Below are positions 1 to 64,000 of a stretch of 64,000 bases of DNA, piece after piece. This DNA is from Moniliella sp. 'wahieum' (Eukaryota). The DNA lies in the NCBI GenBank assembly GCA_003971905.1, contig RSEE01000013.1, forward strand, positions 310,001 through 374,000. Direction: 5' to 3'. The translations under genes were made by a program, and so were the position numbers. Numbering within the stretch: the first letter of the stretch is position 1; every line of letters starts with the position of its first letter. The notes beneath the pieces were generated by a model that was not told the origin of the DNA, did no database searches, and saw only the letters and a program-made list of their open reading frames with translations.

Positions 1-248
1 AAAGTCCAGCGGCAGAAGACGAGAAGGATGCCGGTGAAGAAGCATATTGTGCCTCGGATCTTTTGGCGGCGGGCAAAGAAATAGAAGGTCTTCTGCGGGC
101 CAATAAGGAGCGTGATACCGCCGGTGAAGAGCACATTGCCCAGCGCCAGCAGGGCGGCGTCAAAGAAGAGGAGCACACCCAGCCCAAGGAAAAAAGCGCC
201 AAAGGAAACAAGTCCCACCCCGAGTTTCTGCTGGTCCGACAGCCACAT
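1..248 (-). CDS. GOT1: Got1/Sft2-like ER-Golgi vesicle transport membrane protein (5' part; runs off window)
   Basis: Manual translation from ATG at 248: MWLSDQQKLGVGLVSFGAFFLGLGVLLFFDAALLALGNVLFTGGITLLIGPQKTFYFFARRQKIRGTICFFTGILLVFCRW, which matches the Got1 family pattern. Confidence 0.9.
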   Translation of the reverse strand, partial: MWLSDQQKLGVGLVSFGAFFLGLGVLLFFDAALLALGNVLFTGGITLLIGPQKTFYFFARRQKIRGTICFFTGILLVFCRWT

Positions 249-323
249 GGCGATTCAACACTGCAACAGTCGACGGAGGCGACAGCAGCAAAGATGGCAA
301 TTGTGGGGGCGATGGCAAGGCCG

Positions 324-384
324 ATGGTGATGGCGATTGCAATGGCAATGGCGATGGCGATGGCAATGGCAATGGCAAAGGCAA
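324..384. repeat. (ATGGCR)n hexamer microsatellite upstream of GOT1
   Basis: About 9 imperfect ATGGCA/ATGGCG units. Confidence 0.85.
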
Positions 385-1160
385 CGACAACAAGACCCGC
401 CAGCCCTCTCGCCTTGGCTCGTCGCTCTCGCTGGACGCGCCTCTCACGTGCCCCCCCCCCCACCCGCAGCAGGGAGGCAGTGTGCGCGCTGAAAGCTGGA
501 CAGGCGCCTGGCTCTCACGCTGCCTTCTGTGCCGTTCCTGCAATTTCAACCACCCGCTTGCTCCACCTGGGAAGGAGATGGCGCGGTTTTGTTCGGCCGC
601 AAGCACCAGTTATTGCTAGTTAAATAAAACCAAGACCAGAGGGAGCCCAGTGCACCAAACGAAGCATCCGCTCCAGGTCCTGGCCCAGATACTCTGGATT
701 CCCTTGTATACACCACTCCTTCTTCTCCCCCGTGCGCCGTCTCACACCTCACCGCCTCTCTCGTCCTATCTTCCTTCACACATCCCTCAGCAAGCGCTCC
801 GCTCCCCCCTCCCCCCGGTCTTTTTTTGCTGATAGCACATTGTGTCCACTGACCGCATCCGTCTCTCAGAACCACCACAAACTCTCTGTACTCATCGGCG
901 CACAATTGGGTACCTCAGTAGCGCGCTGTGTGGCCGCAAAGTCAGTCACTTTGCAGACCAACGCAGATGAGTCGATGTGAGCCTCTCTCATCCGCATCAC
1001 CGTTGGAGCTTGGAGGGGATGTTCGATACTAAAGTTTAATCAACCTCTCCTTGTCAGAATGCAAAACAGGATCGCCAGTGTGCCACATATATACACCATC
1101 ACAGGTCACCTCCGCTCTGCCTTCCCTCCCATTATATACTGTGTAGACCACTCACCCTTC

Positions 1161-1568
1161 TGTCATGGGGGGAGTCCTGTCGGAGGAGGGACCCACCCCT
1201 GTAGTTTAGGGATACAAACCCTTTTGGACGGCGGCGGCCAATCGGAGCTACGTACGTTAGGTCCTGCTTCAGATCCTGGTTAAACGTTAAACGTTGAACC
1301 GAACGGGTGTAGAGGAACTTGGGAGCGACCCTCTAGTTCGGGTGGCTGCCTGCGTGCAAAGGCGCAACTCAGGCCTATGTAGAGCCCGCTGTGATATGCG
1401 AAATCAGACGGAGTCCTAATGAAGAGCAAGCGCCACTGAGAATAAATGCGGCTTTTGCAGAGTGGTCGACGTAACTCCTAAAATCGTGAGAGTGGTACAA
1501 GGTGGAAGGGCGAGAGAGGAGTGGAAAGAGAGGAATGGAAAGAGAGGAATGGGGGTTGCTTATGTACA
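1161..1568 (-). mobile_element. LTR remnant (related to 47939-48450 and 56163-57010)
   Basis: Reverse complement ends CCCCATGACA and shares blocks with 48060-48450 (GCCTTTGCACGCAGGCAGCCACCC, GATCTGAAGCAGGACCTAACGTACGTA, CTTGCTCTTC.TTAGGACTC). The far boundary is uncertain and no TSD was found. Confidence 0.7.
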
Positions 1569-2544
1569 GAAGGAACCGGGCTTCAAAACTGCGTCGCTTC
1601 GGGACATGTATATAAACAGAATGTGGGGAACTTTCAAGAGAGGTAAAGACCAATACGCTTCCTGTGCTCTCCAAGGCACTGACGCTGCGCCATCGGGCGC
1701 AGCAGATAATAACGGGTTCTGCCAAGCATGGGTGCGACGAGCACAAAGAGTGGTACGGTGAGGGTCCATGCCACGCTGGAGTGCCGCGGATGATATCCGC
1801 ACAGCATGAATAAGGGGTCCGCTGGCTCTCTCTCACTGGTCTAACGATACTGACGCGTTTTTTAGATGAGATGTCTATACGACTTGCAGGGCTCACTGCC
1901 CCGGAGATAACCGGAGGAGCGCGCAGTAATACTATCCTCCCTTTGGCAACACCGCCATCCGCACTCATCCTACCACCCATAATGCAGCGCGTGTCGCACC
2001 GCCGGGCACCGCCCTGGCCGAAGCGAATGGCAGTCTTCGTTTCGAGGTGGATTTGGACCCAACACTTTTGGCTTCCTTCTTTTTTCCCCTTTGTCGACCA
2101 GACAGATTGCCCGCAAAAGGGAGGTGAAAAATGCACGGGAATAAGTAGTAGTGTCAAAAAATATGATATTTTGCACAAGAACACAACCTGCAGATACGCA
2201 TGCCCGCTATACATTCACGCTCTTGTTGAGCCTCCGGCAAATAATGGTAGAGAGATATAACCCTTATGTATAGATTCACGATGCACAGCAAAGGGTGAAT
2301 AGGTGAAGGGTAAAGAAGAAAGAAAAAAGCTGGAATAAGAGAGTATACCGGGAAGCTCAGGGGGTAACCAAAATATTGGGCCTTCCGTCGGTAGCAAGGT
2401 AGGGGGCATCAAGCCGCGAGAAGGGGGAGGTGGGGGGGAAGAGGCCATCAAGGCAGCAAAACTACAAATAAGTGTCAAGGTAAAGGTCTTGACCAGAAAT
2501 GAAGCGAAAGGCACAGGCAGCGCTCTCGACCGGCGAGAAGCAGA

Positions 2545-3771
2545 TTACTGCGTATTAGCGTGGGCGTTTTGAGCCATGCGGTCAAAAACGGAATAGATAT
2601 TCTTGACCCGGTTCGCGTTGAACTTGGCCTCGGAGGCGGAGACTGAGGATGCGCTGGCGACCGAAAGGCGGGATGCTTGGACGGCGGCATGAGAAACGGA
2701 TGCCAAGGAGGCTTGCACCGACTCTTTGGACACAGAGACGCGCGAGGCGCTAGCTTTGCTGGCCTCGCTGGCAGAAAGTACAGAATGCATCGAGTGAACA
2801 GAGACGATCGACTTGGCACGCGAGACGGAGAGACGACTGGCACGCAAGACGGAAGCAACCGAGGCTGACGAGGCTCGTGCGGCGGCGGCCGAAGCAGAAG
2901 CAGCAGCGGCTGAGCGGGAGGAAGCGAGACTGGCCTCATGCGCGCTCTTCTGTGCTGCCAGACTCTTGTTGGGCAGGGTGGGGCCACATGGGCTGGTGTA
3001 CCATCAGTGAACGACCAGATAGGGTGGATGATGCCAACAGAGTGAGGAGCCAGTTGCCCAAACAGGTCATACGTCAGGTCAATGTCGCACTGTTTTTCTC
3101 GCGTGTGTCAGCATCATCTGAGGATTGGTGTATATAGCAGCAGAAGAGACACATTCGCTCTACTGGCAGAGAGGGAGGCTGAGGAGGAAGAAGGAAACTC
3201 ACAACATTCTGACACGTCGACGTTGAGGGGTCGGGGGGAAGGTGTCCAAAAGCTGTGCGGTAGAGGTGGTGCCGTCAGGGGCGGGTGATACGAATTTCTT
3301 TGTGGCACAGCTCGCTTGGGCCCAGCCCTTTGGCCGCAAAGTAGTCCCAGCCTGGCTGGGAGAGGGCAATGGCAGGCTGCATGCAAGTGAGGGTGAGTAG
3401 TGTGAAGCGTGCCACCAGCAAGTGAAAGGCTAGCTGCCTGGCATAAACATCCAGCGGAAGAGGAGTGGGGGGGAGAGAGGACGCACGGTATTGTCGCTCA
3501 AATGAGTTCCACTGCAACTCCCGAGGCTCCCGCCTTCGGTGGCGGGATGGTACCACGTCGCCTCGCCCTGCCCGCGCCCAGCAAGACGCGGGGCAGTAGT
3601 GTTGAGCAAGTAGGCGTGGCGTTGGTTCGATGGCGCTGGCGCGCTGGGCGCAAGGGTGCGAGCAAGGTGGTGGTGAGGATGGGGCGCGGGGTGGGCAGCG
3701 TGGACGGTGGGGGCCACCGGGGCCCCCACGGCCAGGAGGGCGAGGAGGGAGACAAAGAGCGTGGAGCGCAT
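2545..3771 (-). CDS. Secreted RlpA-like/DPBB (loosenin/expansin-like) protein with Ser/Ala-rich C-terminal tail
   Basis: Signal peptide MRSTLFVSLLALLAVG; GEATWYHP..GSLGSC; PAIALS; LCHKEIRIT; DIDLTYDLFGQLAPHSVGIIHPIWSF. Introns at 3377-3486 and 3090-3202. Single-base indels are needed to join the frames. Confidence 0.75.
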
Positions 3772-4340
3772 GGCGGGTATCAAGAAGCAGAAGGAGTGTG
3801 GGGAGACGGTGGAGGAGGCGAGCGCACAAGGGGGCGCATGCAACGCACATCCGATGGGCAGAGGCAATATAACCGGCACCCGGCAGCTGCCAGCCAGCCA
3901 TGCTCGACCACGCGCCGCAGGGATTGGCTTCCATGCACCACACCAGTCTCCCCGCATTGGGGCAAGGCGCGAGTGGTAGAGGAGTGCGCATCCATACAGC
4001 GTGCCTGTGCGTGCCGTGCGGACGGCTGGGGCACACAAGAGTCCCCGCCTGCCCCGCCGCAGCGCGCAGGCGCCCATCCGCCCCCTGTGCTCGCATAGGC
4101 GCCGTTCTGGCAGGCCAAGCCTCAGGCCTGAGCCTCAGGCCTCCTCGTCTCGGCCAGCCACCCGGCCATTGCATCACTCCTACACGTCTCCCCCATGCCC
4201 TTCAACCCCCCCCGCCTGCTCGGCATGTACGTCATGTATCGCGGGGGTGGCCGCGCGAATCATCCAGACAGCTCGCCGCGCGCCACACCAGGCCACAGCG
4301 CAGATTCCGCAGCCATCAGGCACCGGCATGCTCATTCAGG

Positions 4341-4380
4341 TTGAGTTCAACGTTCAACGTTCAACTTGAACGTTCAACTC
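4341..4380. repeat. (GTTSAAC)n heptamer array
   Basis: gttcaacgttcaacgttcaacttgaacgttcaac. Confidence 0.9.
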
Positions 4381-5398
4381 AGGTCGCTGGGGAAAGACTG
4401 CACGTGATCACCACGTATGACGCGTGGCGCTCGAATCCCAACCTCAGGTTGCGGTCACCGGCCACCGGCCACCGGCCACAGGTCCTGATCAGCCTGACCG
4501 GCCTGACCCAAAGAGCATAGCTGCCGTATTCGTTGATCCATCGGTTGCGGCCGCCGAAGTCTCTCGTCGGCACGCGACTACACCGAGGAGAGCACAGCCG
4601 GACACAAATTTGAATGGCGCCTGCCACCCTCAGGGACTCACGGTCTTTTGAACCGGTCCCCAAACAGTACTACCCCTACCCTCAGGTTCCAACATAATAT
4701 ACATCAAGTGGATGCTCAAGAGGAGTGGTTAACGTGAGAGAAGCGTGCACGAGAGTCCGGGAGAGAAAAGGCCAAGTGGGGGGCAGGCCAGTTCAGCGCC
4801 TCCACCACCAAAGAATGACCTGAAGAAGGGCAAGTTAGTCGGCGCTGCAAGCTATAAAAAAGAGGCAAGGGACATACGAAGATCCAAATGACCAAAAAGA
4901 GGAAGATCATGTTAACCACCAGCCCTTTTGGCGGCGGGCCATCCGGGTCATCCTGCCAAAGTTGGTCGATAGGGACGCTGTGGCACCCGAAAAAAGGTCG
5001 GTCTACAGCCCGGGAAGGGACAAGAAGAAAGGGTTAGCAAACTGGTTTCCACCAAGTCGGTCGCGCTAAACAACAAGAAGACGCACCAAAGAGCTCAAGT
5101 CGGTGTTCCCCTCGCGCACTTCGGATCCAATACCGGACGTAATATCGCGCAAAAGCTTGACTCGCGCACTCAGGCCCTCGATTCGAGCATCGTTGCCCTC
5201 TTCCAAATCTTCGGCGGTGCGTTGTTGGGCATAAGAGCCCCAAGTTCCCCTGGCGGTAGAGGCCCCAGCATGGGGGAGGCAGAGGAGGAAGCAGCACCAT
5301 ACGGTGCAGACGAGGACGACGCGCCGGCATAGGGTGACGAAGTGGTCGCGGCATTACCATAGGGGGCGCCATAGCCCGCCCGGCCATACCCGTAATTG

Positions 5399-5453
5399 CC
5401 ATACCCATACCCATACCCGTATCCAGCGTACGACGGAGACGGAGACGGAGACG
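5399..5453. repeat. (CCCATA)n and (GACGGA)n hexamer repeats
   Basis: Seen directly; would encode PYPYPY and DGDGDG in an unverified ORF. Confidence 0.7.
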
Positions 5454-7619
5454 GGGCGGCGCCATACTCAGCAGCAAGCGCATCCTGCTCGGCTCCGGGC
5501 GGCAGCGCGGCGCGACATGGCCTGGCTCCTCACCGGACAAAAGGCAAAGGAGACCTCGAGAGCAAGGCCAAGGTGGTAGCGCGTGGAATGTGGAGCCCTC
5601 GCGGATTTCCGCATCGTCCCGCCTCCAGGCCAGGGTGGCTTAGGGCAAGGAGACGCTCTTCGTACGTTACCTAAGCCATACCCCAGACGTGGAGAGTAGC
5701 AATGATGCATGATAATCAATGACGTTTGGCGTGATGCGTGACGAGTGACGTGGCGCTAGCTCCAATGAAATTGCCCGATGACACCATCGCAACCACGGGC
5801 AACCAACCATCCAAGGCATTCGGCTTGGTTGAACTCAACGGGCTGCTTCTTCTCCTTGCCCCCATTCTCGATCGCCGCTGCCATGAGCTCGCTCTCGCCC
5901 CCTACATCGGTCCCCGACCTAGTGCAGGCGTACCTATCCCTCCCCGCTCCAAAACATTTGGGGTGACCACTGCCGAGGGCGAGGAAGGGAAGCGGACAAC
6001 GCCTACGTGGTGGGGGTGCACTCGTCACCATCGACCACGTCGTTACCCAGGCCCTCTGGATCTTCCACCCCCTCACCTCGATGGCGCACATTGAGGCGCT
6101 CCCCTCACCCGAAACTACGCCGGGGGAAGACTCGGACTTGGCCTCGGACAATCTGTATGAGTGGGGCGCGATCCAGCTTTCCCCCGAGGAGATGGGGCAG
6201 CTGGTGCCGTCGGTTGCGGTTGCACTGCTAAAGGCGTTTGTGGGGGGGTTCAACCCGCAAATGGGGTAAGGATGCCCCGCCCGCGTCCGAACAGGGCGTC
6301 CGAGCTCCCCATGCCCTGAACTTTGAAGGGTCCCAGGCTCACAGCCTGGCACCTTCGTCCGCGCGTTCTGGCAGCAGCACGCAGGCATCCCTGAAGACGT
6401 CATTCCGATCCAGTCGCAGCCGGCGGAGGAGGCCAATGAGGTCTTGGCTACCACGGCCTGGAGGCAATTTGTCCTGGCTATGCACGCAGCACCGCAGGGT
6501 GCGGGGCCAAGCACTCATGAGTACTGATCCATGGATCAGGGGACGAACGCGTTCTAATGCACTGGTATACCCTTCCGTTCCAGTATAAACTCTCCGTAAA
6601 TTGCATTGTTGGTCCGTGTTTTTGAGTGATGCCGCTTGCCGTCACCATTCTCAACTTCACTGAAGGCGACGGCAGTCAGAATTGACTTCTTCGTTAAGAC
6701 AGCAAAACCGAGCCGCTCTAATAACGGATTCCAGCCGGCTGTCCATTCTACGCGTCCATGCATCATGCATCATGGGCCGTTTGGAAATCACATTGACGTC
6801 GTGTGTTGGCCTCAATTGGTAGGTGGGCACTTCTTTAAGTTGGGTCCCCCTCCTGTCTCTTGTGGGTGCCGTTCCCTTCTGAGGTGTCTAGTGACTGCTT
6901 TGAGGCCCTCAGGTGTGACCTCTCACACCTCACATGCTCACATCAGTCTTTTTGCTTGTGCGAAAAATCGGGAGACTGTGTTCCGCAGTTGAGTACGTTG
7001 AGTATACTTGCATGGATCCTTCGCTCACAGCGCTCAGCGCTCGCGCTCATCGCCACTAACCCAGGGTCTAGCACCAGAGACCAGGCCATACCCCGCTTGT
7101 CGCGTTAAACGTTAAGAACACAACGGGATGATGCATGATGCACATGATGGCCGGAACTCTATCCCATTCAGAGGTATCCGGAAGCTCCAGAAGGATGGTC
7201 GATGGAGCTGCATTGGCAACCCTCCCACCAGTGACGTCACCTTGTCACTTGACCAATCCTTGAAGAAGAAGAGGCTTCGACACTTCTCCTTAATTGAGGC
7301 TTGGAAGTTGGTTGAGGCCGTTGAGGCCTGAGGGTACGTTGTGGCCTGAGGTGTAGCGAGATTCTGATTCACCCTCCGGCTAGGGAGCCGCAATGGATGC
7401 TGAAGCTCTGAAGGCGCGCTGAAGCGTATAAGACAGTGGCATAGGCGATCGATTGCGGGCGAGAGATACGCGTTGGTGGTAGGAAGCACACAGGACGAGA
7501 GCTACAGGAGAAGGCTACTAGCCCCTGACTTAATACGTGGCTACGCGCGCACCACCAGTCTTCAGAGCCAGCGGAGCCTCGGGCGAGTGAGACCGGAAGT
7601 TGCTCCACGACCAGTGAAG

Positions 7620-7852
7620 TCAGTCACTAGTCACTAGTCACTGTCGCAACACCTGACCCCGTCGGCCTGACCACGGGGACCAGCTAGGCCACGAATCCTC
7701 ACGCTCAGGAGCCTCACCTTCTCAGGCGTCTCTGTTTGGTGGTCCCAGCCCTGTCGCGCGATCAACGTTCAACGTTCAACGTTGAACGTTCATCGTTCAA
7801 CGCGATATGTTGGCCAGGTTGAGATCGCTTTGAACTTGAAGCTTGAAGCTTG
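7620..7852. repeat. Cluster of heptamer arrays: AGTCACT, GTTSAAC, CTTGAAG
   Basis: 7620-7643 tcagtcactagtcactagtcactg; 7762-7800 tcaacgttcaacgttcaacgttgaacgttc; 7831-7852 tgaacttgaagcttgaagcttg. Confidence 0.9.
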
Positions 7853-8439
7853 CCCCTTTTGAACGAGAACCGTCTGGCAAAGGGCCATAGAAGGTTACGG
7901 ATAGTGTGTTGTGCGCCAAGCCGTTGCCGGTGGGGTCCCCGACATCCAGAGACATGGAGCAGAAATGACTAAAATAGTAAGAAACGACAGTAGAGCCTAT
8001 CACATAGCCAGTAACTTCCCGCTCATCGATATCCCCGACTCCGTCAATTGCGGGGGGGCTTCAATCGGGCAACTTCGGGCAGTTACTTTTACCATTTGAT
8101 GTGCGCCACATATTTGCATCGCCCAGACACTGCACCGCCCTACTCGCGCTTGTACGTACTAAGCCTTTGCTGGTTTCTCTATATACCCCCCAAACAGCAC
8201 CAGCCAATCATCCTCTCCGCCCCCTTTTTACACCTTCGCCGACACCCATACCCATACCTCTAGCTATATACCCACCATCATCCGCTCCCACTTCTTTTCC
8301 TTTGGCGCGTCCACACGTGCAACACACCTTTTGAGTACCAGTCTTCAGTTTTGCTCGTAATATAACCCTCTACCCGCCCCCCCATCATCACCACATCGCT
8401 CCCAGCTTTTGCCCATACTACATTTTGTTCCCCCACGCC

Positions 8440-9513
8440 ATGACCACCAGCACCCCTACTGAGAGGAAACGCCCGGAACAACTCTCCCCAAGGCCCGGCG
8501 CCTCTCCAATGCTGTCTTAACCAAGATCGGGATCCATGCTCCTATCTCCGCAAGCACGTGCGACCCAGCAGACCATCTCCCCTCCATCTCGCCGCCACTC
8601 CCCCCTAGAGTATTTATCCCTCTCAGGAGGACCCGATCAACCCATTCAACGTCCTTCATTTGGACGATGCAGATCTAGCCCATCCGACAGAAGATGGCGC
8701 TCTTCGCCGCTTATCCACGCGCGAGATCGACCCCCTCATTTCCCTTGACACCGTTGTGAGCAACCAAGGGTCAGTCGAAACTGCTGTTGCATCGCCCACC
8801 ACTCGCCAAGACGAGACTCGCCCTAGATCGCCTACTTCAGCCACCTTACCCACTTCGCCCAAGCTCCATCCTGGTCTTACCCACTTGCTTGATAGCGGCG
8901 ATGTGTTACAAGACCATGTTCTGCGAACTGCATCATGGTTTGTTCACCCTTCCGTCCCTGGGAGAAGCAAAAGCCCCGCTCAGCAACTGTCTCCCGATGG
9001 GGAACCGAATCATACTTGCCAAGCACGGCCTCCTTGGGCCGCCTCTCCCGAGCAGATTACCAAGTGGCATGCCTCTAACGAAGGGCGCAACCACGCTGAA
9101 GCGCTCGCTTTCCGAATGCAGAAGGAGCGGGCCGAAAAGAAACAAGAACCTCGCCCCCGCTCCCATACTCTCGCCGTTGGCACCTTCACGCGTAATGCCT
9201 CCCTCACACACAAGAAGAAGCTCTACTTGATCTCACCGATCAACCCGTCCGTGCCTTCTCGATGGAAGCAGATCAGCCACAGCCTGAGAAGAACCCATTC
9301 TTGGCCGGCTTGCGGCGGGCGTCCCTCGATGTTCTTCATTTCGCACGGTCATCATCCGTAACCGAGGACAATTCCACCAAGGCCTCAACTGAGCGCTCCA
9401 CGGTGGCCTCGACTGCACACCTGTTTTGGAGCAGGAGAGGGAGAACCCTTAGGCCGCAGAGGCTGCGGTCGTCGCCCCCGCGGCGGAGTCTGATCGTTCG
9501 GTGCCCTCGTTGA
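8440..9513 (+). CDS. Hypothetical Ser/Pro/Arg-rich protein (frameshifted in this sequence)
   Basis: ATG in gccATG context after a pyrimidine-rich leader with TATA-like motifs; overlapping ORFs 8660-9361 and 9262-9513; no recognisable domain. Confidence 0.45.
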
Positions 9514-10089
9514 CGCTTCTTCACATCAGGTGTAACCGAATGTGTTACCCGGGCATATATGTCAGGGCAATGATTTGTACACTGATGGGTCGGTGCGCGC
9601 TTTTGGTTCGCTTCCTGCTATGGATGATGAAAAACACATTCGAGAGTGTCCTTTTTTGCGTTCTCCACAGATCTATCGAATGGGGCAACGCAGGAACGAC
9701 ACGCCATACAAGAATCTGGTCCAGAGTAGAGCCAAAACGACGGAATGTGCGCTCACCCGAGAAGTACAGTCTATAGTTGTGCACACCTCGTGCGGATCAT
9801 CGACAGCCTCGTAGGAAGAGATGGGGTATTTGCACTTGGGCGCCCGCCTGTTGGGCGAACCTTGGCGCCAGCAACTGGCCTCACCGATGAGGCCGGTGAG
9901 GGCTAAGCGAAATTCCACCGCAGCTGCGTTCCCAGCATAGCTGCACGGCGGCACGGGCCAGTGAGCCACCACAGTCGCTGCGCTTCGTTCCACGGCGCTT
10001 TGAAATTTGAGCTCGCCCGTGCCCGCCGTTCGCCCACCACATCCAGCCACCGCCGCATCCAAACCACATCTACATCCCCTCCCCTCGCC

Positions 10090-12188
10090 ATGCCCGATGA
10101 CACGACGCCTGCCGCGGCCGGGGGCACGCTGGTGTGTCGTGGACCATGCGCGCAACCTTCCCAACAAGCGCAGCATTGGCAAGCAGGACCCCTACTGCGT
10201 CCTCCGCCTCGCCCGCGAAGAGCGCCGCACCGAGACGGTCAAGCGTGGCGGCCAACACCCACGCTGGGACGCTCAGCTCCACTTTGCCATCCTCCCCAGC
10301 TCCCAGAATTCCGGGCCAGTCGATCCCATTCTCCTTTCGGTCTACGCTGATGACGCACGCGACCCCGAGCTCATCGGCCAGGGCACGCTCCCCCTAACGG
10401 ACGCCCTCACCAAGGGGGAATTTGATACCTGGGTCACCCTCCATGCCCACGACAAACACGCAGGAAAGGACCGCTATGCCGGTGAGGTTTACGTCGAACT
10501 TACTTTTTACTCGTCGCGTGCACCACCTCCCAAGAAGAAGAAGCCCAAGCCCAAGCAACGGCCCGTGCCGGTGCCCTCACCCTCACCCGTTCCTGGCCCG
10601 GGAACGAGCCCAGGACACATTTCCGTCTCTGCGCACTCGCATCACCGTGACTCGTCCCTGCCGCCTCCGCCACAGCATCCATACCGCAACCGGTCCCCAG
10701 CCGCACAACTCTTCGCCGGCACCCAGCTATGCGACGCCCCGCACTCGCCCTCCCCACCTGCCCGGTGAGCAAGAGCATCTCGGTGCGCCGCGTCCGGGCG
10801 GGCGCCCCCAATCATGGGTTGAAGGCAGAACCTACGCTAATACCACCACCCCTGCCAATGGTAATGGCCGTCCCGTGTCGGCGTACGACCCTGCCGGCCC
10901 GTTGGGCGACTTTGGCCTGAGCCAGATGCATATCGCCCCTTCCACTGTTACGGGGGCGTCGATGCATGGCCAGGGATCTATCTCCAGTGGCACCCCGGCC
11001 CCGCATCCTCCTGCAGAGCTTCCTTCGGCCCTTCGACCCTCGGCAGCAATGCGCCCAGGCCACGCTCCCTCGCACTCTCTTAATGCTATCCCCGTGACGG
11101 CCCCCCAGCCGGCCCCGCAGGGGCCTTACTACGCTGTGCCCCCCCCGCCCGCGCAAGAGCCCCCCGTGCAGCCTGCCCAAGTTTACCAGGCTCCGCCACT
11201 ACCACCGCCACCGCAGGCGCCAGAGTATTACGCTCCGCCTCCCCCGGTGAGTCAGGAGTACTACCCGCCTCCCGTGGCGTACTACCCGGATCAATCTCTC
11301 TCGGCCTCCTTTCACCCAGACCAGTCGCTCTCGGGGTACTATCCCGGGTACTACGGCGCTGCAGCGCCAGCGCCTGTTCCAGCGCCTCCGGTTGCTCCTG
11401 CGCCAGCCCGGCTGCGGCTCAGGGCCCTGACACGTCCTACAATCTCTCATACTCATACCAGTCCTACCCCAGTTATGTCTCGGCGCCTCCGCCGGAGGAG
11501 TATGCTATGGCCCCATGTGCCCCCGCCCCCCCTGCTCTGCCCCCTCCGCCGCAACTGCCGCCTCAACCGCAGCCACACCCAGCCCAGACTCCCGCCCCCG
11601 CTCCGACGCAGCTCCGCCACCTCCTACGGCGCAGGCGGCACAACAGTACGCCGCTACCCGCAGCGTCCACACGACGTTACGAGCCTTTACAACTCCATTG
11701 CCAATGCATCTGCCGCACCGGCACCGGCGCCGGCGCCGGCGCCCGCTCCCGCTCCCGCCCAGGTCCTTCCGCCGCCCGGGGCACCTTATTACCCAGGCCC
11801 GCTTCCCGCTCCTCCGCTGGCCCCCGCACGTACTTCTACCCCCTAATGGGTAGAGAGGCCTACCCCCCGTCGCCTGTTCCCTATACTGGCTCCAGCCACT
11901 CTCACACCTCTCACCACGGTCCTTCCTCCTACCATGCCTCCCCGGCTTCCGTTCATACGTCTGCCACTCCGCTGCCTGCCTTGCCGGCCTTGCCGGCTCC
12001 CAGTGCAGCCGCAGCCGTCCGTGTCGCCGCAGCCGCCGATGCCGGGGCAGTACTATTACCCGCCGCCGACGGGATATGCCCCGCCCCCTCCTGCCCCGAC
12101 GCCGTCGGGGACAGCCGCCCGCTGCCCCCTCCCCCCCCCTCCAGCCCAGGCCGGGTACTATTACCCGCCCCCTGCTGCGGCGCAGTAA
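10090..12188 (+). CDS. C2-domain cytokinesis/ingression protein, Fic1/Inn1-like, with long Pro/Tyr-rich tail
   Basis: GTLVCVVDHARNLPNKRSIGKQDPYCVLRL...TETVKRGGQHPRWD...YAGEVYVELTFYS followed by a PxxP-rich tail; several indels; 3' end approximate. Confidence 0.8.
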
Positions 12189-12877
12189 CAGTCAACAACA
12201 AATGTTCACCCTTGCCCCCTCTTCTCCCCTATCCATTCGCCCTCCCTCGGCTCTTGCACCTTTTGTTTTGCCCCTCTTTGTTCGTTTGCGCCACACCGCG
12301 CAGGTGGAAACTGATCTGGACCCCCTTTTGCGTGCTGTGGCAGATGACGTAGGGACAGAGGTAGAATGCGTGGATTAGACTGGGCACGGCTGGCTTGGCT
12401 CCCCTTTAGCATGCCATATTGTCCACCTAGCCTCAGTGGAACAGAAATGCCTGTTGGCGATGAAGTCAGCACTTGTCGTGCATTGCCCGAGCTTTCCCGC
12501 TGTTCAGGTGACTTGGGGAGACGAAGGCGCAGGGTCAGTCCCCAATAGCATTGCTTGAGAGGTCTACGTCGGCAATCCGGAATCAACCGGCAGGGGCTAT
12601 GGCAGGGCCGTTCCCACGCCCCAACGGCTGTGGCTGCTGCGGCGGCTGCGACGAGTAAGAGCATCCGCACATTCCCTTCTTGTGACAATCCATCGAGCAC
12701 GCCCGCATCCTCAACATAGACTGGCAGGAAGCAACTATCTAAAAACTATCAAGCGCAGAACTGGAGGCAATGGTTAAACAACCTAAAAGGGCATCATGAT
12801 TGCGTCAACTCGGGAAGAGGGGTAAATGGGTTGCGCAACAATCAGTGGAGAGGAAGAAAAAGGGAGAAGTAACAAAG

Positions 12878-13675
<798 letters not shown>

Positions 13676-14877
13676 TCAGTGGCTGGGTCTATTTAAGCGA
13701 GTCGCGCCGTCGGGTGCAGACCGGTGATCACAATGAGCGGTGACGCGCTGACTCGGCTTTGTCGACCGCCCGGCGACGGACGCGTGGCCCTGCAGGTGAG
13801 TGGCGCCGTGCGGGGTGCGTGTGGGTCAGGCAAGGCAGGGCTGTGCGGGCGGTGCGCGCCCCTGCGGTGCCATGCATGACATGGGGCACATGTGCCAGGG
13901 GGCAGCTGCCAGGGGCGCGGGGACGCAGGCGCGGGGGCGGTGTGTCGTCTTGGAGGCGCATCGACGCTGGGCGAAGGCCAGCTGTCACATGTCAGATCGC
14001 ACGGCGCCAGTGCAGCCTGCCGCGCCGGGTACGCCCGGAAGCAAGATGACATCATTTTGGGTGTTCCGCCACGCCAAATTTCCGCAGCGGGCATATAAGT
14101 TTCAAACCATCTGCGCCTGCCGCCGTACGCCTGCGCCAGTGTCAGCCAGCTAGTGCCGGCCAGACCCAGCCGTCGCCCCGCGCGTCCTCTGTCCGCCAAC
14201 TCGGGAATTTGCTTTCTGCTTCGGCCGTCAGTCACTAGTCACTGACTTTATTGCGTTCATCAGCCAGCACTCTGCTGGCATCCTCTCTGCCCCCCACCCC
14301 GACCTCTCCTCTGTTGTCTCCATCGGCGTCTGACACCGGATGTTCGAAAGGGGGCTTCATAAGCTTCAAGCCCGAAGCTTTAACGCCGAGTACCGAGTGA
14401 TTCGCTGGTCCGCACAGCCTCGTTAAGCTTAGTTGCCATCATGTCGGCCGTGTCTATCCAACCACTGGGATGTGGCCAGACCTTGGTCGGAGCAAGGCTG
14501 GGTACAGCAGAGACGCCGTGTAGACCGCCTTCACTATGCGAAGCATGGACGGATGGGCGGTCCATCAGGGGGTCATTGCACATGACATTAGGGAAAGAGC
14601 ATGTGGCCTACGCCCTCCCCTCTATCCATATGCTGTGTGGCACGTTACTATTTCCTTCGACCATCCCTTCCCCCTCACGGCGAAAAGCTGCAGAATGCAA
14701 ACTACAACACACACGGCAATAACCGGCGAAGTGTGGATACATGGTGCAAAGTAAAGCGAGTAGTGCAGAGGCGTTGTTGACAATACGCCGAGATTTTTTT
14801 TTTCATCGACAAAAAGTCGCAGCATCCCAAAAATGAGTACGGTCAAGGAACAATAGGAGGGCAAAGTGAGTGGTCTC

Positions 14878-16605
14878 TTAGAAGCCCATACCGCCCATGC
14901 CACCCATCCCGCCCATCCCACCACCGGGCATACCTCCTGCAGGAGCCTTCTCCACAGGCGCGTCAACAATGCATGCCTCCGAAGTTGTCAGAAGCGACGC
15001 CACACCCGAAGCGTCTTGGAGCGAGGTGCGGATCACCTTGAGCGGGTCCAGAATGCCCGCAGCGACCATGTCCTTAAATTCAGACGTGGCAGCGTCGTAC
15101 CCATAGGCAAAGTCGTCCATATGCGACTCGAGGAGGCGGCCTACAACGACCGAGCCCTCCTCGCCCGCGTTCTCGACAATCTGCCGCGTCGGCCGGGTAA
15201 GAGCCGCCTTGATAATCGAGACACCCAACTGTTGGTCAAAGTTGGCCGTCTTGACCCCGGCCAGAGCCTGAGTGGCCTTAAGCAGAGCCGTACCACCGCC
15301 GGGAACAATGCCTTCTTCCACGGCAGCCCGAGTGGCGTTCAAGGCATCGTCGTATCGGTCCTTTTTCTCCCCGACTTCCACCTCAGATGAGCCACCGACC
15401 TTGATGACTGCCACGCCACCCGACAGCTTGGCCAGGCGCTCCTGCAACTTGGACTTGTCGTAGTCAGAACTCGCCTCCTGGATTGCAGAGCGAATCTGCT
15501 CGGCGCGGTGGGCCACGCATCCTTGTCTCCCGAGCCGTCAAGGAAGATGGTGTCCTCCTTGGAGACAGTAATCGAGCCAGCCTGGCCGAGCATGTCCGGC
15601 GTAGCGCGTTCCAGCTTGATGTCCAGCTCATCCGAGAAGACTGTACCACCGGTGAGGATGGCAAGGTCACCCAGGATCGACTTACGGTTGTCACCAAAGC
15701 CAGGGGCCTTGACGGCGCACACTTGCAGCTGCCCACGAAGCTTGTTGAGCACACGCCGCAAGCGCCTCCCCATCCACATCTTCTGCCACAATGAGCAAGG
15801 GACGGCGCAGCTGCGCCGACGCCTCGAGCGCAGGCATGATGTCCGCCAGCGCCGAAATCTTGTTCTCCGAGAAGAGGATCAAGGGCTTGTCAAGCTCCAC
15901 CTTTTGAGTCTTTACATCCGTGATAAAGTAAGGGGAGATGTAGCCGCGGTCAAAGCGCATGCCCTCAGTAATGTCGATCTCATCCTCCAGGGTGCGACCC
16001 TCCTTGACGGTAATCACACCTTCCTTGCCCACCTTCTCCATGGCTGCGGCAATTAGCTCGCCCACATGCTTGTCTCCATTGGCCGAGATTGTGGCCACCT
16101 GGGCAATCTCCTCAGCCGTAGTGACGGGCTTCTTGTTCTCTTCCAGGAACTTGATCACGGCGTCCACCGCAGCCTGCGTGCCACGCCGAAGGTCCATTGG
16201 GTTGCACCCAGCCGCAACATTCTTGACACCCTCGGCGTAGATCGCACGAGCCAAGACGGTGGGCGGCGGTGGGCCATCACCAGCGACCTCGTTGGTCTTG
16301 TTGGCCACATCCTGCACCAGCTTAGCGCCCAGGTTCTCAAATTTGTCCTTAAGCTCAATAGCCTTGGCAACGGTCACTCCATCTTTGGTAATCTTGGGCC
16401 CGCCGAACGCCTGCTCGATAATCACGTTGCGGCCCTTGGGGCCCATGGTGACACTGACCGCGTCGGCGAGAAGGTTGACACCCTTGAGCATCGCAGCGCG
16501 GCCGGGGTTGCTGAAAAGCACATCCTTGTGCTGGGCAATGGGCGACGTGCTGAACGCACGCACACCACGCAGAGGCACCTTGGCAGCAGTACGAAGGAGG
16601 GACAT
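14878..16605 (-). CDS. HSP60: Mitochondrial chaperonin Hsp60 (GroEL family)
   Basis: Mitochondrial presequence, [53 protein letters not shown]-terminal GGM repeats; split over three ORFs by indels. Confidence 0.97.
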
Positions 16606-17234
16606 GGCGACAGGCCTGTTGGAAGAAAAGCAGCGGAAGCTCTACTGTTCGTGCCGGTGGGAAGCAGCGGCGCTCGAAGATTATTACGAGCACCAAAAAC
16701 GCCCAGCAGCGGCAATTCCCAATACTGCCCCCGTGCGGGCCTCTCACCGAAGCGGAACGAATGTCTGGCTTGTGCATTGTGTGAGATGGGTATGTGCTGT
16801 GCAGATGGCCAGTGCGGGGGACCGGCAGTAACTAGCAGCTAGAACTCAGCCCTAAGGCCTAACCGGCCTAACCGCCACTGAGGCTGGAAAAGCGCAACCC
16901 AGGTTCTTCTCAGAACTAACACCGCGCGTCCAGGCCAGCAGCAGGTTGCTTGGCGCCAGCGACGGCACTCCCCTCGTCGACACTCTCCCTCCCTGCCTGG
17001 CTAATGAATAGTGGCTGGAACTGGTACGGGCACCGTACTGAGTGGCTGAGCTTCGCGCCTTGTGTCCCACCATGGTTGGCTGGCCGGGTCAAGCCAGTCA
17101 TGCTCACAGGTCACGATCAATTTCATAATTGGTGGAACTCCCCCGAGTCGTTCGGCGTGCTTCCTTTCGTTCCGTTCCACTTGGCCAAGTTCTGTTCCCT
17201 TCTACCATCTGCCCCACCAACTTCCCTAGCTACC
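16606..17234. promoter_or_regulatory. Putative bidirectional promoter of HSP60/HSP10
   Basis: Divergent start codons at 16605 and 17235. Confidence 0.6.
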
Positions 17235-17620
17235 ATGGCATCCACATCAAGTCGGTCAAGAACATTGTTCCGCTGCTCGACCGTGTGCTGGTGCAGCGCT
17301 TCAAGGCTGAAACCAAGACGGCCTCTGGCCTGTTCCTGCCCAGTTCCGCTACCCCCCCCCTCTGCCCGAGGCCCATGTCCTTGCTGCCGGCCCTGGCGCA
17401 GTCACTGCCGAGGGCAAGCTGATCCCTGTCAGCGTCAAGGCTGGTGACAAGGTTCTTCTCCCTGGCTGGGGTGGTAACTCTATCAAGGTGGGCGAAGAGG
17501 TGCGTCTTCCCCTTCTGTCCCCTTTGCAGCCATCAGCTCTGGTTCTTATTCACTCTTTTGTCGTGGCAGGAGTACCTCCTCATCAAGGACAGCGAAATTC
17601 TGGCCAAGCTCAACGAGTAA
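17235..17620 (+). CDS. HSP10: Mitochondrial co-chaperonin Hsp10 (GroES family)
   Basis: IKSVKNIVPLLDRVLVQRFKAETKTASGLFLP...SVKAGDKVLLPGWGGNSIKVGEE / intron 17500-17569 / EYLLIKDSEILAKLNE*. Confidence 0.95.
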
Positions 17621-17772
17621 TGCGGTTTCCTTCTACATCTTGATTTTGCTCTGGAACCAGTCGTTTCCTCCCTGTTCCAACACACACTCGATACCCACCC
17701 CTCGGCTTAGGGTGGGGTCTCAATCGACATTAAAACAGTATTTGAGGAGTGCATTGGATTGGTGTGAGTAAG

Positions 17773-18347
17773 CTAGAGCAGCTTGAGGTGCCTGGTGATG
17801 GCATCCACCTGAGAAGGCGCCGGTCCAATCGCCACCACCGTGCGCGACCCGGGCTTGACCTGGGTGCGGCCAGCATCTTGAATGGCCTGGCCGAAATGCC
17901 TTGGGCCCGGGCATCCTTGATGACTTGATTAAACACTTCCTCTGAGGGGCTTTGACGACACGACCTTGGCCTGCCCCTCCTCTCCCATTGGCGGAGAAGA
18001 TCAGGTTGCTTGGCCCGCATATACTTGTACGCTGCCAAAGTCGCATGACCACACTGCGCAGCAATTTTACCCTTTTCCATCTTGAGGTCTTGCCGCACCA
18101 CAAGGACTAATTTGCACTCTTCCTTGCTGCTCGTCTCCCTCTTCCTCTTCAGAGGTGTATTCACTCTCGTCGCCATCGTCTGCTTGAGCTGGTAGTTGAA
18201 AAGTGTAACCCGTTCCAAGGTAATAGCCAATCACCAGTGAAGACACCCCAACCGCGAGAAGAGTAGGAACTAAAATAGTCAGTGCTGTCTACTTGAGGGG
18301 GCATACGGGTATTGACGTACCGCCTGCCCAGGGGGTGTGGCGCTCAT
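17773..18347 (-). CDS. PTH2: Peptidyl-tRNA hydrolase 2
   Basis: [57 protein letters not shown]-terminal hydrophobic anchor after a probable intron at 18270-18320. Confidence 0.9.
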
Positions 18348-18828
18348 GATGATGGTGTGCACGACGCTGCCTAGGGCGGAAACACTGAGCCTGATGTCCT
18401 CTGTTTGCGTGGACAGATTCTGAGGACCACATCAAAACAATTCTACGTTCCGCCAGCAGTGCGGTTTAATCATTCCGCTGAGCTTGGGTGTGCCAGCACC
18501 TTCCTGTACAAGTAGCCCTTCTGCCTGACTTACGCATAGCTGCGTGCATGGCGGCGGTTGGTACATCTCCCTGGTTGAGCGAGCCCTCAAGAGAGATGCT
18601 GACGACCGGATGCAGGCTCTAGGTTGGAGCCTGGAGGAAGGTCTGACCAAACTGTCTTTGATATACGATGCACCGGATCAACATTTCCATGCCAACAAAG
18701 TAGTGGCACAAGGCATGGGCAAATCGAGCGCATGGCTCAAGCAAGGACCACCACCGGGCAAACAGCAGACACGACAGAGAGCAAACACACATCAACGACA
18801 GGAAGATTGCGGGGGAAGGAGAAAGGAA

Positions 18829-21800
18829 TTAGGGCGACAACTTGGGGGACGAGGACGTAGGAGGCGTCATGGCATCCGACCGGTCGGTCCTGTCCGTCGC
18901 CTCGGTATCGTTCGAGTTACGACGGGAGCGCTTTTGCTGCTGGATCCGCACATAGAGCAAGTGAGCGTCCTGTTCTTGTCCACCAAAGTAAACAGTGTCC
19001 CCCTCAATCTGCCCACGGTCCGTAGGACCCACACCGTCCACACGCAGCGTATGAGCAGCAAGCTTGGCAATCGCCTCGTCGTAGTCCATGTGCTTGGTGA
19101 GCGCGCGGCGGGAAGAGGCGCCAGCGCATGCCGCGCATCGAGGTTGATCGAGAGATGTTATCGCTGTGGCGCCTTCGGAAACCGTGATGACCATCGACCG
19201 CTCTGGCCGCTTTTCCGAACGCGTGGACGCCCCTGAGCCCATACCAGGTGTGGAGGTGCTTCTGCACCGCCCAGAAGGGAAGAGAGAGAGGCGCCCCGGT
19301 TGTGCCCCAGGTGGGGCGTGGTGACGGGGGGCGAGTTGCTGCTCTCGTCCCGTTCCGAGCTGGACAGGAGCGGTCCTGAAATGCGTCGTGCCTCGTTCGT
19401 CAAGCTATTGCCGCCCGATGGAGGTGCCGAACGGCCGTGAGGGCCTGTTCCACACTGTTGGGAACTGGCACGGCGAGGTGCCCGGCACAGTAAGATTAGG
19501 AACCCGTCGTACCTCGAACGTGATGGAGGAGAAGTAGTCGAGGGGAGGGGTGCGCGGCATAACAATTGGTAGATCCGAGGTGCAGATCAAATTGAGCAGC
19601 GTATGGATGTGACTTTCTTTGGTAAAGTACAAACTTGCCATCCCTGGGCTAGCATCCGGCCCCTCAGCCCCGCGAAAGTCCGAAATGATGTTGTTGAGGA
19701 GCGGCATTGACGTCAACAGCCCAATCTGCTCCTTTTCCATAAAGGTCATACCATACTCGCGCGGGCAAACGTAATTGTATAAGCCCAAGGCCAAGTGGTA
19801 CAGCTCAAACAGTGCCTTCAGGGGCCCCTGCAACGCTTCTTTGGTCCGCTTGGTCTCAGAAGTTGCCTTGCCCTCCTTGCAGTTCGAGGCCGTTGCCGTT
19901 CCGGTCAGGCGCTGCCCAATACGGCTCACCCTAGATGAAATCGACTCGGCCGGAGGAGTTTCCCCTGTTGGCGTGGACTCCTCTGCCTCAGGATCGGCAA
20001 AGATCTTCTCCAGAAAAGCGCGGTTGTGAAGCCCATCGTGGGTCAGCATGTCATACAGTTCCGATACACGTGACGGATCGTGAGGGTCATCCTCATAATC
20101 GTTGAAAAGCTTCTCCCACCGTTCGCGGAAAAGGGCAGGCGTCTCGTGCGTACACCACCGACGCTGAATCGAATCCACATCCAAGCGTGCATAGTTGGCC
20201 ACCATTGCCTTGCGCAGGCGTCGCAGGAGACCAACGAGTTGTAAACCGAGCTCCCCAGGTGGCGGCAGTTCATCAGGCCAGTCGTCGGGGATGGGTTGGC
20301 CTGGACGGAGCGAATTCTTGAGGCGTTTTCTTGACCTTGTCCATCCGGTCCTTGGCGGCATTGCTGTCGTCGAGTAAGTCCTTGCGTACAATCATGTGAA
20401 TCGGCTCCGCACTGTGGGGCGACTCGCCGTTCGAGCTATGGTACACGGCACCACTGCCCAGAGGGCTAGGACTGTAGGCCGGTTTACCCGACGATGTGCT
20501 CTCCCCCAGCAGGGCAGCAGTAAACGTCTCGGCACTGCCGTCACTCGCCTTTCCGATGATGTGTAGACCTAAGTCGAGTCAGTACCTCTCGTACATGCCA
20601 AAAAACAAGAAAGAGGACGTACTGTGCAGTTGCGGAGTGTAGCGGGGTTCATGAGTAGATCGCGGCGCATATTAAGTCCATACTCTTTGGCCTGGTGCCT
20701 CGCCGCATGAGAGAACTCGCCACCCCACTTGATCACGAGGGTCATCTTCTCTAGCGCGTCTGTCCTTGTTGAATGAAGGCTTCATTTGGATCTTGGTCCC
20801 CGGGCTGTCTTTCTTGCGCTGGATCACGTCCATAATCAAAGATAAGTCATCCTTGGCGGCATTCGGGTGGAAGCGGCCTCATATGCCGCATCGTACACAA
20901 TCTCCAGGTTGGACCGAAGGATGATCTCTTCCCTGCGGCCGTGGAGGAGACGAAGCAATGGCGCAGTCCAAGCGTCGGCGGCTTTGAAGGAGCGCTTGAG
21001 CTTCTGCTTGGGCGTCCGGTCACCATGCCGGAACACAGTCACGTTGGAGCGCAGTTTCCACCCTGCCTGTTCGCCTGTATTCGAGCTCCCAAGTCTGGAC
21101 CCGAGGAACGCGTCGATGGTTAGTCCCGCAGCAATCGCGGCGGCTGCGCGGATGTGCGGTCCCTTGCTCGAGGTGATCCGAAGGAACTTGGACATGATCT
21201 CGGCGGCACGGTCATAGTAGTAATCGTTGCCCTTGACGAAGACCAGCCGTTGACATCAATCACATAGCTCTTCTTGCCCACTCGGAGCATATCGAACCCA
21301 CACACGTTTTGTTTGAACGCACGGCTAATGGTGGTAGCCATTTGTTTTTCAGCCTGGGTGAGTTGAGTAATGTACCGAATTTCTTTGCCCTCGGGGTTGC
21401 GCTTCACCAACCCATCCACCACAGGCGACTTGCGCGTCTCGGCATGCACAAATTGAGATCCAATGGTGTAAACTTTGATGTCTTCAGCATTGTCCACGTC
21501 CATAAACTCCTCGTAAATATAAGACCCACCCTGGCGCGGGTGAATAAGGCTGGGGTCATACTCAGACGACTTGTTTCCCACCTTGCGGAAGAGACGCCGC
21601 CCGCCGCCACCCTGAGCCTTGGGGAAGTAAATGTGGATGTTGTGGTCTTCTCCGCTAACGGGCTTCTCGAGGAACGGCTTGCGAATCTCCCGGCGGTGCA
21701 AGCCTTCGCCCACAACCAGCACGTCCTCGTCGTCCTCCTTGAGATGAGCCACCTGAGGCGGCAAGTTTCTCCGTTTGTCGACAGGAATGCCAATTGTGCT

Positions 21801-22206
21801 CTGGAGATGGGTTGCAACACGTGGTTCAAGGCTGTTGTACGGGCCTCCATCGCGGGAAGCTTCGAGGCGGAAGGGTGTCGGAACGCCGACAGCGTCGAGA
21901 ATGGCGAGGACCAGACGACGGTCCCACAGGACCTTCTGGAGGCATAAATCGTTGATCAGCACTGGCTTGCGCAGGTCGGCATACGCGATGGCCTTATCCA
22001 GGGGAAGCCCGTGGAGAAGAAGGAGATGAGGACATCGACAACAGGCCAGGCGGTGGGGGCTCGTCGACGAGCACCTTGTCGCCAAAGGTGATGATTTGCA
22101 CGTTGAGCTCCTTGTTGGCGAGGATGCGGTTGAGGATGCTCTGCATCGGCTTGGACCGCGCCTTGCGGTCCATGGCGGCGATGCCGAGCAGAATGGCACG
22201 GCCCAT
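18829..22206 (-). CDS. VIP1: Inositol hexakisphosphate/diphosphoinositol-pentakisphosphate kinase (Vip1/Asp1, PPIP5K)
   Basis: [66 protein letters not shown]; phosphatase motif [25 protein letters not shown]; multiple indels and at least one intron. Confidence 0.95.
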
Positions 22207-22630
22207 GGCTGGCGGTGGGGGGAGGGCGGAGGAGGGCGGGCGGGGCGTGGCGGGGAAGGGACAGAGACGGCCAGCCCGTTTTCTGCGCCCCAACGTGCCA
22301 CCAGACGTGATGGAAAACGTTCCGGTCCATGTCCGTTGAGCGGAACCGCACTGTGCTGCTGCTGCCCTCGAGGAGCATTGGCCCACTGGCTAGTGAGTGA
22401 GTACTACTGGGGGCGAACTAGCACCTGAGTCTCAGCGAACTCAACTGAATTTCAACGCAGCCGTCCTCTCGATGTTCAAGTGCCGACGCAGCGCACGTAG
22501 CCAGGATTCGCGGCAGCTTATGTCAGCCGGCGTGCTCCTCTGCTGCTCCCTCCCCGCCTGCCTTTGTCCTCCTCGCCCGCGCGCGCAAGTTCAGGGCAGC
22601 ACTACGGACCCACCACGCCTCCGGCCAAGC

Positions 22631-23986
22631 ATGGCACGACGCTGGGCCGGCCCCACCCGGGCCGAGTACGAGGAGGTGCTGAGCAGTGAGCAGGTCGTCG
22701 ACATGGGCCGTCTGCGCGGCTACGCCCGCCACGGCGTTGCCACGGCCGTGCGCGGCGACGTGTGGATGCACCTCTCGGTGTGCTCGCCGCCGATACGGCC
22801 GGCGAGGCGTCGGCGGTGCGTGCCATGCTCTTGCCTGGTCCGACACCCCCGTCGCTCATCCCGCCCAGTCCCAAATCCAGCAATGCGCCCAGGAGTATGT
22901 CCATGCCATCTCCCGCACGCCCCATGCCCGCTCGTCCTTCACCCACCGTCCCCGGCCGCCCATGCCCATGCCCATGCCCACCTCCGCCCCTCTCACCTCC
23001 GCCTCCTCCGCCGTGTCTCGCTCCCATGCGGCAGCGAGGAGAGCCATGCTGTCGCTCAACAAACCCGGTGGGTAGCGCGGATCACTGCGGTTGTCGGAGC
23101 CTTTCTCAACCCCACATCCCCCCCGATGAAACCCCTACCTCTCCTCCGCCCCCCATTCCTCCATACGCCGGTCCGTAACCCCCCCGCTGAACCCGAATGG
23201 CCCGGCTCCCCTCCGCAAGCAGACGATATGGATCTGGACTGGGCCATTCCCCGCACCAACCCATCCGAGATCGCGATGGGCATCCGCTATTCTCCAGCCC
23301 TGAGGATCGGAGACGAGTATGATCAGTGCCACCGGCCCTCGACGCAGGGGCCTCTCTGGTGGAACCAAGCGCACTGGCACCCTGCCTTGGTTTATCTATG
23401 TGCGCCGCTCGTTGAGTCGATTGAGGCGGATGCGGGAGCCTTCTTTTCATTTGAAGCACTGATGGCGCGACTGGAAAAGAGGTATCTTCCCTCTTGCGGT
23501 GGGCGTGTACTCTCGAGCGTGTCGGGGAGTTTCTTTCCCTCTTGCGCCAGACTGCGCCCAGTCTTTCTCTACTTTGAGGAAGAAGGAATTAACTTGGCCC
23601 CCATGGCAACCGAGTGGCTGCAGACGCTTCTGGCCAAACATTTGCCCTTGTCGGATACGCTCCGTCTGTGGGACACGTACTTTGCCCTCGATCCTGCGCG
23701 AGGAGATGAGTTCACAGATCTCCATACCTATGTATGTGTGGCGATTTTGACCGCTGCGCATGACTTGCTGGAAGAGTTGGATAAGGCCGAGGTACTCGCT
23801 TGGCTTACCCATCTCCCACACCAGGACATTCCGCAAATCGTCAATGACGCCATCAACCTACGCCTCTCTCATCGCCAACAACTTCAACAGCAAGAAGCTT
23901 TCTTCCGGCAACGGTACCGTACCGCCTTGGATCCCCAGTCACTTTGTTGCCCACCCCCCCCCTCCGCACTCCCCACCGGCCTATGA
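22631..23986 (+). CDS. TBC-domain (Rab-GAP) protein
   Basis: LRGYARHGVATAVRGDVWMHLLGV...WLQTLLAKHLPLSDTLRLWDTYF...LHTYVCVAIL. Confidence 0.8.
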   Translation: MARRWAGPTRAEYEEVLSSEQVVDMGRLRGYARHGVATAVRGDVWMHLSVCSPPIRPARRRRCVPCSCLVRHPRRSSRPVPNPAMRPGVCPCHLPHAPCPLVLHPPSPAAHAHAHAHLRPSHLRLLRRVSLPCGSEESHAVAQQTRWVARITAVVGAFLNPTSPPMKPLPLLRPPFLHTPVRNPPAEPEWPGSPPQADDMDLDWAIPRTNPSEIAMGIRYSPALRIGDEYDQCHRPSTQGPLWWNQAHWHPALVYLCAPLVESIEADAGAFFSFEALMARLEKRYLPSCGGRVLSSVSGSFFPSCARLRPVFLYFEEEGINLAPMATEWLQTLLAKHLPLSDTLRLWDTYFALDPARGDEFTDLHTYVCVAILTAAHDLLEELDKAEVLAWLTHLPHQDIPQIVNDAINLRLSHRQQLQQQEAFFRQRYRTALDPQSLCCPPPPSALPTGL

Positions 23987-24051
23987 TGCCCCCTGCCCAA
24001 ACGAGGTAGGATCACCTATTTATCACTGCACTGCACTACGTTGCAATCCAT

Positions 24052-25418
24052 TCACTTCACTCGTTCGAGCGCCTGCTTTAGTTGACGGAACTGTCGTACG
24101 TCCTCTTCGCCCTGGATAAGACCGCGGTCGATCTGCTCCTGGTGAAGTTGGCGGAGATAGTCGTCGACGGGCTGCTGATAATGCTCCAGTCCCTTATACT
24201 TGAGCAGATCCGCCGCCCGCCCATCCTTGTGCACCTCAAGGATCAATTGGGCAGTGGCAGCTCGCGCAACGCTTTTAGCGGCCGCCGCATGGCATGCACC
24301 CCAAAAAATATCACCCCGCTTTTGGGCATCTTGACCAAGGTTTGATGTTCCAACCGGAGCTGCACTTCGGGGATCGCATCTTTCTCCCAATCCGCACCGC
24401 GTCCGGTATAGTGCGAAGGAGCCATGGGCACAGCCACCGCTCCGTTCGTTCCTGGTGTCGTCGGCAGTGGACCCCGGCCGCACCAAAAGAGCCAAGTGGG
24501 GTCCGAAGCAACGGTGAACTCCCAGCTTGTCCGCTCGATCGGCTGAGAGGGAAGCATGCGAGTAAAACTGCGTTCGACCGACTTGAGCAACTTTTCATTG
24601 AACCGGGGCACTCGTTCGTGGATCGCTTCCATATCCTGTCCCATCTTGTGGGAGACGAGGTAGAATCCAGGGAAGGCCACCAACCCACCAGTGCAGTACC
24701 ATCTTCCGTCCCCTTTGGGATGGCAAATGAGGAAATCGTCTTGCACCAGCCTACTGACGACCATCAACGCATCAATCCCTTGCTTTTTTCCCTTATCGGT
24801 AGACAGACTGAGAGTCTCCCGGTAATGTGGTTCGTCACTTCACCCTGCTCCAAGGAGAAGATGAGGGTAGCGAGCCACAAGCCAGTTGACGAGAATGTCC
24901 ATCAGCTCACCACATGCCTCTTCCGATTCGGGCATCACATCGCACACCGCCTTGCCTTGAGCCCGAGCACCTTCCTCTTCACCTCCAAGTCAGACCGATA
25001 GAACCTATCGATCTCGATCCAGTCGTTGCATGCATGGATTGATGCGCCATTGTCTGGTGGTACGGGTAGCGAATTGTTTTTTGGCACTACGCACCGCCCC
25101 CCCCCACCCCATTTTTTGTTAGTGCGGGCCCACATCCTATCGGAGAGAGGGGACGTACTAAAGATGATCCCTGGCATCTTGCATATCCACGTTACCTGGG
25201 GTAAGGTCACTGGGCTCAGGGACGAAAAAATCTAATAGAGGTGTCAGCATTTGAGAGCGAGAATCGGAGCTGCCATATAATGAAAGAAATGGGATGAAGC
25301 GTACCTTCCTGCACAGCCGGGGCCTTTTGTTGGCGCGAGTCCAATTGCGACTGAGCAGTATTGCCGCCAGCACTGCAACGAAGGCGGCTACAAGAGCGAG
25401 ATAATAAGGCATTGTCAT
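24052..25418 (-). CDS. DUF3445 / heme-dependent oxidative N-demethylase alpha subunit-like protein
   Basis: WIEIDRFY, LVQDDFLI, AFPGF...KMGQDMEAIHERVP, IERTSW, LRLEHQTLVKMPKSGVIFFGVH; N-terminal TM segment; introns and indels. Confidence 0.8.
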
Positions 25419-26484
25419 GGTGTGGGGCTCATGGCGGTATGCCCAATGTGTGTCGCGCCAAGTGGTGGTGGAGAGGGCAACTGTATATATTCAGTACGGG
25501 CGCTTGGAGGGTGGTAAAGTGGCTACGCGATAAGATAAAACCCGCGCTTACGGCAATGCGTCCCCAGCTACGTTTGCACCGATTTGCTCAACGACTGCAC
25601 GTCTGCATTGTTAACAGCTAACCTTGCTGCATTCATCGCCCTGCCTCGTGGACGAGCCGTGTAACGTATGCGTTGCCAACCCCTTTGACCCTGGCCTGCG
25701 CGCTTGACGAGACCTGTACCCAGGACTATGGCGAATGCAAACAGAACACAACATTACATGTACAAGTTGTGCCGACGAGATATGCCAGAGAAACATGGAT
25801 ATGCTATCGGCTCTTGAGCTGTTCGGCCGCACCAAACGATATCACATTGGGTGCTAGCAGATATGGTGGAGGGGATATACGAAGGAGAGCTTTCTGTCAT
25901 GTCGGAATTTTCCTCTCATTGATGGGAGGTGGTTGTGGACTTGGGCGAAACGTATCGCTCTGGACGAGGGTGAGCCGGGGAAGCCTGATGGTGGGGATGG
26001 GCCTTGTCACCCATCATGGCAGCGGAGAGTAAAGAGGTGAGCATGGCGATGCCCATGGAACGTTGAATGGTCGTGAGCGCTGAGCTGTGGTGCTGGTTGG
26101 TTGCTGAGCTTACTGTGGTGGGGGTGCGAAGGGGCGGGGGATTCTCGCGAGAGGCCAGAACCAGATGTCTCTTGCATGGTGTCCACTGGCCATCCACCGC
26201 TCGGGCCAGGGGGACAAACGTTCATATTTCAGTGGGAGTGTGGCCAAGCAGGCGGCACTACGCTGCAGATGGGGATGATGGAGATGATCGATGACGCGAT
26301 GACGCAGAGCAGCAGGGCACACCATGGCACCGTAGCAGCAGAGGGCAGTGTGCGGACGCGTTGATGACTAACGCTGGGGCCCAGGCATGGGTCAGGTGGC
26401 ATTGCAGGGGGAGCTGCTCCAGCCACCAGCACTCCCCTATCCTTATATCACCGATAGGGAGTACTCACTACTCGGTCTAGCTAG

Positions 26485-26556
26485 CCGGTCACCCGTTCAC
26501 CGGTCACCGGTCACCGGCGCCCACCAATGCGATGACCACGACGCGTTGACGCGTGA
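26485..26556. repeat. (GGTCACC)n array and CGTNACG-type units
   Basis: ccggtcacccgttcaccggtcaccggtcaccgg; acgcgttgacgcgtgacg. Confidence 0.85.
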
Positions 26557-27426
26557 CGAAGACGGTCCCTTGGGGCGTAGCGCTCAGACGGTCAGTGGCG
26601 CAGTGCTCAGGCACTCAGGGCACTCGGGCGCTCAGGGCGCTCAGGGCGGCTCAGGCCCAGGGCCCTTCTGCTCCGATCCCAGACCCTCACATGCTCACCC
26701 GGCTCGAGCGGAGGGGCACGGCGCCAGCGCAGCGTCCTGCCCAGCCTCGCCCGCCTCACCCCGCCTGAGCGTCAGGGTCACCGCAGTGTCACCGGCCTCA
26801 CCGGCTGGCTGCTCCAGGCACACTGAGGGTACGTGCTGCACCCAGCGCAGCACAGGGACAGCCGGGGCGGCGCGCTTTCAAGCTTTTACGTAGGGCCGTC
26901 ACACACCCCGCCCGTCCAGGGCAGGCTGCCGCGCAGCGCCCGTGTCGCTGGCGAGGCAGACGCCCGCAGCGGGCCAGCCGCACGCCCTCACGCGTCACGC
27001 CTCACCGTCTGAACGTTCAGCGCTCCAGCGTTCAAACCCGACGGCAGCACAGCAGTGCTGCTGGGGGCTGCCGCTGCTCGTTGAGGTGTTGGAAAGCGTC
27101 ATGCGTCACGCGTCACGCTCGGCAGCGCTCGAGCGCTGGGGGCGAGCGCGGCGGTGCTGCGCTGGGCGCCGCGTGCTCGCGTGCTGGCTCGCCGCCTCTG
27201 GCCGGGCGGCGGCACGCGGGCATGTGGGCGAGCGGCTGGAGTGTCTCCGCCTGCTTGGCACCGGCTGCTGCTGGCTGCTGCTGGCTGCTGCTGTGGCGGC
27301 GAGCGGCAGCCCAGCGCAACAGGCAGCGCGCGGCCGAATGAAATTCGCCTGCCTCCCTGCCGCCGTCGCCCGTCGCCGCCGCCACCACCTCCTCCACCTC
27401 CACCACCACTCCTCCCCTCCACCCCC

Positions 27427-30400
27427 ATGTCGTCGTCCTCGCCCGACATGGGCGCCCCCCCACCCCCCCACTCCTCGTCTGCGTCCGCCGCCGCCGCCGC
27501 CATGGCCGCCCTCCTCCAGCATCGCGCCTTTGCCGCCGCCGCCGCTGCTGCCCAGCCCCAGCCACCCGCCCCCTCCGCCGAGTCCGCGCCCCATACGCCC
27601 GCCCAGAGCTCCCCCCCGCCCCATGCCGGTGCCACCCTCGCCCTACTCCATCCTGCTTGGACTGCCGCCGCCGCGGCTCAGGCGATGCACCGCAACATGC
27701 AATGCTCGCGCCGCGCTTCCCCGCGCACACCCAAGTCATGCCTCCCCCGCCTGCCCACCACTCGGGTGCTTCCACTGCGCCCCACACGCCGTCCGGGATG
27801 GCATGAGCATTGGAATGGGCATGGGATTCGACTCGCCCTCCCCCGGAAACGGACGCGTCCCCCGGGGCAGCCAGCACCCCGGTGCCCCCGCTGTTCCTCC
27901 ACGCGGTCGGACCCGTGCTCGCCGTGCTCCTCCCGTGACTTCCGCCGTCCAAGGGCCGCCCTCCAATGCGGCTGTTGCTTCTCCCACCTCCGTCCCATCT
28001 CCGCCTCTTCTGTCACACAGGGCCAGGCATCTACATCTGCTGTGCCCGATTGGGCAGGGCAGGCGACACAGTGGGCCTCTTTGCCTCATGAGGCACTGGC
28101 AGCTGCCTTGGCTGCCCTGGCTCCCCTACCCCTGCCCCTACCGCCCCCCACTTCCACTCATCCTCCCGCTCCAGCCCCCACGCCCCGTCTTCAGGCATCT
28201 CTCCAACGTGGAACCATGCCTCGGCGTCCGGCTCCACTGCCTTGCTTTCGGCGCCACGGGGGTCGTTCACCTCGGGTGGCGAGGGCGCCGCGTCAGACGA
28301 CCTCGAACTGTTGGACGGACTTGAAGATGAACAAGACGTAGAACAGATGAACCGCGACGACCCACTCACCTACAAGGTCTGGCGCTTGTATGCCCGCCAA
28401 AAGTCCCAAATGGCTAACAAGAGCCGGATGGAGGTATGTGGTTTTGTTCTTGTTCTTGTTCTCTGCTTGCCCTGCCTGATTGTGTTGACCGGGCTAACAT
28501 ACTGATTCCTTTCGGCAGAACTTGACATGGAGGATGATGATGATGTCCCTGCGCAAGTCCAGTCGGGCCCAGAACGGACAGGTTCAGTAGCGTCCAGCCC
28601 TGGAACCGGGAGTGCGCCCTTTCCTGTCGCCGCCACCAGCCCTGGTGGCTCGCACGCCGAAACACCCGAAAGCTCTTCGATGCAACCAACGGAATCTGGG
28701 CGCGCTGGCGCTCCGGCAGTTGCTAGTGCCGCTACCTCTCCTTCCACCCGGGCCTTGGCGACTACAGACGAGCCAGAGCGTGGCCGTCGCCTCCGCACAG
28801 CTCGCAACACACCTGATGTCTCCAGTCCCGCGCCTATACAGGGAAGTAGTCCCAACATGACTCAGCCCCCTCCTCCCCCTGCTCACCGTGGAGCAGGGGT
28901 GACGTTTGCCTTCCCTTCCGGATCACAATCTACGCAGCCCCACCCTGCCCAACCGGCGGAAAGGATGGACTGGCGTGCTGCGTCCAAATCCCGGTCTCGT
29001 TCCCGGAGCGTGTCGGCGATGGACTGGCGTGGCACGCGAGCTGCCCGCTCATTTCCCGCGCACGTCATCCCACTGACCTGGCCGCCATTTACGATGACGA
29101 TCATCCTTCTTTCCCGCGCGGAGGGGACTGGAGCAAGTGACGGAAAGCAAACAGCCATCGCCATCCGATCCCGCCGTCTCGCCTACCTCGACTGCCCCCC
29201 CTCACTCCCACCGAGCGAGAACGCATACGGCGCCATGAACTGCTCAAGCAACGGTTTCGTGCCGCTGTCCACGCCGATCTGTTCACGCCATCTCATCCTC
29301 GGCCCAAAGTTCCCCCACGTGCTCCGGGGCCCGATGCTCCCCAGACTGTCGCCGCTGCAGTGGCAATGGCTACTGCCGCTGCGCGCGCCGCTGCGGCCAA
29401 GGGCTGGACCCCAACACACCCGAGTGGGATGCTGCTGTCTCGGCGGCTGCGGCTCAGTTGGCCACGACGGCCACCTCCCTGGTGCAGCCGCCACGCGCCT
29501 CGGCATCTGCCGAGCCGGCAGAGTACACTGTGCCTGGGTTGGAGCCAATGAGCGAGTGGTCGTTGGCGCATGAGCTGGGCATGGGCCCTGCGCAAGCCTT
29601 GGGAGCCCCAGCACCCCTGCTGGGTAGTGTGGCCGGGCTGGGGGACTATGTGGGGGCGACGGTAAACCAGGACCCCGAGTACGGCTTTTTGCCGCGGTTG
29701 GTGCGCAAAACGAGTTTTGATCACAAGGTGCGCGACAACCGCTCCTCTCACGGGGCCCTGCGCCGCCTGCCAAGCTGAGACGGACGGATCTGGCCGGGCT
29801 GGGCCGCGAGGATCTTCGTTTGCCGCGCCCAATCCAGGCGAGGGAGCATGGAAATGCAGCGTGGCCGCACGCTTCCCGGACGGGCCAGGGCCGGCGCCTC
29901 GCCCGACGAGCGGGTGGCGCGGGGGCTGAGCCGGTTCCGCACCTCTCCCTCCGCCTCACGCGACGAGGGGAGCCATCCTCCTGCCTCGGCACCGCCACGT
30001 CCGCCCCGGCCTTTGACTTTGCTCTGCCTGCCCCGGCTCCATCCGCTGTCAAGACCGACGAGGCCACGCCCCCCGATGCTGCGCCGACAGCCTTGTTTGA
30101 TGCGTTGGCCCACCCTTCGTCCCCGGGCGAGCAAGGGCCCGCGCTTCCCGCGGCGTCGCAAGCGGGCGACGAGAACGGGTTCTTGCATGCCTTGTCAGGT
30201 CCCTCGGCTGCGACCACGTCGGAACGTCCGGTCTCGGCAGGCGGCGAGATGCAAGCCTTGATGAACATCTTTATCAATGCCGATGCACTCCACTCGTCGT
30301 CCGATGCGCCGGCTCTGCCTGCCTCCAGCAAGGAGGGACCTTCGCGTGCCGCTGACGCTGCGGACAGCTCGACTCCAGGGGACCGTGTGGCGTCGGGCCA

Positions 30401-31625
30401 AGAGTCTACGCCTGCAGCCTTGACCACCTCGCCGTCCCATGATCCATCGCGTTTCCCTTCCTTCTCGTCCCCGTCGGGCGCGATGGGTCCCGGTCCGGTC
30501 TCGGTTCCGGCCACTCCCAAGGAGAGCAAGCCGGCGCGCAACGGCGTCTCGCGCGCCGGCAGTGTGAGTGCGTCGGCCGGACCCAGCCGTGCCTCGAGCC
30601 GCCGGGGCAGCATGGCGGCGCCGCCCATGAGTGCCTCGGGGGGAAGCACGGCCGCTTCCAACGGAAAAGAAGAGGCGGCAATGCAGTGCTCCAACTGCCA
30701 TACCAGCAAGACACCCTTGTGGCGGCGTGACCCCGAGGGTCATCCACTTTGCAATGCGTGTGGGCTCTTCTACAAACTGCACCAACAAAAGAGGCCGTTG
30801 AGCATGAAGACGGATGTGATCAAAAAGCGCAACCGGGCGACGACCGACCGGCCCAAACCAAAGCAGCGCGGCAACTCGTTGGCCGGCGCCGGGCAAGGCG
30901 AACCGACGACCTTGCTTCCCGGTCCTGCGCCTTGCTCCACTCCGGGCCCCATCCCGCCTCCGCCCGGCGTCGGCAGCGGGCTTTCACAACTGTCGCCCCC
31001 CAAACCATATCCTGCGCCTGCCTATGCGCCCCCGCTTCCCGATCCTTCCTACTCCACCGCACCTTACCTCCAACGTGCCATCCTCGCTCCGCGCCACTCG
31101 GTTTCGGGCGCGCCCGGGGCCGCGTCGGCGGCTGCGCCGCCGCCTGGGCCCGGCGCCGGACCGGGCTTTGCGTTGCCTACGCCTCCGCCTGGATCGCCGG
31201 CGTACGACCCGCAACTGATGGGGGGCGGACTGGGATTTTTGCTCGAGATGAGCATGCATGCGCCGGGCAATGTGCCGGGCGTATTTGGTGCGCCCAGTCC
31301 CGGTGCTGGGGGGCCAGGTGCAGGACCAGGTCAGGGCCAGGTGCAGGGCCAGGTGCAGGGCCAGGTGCCGGCGCTGCGCGGGGATGGTACCGCACCCCGG
31401 TATGCCCACGCCCACGCCCACGTGCCTGTACCTGCTCACCTACAGCCGTTACCAGGTGTGGCCGGCGCGTCGGGATGGTCACCTGCGATGAACCAGCTGA
31501 TGGGCTTGAACGGCTTGTCGGGCGGCTACCCGTTCCCCGCTTCGGGCCCGTCCGGACCCGCAACGCCCACGGGGATGCCACCGACGATGGACATGCTGGG
31601 CTTGGCACCAGGCCCCCCGCACTAA
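27427..31625 (+). CDS. areA: Nitrogen-regulatory GATA transcription factor (AreA/Gat1/Nit2-like)
   Basis: DUF1752 motif [33 protein letters not shown] (intron 28434-28518), [13 protein letters not shown], and GATA finger [32 protein letters not shown]...[15 protein letters not shown]; start approximate; many indels. Confidence 0.88.
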
Positions 31626-31814
31626 GTACGAACCCCAAACGGAACCGGGGCGGCGACCTGACCTTGTGTGCCCGCCTGCCCACGACCCCTCGAGGTTCCC
31701 TGTCGCACCACCATCCATCGCATGGCCATCTGACCTGCACCCCTCCCCCCCCTCTCTCCCGCTGCGCCGTGCCACGGTACCAGCTTGGCAGCTTGGCATG
31801 GTATGTTCTGTTAT

Positions 31815-31875
31815 TTCCCATCCTTCCCATCCTTCCCATCCTTCCCATCCTACCCATCCTACCCATCCTACCCAT
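31815..31875. repeat. 9-bp tandem repeat (TWCCCATCC)x~7 downstream of areA
   Basis: ttcccatcc x4 followed by tacccatcc x~3. Confidence 0.9.
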
Positions 31876-32867
31876 TTTCCCATCCTTCTCCGGCTTGCTG
31901 GCTGGGCGAGACGAGCGCGTGCGCACAACCGATGGATTGGCCAGGCGTGCGAGCGGGTGGGGCTGTACTCTATCTCTTGGATTTTTACAATGAGGCCTGA
32001 GCGCGGGTGTTGGGCAGCGAGCCACCTGATGCGCCGGCGGAGCGGACTGGGACTAGACCTGGGCCTGGAACTGGGGCGCATAGGGTTCGTAAGTAGGTAG
32101 GGCGCGAGTTGGGGCAAGACGACTAGCCATGCGGCATTCGAGGGACGAGCAAGGGGACCGGGTTGGTTGAGGGAGGTGTTAGGTCCGTTGGAGCTGCCAT
32201 GCTGCCGCGGGACTTGCCCCGGAAAATGGGTAGGGAGAGCACAGCAAAGGAACGGGTCCAGTTGGGGGAGGTAGAACGCGCGCATATGCAGCAGGTAGCC
32301 CTGGCAGCGAGCCCCCCAAGCCTAGTTGCTGGTCGTGGAACAGAGGACAGGTGGCACGTTAGATGCCGGATGTGAAGGCGGAATGGCACCAATGGGGGGA
32401 TGGGGGACAAGGAGCAAAAGTTGATCGACCGAGGTATCTACATAGAGGGCGCTTAGAAGGAGTGCAGGGGAGGAGGTTAATGAAAACCATATCGTGAGTG
32501 AGAGGCAGAACGAGCGAAAAGGAAAGTCGCTTGTGAGTGTTAGGGCGCCCCAATGTAGCCACATGACATTGAAAACTTATGGTGTGGCTATGAAAGACTA
32601 GCAAATGAATGTGTGTTCAAAGCAATCAAATTCATTCGTTTAGGTCGTCATTGTGGGCAAAAAACGTGAGGTTGGCTCCTTGTGGTTTGCCCTTGCCATT
32701 GGGGGGCGTCAAGCCAAGTGGTGTAGTAAAGGTATAAAAGAAAATGCATGTGGGACTGCAACAGGTCTTGAGGTTTGCTGGACGTCTCCCTGACAATCGC
32801 ACAGATCAAAGAGAGGGAGAGGTTGGTGTTGAAATGTGGTGCGCACACGAGCACTGCGCTGAAGCGG

Positions 32868-33920
32868 TCAAGCAGCAGCAAGAGTAGGCACGCTCGATTC
32901 CTGAATCGCCGCCGACGGACGACGAGCTTTCTTGGTCTTCTTCTTATTGTCCTTCTTGGGTTCGGGCGGAAGCGACTCTTCCCACGCACGGTCACTTGGT
33001 CACGGTGCGCAAGGTGGAACGCGCCTGGTCCTCGGCCGCGGCGAGGGTTGCCTCATATTCGCTTTGGCCCAGGATGGTTCGGAGCTGTTGGGCATTGCGC
33101 TTGACCCAGTAGCTGGGTGGGAGAAGGCGGACATACGATTCCTTGTCGGCGACCATGGCGCGAATACGAATGGAAGGAGCATCGCCTTCCCGGTGCACAT
33201 CAACTTGTTTGGTGCCCGGCTGAACCACGTTGGACCGCTCGGCATCCAGACGGACAAGACCCGGCTGGATGCACATGAGCAAGTACATCATGTTTTCCAA
33301 CGCTTCATCAGTATCGAGCAACACGGTAGCCGGGTGCTCCTCCGACTGCTCGACCCGTACAGGCCAGATGTCGGACGAAGCCATATCGTACGACGGTACG
33401 TGACGGCGATGTTCGACGCGGTGGTGGCGATGACCCTTGGCGGCTTCCTCGGCGGCACGGTCTTCGTCGGTTTTGCCTGAACGGATAATCAATCCACTTG
33501 CGCGGCATGTGGATGTAGATGTAGCCATCCTCGGTATCCGCAGAGGAAGGCGCGGGTTTTCGCAGCGCAAAGAGCTCGGTACGCAGATGATCGGCTTGGG
33601 TCCAGTGACGGTCCTCCAGCTTCTGTCGTTGCTCCATGACCCATGGCTTGGCGCGCTCCCCGCTTCGCGTTTCCATGGTTTGGACGTGACGTGGGGAAGG
33701 CGCACCTGCTTCGCCGTCGCAGTCAGCACGGGCTCGGCCGACTGGAACAGAATACCGCCGGCCTACAAGGGAGAGAACACAAGCAGCGTGGTTAGACGAG
33801 ACGCGGGGGATCGGCGCAAGTAGGATAAAGAAGGAGGTAAATCAAGACGAACCTGCTTGGGAGTCGCAACGGACTCGGGCTGGCCATTATTGGCGTTCTG
33901 GCGGCTGCTCTTCTTCCCAT
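32868..33920 (-). CDS. Hypothetical protein
   Basis: ATG at 33920, probable early intron, overlapping ORFs 33308-33676 and 32992-33729 with globular-looking sequence, basic C-terminus. Confidence 0.55.
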
Positions 33921-34826
33921 GTTTGTCAGAGTTGGTTGTTGGGTTGGGCGCAACGCGACCAAAATGAAAGGGTGGAGGTAGGGAGGATGGTGGGGTAGGG
34001 GCGATGTGTTGGTTGACCAGTGGTCTGAGGGAAAGGAGACGCACTGAGGGCTGACAGAAGGGGAGACTTTATAGTACTTTGGTGTACTGAATGATGCGCT
34101 GGCCCTTCTGCAGTGTTGTTGGTTGGTACGCTTTGCTTTCATGAGACATGCCGGGACCCCACGGTGGGGCAAGCAGGCCGAGTGGAGTTGGTGCGATCAG
34201 GAGATGGCTCGTGCATGGTCATGCTGCATGATGAGCAGGAGAGACGCGCTCCAACACGGTGCACCCCACCACCGAAGGCGATCATGGACACGCCAGAGAC
34301 AGGCAATCCATCTGAAGAGCCGAGGTGTGGACCCACTGCGCACAGCCCCGTGTGGCTGCTGGAAGCTGTGGTGCGTTGGGGGTTCAACTTGAACGTTCAA
34401 CTGCACGGTCAGAGACACCTCGTACCCACCACGTGGGGCAGTGGGCCGACTGTGGGGAGCTGGCCGGGGGACTGAGCAAGCCATCCGCCTCAGCAGCTCA
34501 GTCTGAGCCTGGCCAGGTTGCCTGATTAATTACGGCTGCTTGACTGATCCCCTGTCCCACGGCAACAACGCCCAAGAGTGGGGCTCCGCAGTCAGAGAGG
34601 ATGCGGAGGCAGTGCCGGCGAGTGGCCAGCAGAGCGCATCAGCTCCACATCAGACGATTCGCGGCTGAGGATCTCCCGTCGGTTCATCGGCCCACCTGCC
34701 CTGCGACATCACATGTGACACTGGCTTGTGTGACACTGCTGTCACATGTGCAGTGTCACATGTGCGACCTTCGCCTCTCGGCCGCAACCAAAAACCCTGG
34801 CGTGCACGTGTACTCAAATTTCAAAG

Positions 34827-35101
34827 CTAGTAACTAGTAAAGCTCGTAACGCGTAACGCGTAACGTTCTTACTAATGCCCCTGTGCATCATGCATGGGCG
34901 GGCCCCAACTGTGGGCCCGACTCACACAGTTTAGGAGAGCTTTCCTTTTGGAGAACCCTATAGCCTGACAGGTTGGCCGAAAAGCTGACGCAGGCAAAGA
35001 CAGGGCAGGACCGACATCCTGGATCCTGTCACATGTCACAGCACACTCATCTCATATAGGGTCACCGGTCACCGGTCACCGGTCACCGGTCACCGATCAC
35101 C
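34827..35101. repeat. Cluster of heptamer arrays AGTAACT, CGTAACG, CATCATG, TGTCACA, (GGTCACC)x5+1
   Basis: 34827-34866 ctagtaactagtaa...cgtaacgcgtaacgcgtaacg; 35060-35101 five perfect GGTCACC plus GATCACC. Confidence 0.92.
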
Positions 35102-38100
35102 CAGGATCCGTCCACGCCCGTAGCCCTAACCCATGGAAGAGACTGAAAAAAAGGGTATAGAGAGATCGACGGCAATATGGACCCCCGTCGAAAGGATACT
35201 GGAAGACCAAAAGGTGGTCGCTGCAAGCAGTCTTGGGGTCCTGCTAGTTTACCTACGAGTAACACGGGAGTTGGTCAAGAAGGATTTGCAAATGATGCGG
35301 TTACAAAATGACCCGCTAGGGGAAGGGACAATTGATATATATCCAAAGGAATATACAACGGGATCTTTAATGGAACAAGGAAAAGAACCTGGGTGGGGGG
35401 GGAATGAGATGCGGAGAGAAGAGACATTGGAAATGAGAGCGGGGGTGAATCTGTCAAATAAGTTGGGGCTAAGACAGAGGGAGACCAGAGTTTAGACTGG
35501 GCCGCAAGGGATGTAGCAATCGTTCGTGGGGTGGAAGCAGAGAACAGAGGACATGGTGCGAAGAAGCGGAAGAACATTGAAGGAGTGAGACCCTTCGGGA
35601 CGAAGAAATTAGAAATGGGAGCTGTATCAGCCGAACTATGGCAGATTAGGCAACAGTCAATCTCAGTATCTCAACAAGTGGGGGAGGTCTCCGCATTGAG
35701 AGTCGTCGCGGTGCGCTTTATTGGGCCAAACACCACCCAAACGAGATGAAAGGGGATCTTTGTCAGGGCAGTGCAAATGTGGATGTGCAGTCGAAAGAAG
35801 AGACTCGACACGACAGGGTACATAATGCAATATGACGAAGACTATAGTAGATGCCGACCTTGGATGCACCGGGTCCAATAGCTGGGTTAATGTACACTAA
35901 AAAGACTATACTATTATGAAGTATGGGAGAGTCTCATATGCCGTGGGGCAGTTCTACAGTGAAACAGCGATGTGGTACTAGTGTGGTATACTCATGTTGA
36001 ACGGTCATATATCCTTCCCCCCGGGGTATAAATCACACACGCCACTCTCTGTTGTTAGGAGAGGTTGGGAGCAACGACGAGAGAGACACTTAACGCTCCT
36101 GGCTTTTTTTGTTACCTATCATCACCTCTTCTGATGAGAGTATCGGAAGTGTGGAAGAGCAGAGGATGATGTAATAGCCAAAAAAGTAACGGTTGAGAAC
36201 CACATTGGTTCAATCGTCAAGTCGTTCAAAAGGTTCGGTAACCACCAGGAACGTTCTACCTATCATACCGTGAAGGTCTGTATTCCCTAATCCGTCGTAA
36301 TTCTCGAGATACAAAGCTTGGGCAACGAGTCAATCAAGGCCAACACCTCTCGACCAACCGCTGGGGCCCACACCATCAACTGCATGGAATCAATCAACAG
36401 GTAGCAAATAATTGACCGGAGTATACCGAGAGAGGCGTCCCTAAAGAGCGGCTGTACCGTTTACGATTATAGTCTACCAGGCTCACATGCATCATTCCCA
36501 TCTCCCCACTTCCACACTTCATCTCGCCTGCTTCTGTGACGGGGTGGCTGGCTTCCCAGGCGGAGACCTTCCCTGCCCATCGGATCGAGACAAGCGGAGG
36601 ACTGAACGCGTTTCAGATCCAAATTTCAAGGCTCACTGGCGTGAACGTAGGAGGGTCATGAGTGATGCTTTGCTGTACGTGGAGCAGAACCTGAGCAGAG
36701 GTCGGCGAGCAGAGGTTGCGTGTGTAGGGGCTGGACGGGAAAGCGGGGAGCTCCGATGGGCGAGGGAGGGCGAGCGAGCTGACCGGAAGGAAGGTGTTTC
36801 TGCTAGAGGTGGAGTGCCTAGAAGAAGGGTGAAGAGGAAAGAATGGTCGGCGGCTTGGGCCATCATCATTGGATCTCAGAACAGGCAGGTTTATAGAAGA
36901 GAAGAGAACAAGGGGAGACCAAGAGGTCGACAATGCAAAAGGGAAACGAGTCAAAGGGGAGAAGGGAACCGAGCGCGAGAGGGACGATGCGAGAGACGAG
37001 GCGAGGGTCAAGGGCAAAGTGGACCCGAGGTGAGAAACGAGGCGAGAAACCTAGTCGAAAACAATGTGTGTGGTGTTTTGGATTTTAGACGAGAGCGCGT
37101 GCGGAGAAACGATGATTGTTGTGGGTTTTGTAGATAGGAAGAGAATCCGAGTCACGATAGGGAAAGAAGCCGAGAAGTGGTGGCGACGATAAGGTGGCTA
37201 TGCAATGCGGCTCAGTCGTCCCCCCGTGAAACAGCTTCCACCCTGCTTCAACGGTCGGATTTCCCCTTGTTGTCGCATACCGGATCCAATCCGTGCGGCG
37301 GAGTCATCAGCAGAGTCACACTCTTTGCACGCGCTTCCCTACTTATAACCATCTCCTCTATTCACTATTAAGCATACCCCTCTTCCTCTTACTACGGCGG
37401 TAACCAGAATCCCATACCCCCGTGTGGGTCACAGGCGCTCTCAGGCATCATGCGTTAGCCTCGCTTTCCATAACGCGGTCACATGTGGTTAGGGATACCG
37501 GTCTCACACTGAATGCCCTCTCTGTATAACACACAGGTGCATATAGTATAGGAACTCTTCCCTTCTATTATATACAGACCTCTCAATGTCTCGACCGAAG
37601 AATCAACAACCTACTATACGACGGGCGATTTACCATACGGATCACCTGTGCCATTGTCGCCCAGCGACAACCAAAGGATCCCTCCTGCCAGAGAAACACT
37701 ACTCCTCTGAAGTTTTCCGGGCATGATTTGCTATCCTGTTGGGAAAAATATCTGTTCCATCCATCGCAAGCCCGGAAGTCGGTATATTAAAAAGGTCCAA
37801 TGCGGGTTTCCCTCCACCGGTCAGTATCTCATCTTCTGACACTATATACTCACGCGGCCGCCGATTCCCGCACCCTGCCCGATACCATCAACCATACCTC
37901 GCCCTTGTATGCTCTTTTACATCTCAGATCTGCGACGTTCAAGCACAACCTGTCATTGCTCTCTCGTCAGCGTGCGCACTCTCAGTGACAGCCGAGTGTG
38001 AATGATCGCGAAGTTATCTAGGCCTCTTTTAGCCCGCTTCGAATGCTAGTCACTCTCTGCACTCGTCGATGCACCCTCTATACTGACTGTACGGACGCTT

Positions 38101-38516
38101 CTTTTCCAGGGAATGCAACAAAAGCATAGCAGCTTGTTGCACGACAACCACGCCATTTCCAATGCTTGCTCCGGCAAGGTGTATGCCCCATCATCGATAA
38201 TCATCCTGCACGGTGTTAGAAGTGCTGTCCAACCTCTCTTTCGGGTTGTAAGTTGGAGTTCTGACCACCATTCTTCGCATTAATTTACACATACCCGCCC
38301 ACGTTCAGACCCTCTCTGGTGCTCAACACCATCTGCGCCTCGACGTCGGAAGAGGCCACGTTCCAAAATATTCGATAGACGCGCCAGTTTAATCACAGTT
38401 GGTGCTAGACGAGCGAATACTACGCATGCTGAGCTGAGACCTGAGATAGATAAGAGGAGCAAAGCAACTTGGATGCGATCCACATTGGGATAATGGGCAA
38501 TTCCATCGGTGCATGT

Positions 38517-40667
38517 CTACGCAGTCAGTGCCTCGTCCACAGCCGCTTGGGCCTCCGCCAGACGAGCACGGTACAGGGCGAGCTCTTGCTCCAGCTCATG
38601 GTACTTGCGCTCCTTGGACTTTTGGTACGCCCGCAGAGCCGTGTTTTCTTCCTGCAGCGCCGCCGTCAACGCCGCATCCGCCGCAGCCTTGTCAAACAAG
38701 ACACGAGAGGCGATGGCCACCGTGCGCTGCGGGTCCCCCGAGACCTGCTCGGCGCCCACGCCGTCTTGGCCTCGGCTTCCTCCCCACCCATCAGAGGATC
38801 AGTGTCTACCAAGCCCGCATCCCGCATCGCACGTAGGTGCATCGGCTTGCCCTTGGCCATTAGCTGCTCCAGGGCTCCGGCCCACCTTATCCGCGGAAGA
38901 ACCCTGGAGGTTGTAGAGCACATCATCGTCCACACTTTCACTCTCATCGGCCGCGTCGGCAAGTGTGGACTGGGGTTTGGCTTTGTTCGTGTGTCGGGTG
39001 AGAAAGACGGATCGGCAAATACCTCTTCGGCCGCCGCGTCGGAATGGGCATCCTCTGCCTCGTCTCCGTCCGAAACATCCGCATCCAAGTCAACCTTATC
39101 CAGCACATCGAGCCTTCCTGACTTGACCGCATGAATGACCAGCCGCAGTTGGGCTGATGTGGCTCGTTCTTGGGCCAGGAGACGACGGAGACGAGCCACA
39201 CTGGTCAGCGCATTCTCCCTTTCCTCCCTTACCTCATCTGACCAGAGTTGCCGCTCCTTCTTGTGCTGCGATGCAGTAAGCCGCTGGAACTCCTCAAACG
39301 ATTCCTCCCGACTGGCAATTTGTTCACTCAGCAAGCCCAGCTGGTCACGCAGGTGTCGTTCTCGTCCTCCAGATCACCCAACACATCTTGTGTCTCCTCC
39401 AATTGAGCCCGGAGCATTTGGCCCTCGGCAAGCTGCAGCGAGAACATGTGGTTAGTTGACCAGTCACCTTAACCGGGGCCTTACACACCTTTTCCCGCCA
39501 TGCTTGCTCCAAGCGCAATCCCAATCCACGTAGCGTCTCCGTATTGTTCTCGGTACGGAGAATGTGGCGTGCTTCGGCAAACCGCATCACATCCTCCGCC
39601 ACTTGATCCTCATCGACTTCACGACGAGGAAGGCGGACGCGCTCCCGCTCCACCACCTCAACTGTCGGGCCTCGAACAGCCGCGATACTCGCGGCCAAGC
39701 CACGTCCCAGTCCTGACGTGAGACTGGATGCGCCCCCACCTACCGCAGCTGACACGCCAGCTAGGCGGACTGCGCCTGTTGACCACAGCGACCGTTTGGC
39801 ACCATTCGGCTCCGGGCTTGGACCAGGGCGAGGCTCAACGTCTGTGTTCTCCGCCGCCTCCTGTGCCGCTGCCTCAGGCTCAGGCGCCGTCTTTGCCGCA
39901 GGAGTGTCCCTCCAGCTCACGGGGCGGCCAGCATTGAGATCGATGATCCGCGCTCGGTTGGGCAGCCGGGGGGGCGAGGTGACTGCGGCTGCAGCTGGCT
40001 CCTCCTTGTGCTCCTCCTCAGCCACGATGGAGGTGTCGGGAACGACAGGCAAGCGAGCTGAGTCCCCTTCCTCCAGCGCAAGCCCCATGCTACGCCGGCT
40101 TCCAATCGACGTGCGAACACTGTGCCGCGACGTAGCTCGGCCCGAGGGGGAACGACGCAAGGTGGTCACATTGAGCGACTGGCCCGAGGAAAGGTGCCGG
40201 ACTGATTCTTCCACCTGCGGGTCCAAGTGGGACGTGAGCGATCGGTGTGAGCCATTGGAGGGAGTTCGGAGGTGCGACTGGGTGACTGCCGCCGCGAGGG
40301 GGGCTTGGAGGTGGTCTCGATCTCGGCTTCCGGTTCGGCCTCCGCATCGCTTTCACTCTCGTCGCCCTCGTCGAGGTCGTGGAACTTGAGTTCGCCATCG
40401 GACGTGTACTGCTCGGCTGTGGGAGGCGCGAGTCGTGTGCCTCCCGGGGAAGCAAATTCCTCGTGGTTCGGTGTCTCCTCCGAGTCTGGAGTGCCCGAGG
40501 GCTTCTTGACCTTCTTCTTCCGCTTGGGCTCGTCGCCCGAGGCGCTCTTCTTCTTTCTCCGCTCTTCTCCCGTCTTGTGCGACCTTCTTTGGACTTCTTC
40601 TTCTTCTTCTCCGCCTTTTCCACCCCAATCACTGGGGGGCAGCAGAGACGGGAGGCTCGTCGGCCAT
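38517..40667 (-). CDS. Hypothetical coiled-coil protein with Lys-rich N-terminus
   Basis: Overlapping ORFs with an intron at 39433-39488; heptad-rich segments LRAQLEETQDVLGDLEDEN and LEQELALYRARLAEAQ. Confidence 0.65.
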
Positions 40668-41809
40668 GGCGAGGAGCAGGTGATGGTGGGGGGAAAGCCG
40701 AGTGGAGCGCCGGCGCCGACTGGGAGATGGGCTGGTAAACACGTGTACCACACTCGGCTCCTGCCCCTGCGTGAAGGATGGTGGGGCACAGAGCAACACT
40801 GCCCCTCTGCCTGCATGACCATGGCCTGCCCCACCCATGATTTCAACATTTAAACACTGGAGAACCCTAGTGCAATCGCATCATGCATCAATCATCTGAT
40901 CATCCTTTCCCACACCAACACACATATTGCCACAAGCAATCCAAAGTCTTTTGCGTATAACGGGCAAGACAAGAGACAGATACTGCAACCAGGATTAGGT
41001 GGCCTTCTTCACTTAAAAAATGGATGTACGGAAGATGGTGAAGGGCATGCTAAGACCCATGGTCCTACTGTAAGTACTGGGGAGATTGCTGAAAGATTAT
41101 TGTCTTACCATCGTCTACGTCCTCAGCTATAGGATGAAGAGGTCCTTTTTCTAGTAATCCTGTGAGACCCAGTCCAGATTTTGATCCGATTCTTCCCTCT
41201 TCCTCCTGGACCACTAGGTAGACTTAAATGAATAAGGGGACATTCTGGATGGGTGTGGGCACTGCGATGGAGATTGCGCCGTGTCATGAGAAAAGCTCTC
41301 CCCCGACAAAGTCATTACCACACACACAAATTTGAGACAAGAATGCAATCGGCTCTTAGTATGAATGGACCAACTATATCTTGAAAAGTAGCCACTTCAA
41401 AAAGCTGGCCTACCATGCGAATGTTGATCCTGAGGATCAATGTACAATATGTTTGCCTTGTAATGAAACCGTTTGCTTCCATCCATCTTTTCAGCTCATT
41501 ATACCGTGTGTATACAATAAATACCTTCCGATACAACAGATAAACGGCTCTGTAACACACTTATGGTATGTCAAGGTTCCGGAGGGCCATGATAGCGAAG
41601 GTGCAACATATGGCATTCCACTCTCCATTCGGGGTGGCATGCTTAATGGTGACGACACGGGCGGGTGTAAAAAATTAATATTTTGCTTAGATGACCACAT
41701 CTCCCTTTTGAATCCATATCATTGACAGAACTTAAGGCTGGGACAGGGGGAACGCTACGTCTAACCGAACCGTTCTTCTTGCGGGAGTTACTTGGAAGCG
41801 CCACTAAGG

Positions 41810-42075
41810 TCAAGGAACCAGGGGGATCGCCAGGATATCAGGACCCTCCGGTTTCGCCATCCGGTCCCGTACCCTATGAAGCGCGTGGACACGGATGAAC
41901 GTGGTTGACATCCGAGCGAGGAACCATTTCCACTGAGACTTAGTAGCCAACTCCTTCCAATGCGCAAACAACTTGCCCGCCGTCTTGGTGCCGTAGTATC
42001 CTCGCGTCGTCAAAACCAGGGGGAAAACGGCTCTTGAGTGCGTCCCCTGGTAATCGCAGACCCCCTTTTTACTTG
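41810..42075 (-). mobile_element. 3' fragment of a non-LTR retrotransposon with restriction-like endonuclease (CRE/MoTeR-type)
   Basis: KK...Y....AVFPLVLTTRGYYG...KLFAHWKE.....WKWFLARMSTTFIRVHA resembles the RLE C-terminus; recognised from memory, not by search. Confidence 0.5.
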
Positions 42076-42094
42076 ACGTAAGCGCGAAGATTAT

Positions 42095-42315
42095 GTGGTA
42101 AGCGTGCCACCCGGCACGCTTGCCGGCGGAATGCGCAGCCCACCCCCCGCGCCCTCAGCCATGCACATGGGTGATAAAATTCCTCCAGCGTGGAATGGTG
42201 GCTACGATGGCGACGGGGGAACGGTGGACCGGTGGCTAAGGTGGCGACGGTGCACCAAGCACCAAGCTGGGGCGAAGCCCCAGCTGACCGGGCCGTAGGC
42301 CCGGTGGTCTTCTAG
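42095..42315 (+). mobile_element. Helitron-like 3' end (double hairpin + CTAG|T)
   Basis: AGCTGGGGC-GAA-GCCCCAGCT (42265-42285), ACCGGGCC-GTA-GGCCCGGT (42287-42305), then CTAG at 42312-42315 followed by T; homologous to 46492-46748. Confidence 0.72.
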
Positions 42316-42361
42316 TCACCCAAAAATGCGTAGAAATTGCTTCAGGAAGTTTTTGACATTG

Positions 42362-42490
42362 TGGCCACATGAGGTTAAGCGCTTTGGCCCAAGAGGTCAA
42401 GCGCTTTGGCCACATGCGCTCAACGGCTTTGGCCACATGCGCTCAACGGCTTTGGCCACATGCGCTCAAGCCCTTAGCCCAAATGTGCCC
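42362..42490. repeat. 22-23-bp minisatellite, ~5-6 units
   Basis: Near-perfect CTTTGGCCACATGCGCTCAACGG units with degenerate flanking copies. Confidence 0.85.
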
Positions 42491-44176
42491 AAACGCTTAG
42501 CTGTTGATTGGATGCGTGCTCGTAGGCTCTCCAACCGGCTGGCTGGCATCGATCCAGAGCTACTAGATTTATAGGCAGGGTAGGTATTTTTTAGGTATAG
42601 AATGCATTCGAAGATCTGACACGGCAACCACGGTTAGGTGTGACGTCAGACGGAAGCACCACAACGTAGTAGAGCAGCGAGCAGTTCAGAAAGTGGCAGG
42701 TTAGTGTGAGGGGAGTGCGCACTAGGGAGACGCTGGCCAAGTCAGCAGCAGCATAGGGTTAGCGAGAGACACAGAAAATGTGCGACGGACTCACAGGTCA
42801 GGCGATCAAGACGGCCAGTAGCGAGGGCAAGCGGGATGAAGTCGGAATGTACACGGTAGGGCGAACAAGGTTAGGAACAGCGTTGGCATATAACAGAGAA
42901 GGGACGTACGACGGCGAAACAGGTCAGATGAGTCGAGGCGAACAAGACGAGACGAACCAACCGTGGGATTCCGTGCATGCAGCAGCTGGGTAGACAGTGT
43001 CAGTGGGCAGGACAACTCCAAGCGCGAAGTACGGGGGACGTACGATGGCAAGGCAGACCAGCCAAGCGAGAGAACCTCAGGCGAGGCAAAATGGAACCAG
43101 ACGGACAAGGCCGAAGGTGAGCGAAACGGTGCATGCACGTGATGCATGCGACCCACCAGGTCAGCAGAAGTGTGGGGAATGCGGAGGAAGCGGGCACGTA
43201 CGATGGCGCTGCGGATCAGGTGAAACGAGGGCAAGATGGCCCGCGAGGGGGAGTCTGTGTAGGCGGGGTCAGCAACAGAGCGCTGGTGGGCAAGAGAACA
43301 CATACGACAAAAGCAATGCAGGCAGTGAGAGGGGGTCGGGGCGAGAGGCAGAGGGGGCGTTCAACAGCGATACTGACGAGGCGAGGAGGACGGAGTGTGT
43401 CGGGAGAGGAATGGAGACGTACGGCAGCAATGCAGACCAGGCGAAGAGAACCGAGCGATGGGGCGCGGGACTAGCAAAAGGCGGTCAGTAAGCAGTGCAG
43501 GCAGCAACGATGGTGATGTTGATGTCCAGGGGAAGAAGATGGTGCTGTTGCGCCGTGGCACAGAGCACTCTGCGTTGTGCTGGCTGCAGAGATGGGATAC
43601 TGGTTGCTATGGGCGCAATGAGAGGGGCGGTGGTGAGGAGACAGGATGCAACCACAGAGGCAGGAGGTTAAAAGGAGGCGCGTGTGGCGCAGCCAATCTG
43701 TGCGCACAGGCCAATCTGGGCCACGCCAGGGGCCTAGGCAATCCTGGGCCACACCGGGGGTCTATAGGTAAGCTATTATATCTGTCATCTAACGCCTCAA
43801 CACTAGCGGCCCCCTGCAGCAGTGTTCGAGGGTCTAATCATCTCAATCAACTGAGCGCCATTTTGACTTTGCCTATTTGCGACTTGCTGTAGTACTAGTT
43901 GTCTGTTGCGACGGTGACTGGCTTCACCGAACGCGGCGCACTTGCGGCCTCTCTAGCCCCGAGACTCCAAGGGCTTCCCGAAGATTGCTGATGCGCGCGT
44001 ACGTCAACGACTAGTAGCCTTGTCCAGTAGCCCTCGTCCTGCTTCCTACCACCAACGCCTATCTCTCGCCCGCAATCGATCGCCTACGCTATTGTCCCAA
44101 ACGCTTCAGCATCCATTGCGGTCTCCATAGCCGGGTGAATCGCTATACAGGTCACGATTATCCTCACTTGAGCTAT

Positions 44177-44199
44177 ACTAGTGACTAGTGACTAGTGAC
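44177..44199. repeat. (ACTAGTG)x3 heptamer array
   Basis: actagtgactagtgactagtgac. Confidence 0.9.
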
Positions 44200-44249
44200 C
44201 TACGGTGTTACATCAAAAGTCAAGGCGATAGCCCCTGGTCGAGGTCAAG

Positions 44250-46200
44250 GAGCTCCGATGTTGTAACCATTCCATTTAGCTTTTGTGTTGGCTTTGTCCA
44301 TGATCTCCGCAGCCCTAAGGTATATAGCCTCTGTTGCTCTTTCATGCACCCTTGTATTAGGCGTGTCGTTGGCTGGCGTATTCGACCACCACACTGCCAA
44401 CACTATAGTGCTACCGCATCACCCATCAGGGTGGCCATCTGGACTGCGCCACTCTCATCTTCAGATAGGGGATCACGCGTCACGAATGTAATACACCTTG
44501 GAAGAGCATGAAAGAAGCGGGAGAGCGTGCGTCTCTGGGAGAGGGGGCAAGTTTTAAGGTTAGAGGGGGCCGCGATCGTCTGCCGGACCTGTGACAAAAA
44601 AAGCACCCACCAATGCATATCATATGTACAACCCATCTCATCTCGCCCATCCTTTTACCAAGTCGCCACCGCCATGTTTCGACGTCGGCTCACCAAAATG
44701 CCGACCGATGGAACGAGCCGCACGCGTGCACTATAGGACAGACGCATCTGCTGTACCTTTTCCCGCGGCCTGGTCCACGGTGAAGCGGGACGAGAGGTTG
44801 CTGTACCAGTTCCCTGCTTGCCCAGTTCGACCGATGTCCGGTTTCATGCACTCAAGCACACGAAGATGCGCAGGTACAGCCACAACGCGAGGATGGGGGC
44901 CAGTCACGCCATTGATGAGGTGGCCGAAGAGGCGAGCATGCCCCAGCCACATCTGACGCATGCTCGCCTTCCCCTGCTTCCCGTGCCTCCTCGCCTGTAG
45001 ATACTACCATTTCCGAGGACGAGTTATGCCAGACGTAGCCCAGTGTTTCCTTTGGACCACCTTCAAGAGCCCACGGGCGTGTCCTTTGCCGCCCGCGGGC
45101 GCATGACAACCCCTCGGCGCCCCGAATGAGCGTGTCGAGCAAATCCGCAACCAAGAGACTGATATTCATCAGCGATCTCAACACGGAGGGTATCCCTGGC
45201 GCAGAGGGCACCAATATCCGAGCTAGGGGTTTGTTGGCTAACCTAAAGACTGGGGTTGGGAAGGATGTGCGCACTATGCTTGTGGCTCTCTCCCATTTGC
45301 GGCACTCCCCATCCTCGAGACCGGAAAAGAGGCCAACGATGAGAAGGAGTTCACGTTTCCGATTCCGGTTTATGACGCTATCGTCGCGGCAGCCAACCTG
45401 CATGGTTTGCTCTTTCCAGGACATGGTACCCCCGGCTGCCGGGCAGGCCAGGGCGCAGTTCATGGTAATACGTTCCCACAGCCTTGATTGATATACGGGT
45501 TTAGACGCTGACATGCCTGTTATGGCTGGAACCGTACCGGGCGACCCAGACTGCATATCGATTTGTCGAATGCCTTTCGAGACTCGGCCCCGACAGCGCC
45601 ATGATCGCGACGCGACCGAAGCTCCATCTCCTCCTGGCGCATACGTCTGATGTGCTCGAATTGTTCGGCCCTCTCCAGAACACGGACGCTGCCAGATTCG
45701 AGGGTCGCGTGAAGCACATCTGTGCGTCCGTTGCCCATTGCAACTTCTACAAGCTCCCGGGTGACACCTTTTCGTACAACGTCATGATCGCCGAGAATTC
45801 TGCACCACTCTTCACCGGGGTACGATGTGTCTAGTGATGGCTCGGTGGTGGCTCGGCCTGGGGCTCCTCCCGGGGTGCTGGAGCAAGGGAAGGAAGAGCC
45901 CACTACGACTCTGATGGCATCGATATTCCACGAGTAGTCCTGGCCCCAGCCAATAACAGGATTGCAACGAACGGTGCCATGCACCTGTGGGACAAGCGCG
46001 CCAAGAAGAAGACACCTGCCGTGGCCGCTGTCGGAGGAGGGGGCAACAGCGACGACTCTTCGGACAGTGATAATGATTGATGCGAGAACCAAATGGACAT
46101 GCATTTTCGCGATGAGGATGAGTATAGATTTGGTGGCAGTCGTCAGTCATCAGTAGCCAGGCCATAGGGTGGTGCGCATCCCGGACCCATCCCGGAACCT
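44250..46200 (+). pseudogene. Decayed basidiomycete CACTA/EnSpm-like (CMC) transposase
   Basis: Collinear remnants: GVFDHHTANTIVL, IGDH, IVCRTCD, DLNTEGIP...IRARGLLANLKTGVGKDVRT, RPKLHLLLAH...LELFGPLQNTDAARFEG; many stops; recognised from memory. Confidence 0.55.
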
Positions 46201-46491
46201 CTCGAGACGTGAGATGGGGCGATGGGCGGCGCTTTGATATGCTGCGCATGCGCACTTAAGCTTCTTTTGCCGGCGAACGAGCCAGGTGACGGATGACTGT
46301 CATGCGTCCCATGCGCAGGGGCATGGCCGAAGCGAAGGGGCGGTTATGGAGTAAGAGGCCAGACGGTGAGGCGTGGGTTGCAGCCCCAAATGACTGTCGC
46401 AACAAGCGTCGGGTCTCTGCCACCTGCCTCTTCAGCCCCACTCCGCTTATCCAGCCCATCTACCCATCTTCCAATCCCGCCATTACCCATA

Positions 46492-46748
46492 CAAGGAGGA
46501 CCACCGGGCCTACGGCCCGATCAGCTGGGGCTTCGCCCCAGCTAACCTTAGCCACCGTTCCACGGTCGCCACCTTAGCCACCGTTCTCCCGGTCCACTGT
46601 TCCCCGCTGGAACCCTTCCACGCTGGAGAGGGCAAATAATATCACCGATTCGTGCTGGCTGCGGATGCCGTGGAACGTGGCACCGGTCGGCACGTGCCTA
46701 TGACGAAACAGATGGCACGGCGTTTCGTCCCTTAATATAATCTAGGGA
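46492..46748 (-). mobile_element. Putative complete non-autonomous mini-Helitron (257 bp)
   Basis: Minus strand reads A|TCCCTAGATTATATTAAG... and ends with the same two hairpins and CTTG|T; A/T target, no TSD. Confidence 0.68.
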
Positions 46749-47938
46749 TTTTAATGTTTCACCCCGCCCGTGGATTTACATATACCGCGCCTGTCTCCCT
46801 TCCTTTGTGTGCTGAAGAAGTAGGACCCCCGCCGCCGTTCCTCTCATGTTTTGTGCTCCAACGTTTTCCGTTGATGATGGGCCTAGAACCATTTCACTAT
46901 GTGAAGACCTCCACGGTCAACAAAAGTGGTGATGCGATTTATCACTGAAGTACGCAACGCCATCCGCCTGGTAAAAGGTACTAAGCATAACCTTATGTGG
47001 TTGCAATTCCTACTCTGAGGGTCCCCGCCCTTGTGGTCTGAAATGGAACGCTCTAGTTACACTACAAGTTCGCTCAAGCTTGCTTGCATTGATTGCTCTC
47101 TGCCCGCTTCGGCTGGTGGGATAGGGGTTGTCTGCGTGTGCAGCGGTTCGTCGCCAGTGCGACCACGACCATACTGCGCCAGCGCCGCCAGGGGAAGCTG
47201 GCACTGTGGCCATGTGACATATATGGAACTAGGCACTACGGCTGTGTGGGAAGAGGAAGGCGCGCTCCTGAGCAGGGAAAGACTGTGTTTTGAACTGTTG
47301 AGGACAAGTAGAGGTGTGGGAGCGCAGCTTGCGGATACGGCAGCTGCCATGACTCCATGGGCTCTGGGGCAATCTGGAGTATGCATTGCTCTGCGCCTGC
47401 GCGCACCCCTTTCCCTTCCCTTGCGCTCGGTGGGCGATGCCATTCTCGCTACCACCACTCCCCTCTTCCCGTCGCTCTCTAGTATACTAATCCTCCTCCC
47501 CCCATGTTCGTCTTCGCCGTCGGTGAGCGTGGCCAGCCCCGTCAGGACTTTGAACCTTTTTTGAGCCTCAGGCTACTGCCGTCACCACAGCTCCCTCCTC
47601 AGGTAGGAACGTTCACTAACTAACCTTATTATTACCCTTACAGACCTGCACTCTCATCAAACAAGCAGCGGGAGAAAATTAGTATCCTCCTCCTTTCAGA
47701 AAAAGTCGGCGGCCATCGTGATAATGACTCGTGCAGCCGAGATCCTATACTGGATTGATCATGATGCCGATAAACAGAGACGCATCAGGCCACACCTCTT
47801 CAACCTACGATGGAGTGCGTTGAGATCGAGACTAATACGACGGAAGTCAGAACAGGGGACAAGGCCTGGCACTTGCGGGCGGATAGGTGATATGCTTGTT
47901 TTGTAGATTCCCCTTCCTTCTGTTGATGCCTGTTCTGA

Positions 47939-48450
47939 TGTTACGATATATAAGCAGCCCGGTCTGAGGCTTGCTGGCGGTGATCCTCACGCCCAACCTT
48001 CCCCCACGTCAACCCCCGTCATATACTCCCGACTTCCCTCTTCACTCTTCACCTTTATACGCTTACGAATTTACGACTTACGTCGAGCACTCTGCAAGTC
48101 GCGGTTACTATCAGTAGCACTTGCTCTTCTTTAGGACTCTGTCTGTTCCCGCCAACTATAGCGTACCAAGTGTGGTAACGCCGCGAGGAACGGAGTAACT
48201 CCGGAGATCCTGGACCCCTTCAATTGTCTTACGACTTGCGAACACGGCTCCTACCTCGGAGGGTCTGAGCTGCGGCCTTTGCACGCAGGCAGCCACCCAA
48301 ACTAGAGGGTCTCTCCCTTGCCTCTAAACCCGCGCTCGGTTCAACCAGATCTGAAGCAGGACCTAACGTACGTAACTCTAATGCCATGTCCAAGGGCTTT
48401 CTCCCCTAAATTCCGCGGTCGAGCTCCGTCTCGGGGCTCGCCCCATGACA
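47939..48450 (+). mobile_element. LTR remnant (related to 1161-1568 and 56163-57010)
   Basis: TATATAA near the left end, ends CCCCATGACA, block homology to the reverse complement of 1161-1568; left boundary uncertain. Confidence 0.7.
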
Positions 48451-49556
48451 GAATTAGAATTAGTGACTACTGAATCTCAATGGAGATGTATGCATACTGT
48501 ATGGTTCTTCACCGGTGAAGGCTCGGATGTTTACCATGTTCATCCGTATCTTCCGCCGGCACGCCCTCCCCCTGCCCAGATGCTAGCCCACTCCATCGTG
48601 CTCCCTCTCTTTCCTCGTCGTCGAGCACCTTGCGTTCTACCCTCGATCTTGACGGCACCAACAGACGGCATGCTCCCCGGTCGGCTTCCTACTCCCCACA
48701 GCTCACCCGCCTAGTATGCGCCCAGCATCGTCTCCCCCTTTTCCACCGCCTCTCTGGGATGGAGGGAATCGTTCACCCTTGAGCGTCGTTTCAGCGCCTC
48801 TTCCTGGCTAGGGCTTGGCGGAGGGTATGGTCTGCAGGAGAGCAAGCTTGGACCCGAATCTGCTAGGCCGCTCAACATGCCCTCACTACTACATGTAAAA
48901 GGCGAAGGCGCTAGCCAACCCGCCTCTTTGTGGAGTCGGGCCATCGACCTCTTTGCCGAGGCGGCTCGGTCACAGCGCGCGTCCGCGCCCTGGGCTCCGG
49001 AAGCGAACGGCTCTGCTACCGACCGTGCCCCACGCGGACGCGGACGCACTCCGTCCAATAGTTTCCGCATCCGCTGTCCCAGTCAGCGAGGAGAACGCTT
49101 CTTAATGGGCCAACTGGATATGCACTGATGATTCGTTCTTTTCCACTCCCCCTTTTTTCCCCTCACTCTGCACCCATCTCTCCACCAACATGACCCAGCT
49201 TTTGTCCCCTTCTCTTTTGTTCCGACCCCATCTTGGTTCGGGCTTTGTTCGTTCCCCGGGCCCGCCTCACCTCTATCCTACGCCGGGCTCCGACCCCTTA
49301 CACTTATATTAACCCACAACGAAATAATGTACTCTCCTGATTTCGTTTGTGAGATGCGAAATTGAACCGCTCAGCGGCTTAGCGCCATGGCTACCTGCCC
49401 GGTGCCGTGGCTTCGAAATGCACCCTTTCACAATTGCACCCCTCACCAGCATATCTATGGTTCGGCGCATTCCGCGCTTCGTTGCACGATCGGCAGCTAG
49501 CTAGGTAGAAGCGATTAGTACTACATGGGATGTAGACAGAGCCAGTGGGGTAAGCC

Positions 49557-50614
49557 TTACGGCGCCTGAGCTTCTCGCCGCGCAAAGATCCGCGCCCGCT
49601 CGCCTTCCAACTAACGACGTGGTCCGAGTTAGCTTGGCCCAGCAGACGAGAAAACAAAAAGGGGGGAGTACGTACCACCTTGATCACCCATCACCCGGTT
49701 CCATGAGGTAGCAGCGGCCTTGGCGTCGGTCAGGGATTTGTCCTTGGGCAGGGCGACCTGGTCTCCCGAGGCGGCACCTACAACGGCGCGGCCATCGAGG
49801 GCGGCATGGAGTTGGTCCGGCGAGTACCCAGGGACCAAGGTAGATCCCTGGTCGTACTGCGGCCCATGCACCACCACCTGATCCAGGACAATAATGTGGG
49901 TCGTGTACCAGCGCACTGGCAACGTTTTGTCCAGCGCATCAAACACGGCCTGGCCCAACCAGCCTCTCCTGCCCGATGCGGGGAGCGTTGGCATGCACCT
50001 GAGCCAGCGCCGTGGTCTTACGCGCCTCGCCCTGGGCTGCACTCTGTACACTCGCCTCCACCTCGCTCGCCGTTGTAGGACCCACACTGCCCGAAGCAAC
50101 GGCGGAAATAAAAGTAAGCGGCACCAGACGGAAACTGCTGCGCGCGACCGCAGCGTCGGCCTTGCGCTGGGCCGGGTGGTGTAGCCCGCCGCATAGGGCG
50201 TACCCGACAAGTCCTCCGTGCCCAACCCGGCCACCTCCAGCACGGCCACCTGACTCGTCCATCATACGTCCACAAAAGACCTTCCGCCGTGCTGTCGTCC
50301 TTGAGCGTCAATCGGACCCGTGTACCCTGCAGCGCGGGCAGGCCCAGGTCGGCAGCAGCCTCGGATGCTGGCGCTGCCACAGCCGGCGCAGCCGACGCAG
50401 CCGGTGCCTGTGAGGCAGAGGGCGCAGGCGCGGGCGCGGGCTGACGAGGGGGTGGAGAGCGGGCGGAGGAAGCCGGGGAGCGGGTCGAGGCGGGCGAGGA
50501 GCGGGCGGGAGCTGCGGAGGCGGCAGCGGGGCCGCGGGCAAAAGGTCGACCGGAACGAGAGGCCCAGGCGTTGGTCGGGGGGGCGGGCGCAGGAACGTCG
50601 GTGTTGGCAGCCAT
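49557..50614 (-). CDS. LSM12: Lsm12-like protein (Sm-like N-terminal domain + anticodon-binding domain)
   Basis: GTRVRLTLKD...EGLLWTYD, FRLVPLTFI, GQAVFDALDKTLPVRWYTTHIIVLDQVVVHGPQY, WNRV / intron 49611-49675 / LEGERARI. Confidence 0.82.
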
Positions 50615-51151
50615 GAGCGCGGGCAGAGCGTCGGAGCAGAACCAAAAGGGAGGGCCACGGAGCGCCAAGGCAGGCGGGAGGTGGTGGGGGCGGCAGACGG
50701 AGCGTGGCGGCGGACTGGACGAGGCAGGGATCGATGGCCGTCTGAGCACCCCCGGAGCCACGAGCCACGCTGGTGCGTGATCACCCACCATCCCATCCCG
50801 CTTGGATGCATGATGGGTGCGTTCCGCCCTGGCGGAATGCGTCGGGCCTGGGAGACGGCCTTATTATAGGGGTAATCTCCCCGGCGCACCTGGTTTCGCT
50901 CAGGCACTCGAGTCATCGTTTTGAATGCTCGGCCTTGTTTGACGGTCAGACAGAGGCGACAGTGAACAGTCGAGGGAAGACGAGCAGACCCAAGTACTCC
51001 TAAGGTGCAAAGGCGGATTCGAGAGGAGACATGGCCAAGTAGGAAGGGAAAGGCAGGCTGGATTGCCACATTACTTAAGAGTACCGTGGTGGCGGAAGAT
51101 GCATAGTAAAATGTGTGTACCTCCCGCAATCAACAGCCCGTCGGTCGGTCG

Positions 51152-54065
51152 TCAGTGCTGGGCTGAGGCCGCCGAGGTTTTTGAGTGTGGGATGCGGGCG
51201 AAAAGCACATCCAATAAGCCGCGGTGATGTGCTTCTATTACAACCGCAGTAGCCCAACACAACATCAAAAAGGAGACCACTGAGTGTGTTGGGCCCCCAT
51301 CAGTAGCTGACCTACGGTGGGGACCAGTACTGATGCCTTGAAATGAAGGAAAGTATATATACAACACCATTCCAGCTACCACAACAGGCCAAAACAATCG
51401 AACGTGATCAACAAGTAGTAGACAAAAGAGAGGGAGGGGGGTATATCCAACAGAGAGAAGTGTTTTCGAACCAATCAATGAACATCGTACCGATTGCCCG
51501 GAGCCATTTTTGCCCGTCTCCCACTTGAGAGCGCTACTAAGGGCGGGAGGCATAGGCCCGTGGCGCACGGAGGGGGGAAGCTGCATGCTTTGCGGTCGTG
51601 GAAGCGCAGTCAACAAATCGGCGATGGATGGGCGTACCGGTTCTCGATCCTTGGGCCGTCCCTCCCGCAAGAGGGGGGACGAGCCCAAAGATGATCCTTC
51701 CCGTTCCAATGGACGTGGTTCTAATGGACGTGGTTCCAATGGACGCGGTTCCAATGAACGCGGCTCCAATGGGCGCTCCATCACTGCCAATGCCATTCGT
51801 GTGGCGGGTTCCTGAGCCTGAGCCTGTGTGGGTGGGTGAAGGGCCACCCGTCCCAACAGCATCACCAACTCCACCGCCCGGCTCCAGGTCGGGTTCACCT
51901 CGATGGCCGCCTGGAGGGTGGCCACGCGGCCGCGTCCAATGGCGGAGCTAGAGAGGTGGGAGGAACTGAGCTGGACGCGGGCGGCCAGAACGTGCATGCA
52001 TACCCACGCCAGACTTTCGGTGGGAGCAAGCCCCCCCTGGGCCCCAGCTTCGGCCAAGGTGGCTACCTGTTCTCCCGTGTAGGCAAGCGAGGCGGGCAAG
52101 CCAACGTACCACGTATCGACGTCCGCCCGGGTGCGCAGACGGGTAGCGTGGACCAAACAAGCGAGTGCTTGGACGACCGAATCGGTGCTTTGGCTCGTTG
52201 GGAGCGGCACCCCGGACTGCACGCCACCATAAAGCGATGCTAGTCCTTCCACCACCGCAATCGCTAGACTGATACGCGGTCCGCAGGCCGGGTCCAACGT
52301 GCGCCAAGCTAGCGCTGCATCGAGGGTTGCTTGGCGTGCCTGGCCCAGCTGAAGGGAACCCAGTGCCAACAACGCATACGCCATGGCGACCCCCCAACGC
52401 CTTCCTTGTCGCTTTCATCGGAAGTGGGGTCAGTATCTGGATCGGATGCATGCAGGGCCAAGAGCGCACGAGCGGCTTGGATGTGCGCGCTGGCTGCGTC
52501 CCCCTTTGGTGCCACCAGGGCATAGAGCGCATGGAGCAGCGCAGGCAAGGCAACGAATGCGTACCCCGCCTCGCCCATGGCCTGAGCCGGGGCCGGGGCT
52601 GGGGCCAGGGGGGGGAGGCACACGCTCAAAGGGAATCCCACTTGACGGAAGAGGGCGAGATAATCTGCTTGCACATTATGCGGCGGGAGGCAAGCGAGAG
52701 CCGTGGCTTCGATTGGGGACCGGGATGCCCCCTGTCTTGGTACCTGGGCAGGGTATGGGGGAAAGGGAGAGTTCCTGGGCAGGAACGGGGAGCGTGGAAG
52801 GCGGGAGGAAAGATGGAGGGTTAGTGGGAATAGCCAACGGAGCAGCCATAGACAAGTCGGGGCTGGCAGCCCAACGTCCCCTTCGCGGCCCACTCACATC
52901 CCGCCCCGGGCCCAGTTCCCATCCGGACGAGAGAGAGGGGTTGGCAGCTTGCGGTGAAGGCGGCAAGGTGCTGACCCACTGGCTGGGATCGAATCCACAC
53001 GCAGTAGTCGAAGTCGATCTCGATGGATCAGAATGCGTAGGCGAGAGGCCGGCCGATTCAGCAAGACCGCCAGGATGAATGGAAGCAGGGCCCGCCGCAG
53101 GGTGGCCAATGACCGAGGGAGGCGTCCCAGGGTCAGACAACGCCTGATAGTCCGGTCGAAGAGGTACCGAGGGACCTGCCGCAGCCTCCGCAAGGATGGC
53201 CAGGGCCGGGGCGTCGCTGCCGGAGCGGACAAGCGGAGCCACATCACCCACGGACATGCTCCGTGGGGGCGCTGGACGGTCTTCATCCACGTCCTCATCA
53301 GGGTCAGGCAACCATTCCTGGTTGGGCGCAGGCGCAGATAGAACCCCTGATTCATCACTGTGAACCAAAGTTAGTCAGCACCAATGCTAGCGAAGCAAGG
53401 GAAAGGCATCGCGTGGATTGAGTACTGAGCCTCAGCACCGTAGCGTGACATGTCGTAGCGTGACATGTGACGTATATATGGAGGGGAGGGGGGGGGCACG
53501 CACAAATATTGACACACTTTGCCATTGTATAGGCAGTTGCTGCACGGTAGCCGCCGGTCGCATCGCCGCTTCGCCTTGTGGCAAGCAGTACAGGAGCGCT
53601 GGGAACGTTTGCGTTTTCCACGTTGGGGAACGTACCCCTGTCCACCCGCCGGGTGGCGCAAAGGCAGGGGGGAGTGGGAGCAGGGACGGGAGGCGCATGC
53701 AGAACGGAAGGAGGCGAGGCAGAGGGCACACGCCAGCTCTCGGATCGAGGCGCATGCATCGGGCGGAGGGGGGGGAGGGAGGCATGGGACCAAGACGAGT
53801 GGGGATGTGGCGGTCGCGGTGGCGGCGGGAGGAGGGGGGGAGTGTGGGTGGGCCCTCGGACGAGCTGGTCAATGGGCGGCAAGGGGGTGTCACCGGGGGA
53901 CCACGCAGCGCGAGCATCGTGGATGGAGGGGAGGGTGGGCGGGCGGTCGTCGCGCATGCTGGCCACAGGGAGGGAGGGGGCGGGACGAGATGGGCAGGAT
54001 GGTGGGAGGGAGCAAACCGGCGCAGAGTCAGGACGGAACAGCGAGGGTTCAACGTCCAGGACCAT
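51152..54065 (-). CDS. Zn(II)2Cys6 binuclear-cluster transcription factor
   Basis: RKRSQRSCTACHKAKRRCDRRLPCSNCLYNGKVCQY followed by an intron (~53358-53503); 15-bp PLEPR repeat at ~51707-51780; both ends approximate. Confidence 0.8.
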
Positions 54066-54447
54066 TGAGCCGTGCCGCGTGGCTCTGCTGTGCACTGCCC
54101 TGCGCTGCTCTGCCGTGCTTGGCTCTGCGCCGACTGGACTGGTCTGCTCTGCTCTGCTCTGGGCTGCGACCGAGTGTGGCACGGTGCCTGGCGGCCAGGT
54201 GGCCAGGTGGCCAGGCACGCACAGGCGCAGTGTGCGCAAGGCTCGCCCCGCCCAGGTACCGGGCGGCGCAGGCTGCGGCCGTGATGCGGCCGTGGTGCAG
54301 GGTGTGTGACATGCGATGCATGATCCATGCGCACGACGCATGACGTGTGATACATTGTCGCACCTGGCCCTTCTGGTGCCTGTGCGACACCGACGCTGCG
54401 CTCCCGCATCATGCATCCGTCATGCACCGTCTAGGATCATCTTGATG

Positions 54448-55517
54448 AGCTTGAAGCTTGAAGCTTGACGCTTGAAGCTTGACGCTTGAAGCTTGACGAT
54501 AGCCCCACGTTTGCGCCCTCGGCTGGGTGCATCGTCAGCTGACACACTGCCCCCCACTGCCCCTCTGCTGGGCTGGGGCTCCGCCCCCGTGGTGACGCGG
54601 TGACGCCGCCGTCCTGTGGTCTGGGGCGAAATATCAAATGCACAGGCGCCGTGCCCGCTGCGGCAGAAGTGAGCACAACCCTGCGGGGAGTAAGACATGC
54701 GGAGCTCCGCACGTGGGGACAAGCACAGTGGCTCAGGCGCACAACGCTCCTGCTGAGCGCTCAGGGCACCAGGGCCCAGGCTGACGCCCCAGCCCCAGCG
54801 CTGGGCGCCCGGGTGCACAGGGGCCGGGGGCCGGGGGCGCTGAGGTGATTTTGCAGATACCACGGGGCATGGCGCAGGTGTCGTTGCGGACGGGGCGGAC
54901 CGGAGGAAGGCAGCAGCTGGGAAAGGGTTTTCCGATCACTGGTCGCATCCTCCCGCATCATGCATCGGACCGCCGCTTCAGCCGCTGGGTGCACAACTTT
55001 CGTACCGCTGCAGCGGCGGGGGTATGGGGTGAGAGGCGCGTGAAGCTTGAAGCTTGAAGCTTGAAGCTTGAAGTGTGTGCCACACCACATGTGACATGCG
55101 ACATGTGACATGGGGAGGGCAGGGACAAAATCAAGACCACAAGTAGCGTATCCTTGTATTTCTAAGCGCGTGCTTTTGTAGAAGCTGAGCGCCCGTAAGC
55201 AGCAGGCTCTAATGATTAATGATTAATGACGCTGTGAAAAGCGCGCAAGCTGATGTAGGCTGAAGTCTGCTTTCAAGCTTGAAGCTAGCTATCTTGATGG
55301 CTGACTAGCTTGCGGACTGGAGCGCTGCGGCGCCTCGGGCTAGTTTGGACCGTATAACGGGTACCGGGTTCTGATGTCTGTACGGAAGCGCTGAAGCTGA
55401 AGCGAGAAACTGAAGCATGCTTAATTTGGAGTCTTCTTATTTTTTTGTCACATCATGCATCATGCACCAGGCCATCGACCCACCATGCACCGCATCATGC
55501 ATCATGCATCATGCATC
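54448..55517. repeat. Dense cluster of heptamer arrays CTTGAAG/CTTGACG, TGTGACA, AATGATT, CATCATG
   Basis: Arrays at 54448-54496, 55041-55073, 55086-55112, 55210-55229, 55451-55466 and 55492-55517. Confidence 0.92.
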
Positions 55518-56162
55518 GTAATGCATAGCTGCACATACGGTTCCAACGCACAATAAGAGCCCACCTACATACCCTCCGGTGTTCGTTCCTTTGGCATCCC
55601 GCAGGCTGGTACTGGTGCTTAACCCCCTGCTCCAGCATCTCCTGCCCGCATGCCAGCTCACCCGCATGCCACGTACACCCTCCCAGACGGCAGAGAGGAT
55701 GGTTGTGGACAAACCATGTGTCCTGAACTTACATGGAGAAAAAGAGCGCACAGTGGCCGGTGGTATTATGGCAAAGAGCTGTGATCTCACCCTTGAGGAG
55801 ATTGGCTCTCAGATCTCAGACACTGCCGTTTTTGGTGTGGAGCCCCCCAGTGCCTCTCCTGCAACATAATGGGGGAGTTGCACGATCTGTGTTGGTACTA
55901 TGTTCCCTCCCGCCATACCGCATCTGGCTGACCTCGCCGTTGCACTTCCAACGAAGAAAGACGAGAAGCGCGGAGAGCTGCGGAGAGGCGCTGTTCAGCT
56001 GAACACACACTGGACTTTTTTTTGCTGAACATATATATACTGGACTTCTTTTTGCTGTCTACTCTTTTACTACTCTACTACTGGAGAAGCAGGTGGCCGC
56101 CATGTTTTCTACGAAGAGTGGTGCAGAAGTGCATCACAGGAGATCCTCAGGCCGGCCTCAAC

Positions 56163-57010
56163 TGTCACGGGCTGCGGCGGACACGAGATGGTCCGACCCA
56201 AGCTAAGGCCCGCCTGCTCCGCACATGCCCAGTAGAGCGTGCTCCGCAGGCCAATCAACAAGTGTGATGATGGTTGGCTAAATTAAGTATCGTGGCCGAA
56301 GGGCCATGCTCCGCGCGACAATAGTCCCCCCGCCCAAGTCCAAGTCGGCCGGCCTAAATAAGGCCACCGAGCTTCCAGTGCCGTGCGGCATCTGCCGTCC
56401 CGTCCCCGTTTCCGTTTCCTTTCTCGGTCGCGCCTGTGGCGACCAACCCCGCTTTTGACATGTCTTCCTTTCTACACCCCCTCTTGTATCCGTTTCCCTT
56501 TTGATCCTGCCTGTACCCCTGGTTGATGGGGATCTTTTCCCCCACCTTCCATTCTCGTCATCTCTCGTCTCCACCTTCGTCCCTTTCCCGCCTATCCTGT
56601 CCGACTCCTGCCCGTTTCCAGCCAATTGATCCAGTACAGGCAGCTCCTCTTGTTAGCGTCCGACATCTCCTCCGACCTCGTCCTCCAGCCCTTCGTCAGT
56701 CCAATCGCGCGAGCCCTCCTTCGGTCGCGGCGATTCCCAGTTCCAGTTACGGCAGTGTTTGTCCGCCGCTGCCTCCTCCCGTCCCTAAGTCCCGGAGGCT
56801 TCAGACACGTTACTACGGCCCAAGCCGGTGCAGACGCAGCCTTGCCACACGTGCAGCCGCCCCACCAAAGGCCTCTCCTCGTCCCTAGCTCCGCTCGGAC
56901 ACACCAACCAGCCTAAGCCCGAAACTACCGTGAGTCGACCTACCGTCGCCTAAGGGATTGTACCCCAAAAAACCCCAGGGCGGGCCCCCTGGCGGCGCCC
57001 GCCCGTGACA
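56163..57010 (+). mobile_element. Complete solo LTR (848 bp)
   Basis: Termini TGTCACGGGC...GCCCGTGACA (perfect 10-bp inverted repeat) flanked by the 5-bp direct repeat TCAAC (56158-56162 and 57011-57015). Confidence 0.9.
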
Positions 57011-57164
57011 TCAACTATCAAGCGAAATCCCGTGAATACTCTCTCCCAATGTCCTACCACGTAGGCATTCTCCCAAGAAGTTGACGATGATGCTCAAGCT
57101 GATAAAGCTGAAGCTGATGAGCATCGTACATGGTATTACAATACAGCATAGAGCCCAGCTCTCA

Positions 57165-60100
57165 TCAAATGTGGCTGCGTAATTGCGCTCCTAGGTGTGT
57201 GTCAGTCCACTCGGCCACGACGGCCTGGACGGTGGCCTGCGCCTGTGCCCACGCGAGCTTGTTTGCGCACCCACCTCCATCTTCATCCCCATCATCAAGC
57301 CCGGCTAACAGGCGCGCCCACCAGGCCATCACCCCGCTCACCACCTCCAGCCGCCCTGCCTCCAGCGTCCGCACACAAAAGCCCACCAGATGGCGCACGT
57401 CCCCTTCCCGGGGCCCCACACGTGCAAAAGCGGTAACCCAAGCCGCCAATCGCGCCCGCAAAGCCGGCACCTCACGCGCACCCTGCAATCCCGGCGCCCC
57501 GCTCGGACGGGCGATCTGGGGGACAGAAAGGCGAGCTTGCATACGCTCCGCCAACGCCATCCGCTCCTCGCCCCGTGTCAGCTCTCGTTCCACCGCACCA
57601 GCCCCGCCGTTCCGCTCACCCGGGTGGTTGAGCGCTTGGCGGGTCTGTTGCTGCGCACCCGCCTCCTCCAGCAGCTCCCGCTGCACCCCCACCGGCAGGC
57701 TGCGGTACACCTCCACGTCCATCCCCAGCTGCTGCACCACCGCATCAGGCACCGCGCTGGGCTCAGCCACCCACAGTGCCATTTGGTCCAGGACGGGCTG
57801 GTCGATCGGTCGCCTGCCAAAGGGGCGTGGGCTGCGTGGGCTGCGTGGACTGCGTGGGCTGCGCGGGCTGTGGCTGATACGCGCCGCTCGAGGCGTCCTT
57901 GGTCCTCCCCTCCCCCGCGCAGGCCGTGGGCGAGCAGGTGACTGTCGTTCTGGCCGCGGTGGGGAACTCAGGCCCATATCCCGCAACACCTCGGCCCGGA
58001 TGGGCGACGGGAGCTCATACAGCGTAGTCAAATCGAGTGTCTCGCGGGTCAGCACTGTCGGTGCTGCTTGCTCTGTGTCCTCGTCCCTTGGAAGGGCGAC
58101 GGTGACGAGGCGCTCCTCTTCTTCGGCCGCAAGAGCGCGCGCCAAGGCTTCTTGTTTCCGCGCTCGTGCCACTTGCTTCTGCACCGCCAAGGGCAACACT
58201 GCCAGTACCCCTTCGTCCACCTGCGTCGGAATCACGTACTGTGTCCCGGGCCCGAGGGACAGCGAGCCATCGCCCGACAGGTCCGCCTCCATCGGCAGCG
58301 GCGGAGGCGGGGCATGAGCCAATGGCGGAGTTGGGCAATCAGGCCCAGGAAGCACGGAACCGCCACAATCGGGGGGGTCGGGCGAGGAACGGGTGACATT
58401 GATATCTGGGGTATCCTTGGCCCCGAGTGGAGGCGTGGTTGGGACCGGGGCCGAGGGGGGAGCGTTTTGTTTTTGCGTCTCTCCAAGCGGGCGGGCGAGG
58501 AAGGGCAAACGTCGTTGTCCGCGTGGAAGAGGGGCGGGTTGAGGATGGTCCGGGGTGAGTTGTTGAACACTGATTCCGATGCCTCGGAGTTCCCGTGGGT
58601 CCAGTTGAAGCGCAAGAAGCAACCCCCACGCCGAGCGCTTGATGGCCTGCGCGTCGCGTGTAGCAACGTTGAGCGAAGCCGACTTGTGGTAGGTATCGCA
58701 CACACCATGGCCCAGAAACTTGGGTGCCTCCACAGGTGCCTCGGCTGCTCGTACCATCACGTTGAGCAGCACCTTTCGTCCCACATACCGCGCCCGCTCC
58801 ATCCGGCCCGCCACTTCGGCAGACAGAGACGCAACAAATGTTTCGGCCTCCGTCTCATTGGCAAACCGAATGGCATAGTTGACCGCGGCACCAATCGAGT
58901 GGCGTACCCGCTCGCCTTCGAGACGGTCCCGCTCCTTGCCATTCATCTTGGCCCAGTAGCTGCCCCCCTTTTCGGGCCCAAACAAGGCACGAAAACTGGC
59001 CTCCGTTTGTTCAGTGACCAAGCGCCCAATGACCGATGTACCAAACCGGGACCGACAAGCTTCCCTTGCACTCCACCCAACACCATGGAGGTCGTCAATC
59101 TCCAATTCTGACAGAAAACCGGCCACCGCCTCAGTTTGGAGATGAAACGATCCGCCGGGTTTGGCTCGCCGGGTAGCGAGGCGTGCCAGCAACACATTGG
59201 ATCCTACCCCAATGCTGGCCTCGGTACGTGTGGCGGTACGCACGGCATCCCTCAATGTCTCCGCCAAGCAATGCTCCTCAGTCCACTCAGGATGAGTACA
59301 AGTGTAATGGGAATACGGCACAAGTAATGCGTGAGCTTCCTTTGCCTTGTTTTGATTCTGTTGGCTGGGTGCACCCTTGCCCGGGTCCGGAGGAATGCCG
59401 GCGTCCGTGTCAATGTCGGTGTCGGCGTCTTTGTTCTTGCCCTTTCCTTTTCCCCTGGCGCCACTCAGGCTCTCCTGCCGCAACCGGGCCAAGAGAAGAC
59501 TCACATCCATCAACGCCTCGTCCACACTCACCGCTTCCACGGCATCCGCATGGGCAAGGAGGAAGGTATAAAAGCAAATGCTCGTCGCATTGTACGCATC
59601 AAAGTCGTAGGGAATGCACTCGATTCCGGGACAGCGTGCACGAGCTTGCCCCAAACTCATCCCGTTGCGCACTCCGTATTTGCGCGCCATGTAGTTGCAC
59701 GAAGCAATCTCGGACGTGCTCCGCTCCTTGCCCGGCGGGCCCTGCGCATGACACACCACCACCGCCTTGTCCCGCAACGCGGGCTTGTCCCGGACCCCAA
59801 CGCTCACAAAAAAACAATCAAACTACACCCCGCACCAGGTCAGCTCACCTCGCCCAGCATACCGCCACAACCGGCTCATAGGCCGAGGGGAAAGAGAGGG
59901 GGGGACGTACATCAATGTGCATGATCACCCTCCTTATGCCAGGTGGTAAGTCTTGGCTGCCCATGGACCGGCCTGCCGCACGACACGCCTCGGCTACCAT
60001 ATCTTTCATTTCGCTTTTCCACGTGCTCAGGTGGTGCAGTCGGCTCTTGGCAAAGAACCCCTGGAGAAAGCCACCACTGGCCGTGGTATTGCGCTCGCGC

Positions 60101-61519
60101 CAGCTGGGCGAAGCCATGAGACGTGCCGCATGGGCGTTGGGTGAAGCGCCAGCGTACCCCATAAGCTCGACAGGTGGGGGGGGCGCTGTTCCTCTCCAGA
60201 CAGTGGGGACGAAGGGGAAGGAGGCGAGGGAGTAGGCTGGGTCCTAGTCGGCTCTGGTGGAACAGGAGGCTCCCTTTGTTCTGGGAGCGGGGAGGAAGAG
60301 GAGGAAGAGAAAGAAGTACGATCACGCTGCGTCTTCTCCTCCTGCGGGACGGGGACAGGCGACAACGCGGCATAACCCGGGGGCGTGGAAGCAATTGGCA
60401 CGATCCTCTCCGTCTGAACTGCATGCGAAGGCGTACTGGATAATGGGAGCGTCCGGGGCTGGGGTAACGCGTTGGATGTAGGTGTACTGGACCGTGGTGG
60501 CAACACTGTAGAAGGTAGGGTGGGGATGAGGGAGGCAAAAAGGAGATGTTCCCTTGGCCAGTCGACCGGCCCCATGGTGTGGGAGCGGCAACGGGAAGAG
60601 GGGGTGGAAGGAAGGTTCGGGAAGACGTGCCTAACAATGTAGATCCTTCCCCTATGGATGAGGTGTGTGGATCAAACGAGGCCGGCGCAAGGACGGTCGA
60701 ACATCCAGCAGAGGTGTGGGAAGATAGGGAGCGGTTGTACTGGCTTTGCAGTTGTCCAGCCCGCTTGTGGCGCAAGCGTGCAAGCCATTGAGAGCCCTGC
60801 TGTGACGACTGGGACGATTGTGTCTGTTGAACAAGAGCAGGTGTCGGGAAGGAAGCAATAGGTCCCAGGCGGTAGTTACGCCAATCTTGCCGCACCCCAC
60901 GGGCAACCGAGTCAAGGATCCAGTGCTCCGTCACGACACGGTAGTCGCGCAGCTCGACTCGTTTCTTGGGAGTCAGGTTGGAGGCGACAATGTGTGTGAT
61001 CTGGCTTTTGCGGTCCAGAAAAGTGTAAAAGGTGCCGCCATGAAGGACAATAAGCCGGCGTAGCTCGAGGAAAGGGGCCGCCTGGGTCAGGCCGTCGACA
61101 TAGATGTGGCAAGCGTTGAAAACGGGTGGGTGCGCGGGGTGAAGTCTGTCCTGGGTGGCGTTACCCGACTCGTTCCCATCCCCGTACTCTTGTTCCTGCT
61201 GGACCAGCGCGGCCTGCTGGACTTGGAGCTTGGCGCGCTTGTGCTGCACAAAGGCGCGTACGTCGCCAAAGTCAATGGGCGCATACGCGGGGGCAGCGAG
61301 GTATTCTGGAGCCGGGGGGTCGGCGGGTGGGCGCGGGTGCTTGCCGAGGGCCGTGTGGGAGGGGGGATCTGGGGTTGAGGTTGAGGCTGAGGTTGAGGTT
61401 GAGGTTGAGGTTGAGGTTGAGATTGAGATTGAGGCTGAGGCTGAGGTTGAGATTGAGGTTGAGGTTGAGGTTGTGGCTGCGGGTATCTTTTTCGCTGCAG
61501 GCGAGGTCGGGACGGTCAT
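57165..61519 (-). CDS. REV1: DNA repair protein Rev1 (BRCT + Y-family deoxycytidyl transferase)
   Basis: BRCT IYVDGLT...LRRLIVLHGG...ITHIVASNLTPKK...WILDSV; FFAKSRLHHLSTWK; VIMHID/FDCFF (intron 59823-59910); SEIASCNYMARKYGVRNGM; AVSVDEA; KFLGHGVCD. Confidence 0.95.
61374..61473. repeat. (GGTTGA/GATTGA/GGCTGA)n hexamer repeat encoding poly-Ser/Thr in Rev1
   Basis: About 16 units seen directly. Confidence 0.9.
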
Positions 61520-61864
61520 GGCTGTGGGGCCATCGCGGTGCTTCCGGGCGTCGCTGCCACCAGGGGCTGGTTGGTGGTGGCGACGCGACGCGCACTCGTG
61601 TGCTGTACTGTAAACTTTCAGACAGGGGTGTTTTAATAAGCCGCGTTCAGCCGCTCAGCCTGAACGTTCAGTTGAACGTTGAACACGCTCAGCCCATGAC
61701 CGACGGCGAGAGCGGGTTGCGATCGTTGGTCGAGGCCATCCATCCCCATCTGCCCTGCTCGCTCGCGCCCCACCGCCTCTTTGTCAGCTGAGCAGTGGCT
61801 GCGCACACTCGTGCTTGCCGTGCCTCGCTTCCCCCCCGGTCGCCCCGCGCCCCTCGCCGCTGCC

Positions 61865-62336
61865 ATGGATCCGTACTACCGCGCCCGCAACCAGCAGCAC
61901 TTTGCGTCCCAGCTCGACTTTGTGTCGGCGCTGGCCAACCCGGCCTACATTGCCCACCTCGCCCAGCAGGGCTTTCTCCGCGACACCCGCTTCGTTCGCT
62001 ACCTCGCCCACCTGGACACCACGTGGCACACCCGGAGTATGCGCGTTTCGTGCGCTACCCCTACGCTCTTGTTCCTCTCTGCGCTCCAGAACGCAGAGTT
62101 CCGCGCCGCCGCTGAGCGCGAGGGCTGGGCCGCCATGGCCCGCAGCCAGATGCTGGGCCACTGGGCCGTATGGTTCGTTCCTGTCTCCCGCCTTGCGCCC
62201 ACCGCCCCTGCTTGCTGACCCTAGCCGCCCCTCCCTGTTGCCCCTGCACAGGCGCATGCCGGCGGAAGAAGACCAGCCCGAGGGGTCGTCGGCGCCGCCG
62301 CCTGCCCTCGTCCCACCGGCGCCTAGTGAACACTGA
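61865..62336 (+). CDS. SOH1: Mediator subunit Med31/Soh1
   Basis: FASQLDFVSALANPAYIAHLAQQGFLRDTRFVRYLAHL..WHTPEYARFVRYPYALLFL..LQNAEFR; probable intron near 62172-62251. Confidence 0.9.
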
Positions 62337-64000
62337 GCTGAGTCTCACGTGCTGGGCGCGAATGCTGATGCATGATGAGCCTCATCGCTGCGCGCAGCCC
62401 CAAGGGCCTGGCGTCGGGCGCTATCGGGCCCGAGCGTTGTGGTAGATGGGATGCCGGTGTAATAGGATGGTCACCAACAATCGATAACCGGTAACCCGAA
62501 CGGCGCTCCGAGCCCAAACCCGGTCTTCCCCCGCCTTCCGCGCTCTTGCACATGTGACATGTGATGCCAGCACGTGGGGGGCGCGCCAAGCAGCTGCGAC
62601 TCAGTCGTCGTGCTCACTAACACGCCGTCCGTCGCAACAGCGTCCGGCGTGCGCCAGCACGGGTGACGCTCACCCATGTCGGCCGAGTAGGGAATATCGG
62701 CCGGGGCTCAACTCACTAATCAATCACGTCGAAGCCAAGACCGAAGCTGGGCGCGGGAAGGTTAGCCCAGCATTGGCCTGTCTTCGACTCTGCGTCTCGG
62801 CCGCTCAGGCCAGCAGCCGTCGCATGCTTGCTGACTCGCGTGTTCCTTGCCTCCGTCGGGCCCCCGGCCGCACTAGTCACTTACCCTAAGGCCTCCCTCT
62901 CTGGCCCCTCCCGCCCCCTCCCCCTGCCCCTCCCCCGCCTCTCCACCCTTCAGCCTCGCCACTGCCACGCTGCCGGTGGCTCTCCCCGCGGTGGCCGAGA
63001 CATGGAAGCCGCCTGTCCATGCTGTCAGAAGCTCAGCGCTGAGTCGGAGCAGCATGCTGCGGGTGCCTCGGACCTGAGGTGCCTCTCTTGCCCAATTCTT
63101 TGCCCTGTCGTACATGTCGCCGTCACTGGCGCCACGCCGCAGAGCATCTACCAGCTAGCAGGATGAATTCATATTGGCCTTGAATATTGCATAGCTGGAA
63201 ACTTGATCGACTTGATCTTGGGCCCACTCTCGTGGGTCCTCGTCACCGGCCACTCTCGCTTCTCACAATCTTCGGCTATTTCTCTCTGGGCGCCTAGCGG
63301 AGGGGCTGGAGTGCAACTGCCCCTCTCCCTCCCCCACCCTTGTTCCTGTCCATGGCTCGGGGAAAAAGCATGATGCATGAGGCGTGGCCACTTGGTACTA
63401 TCACACTGCGCCCTCGGCGCCGGTCACATACACACTTTGCGCCCAGGCAGAGCAAAGGTCCTGCAACTGTCACCGTTGTCACCAATCCTCGTTGAGGACA
63501 GTCTCCCGCGGCTCAGTCTCGGTCTGTGCCATAGTCATGGTTCCTTGAAGGGTAATGCAGGTTTTGAACTACCTTTTCGTGCGCCAGGTCTTTCCTCCCG
63601 CAAAAGTCTCGCTCCTCTTGGCACAACCACACCACCATTGCCATTTCCACTCCTCTGCAGGTCATGGAGAATCTTTGGCCTTTGGCAGGTACGCCTCTCC
63701 TCCCTCCAGGGAGCACGACGGGTGCAGAGGGTGAGGCGAGCTGTGTCCTCTCTCCTTGCGAGAGTAACGCTGCTTTCGCCACACCCTCCTTTCATCTTGG
63801 GCTCAACGGTGAAGACCCTCTTGGCTCGCTGCACACTCCCGTCGCACCCAGACCCCTTTCTTTCATGGCCTTAGCGTCACCTGTTCCATCGACAGAGCTC
63901 TGGGACCCCAACAATGCCTTGGCCACGGGCGGGTTTCCGTCTCTTTCTCCTCTCTTTCAGCAGGACGAGCCACTTCAGGAGGTCGGAGGCATCATGCCCT

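Follow-up and report, generated by a model that had tools for sequence, protein, structure and literature searches.

Tandem Arrays of Unrelated Heptamers Share One Symmetry

How can tandem arrays of unrelated 7-bp units come to share a single symmetry? The question is raised by a 64-kb stretch of DNA (hereafter, the window) from a smut-related fungus (Ustilaginomycotina). A sequence-only reading had proposed that the units of these arrays are odd palindromes of the form xyTNAy'x', that they avoid exons and that plain slippage is insufficient to produce them, so that a dedicated cause is likely. This interpretation proved to be partly supported: it was right in holding slippage alone to be insufficient and a dedicated cause to be at work.

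The unit described was present within a few bases of all 23 array starts listed there and of that at 1280; the weakest was GCTCAGC at 7030, a 15-base run with one full copy only. All 31 adjacent equal-arm odd-palindrome heptamer pairs were centered on TNA (ANT, CNG and GNC gave 0), compared with no xyTNAy'x' pair in each of 30 local Markov shuffles, and adjacent odd-palindrome pairs at periods 9 and 11 numbered 0 in the window. Exact period-7 runs of at least 14 bases numbered 38 in the window (period 8, six; period 9, eight); 24 of them follow a rule of TNA plus a 4-base palindrome, with 10 different spacers, and the remaining 14 do not. Single TNA-centered palindromic heptamers were in modest excess (245 vs. 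159). The flips of the center base within arrays are real (7762–7802, 4345–4379, 34382–34402).

The Basic Unit Is a One-Sided Scar

The palindromic heptamer did not hold up as the basic unit, since in most isolated cases only one side is palindromic. The basic unit is a one-sided 12-base scar, xy-TNA-y'x'-xy-TNA-zw or the mirror thereof; exact tandem arrays represent the particular situation of a target that was palindromic to begin with. Scar matches numbered 84 in non-coding DNA (0.17 expected) and 0 in coding spans. None of these 12-mers falls in the 14.7 kb of Pfam-supported gene spans, which bears out the avoidance of exons; 1 of 48 sites lies inside hand-drawn coding spans, which were drawn after the sequence had been seen.

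TNA pairs 7 bases apart with a palindromic spacer were found 53 times with the same center (2.1 expected) and 12 times with a flipped one (1.6 expected). Among isolated cases the flank matched on the left only in 14, on the right only in 14, on both sides in 8 and on neither in 10 (expected 0.6, 0.5, 0.05, and 5.0); thus, 28 of the 36 flank-matched cases are one-sided. Their free side looks random, with 0 matching bases at 14 joints and 1 at 12. In 66 of the 76 cases the filler follows the flank outside it, and the spacers are of 13 kinds. The scar rule holds specifically for a TNA core with an arm of 2 bases, the core being TCA/TGA in 74 cases (0.1 expected) and TAA/TTA in 10 (0.0 expected); other cores gave 0, 3, and 0 under the scar rule.

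The spectrum in non-coding DNA comprises gains of 7 bases (55 vs. 0.27 expected), 8 bases (4 vs. 0.03), 9 bases (7 vs. 0) and 13 bases (3 vs. 0). At each of the seven 9-base sites, a 2-base mirror filler separates two complete NN-TNA-NN copies; three of these sites have xy = zw, which allows one filler to pair with the other (p = 0.007). Isolated scars include more palindromic targets than expected (8 of 36, p = 0.0014), more than one joint is present at 15 of 48 sites, and joints keeping both overhangs numbered 0. Scars with one mismatch are also frequent (74 vs. 5.3 expected), and the process that forms them is therefore old. The main sites are as follows (strand given where assigned):

4120–4142, 6-base mirror filler between two complete copies of the target, center flipped
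4345–4379, GTTCAAC array with a 6-base mirror filler
4452–4479, period-7 array, T of TCA lost in later copies, pointing to slippage
4493–4508, 9-base class, two full targets separated by a 2-base mirror filler
6757–7149, cluster: scars at 6763, 6990 (9-base class), 7106, 7129 and 7136 (9-base class), short run at 7028
7311–7333, 9-base class on a non-palindromic target, then a one-sided scar
7760–7852, GTTSAAC array with center flips, first copy non-palindromic; CTTGAAG array
13983–14243, one-sided scar (13985) and AGTCACT x2 (14230), upstream of polyubiquitin
16851–16873, one-sided scar and 9-base class, between divergent Hsp60 and Hsp10-like genes
26072–27118, cluster of 7 sites upstream of a GATA factor gene, including a period-9 array (26605–26655)
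34382–35101, cluster: 6-base filler site, one-sided scars, CGTAACG x3, TGTCACA x2, GGTCACC x6
44177–44484, AGTGACT array and one-sided scar, within a decayed element
54448–55820, cluster of arrays of CTTGAAG (one showing a 14-base sub-period), AATGATT, CATCATG and TCTCAGA, with a decayed array of TGTGACA
61659–63382, scars at 61673, 62366, 62485, 62555, 63033, 63204 (9-base class) and 63371

Sites occur at a density of about 1.5 per kb of non-coding DNA, and 43 of 48 have C or G as their center base. The sites cluster upstream of genes; the convergent gaps (2.0 kb, 73 TNA sites) contain 0, with about 2 expected.

Comparison of Filled and Empty Paralogous Sites

At three sites, a single copy in one paralogous repeat corresponds to three copies in its partner, a net gain of +14, about +14 and +18 bases:

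1279–1299, GTTAAAC x2 and GTTGAAC array in repeat copy B1; one copy in the paralogue
48339–48345, minus strand, single (empty) site in paralogous copy B2, partner of the 1279 array
7622–7642, AGTCACT x3 in copy A1; one copy, one base off palindromic, in the paralogue
43913–43919, minus strand, single (empty) site in copy A2, partner of the 7622 array
7399–7424, non-palindromic target present three times, with mirror fillers, in repeat copy A1, two filler bases unexplained
44104–44110, minus strand, single (empty) non-palindromic site in paralogous copy A2, partner of the 7399 site

An empty site that is itself palindromic, or one base short of it, as two of the three are, does not discriminate between excision and slippage. 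The +18-base gain at 7399–7424 arose on a non-palindromic target.

Excision Footprints as the Probable Origin

We consider it probable that the units are footprints of cut-and-paste excision, produced by a 7-base target duplication, hairpins at the flank ends, their opening at +2 and end joining, and that the arrays grow cohesively with help from slippage. An element would insert at NN-TNA-NN with duplication of all seven bases. To judge from the scar anatomy, excision would then seal each flank as a hairpin exactly at its last base, in a RAG-like manner, and a host nuclease would open it, in most cases at a point 2 bases beyond the tip, so that self-complementary overhangs of 4 bases (zw-w'z' and y'x'-xy) result. 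End joining would retain one overhang and drop the other, leaving the 12-base scar or its mirror with a net gain of 7 bases. Less often, more bases would be retained (the 8- and 9-base gains), or the hairpin would be opened 6 bases away and the center base copied inverted. Every scar holds a palindromic target, both overhangs of which would be cohesive, so that the next cycle would add an exact 7-base copy; arrays would grow because such targets rejoin cohesively, and slippage would lengthen some of them later. Among the causes proposed earlier, the scar anatomy favors transposon footprints and hairpins; plain 7-bp staggered cutting with fill-in and a dimeric factor found no such support.

The observed density would require very heavy element traffic. 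Slippage accounts more easily than excision for two arrays, that at 4452, with copies lacking the T, and that at 54448, with its 14-base sub-period.

Search for the Agent

No transposase family was detected in the window among 37 ORFs and 142 selected stop-to-stop frames of at least 70 aa (about 190 listed), nor in six read-through frames of 44735–45902. A scan of the 64-kb window for inverted ends with duplications returned arrays or chance pairs and no element with a 7-base TNA-centered duplication; a second inverted-end scan gave 9502 chance-level pairs, with no NN-TNA-NN-flanked element among the matches listed. One decayed element was recognized, which is probably not the scar-making agent:

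41656–46772, decayed inverted-repeat element, EnSpm-like, with provisional ends CACGG..CCGTG and a 2-base flank repeat
45505–45831, plus strand, relic frame with H-x4-H..FGP..E, resembling the end of the EnSpm/CMCT catalytic domain, a lead only

Its CAC..GTG ends agree in 10 of the first 10 bases, the best of 1260 left starts, and are provisional, short end matches being common by chance; a 2-base flank repeat (EnSpm/CACTA, 2–3-base duplication) is expected by chance in 1 of 16 cases. An alternative boundary (41882–46696, 8/9 flank match containing TGA) scored 20 vs. 35.5 and was set aside. In the relic frame, H-x4-H followed by E was seen by eye (EnSpm/CACTA motifs: C(2)C, H(3-4)H). Its nearest named Atlas cluster was DUF4218 (score 0.91; 149 features; 10% of members carry the family), and the Atlas score of another relic piece was 0.77. 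A word search of the frame gave no homologues, and HMMER and fold comparison gave no support: two HMMER matches were unrelated repeat proteins, and the single-sequence model was uninformative (pLDDT 56, best fold Z 5.3).

Alternative Explanations

The same scar anatomy would be left by a host or domesticated nuclease making a 7-base staggered break at TNA, with mirror bases from snap-back or hairpin repair and no cargo element. We regard this as unlikely: it agrees with the high site density and with the absence of the agent from the window, but it needs a fill-in duplication plus hairpins at both new ends, both of which insertion followed by excision gives directly. Its expected by-product, non-palindromic clean 7-base duplications at TNA, is absent among the 31 clean duplications listed, all of which are palindromic targets or shifted registers of one. 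Plain staggered cutting with fill-in is unsupported on the same grounds.

Replication slippage, microhomology-mediated duplication or template switching on chance palindromic heptamers appears still less likely. The arrays at 4452 and 54448 and the two palindromic or nearly palindromic empty sites are in its favor, and tandem duplications are common across life (bioRxiv 10.64898/2026.02.28.708716). Viral contigs also contain single-spacer palindromic heptamer arrays, some with center flips (87 loci from four scans; one dominant spacer each in L001–L072, at most one other spacer in L073–L087), and flips alone therefore need no transposase. The added bases, however, are a pure direct copy in some arrays only: 28 of the 36 isolated scars combine a 5-base direct copy with 2 inverted bases, which is impossible by direct duplication. 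The near absence of other cores and the non-palindromic third empty site (44104–44110) also argue against slippage, and the word 'inverted' is absent from the main text of the source on tandem duplications.

It is very unlikely that the arrays are selected sites for a dimeric factor reading TSA-N4-TSA. The clustering upstream of genes, the empty convergent gaps and the C or G center would suit such a factor, but it remains unsupported because the spacer, of which there are 13 kinds, mirrors its local flank and because arrays are present in one paralogue only; it also leaves the 8-, 9-, and 13-base classes over. Some sites may have been co-opted later as factor binding sites.

Footprints of the Tc1/mariner and PIF/Harbinger type consist of an end-remnant filler between short target duplications. 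A 3-base TNA duplication with a 4-base filler, two bases from each element end, would fit the TNA-filler-TNA layout and the 10 isolated cases matching neither flank (5 expected). It is highly improbable nonetheless, since the filler copies the outer flank in most cases and has too many kinds to be set by element ends, and full 7-base copies occur at 7 sites.

Least credible is a sequencing or assembly artefact: the assembly seems error-prone (Hsp60 and REV1 domains are split across separate frames), but an artefact would not spare coding DNA, decay to one-mismatch copies would be unexpected, and recurrence in unrelated metagenome contigs is hardly to be expected.

In those contigs, which are fungal-looking by gene families only, the scar signal was weaker (15 vs. 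1.6); exact look-up of five of their proteins gave no match.

Implications of the Proposed Excision Footprints

Excision footprints are usually rare and irregular, whereas here one stereotyped scar recurs throughout non-coding DNA, and the length and motif of the target, the geometry of the hairpin and the point at which it opens can be read from the scar's anatomy without access to the enzyme. If the footprint reading holds, tandem repeats can arise by a route besides slippage, and TGA/TCA words are supplied upstream of genes. The 12-base test is simple and would screen any fungal genome for past element activity.

Tentatively, and with clearly less confidence than in the footprints themselves, we suggest a transposase lineage not described before, or a domesticated derivative, that unites flank hairpins of the RAG type with a 7-base NN-TNA-NN target, leaves the scar density seen here and about one twentieth of it in other basidiomycetes, and turns arbitrary sequence into tandem repeats by self-reinforcing cycles. 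Such a lineage would have supplied fungal promoters with sequence unnoticed, and its scars would preserve a legible history of earlier transposition. A literature search that excluded most subscription papers revealed no description of this scar class.

Comparison With Known Systems

In the RAG geometry, mirror bases occur without a central unpaired base. Even P-nucleotide palindromes were found here at the flank ends, as in RAG/Transib-type footprints, and the +2 opening dominates the fillers (55 in the 7-base class, 7 in the 9-base class, 3 among longer fillers). Flanking-DNA hairpins are made by hAT, Transib, MULE and RAG (PMC5499845), and Artemis opens hairpins mainly at +2 (PMC2175297); the likeness to RAG/Transib thus lies in the flank hairpin, to which the scars point here, in the even mirror bases and in the main opening. 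Unlike in RAG/Transib, the duplication is 7 bases long and TNA-centered, and the joints are far more uniform and iterate into arrays. CMCT elements (EnSpm, Transib, Plavaka) produce 2–5-base duplications (PMC12730594), whereas the scars require 7.

Ac/Ds (hAT) resembles the present case in target duplication with palindromic filler and in joint microhomology (PMC5873905, PMC12730594), and hAT7 makes 7-base duplications in rusts (PMC12730594); a duplication of this length is seen here at the 7 sites with two full copies. However, Ac/Ds palindromes center on the complement of the element-adjacent base (PMC5873905). This odd geometry, also that of hAT7, was rejected with 4 cases vs. 1.2 expected, the even geometry having 84 (41 + 43). 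An 8-base hAT target (alternating hexamer plus reverse complement) was likewise rejected, no non-palindromic case being present among the long odd palindromes.

Kyakuja (KDZ) elements of Agaricomycotina share the 7-base duplications and basidiomycete hosts (PMC12730594), but the window frames scanned contained no KDZ domain. The MULE Muta1 forms flank hairpins of 43 + 43 nt, a length that fits the loss of no base; more than 90% of its excisions in yeast are precise, however, and footprints are rare (PMC5499845). CNEST of Cryptococcus has ends starting with CACGG, as in the element at 41656–46772; CNEST and CNIRT6 differ in their 2- and 3-base duplications, and the passages on them describe no footprints (PMC12810828). 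The numerous small intergenic repeats of the smut fungus Ustilago maydis, suggested to be transposon footprints (cited in PMC4081816), are described as 10-bp repeats and are compared here by description only; the scar reading proposed here may bear on their origin.

The 7-base feature in the window

The 7-base arrays and scars are real and highly non-random. Tandem arrays of 7-base units differing in sequence had been reported in a sequence-only reading, and they are present in the window where it placed them. The same reading had proposed that the units are odd palindromes with a TNA centre, and this symmetry was borne out: all 31 adjacent odd-palindromic heptamers are centred on TNA, with none for three other centre types, and 30 shuffles yielded no such TNA heptamers. 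The rule of a TNA core plus a 4-base palindrome is obeyed by 24 of the 38 exact period-7 runs in the window.

By its protein sequences the host of the window is a basidiomycete fungus, and the best named match of REV1 is from Tilletiaria anomala (44%, covering 86% of the query), with other Ustilaginomycotina ranking next. Pfam domains mark genes for REV1, a GATA factor, a TBC protein, polyubiquitin, Hsp60, a PPIP5K-type kinase, PTH2 and an HODM-like protein. The reported avoidance of exons was also recovered: none of the 84 scars (12-base one-sided words xy-TNA-y'x'-xy-TNA-zw, or the mirror) falls within the 14.7 kb of Pfam-supported gene spans. Because a 7-base insertion would break the reading frame, this absence fits both targeting and selection. 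A 15-base tandem pair at 53439–53475, in a probable intron, has an end TGA-CATG-TGA that matches neither flank, and is possibly the intron case of the earlier reading. The Hsp60 and REV1 domains are broken across separate frames (14878–16608 and 57165–61520, respectively), which suggests uncorrected single-base errors in the assembly.

Structure of the scars

Pairs of TSA triplets at a distance of 7 bases, separated by a palindromic spacer, are in large excess in the window, both with the same centre (53 vs 2.1 expected) and with a flipped centre (12 vs 1.6 expected). The 46 isolated cases of TNA-palindrome-TNA divide into 14 whose spacer mirrors only the left flank, 14 only the right, eight both and 10 neither (0.6, 0.5, 0.05 and 5.0 by chance, respectively). 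The free flank of one-sided scars is random-like and, together with the mirroring of one flank, this indicates that 7 bases are added to an ordinary xy-TNA-zw site, five of them as direct copies and two inverted. Among 3-base cores the signal is strong only in TNA (TCA/TGA, 74 vs 0.1; TAA/TTA, 10 vs 0.0); the 12 counts for ATG/CAT are possibly shifted registers of CATCATG arrays.

Rarer classes comprise two complete 7-base copies flanking a 2-base mirror filler (seven sites), an 8-base gain (four sites) and a 6-base filler with an inverted centre (three sites); they indicate a duplication of 7 bases with the mirror axis exactly at its edge. Clean 7-base duplications occur at palindromic targets only. 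Scars with one mismatch number 74 vs 5.3 expected, which points to a long-running process.

Filled and empty paralogous sites

Two dispersed repeats have more than one copy in the window, and at three positions one copy carries a single TNA site where the other carries three.

1279 (filled) and 48339 (empty): about +14 bases
7622 (filled) and 43913 (empty): +14 bases
7399 (filled) and 44104 (empty): +18 bases
1100–1520, 41888–41960 and 48037–48560: copies of one dispersed repeat family
7366–7640 and 43914–44141: copies of the second family

We infer gain, not loss, at the three pairs from a comparison of paralogues. The empty sites at 48339 and 43913 are palindromic or one base off, so slippage may explain the gains at 1279 and 7622. 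The empty site at 44104 is non-palindromic, and the fillers at 7399 mirror the flanks except for two unexplained bases. Two palindromic stretches at 48488–48520, in repeat copy B2, are missing from the copy at 41888.

Probable mechanism and contribution of slippage

The scars are probably excision footprints of a cut-and-paste element. Insertion would duplicate 7 target bases; on excision, hairpins would be sealed at the flank ends, opened two bases past the tip and followed by end joining. The observed scar classes are those that this scheme would predict. At a palindromic target both overhangs would be the same self-complementary 4-mer, which would account for the excess of palindromic targets among isolated scars (8/36, p = 0.0014) and of sites with more than one joint (15 of 48). 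RAG hairpins have an even geometry. Flank hairpins are on record for hAT, Transib, MULE and RAG (PMC5499845), and Artemis is described as opening hairpins mainly at +2 (PMC2175297).

Slippage is an additional contributor to the arrays, because the array at 4452 repeats its unit minus the T and that at 54448 has a 14-base sub-period. Tandem duplication by microhomology is treated in a preprint (bioRxiv 10.64898/2026.02.28.708716).

A decayed element in the window

No element matching the proposed excision footprints was found in the window, which contains the following relic.

41656–46772: decayed element of 5.1 kb
42153–42312 and 46496–46664: its long inverted arms, 74%
42362–42498: 23-base tandem repeat within the element

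Its flank repeat is only 2 bases and therefore misfits the scars. One base further out each flank reads NN-TNA-NN, but the two flanks are unlike. The element has CACGG ends, as reported for CNEST (PMC12810828). Its relic frame contains H-x4-H and a downstream E, both described for CMCT transposases (PMC12730594), gave an Atlas lead to a DUF4218 cluster (score 0.91) and appears to resemble an EnSpm-type transposase; HMMER and fold searches with this frame gave no support. The two dispersed repeat families (76–80% identity) each have one copy within the element and are probably its relics.

Similar scars in other sequences

A metagenome scan for a CATSATG triple revealed at least 120 loci. We analyzed 58 listed loci of at least 2 kb, minus one duplicate, with the matched array masked and its spacer excluded. 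Among these listed matches, picked for having an array and counted on two non-independent strands, the 38 contigs (263 kb) in which long ORFs cover little of the sequence contained 15 TNA scars vs 1.6 expected, in nine contigs, and the 19 gene-dense contigs (199 kb) none vs 1.6 expected; the window had 72 vs 0.22 expected. Control cores in the same 38 contigs gave six for ANT (1.6 expected), six for CNG (2.1) and three for GNC (2.0), so that the advantage of TNA is modest (15 vs 6, p = 0.04). In an earlier cut of 80 listed loci of at least 1 kb the enrichment of ANT equalled that of TNA (11 vs 2.5 and 19 vs 4.3, respectively). The six scar-like ANT-core 12-mers of the low-ORF contigs (L105, L130, L139, L155, L156, L165) may represent either background or some sister process.

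The nine contigs carry one-sided TNA scars with other spacers (L134, L147, L156, L130, L104, L113, L135, L139, L165), and some contain fungal-type genes (fungalysin propeptide, phosphatidylserine decarboxylase, RhoGAP). That the scar process may extend beyond one genome is thus a lead.

GC-rich contigs of a viral collection contain GTTSAAC arrays (L005–L007, L009–L011, L014, L016, L017, L019, L020, L022, L024, L025), always with one spacer and in some with a flipping centre (L007, L009, L020); centre flips alone therefore prove nothing. CTTGAAG-type heptamer arrays, in which TGA is followed by mixed spacers, occur in many small contigs near 38% GC (L027–L072).

Relation to known systems

Literature searches turned up no account of scars of this class. 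The nearest remark, in PMC4081816, which cites an earlier source, concerns numerous 10-bp repeats of Ustilago maydis, suggested to be footprints. In Ac/hAT footprints the palindrome axis lies on the complemented base, as described in PMC5873905; this geometry was rejected, with four cases vs 1.2 expected in the window, and CMCT failed as the family on duplication length. The known fungal 7-base duplicators are hAT7, which the scar geometry excludes if its cutting is Ac-like, and Kyakuja, which is a possible candidate. The scars resemble RAG-type excision footprints in their working, and we do not assign them to any named family.
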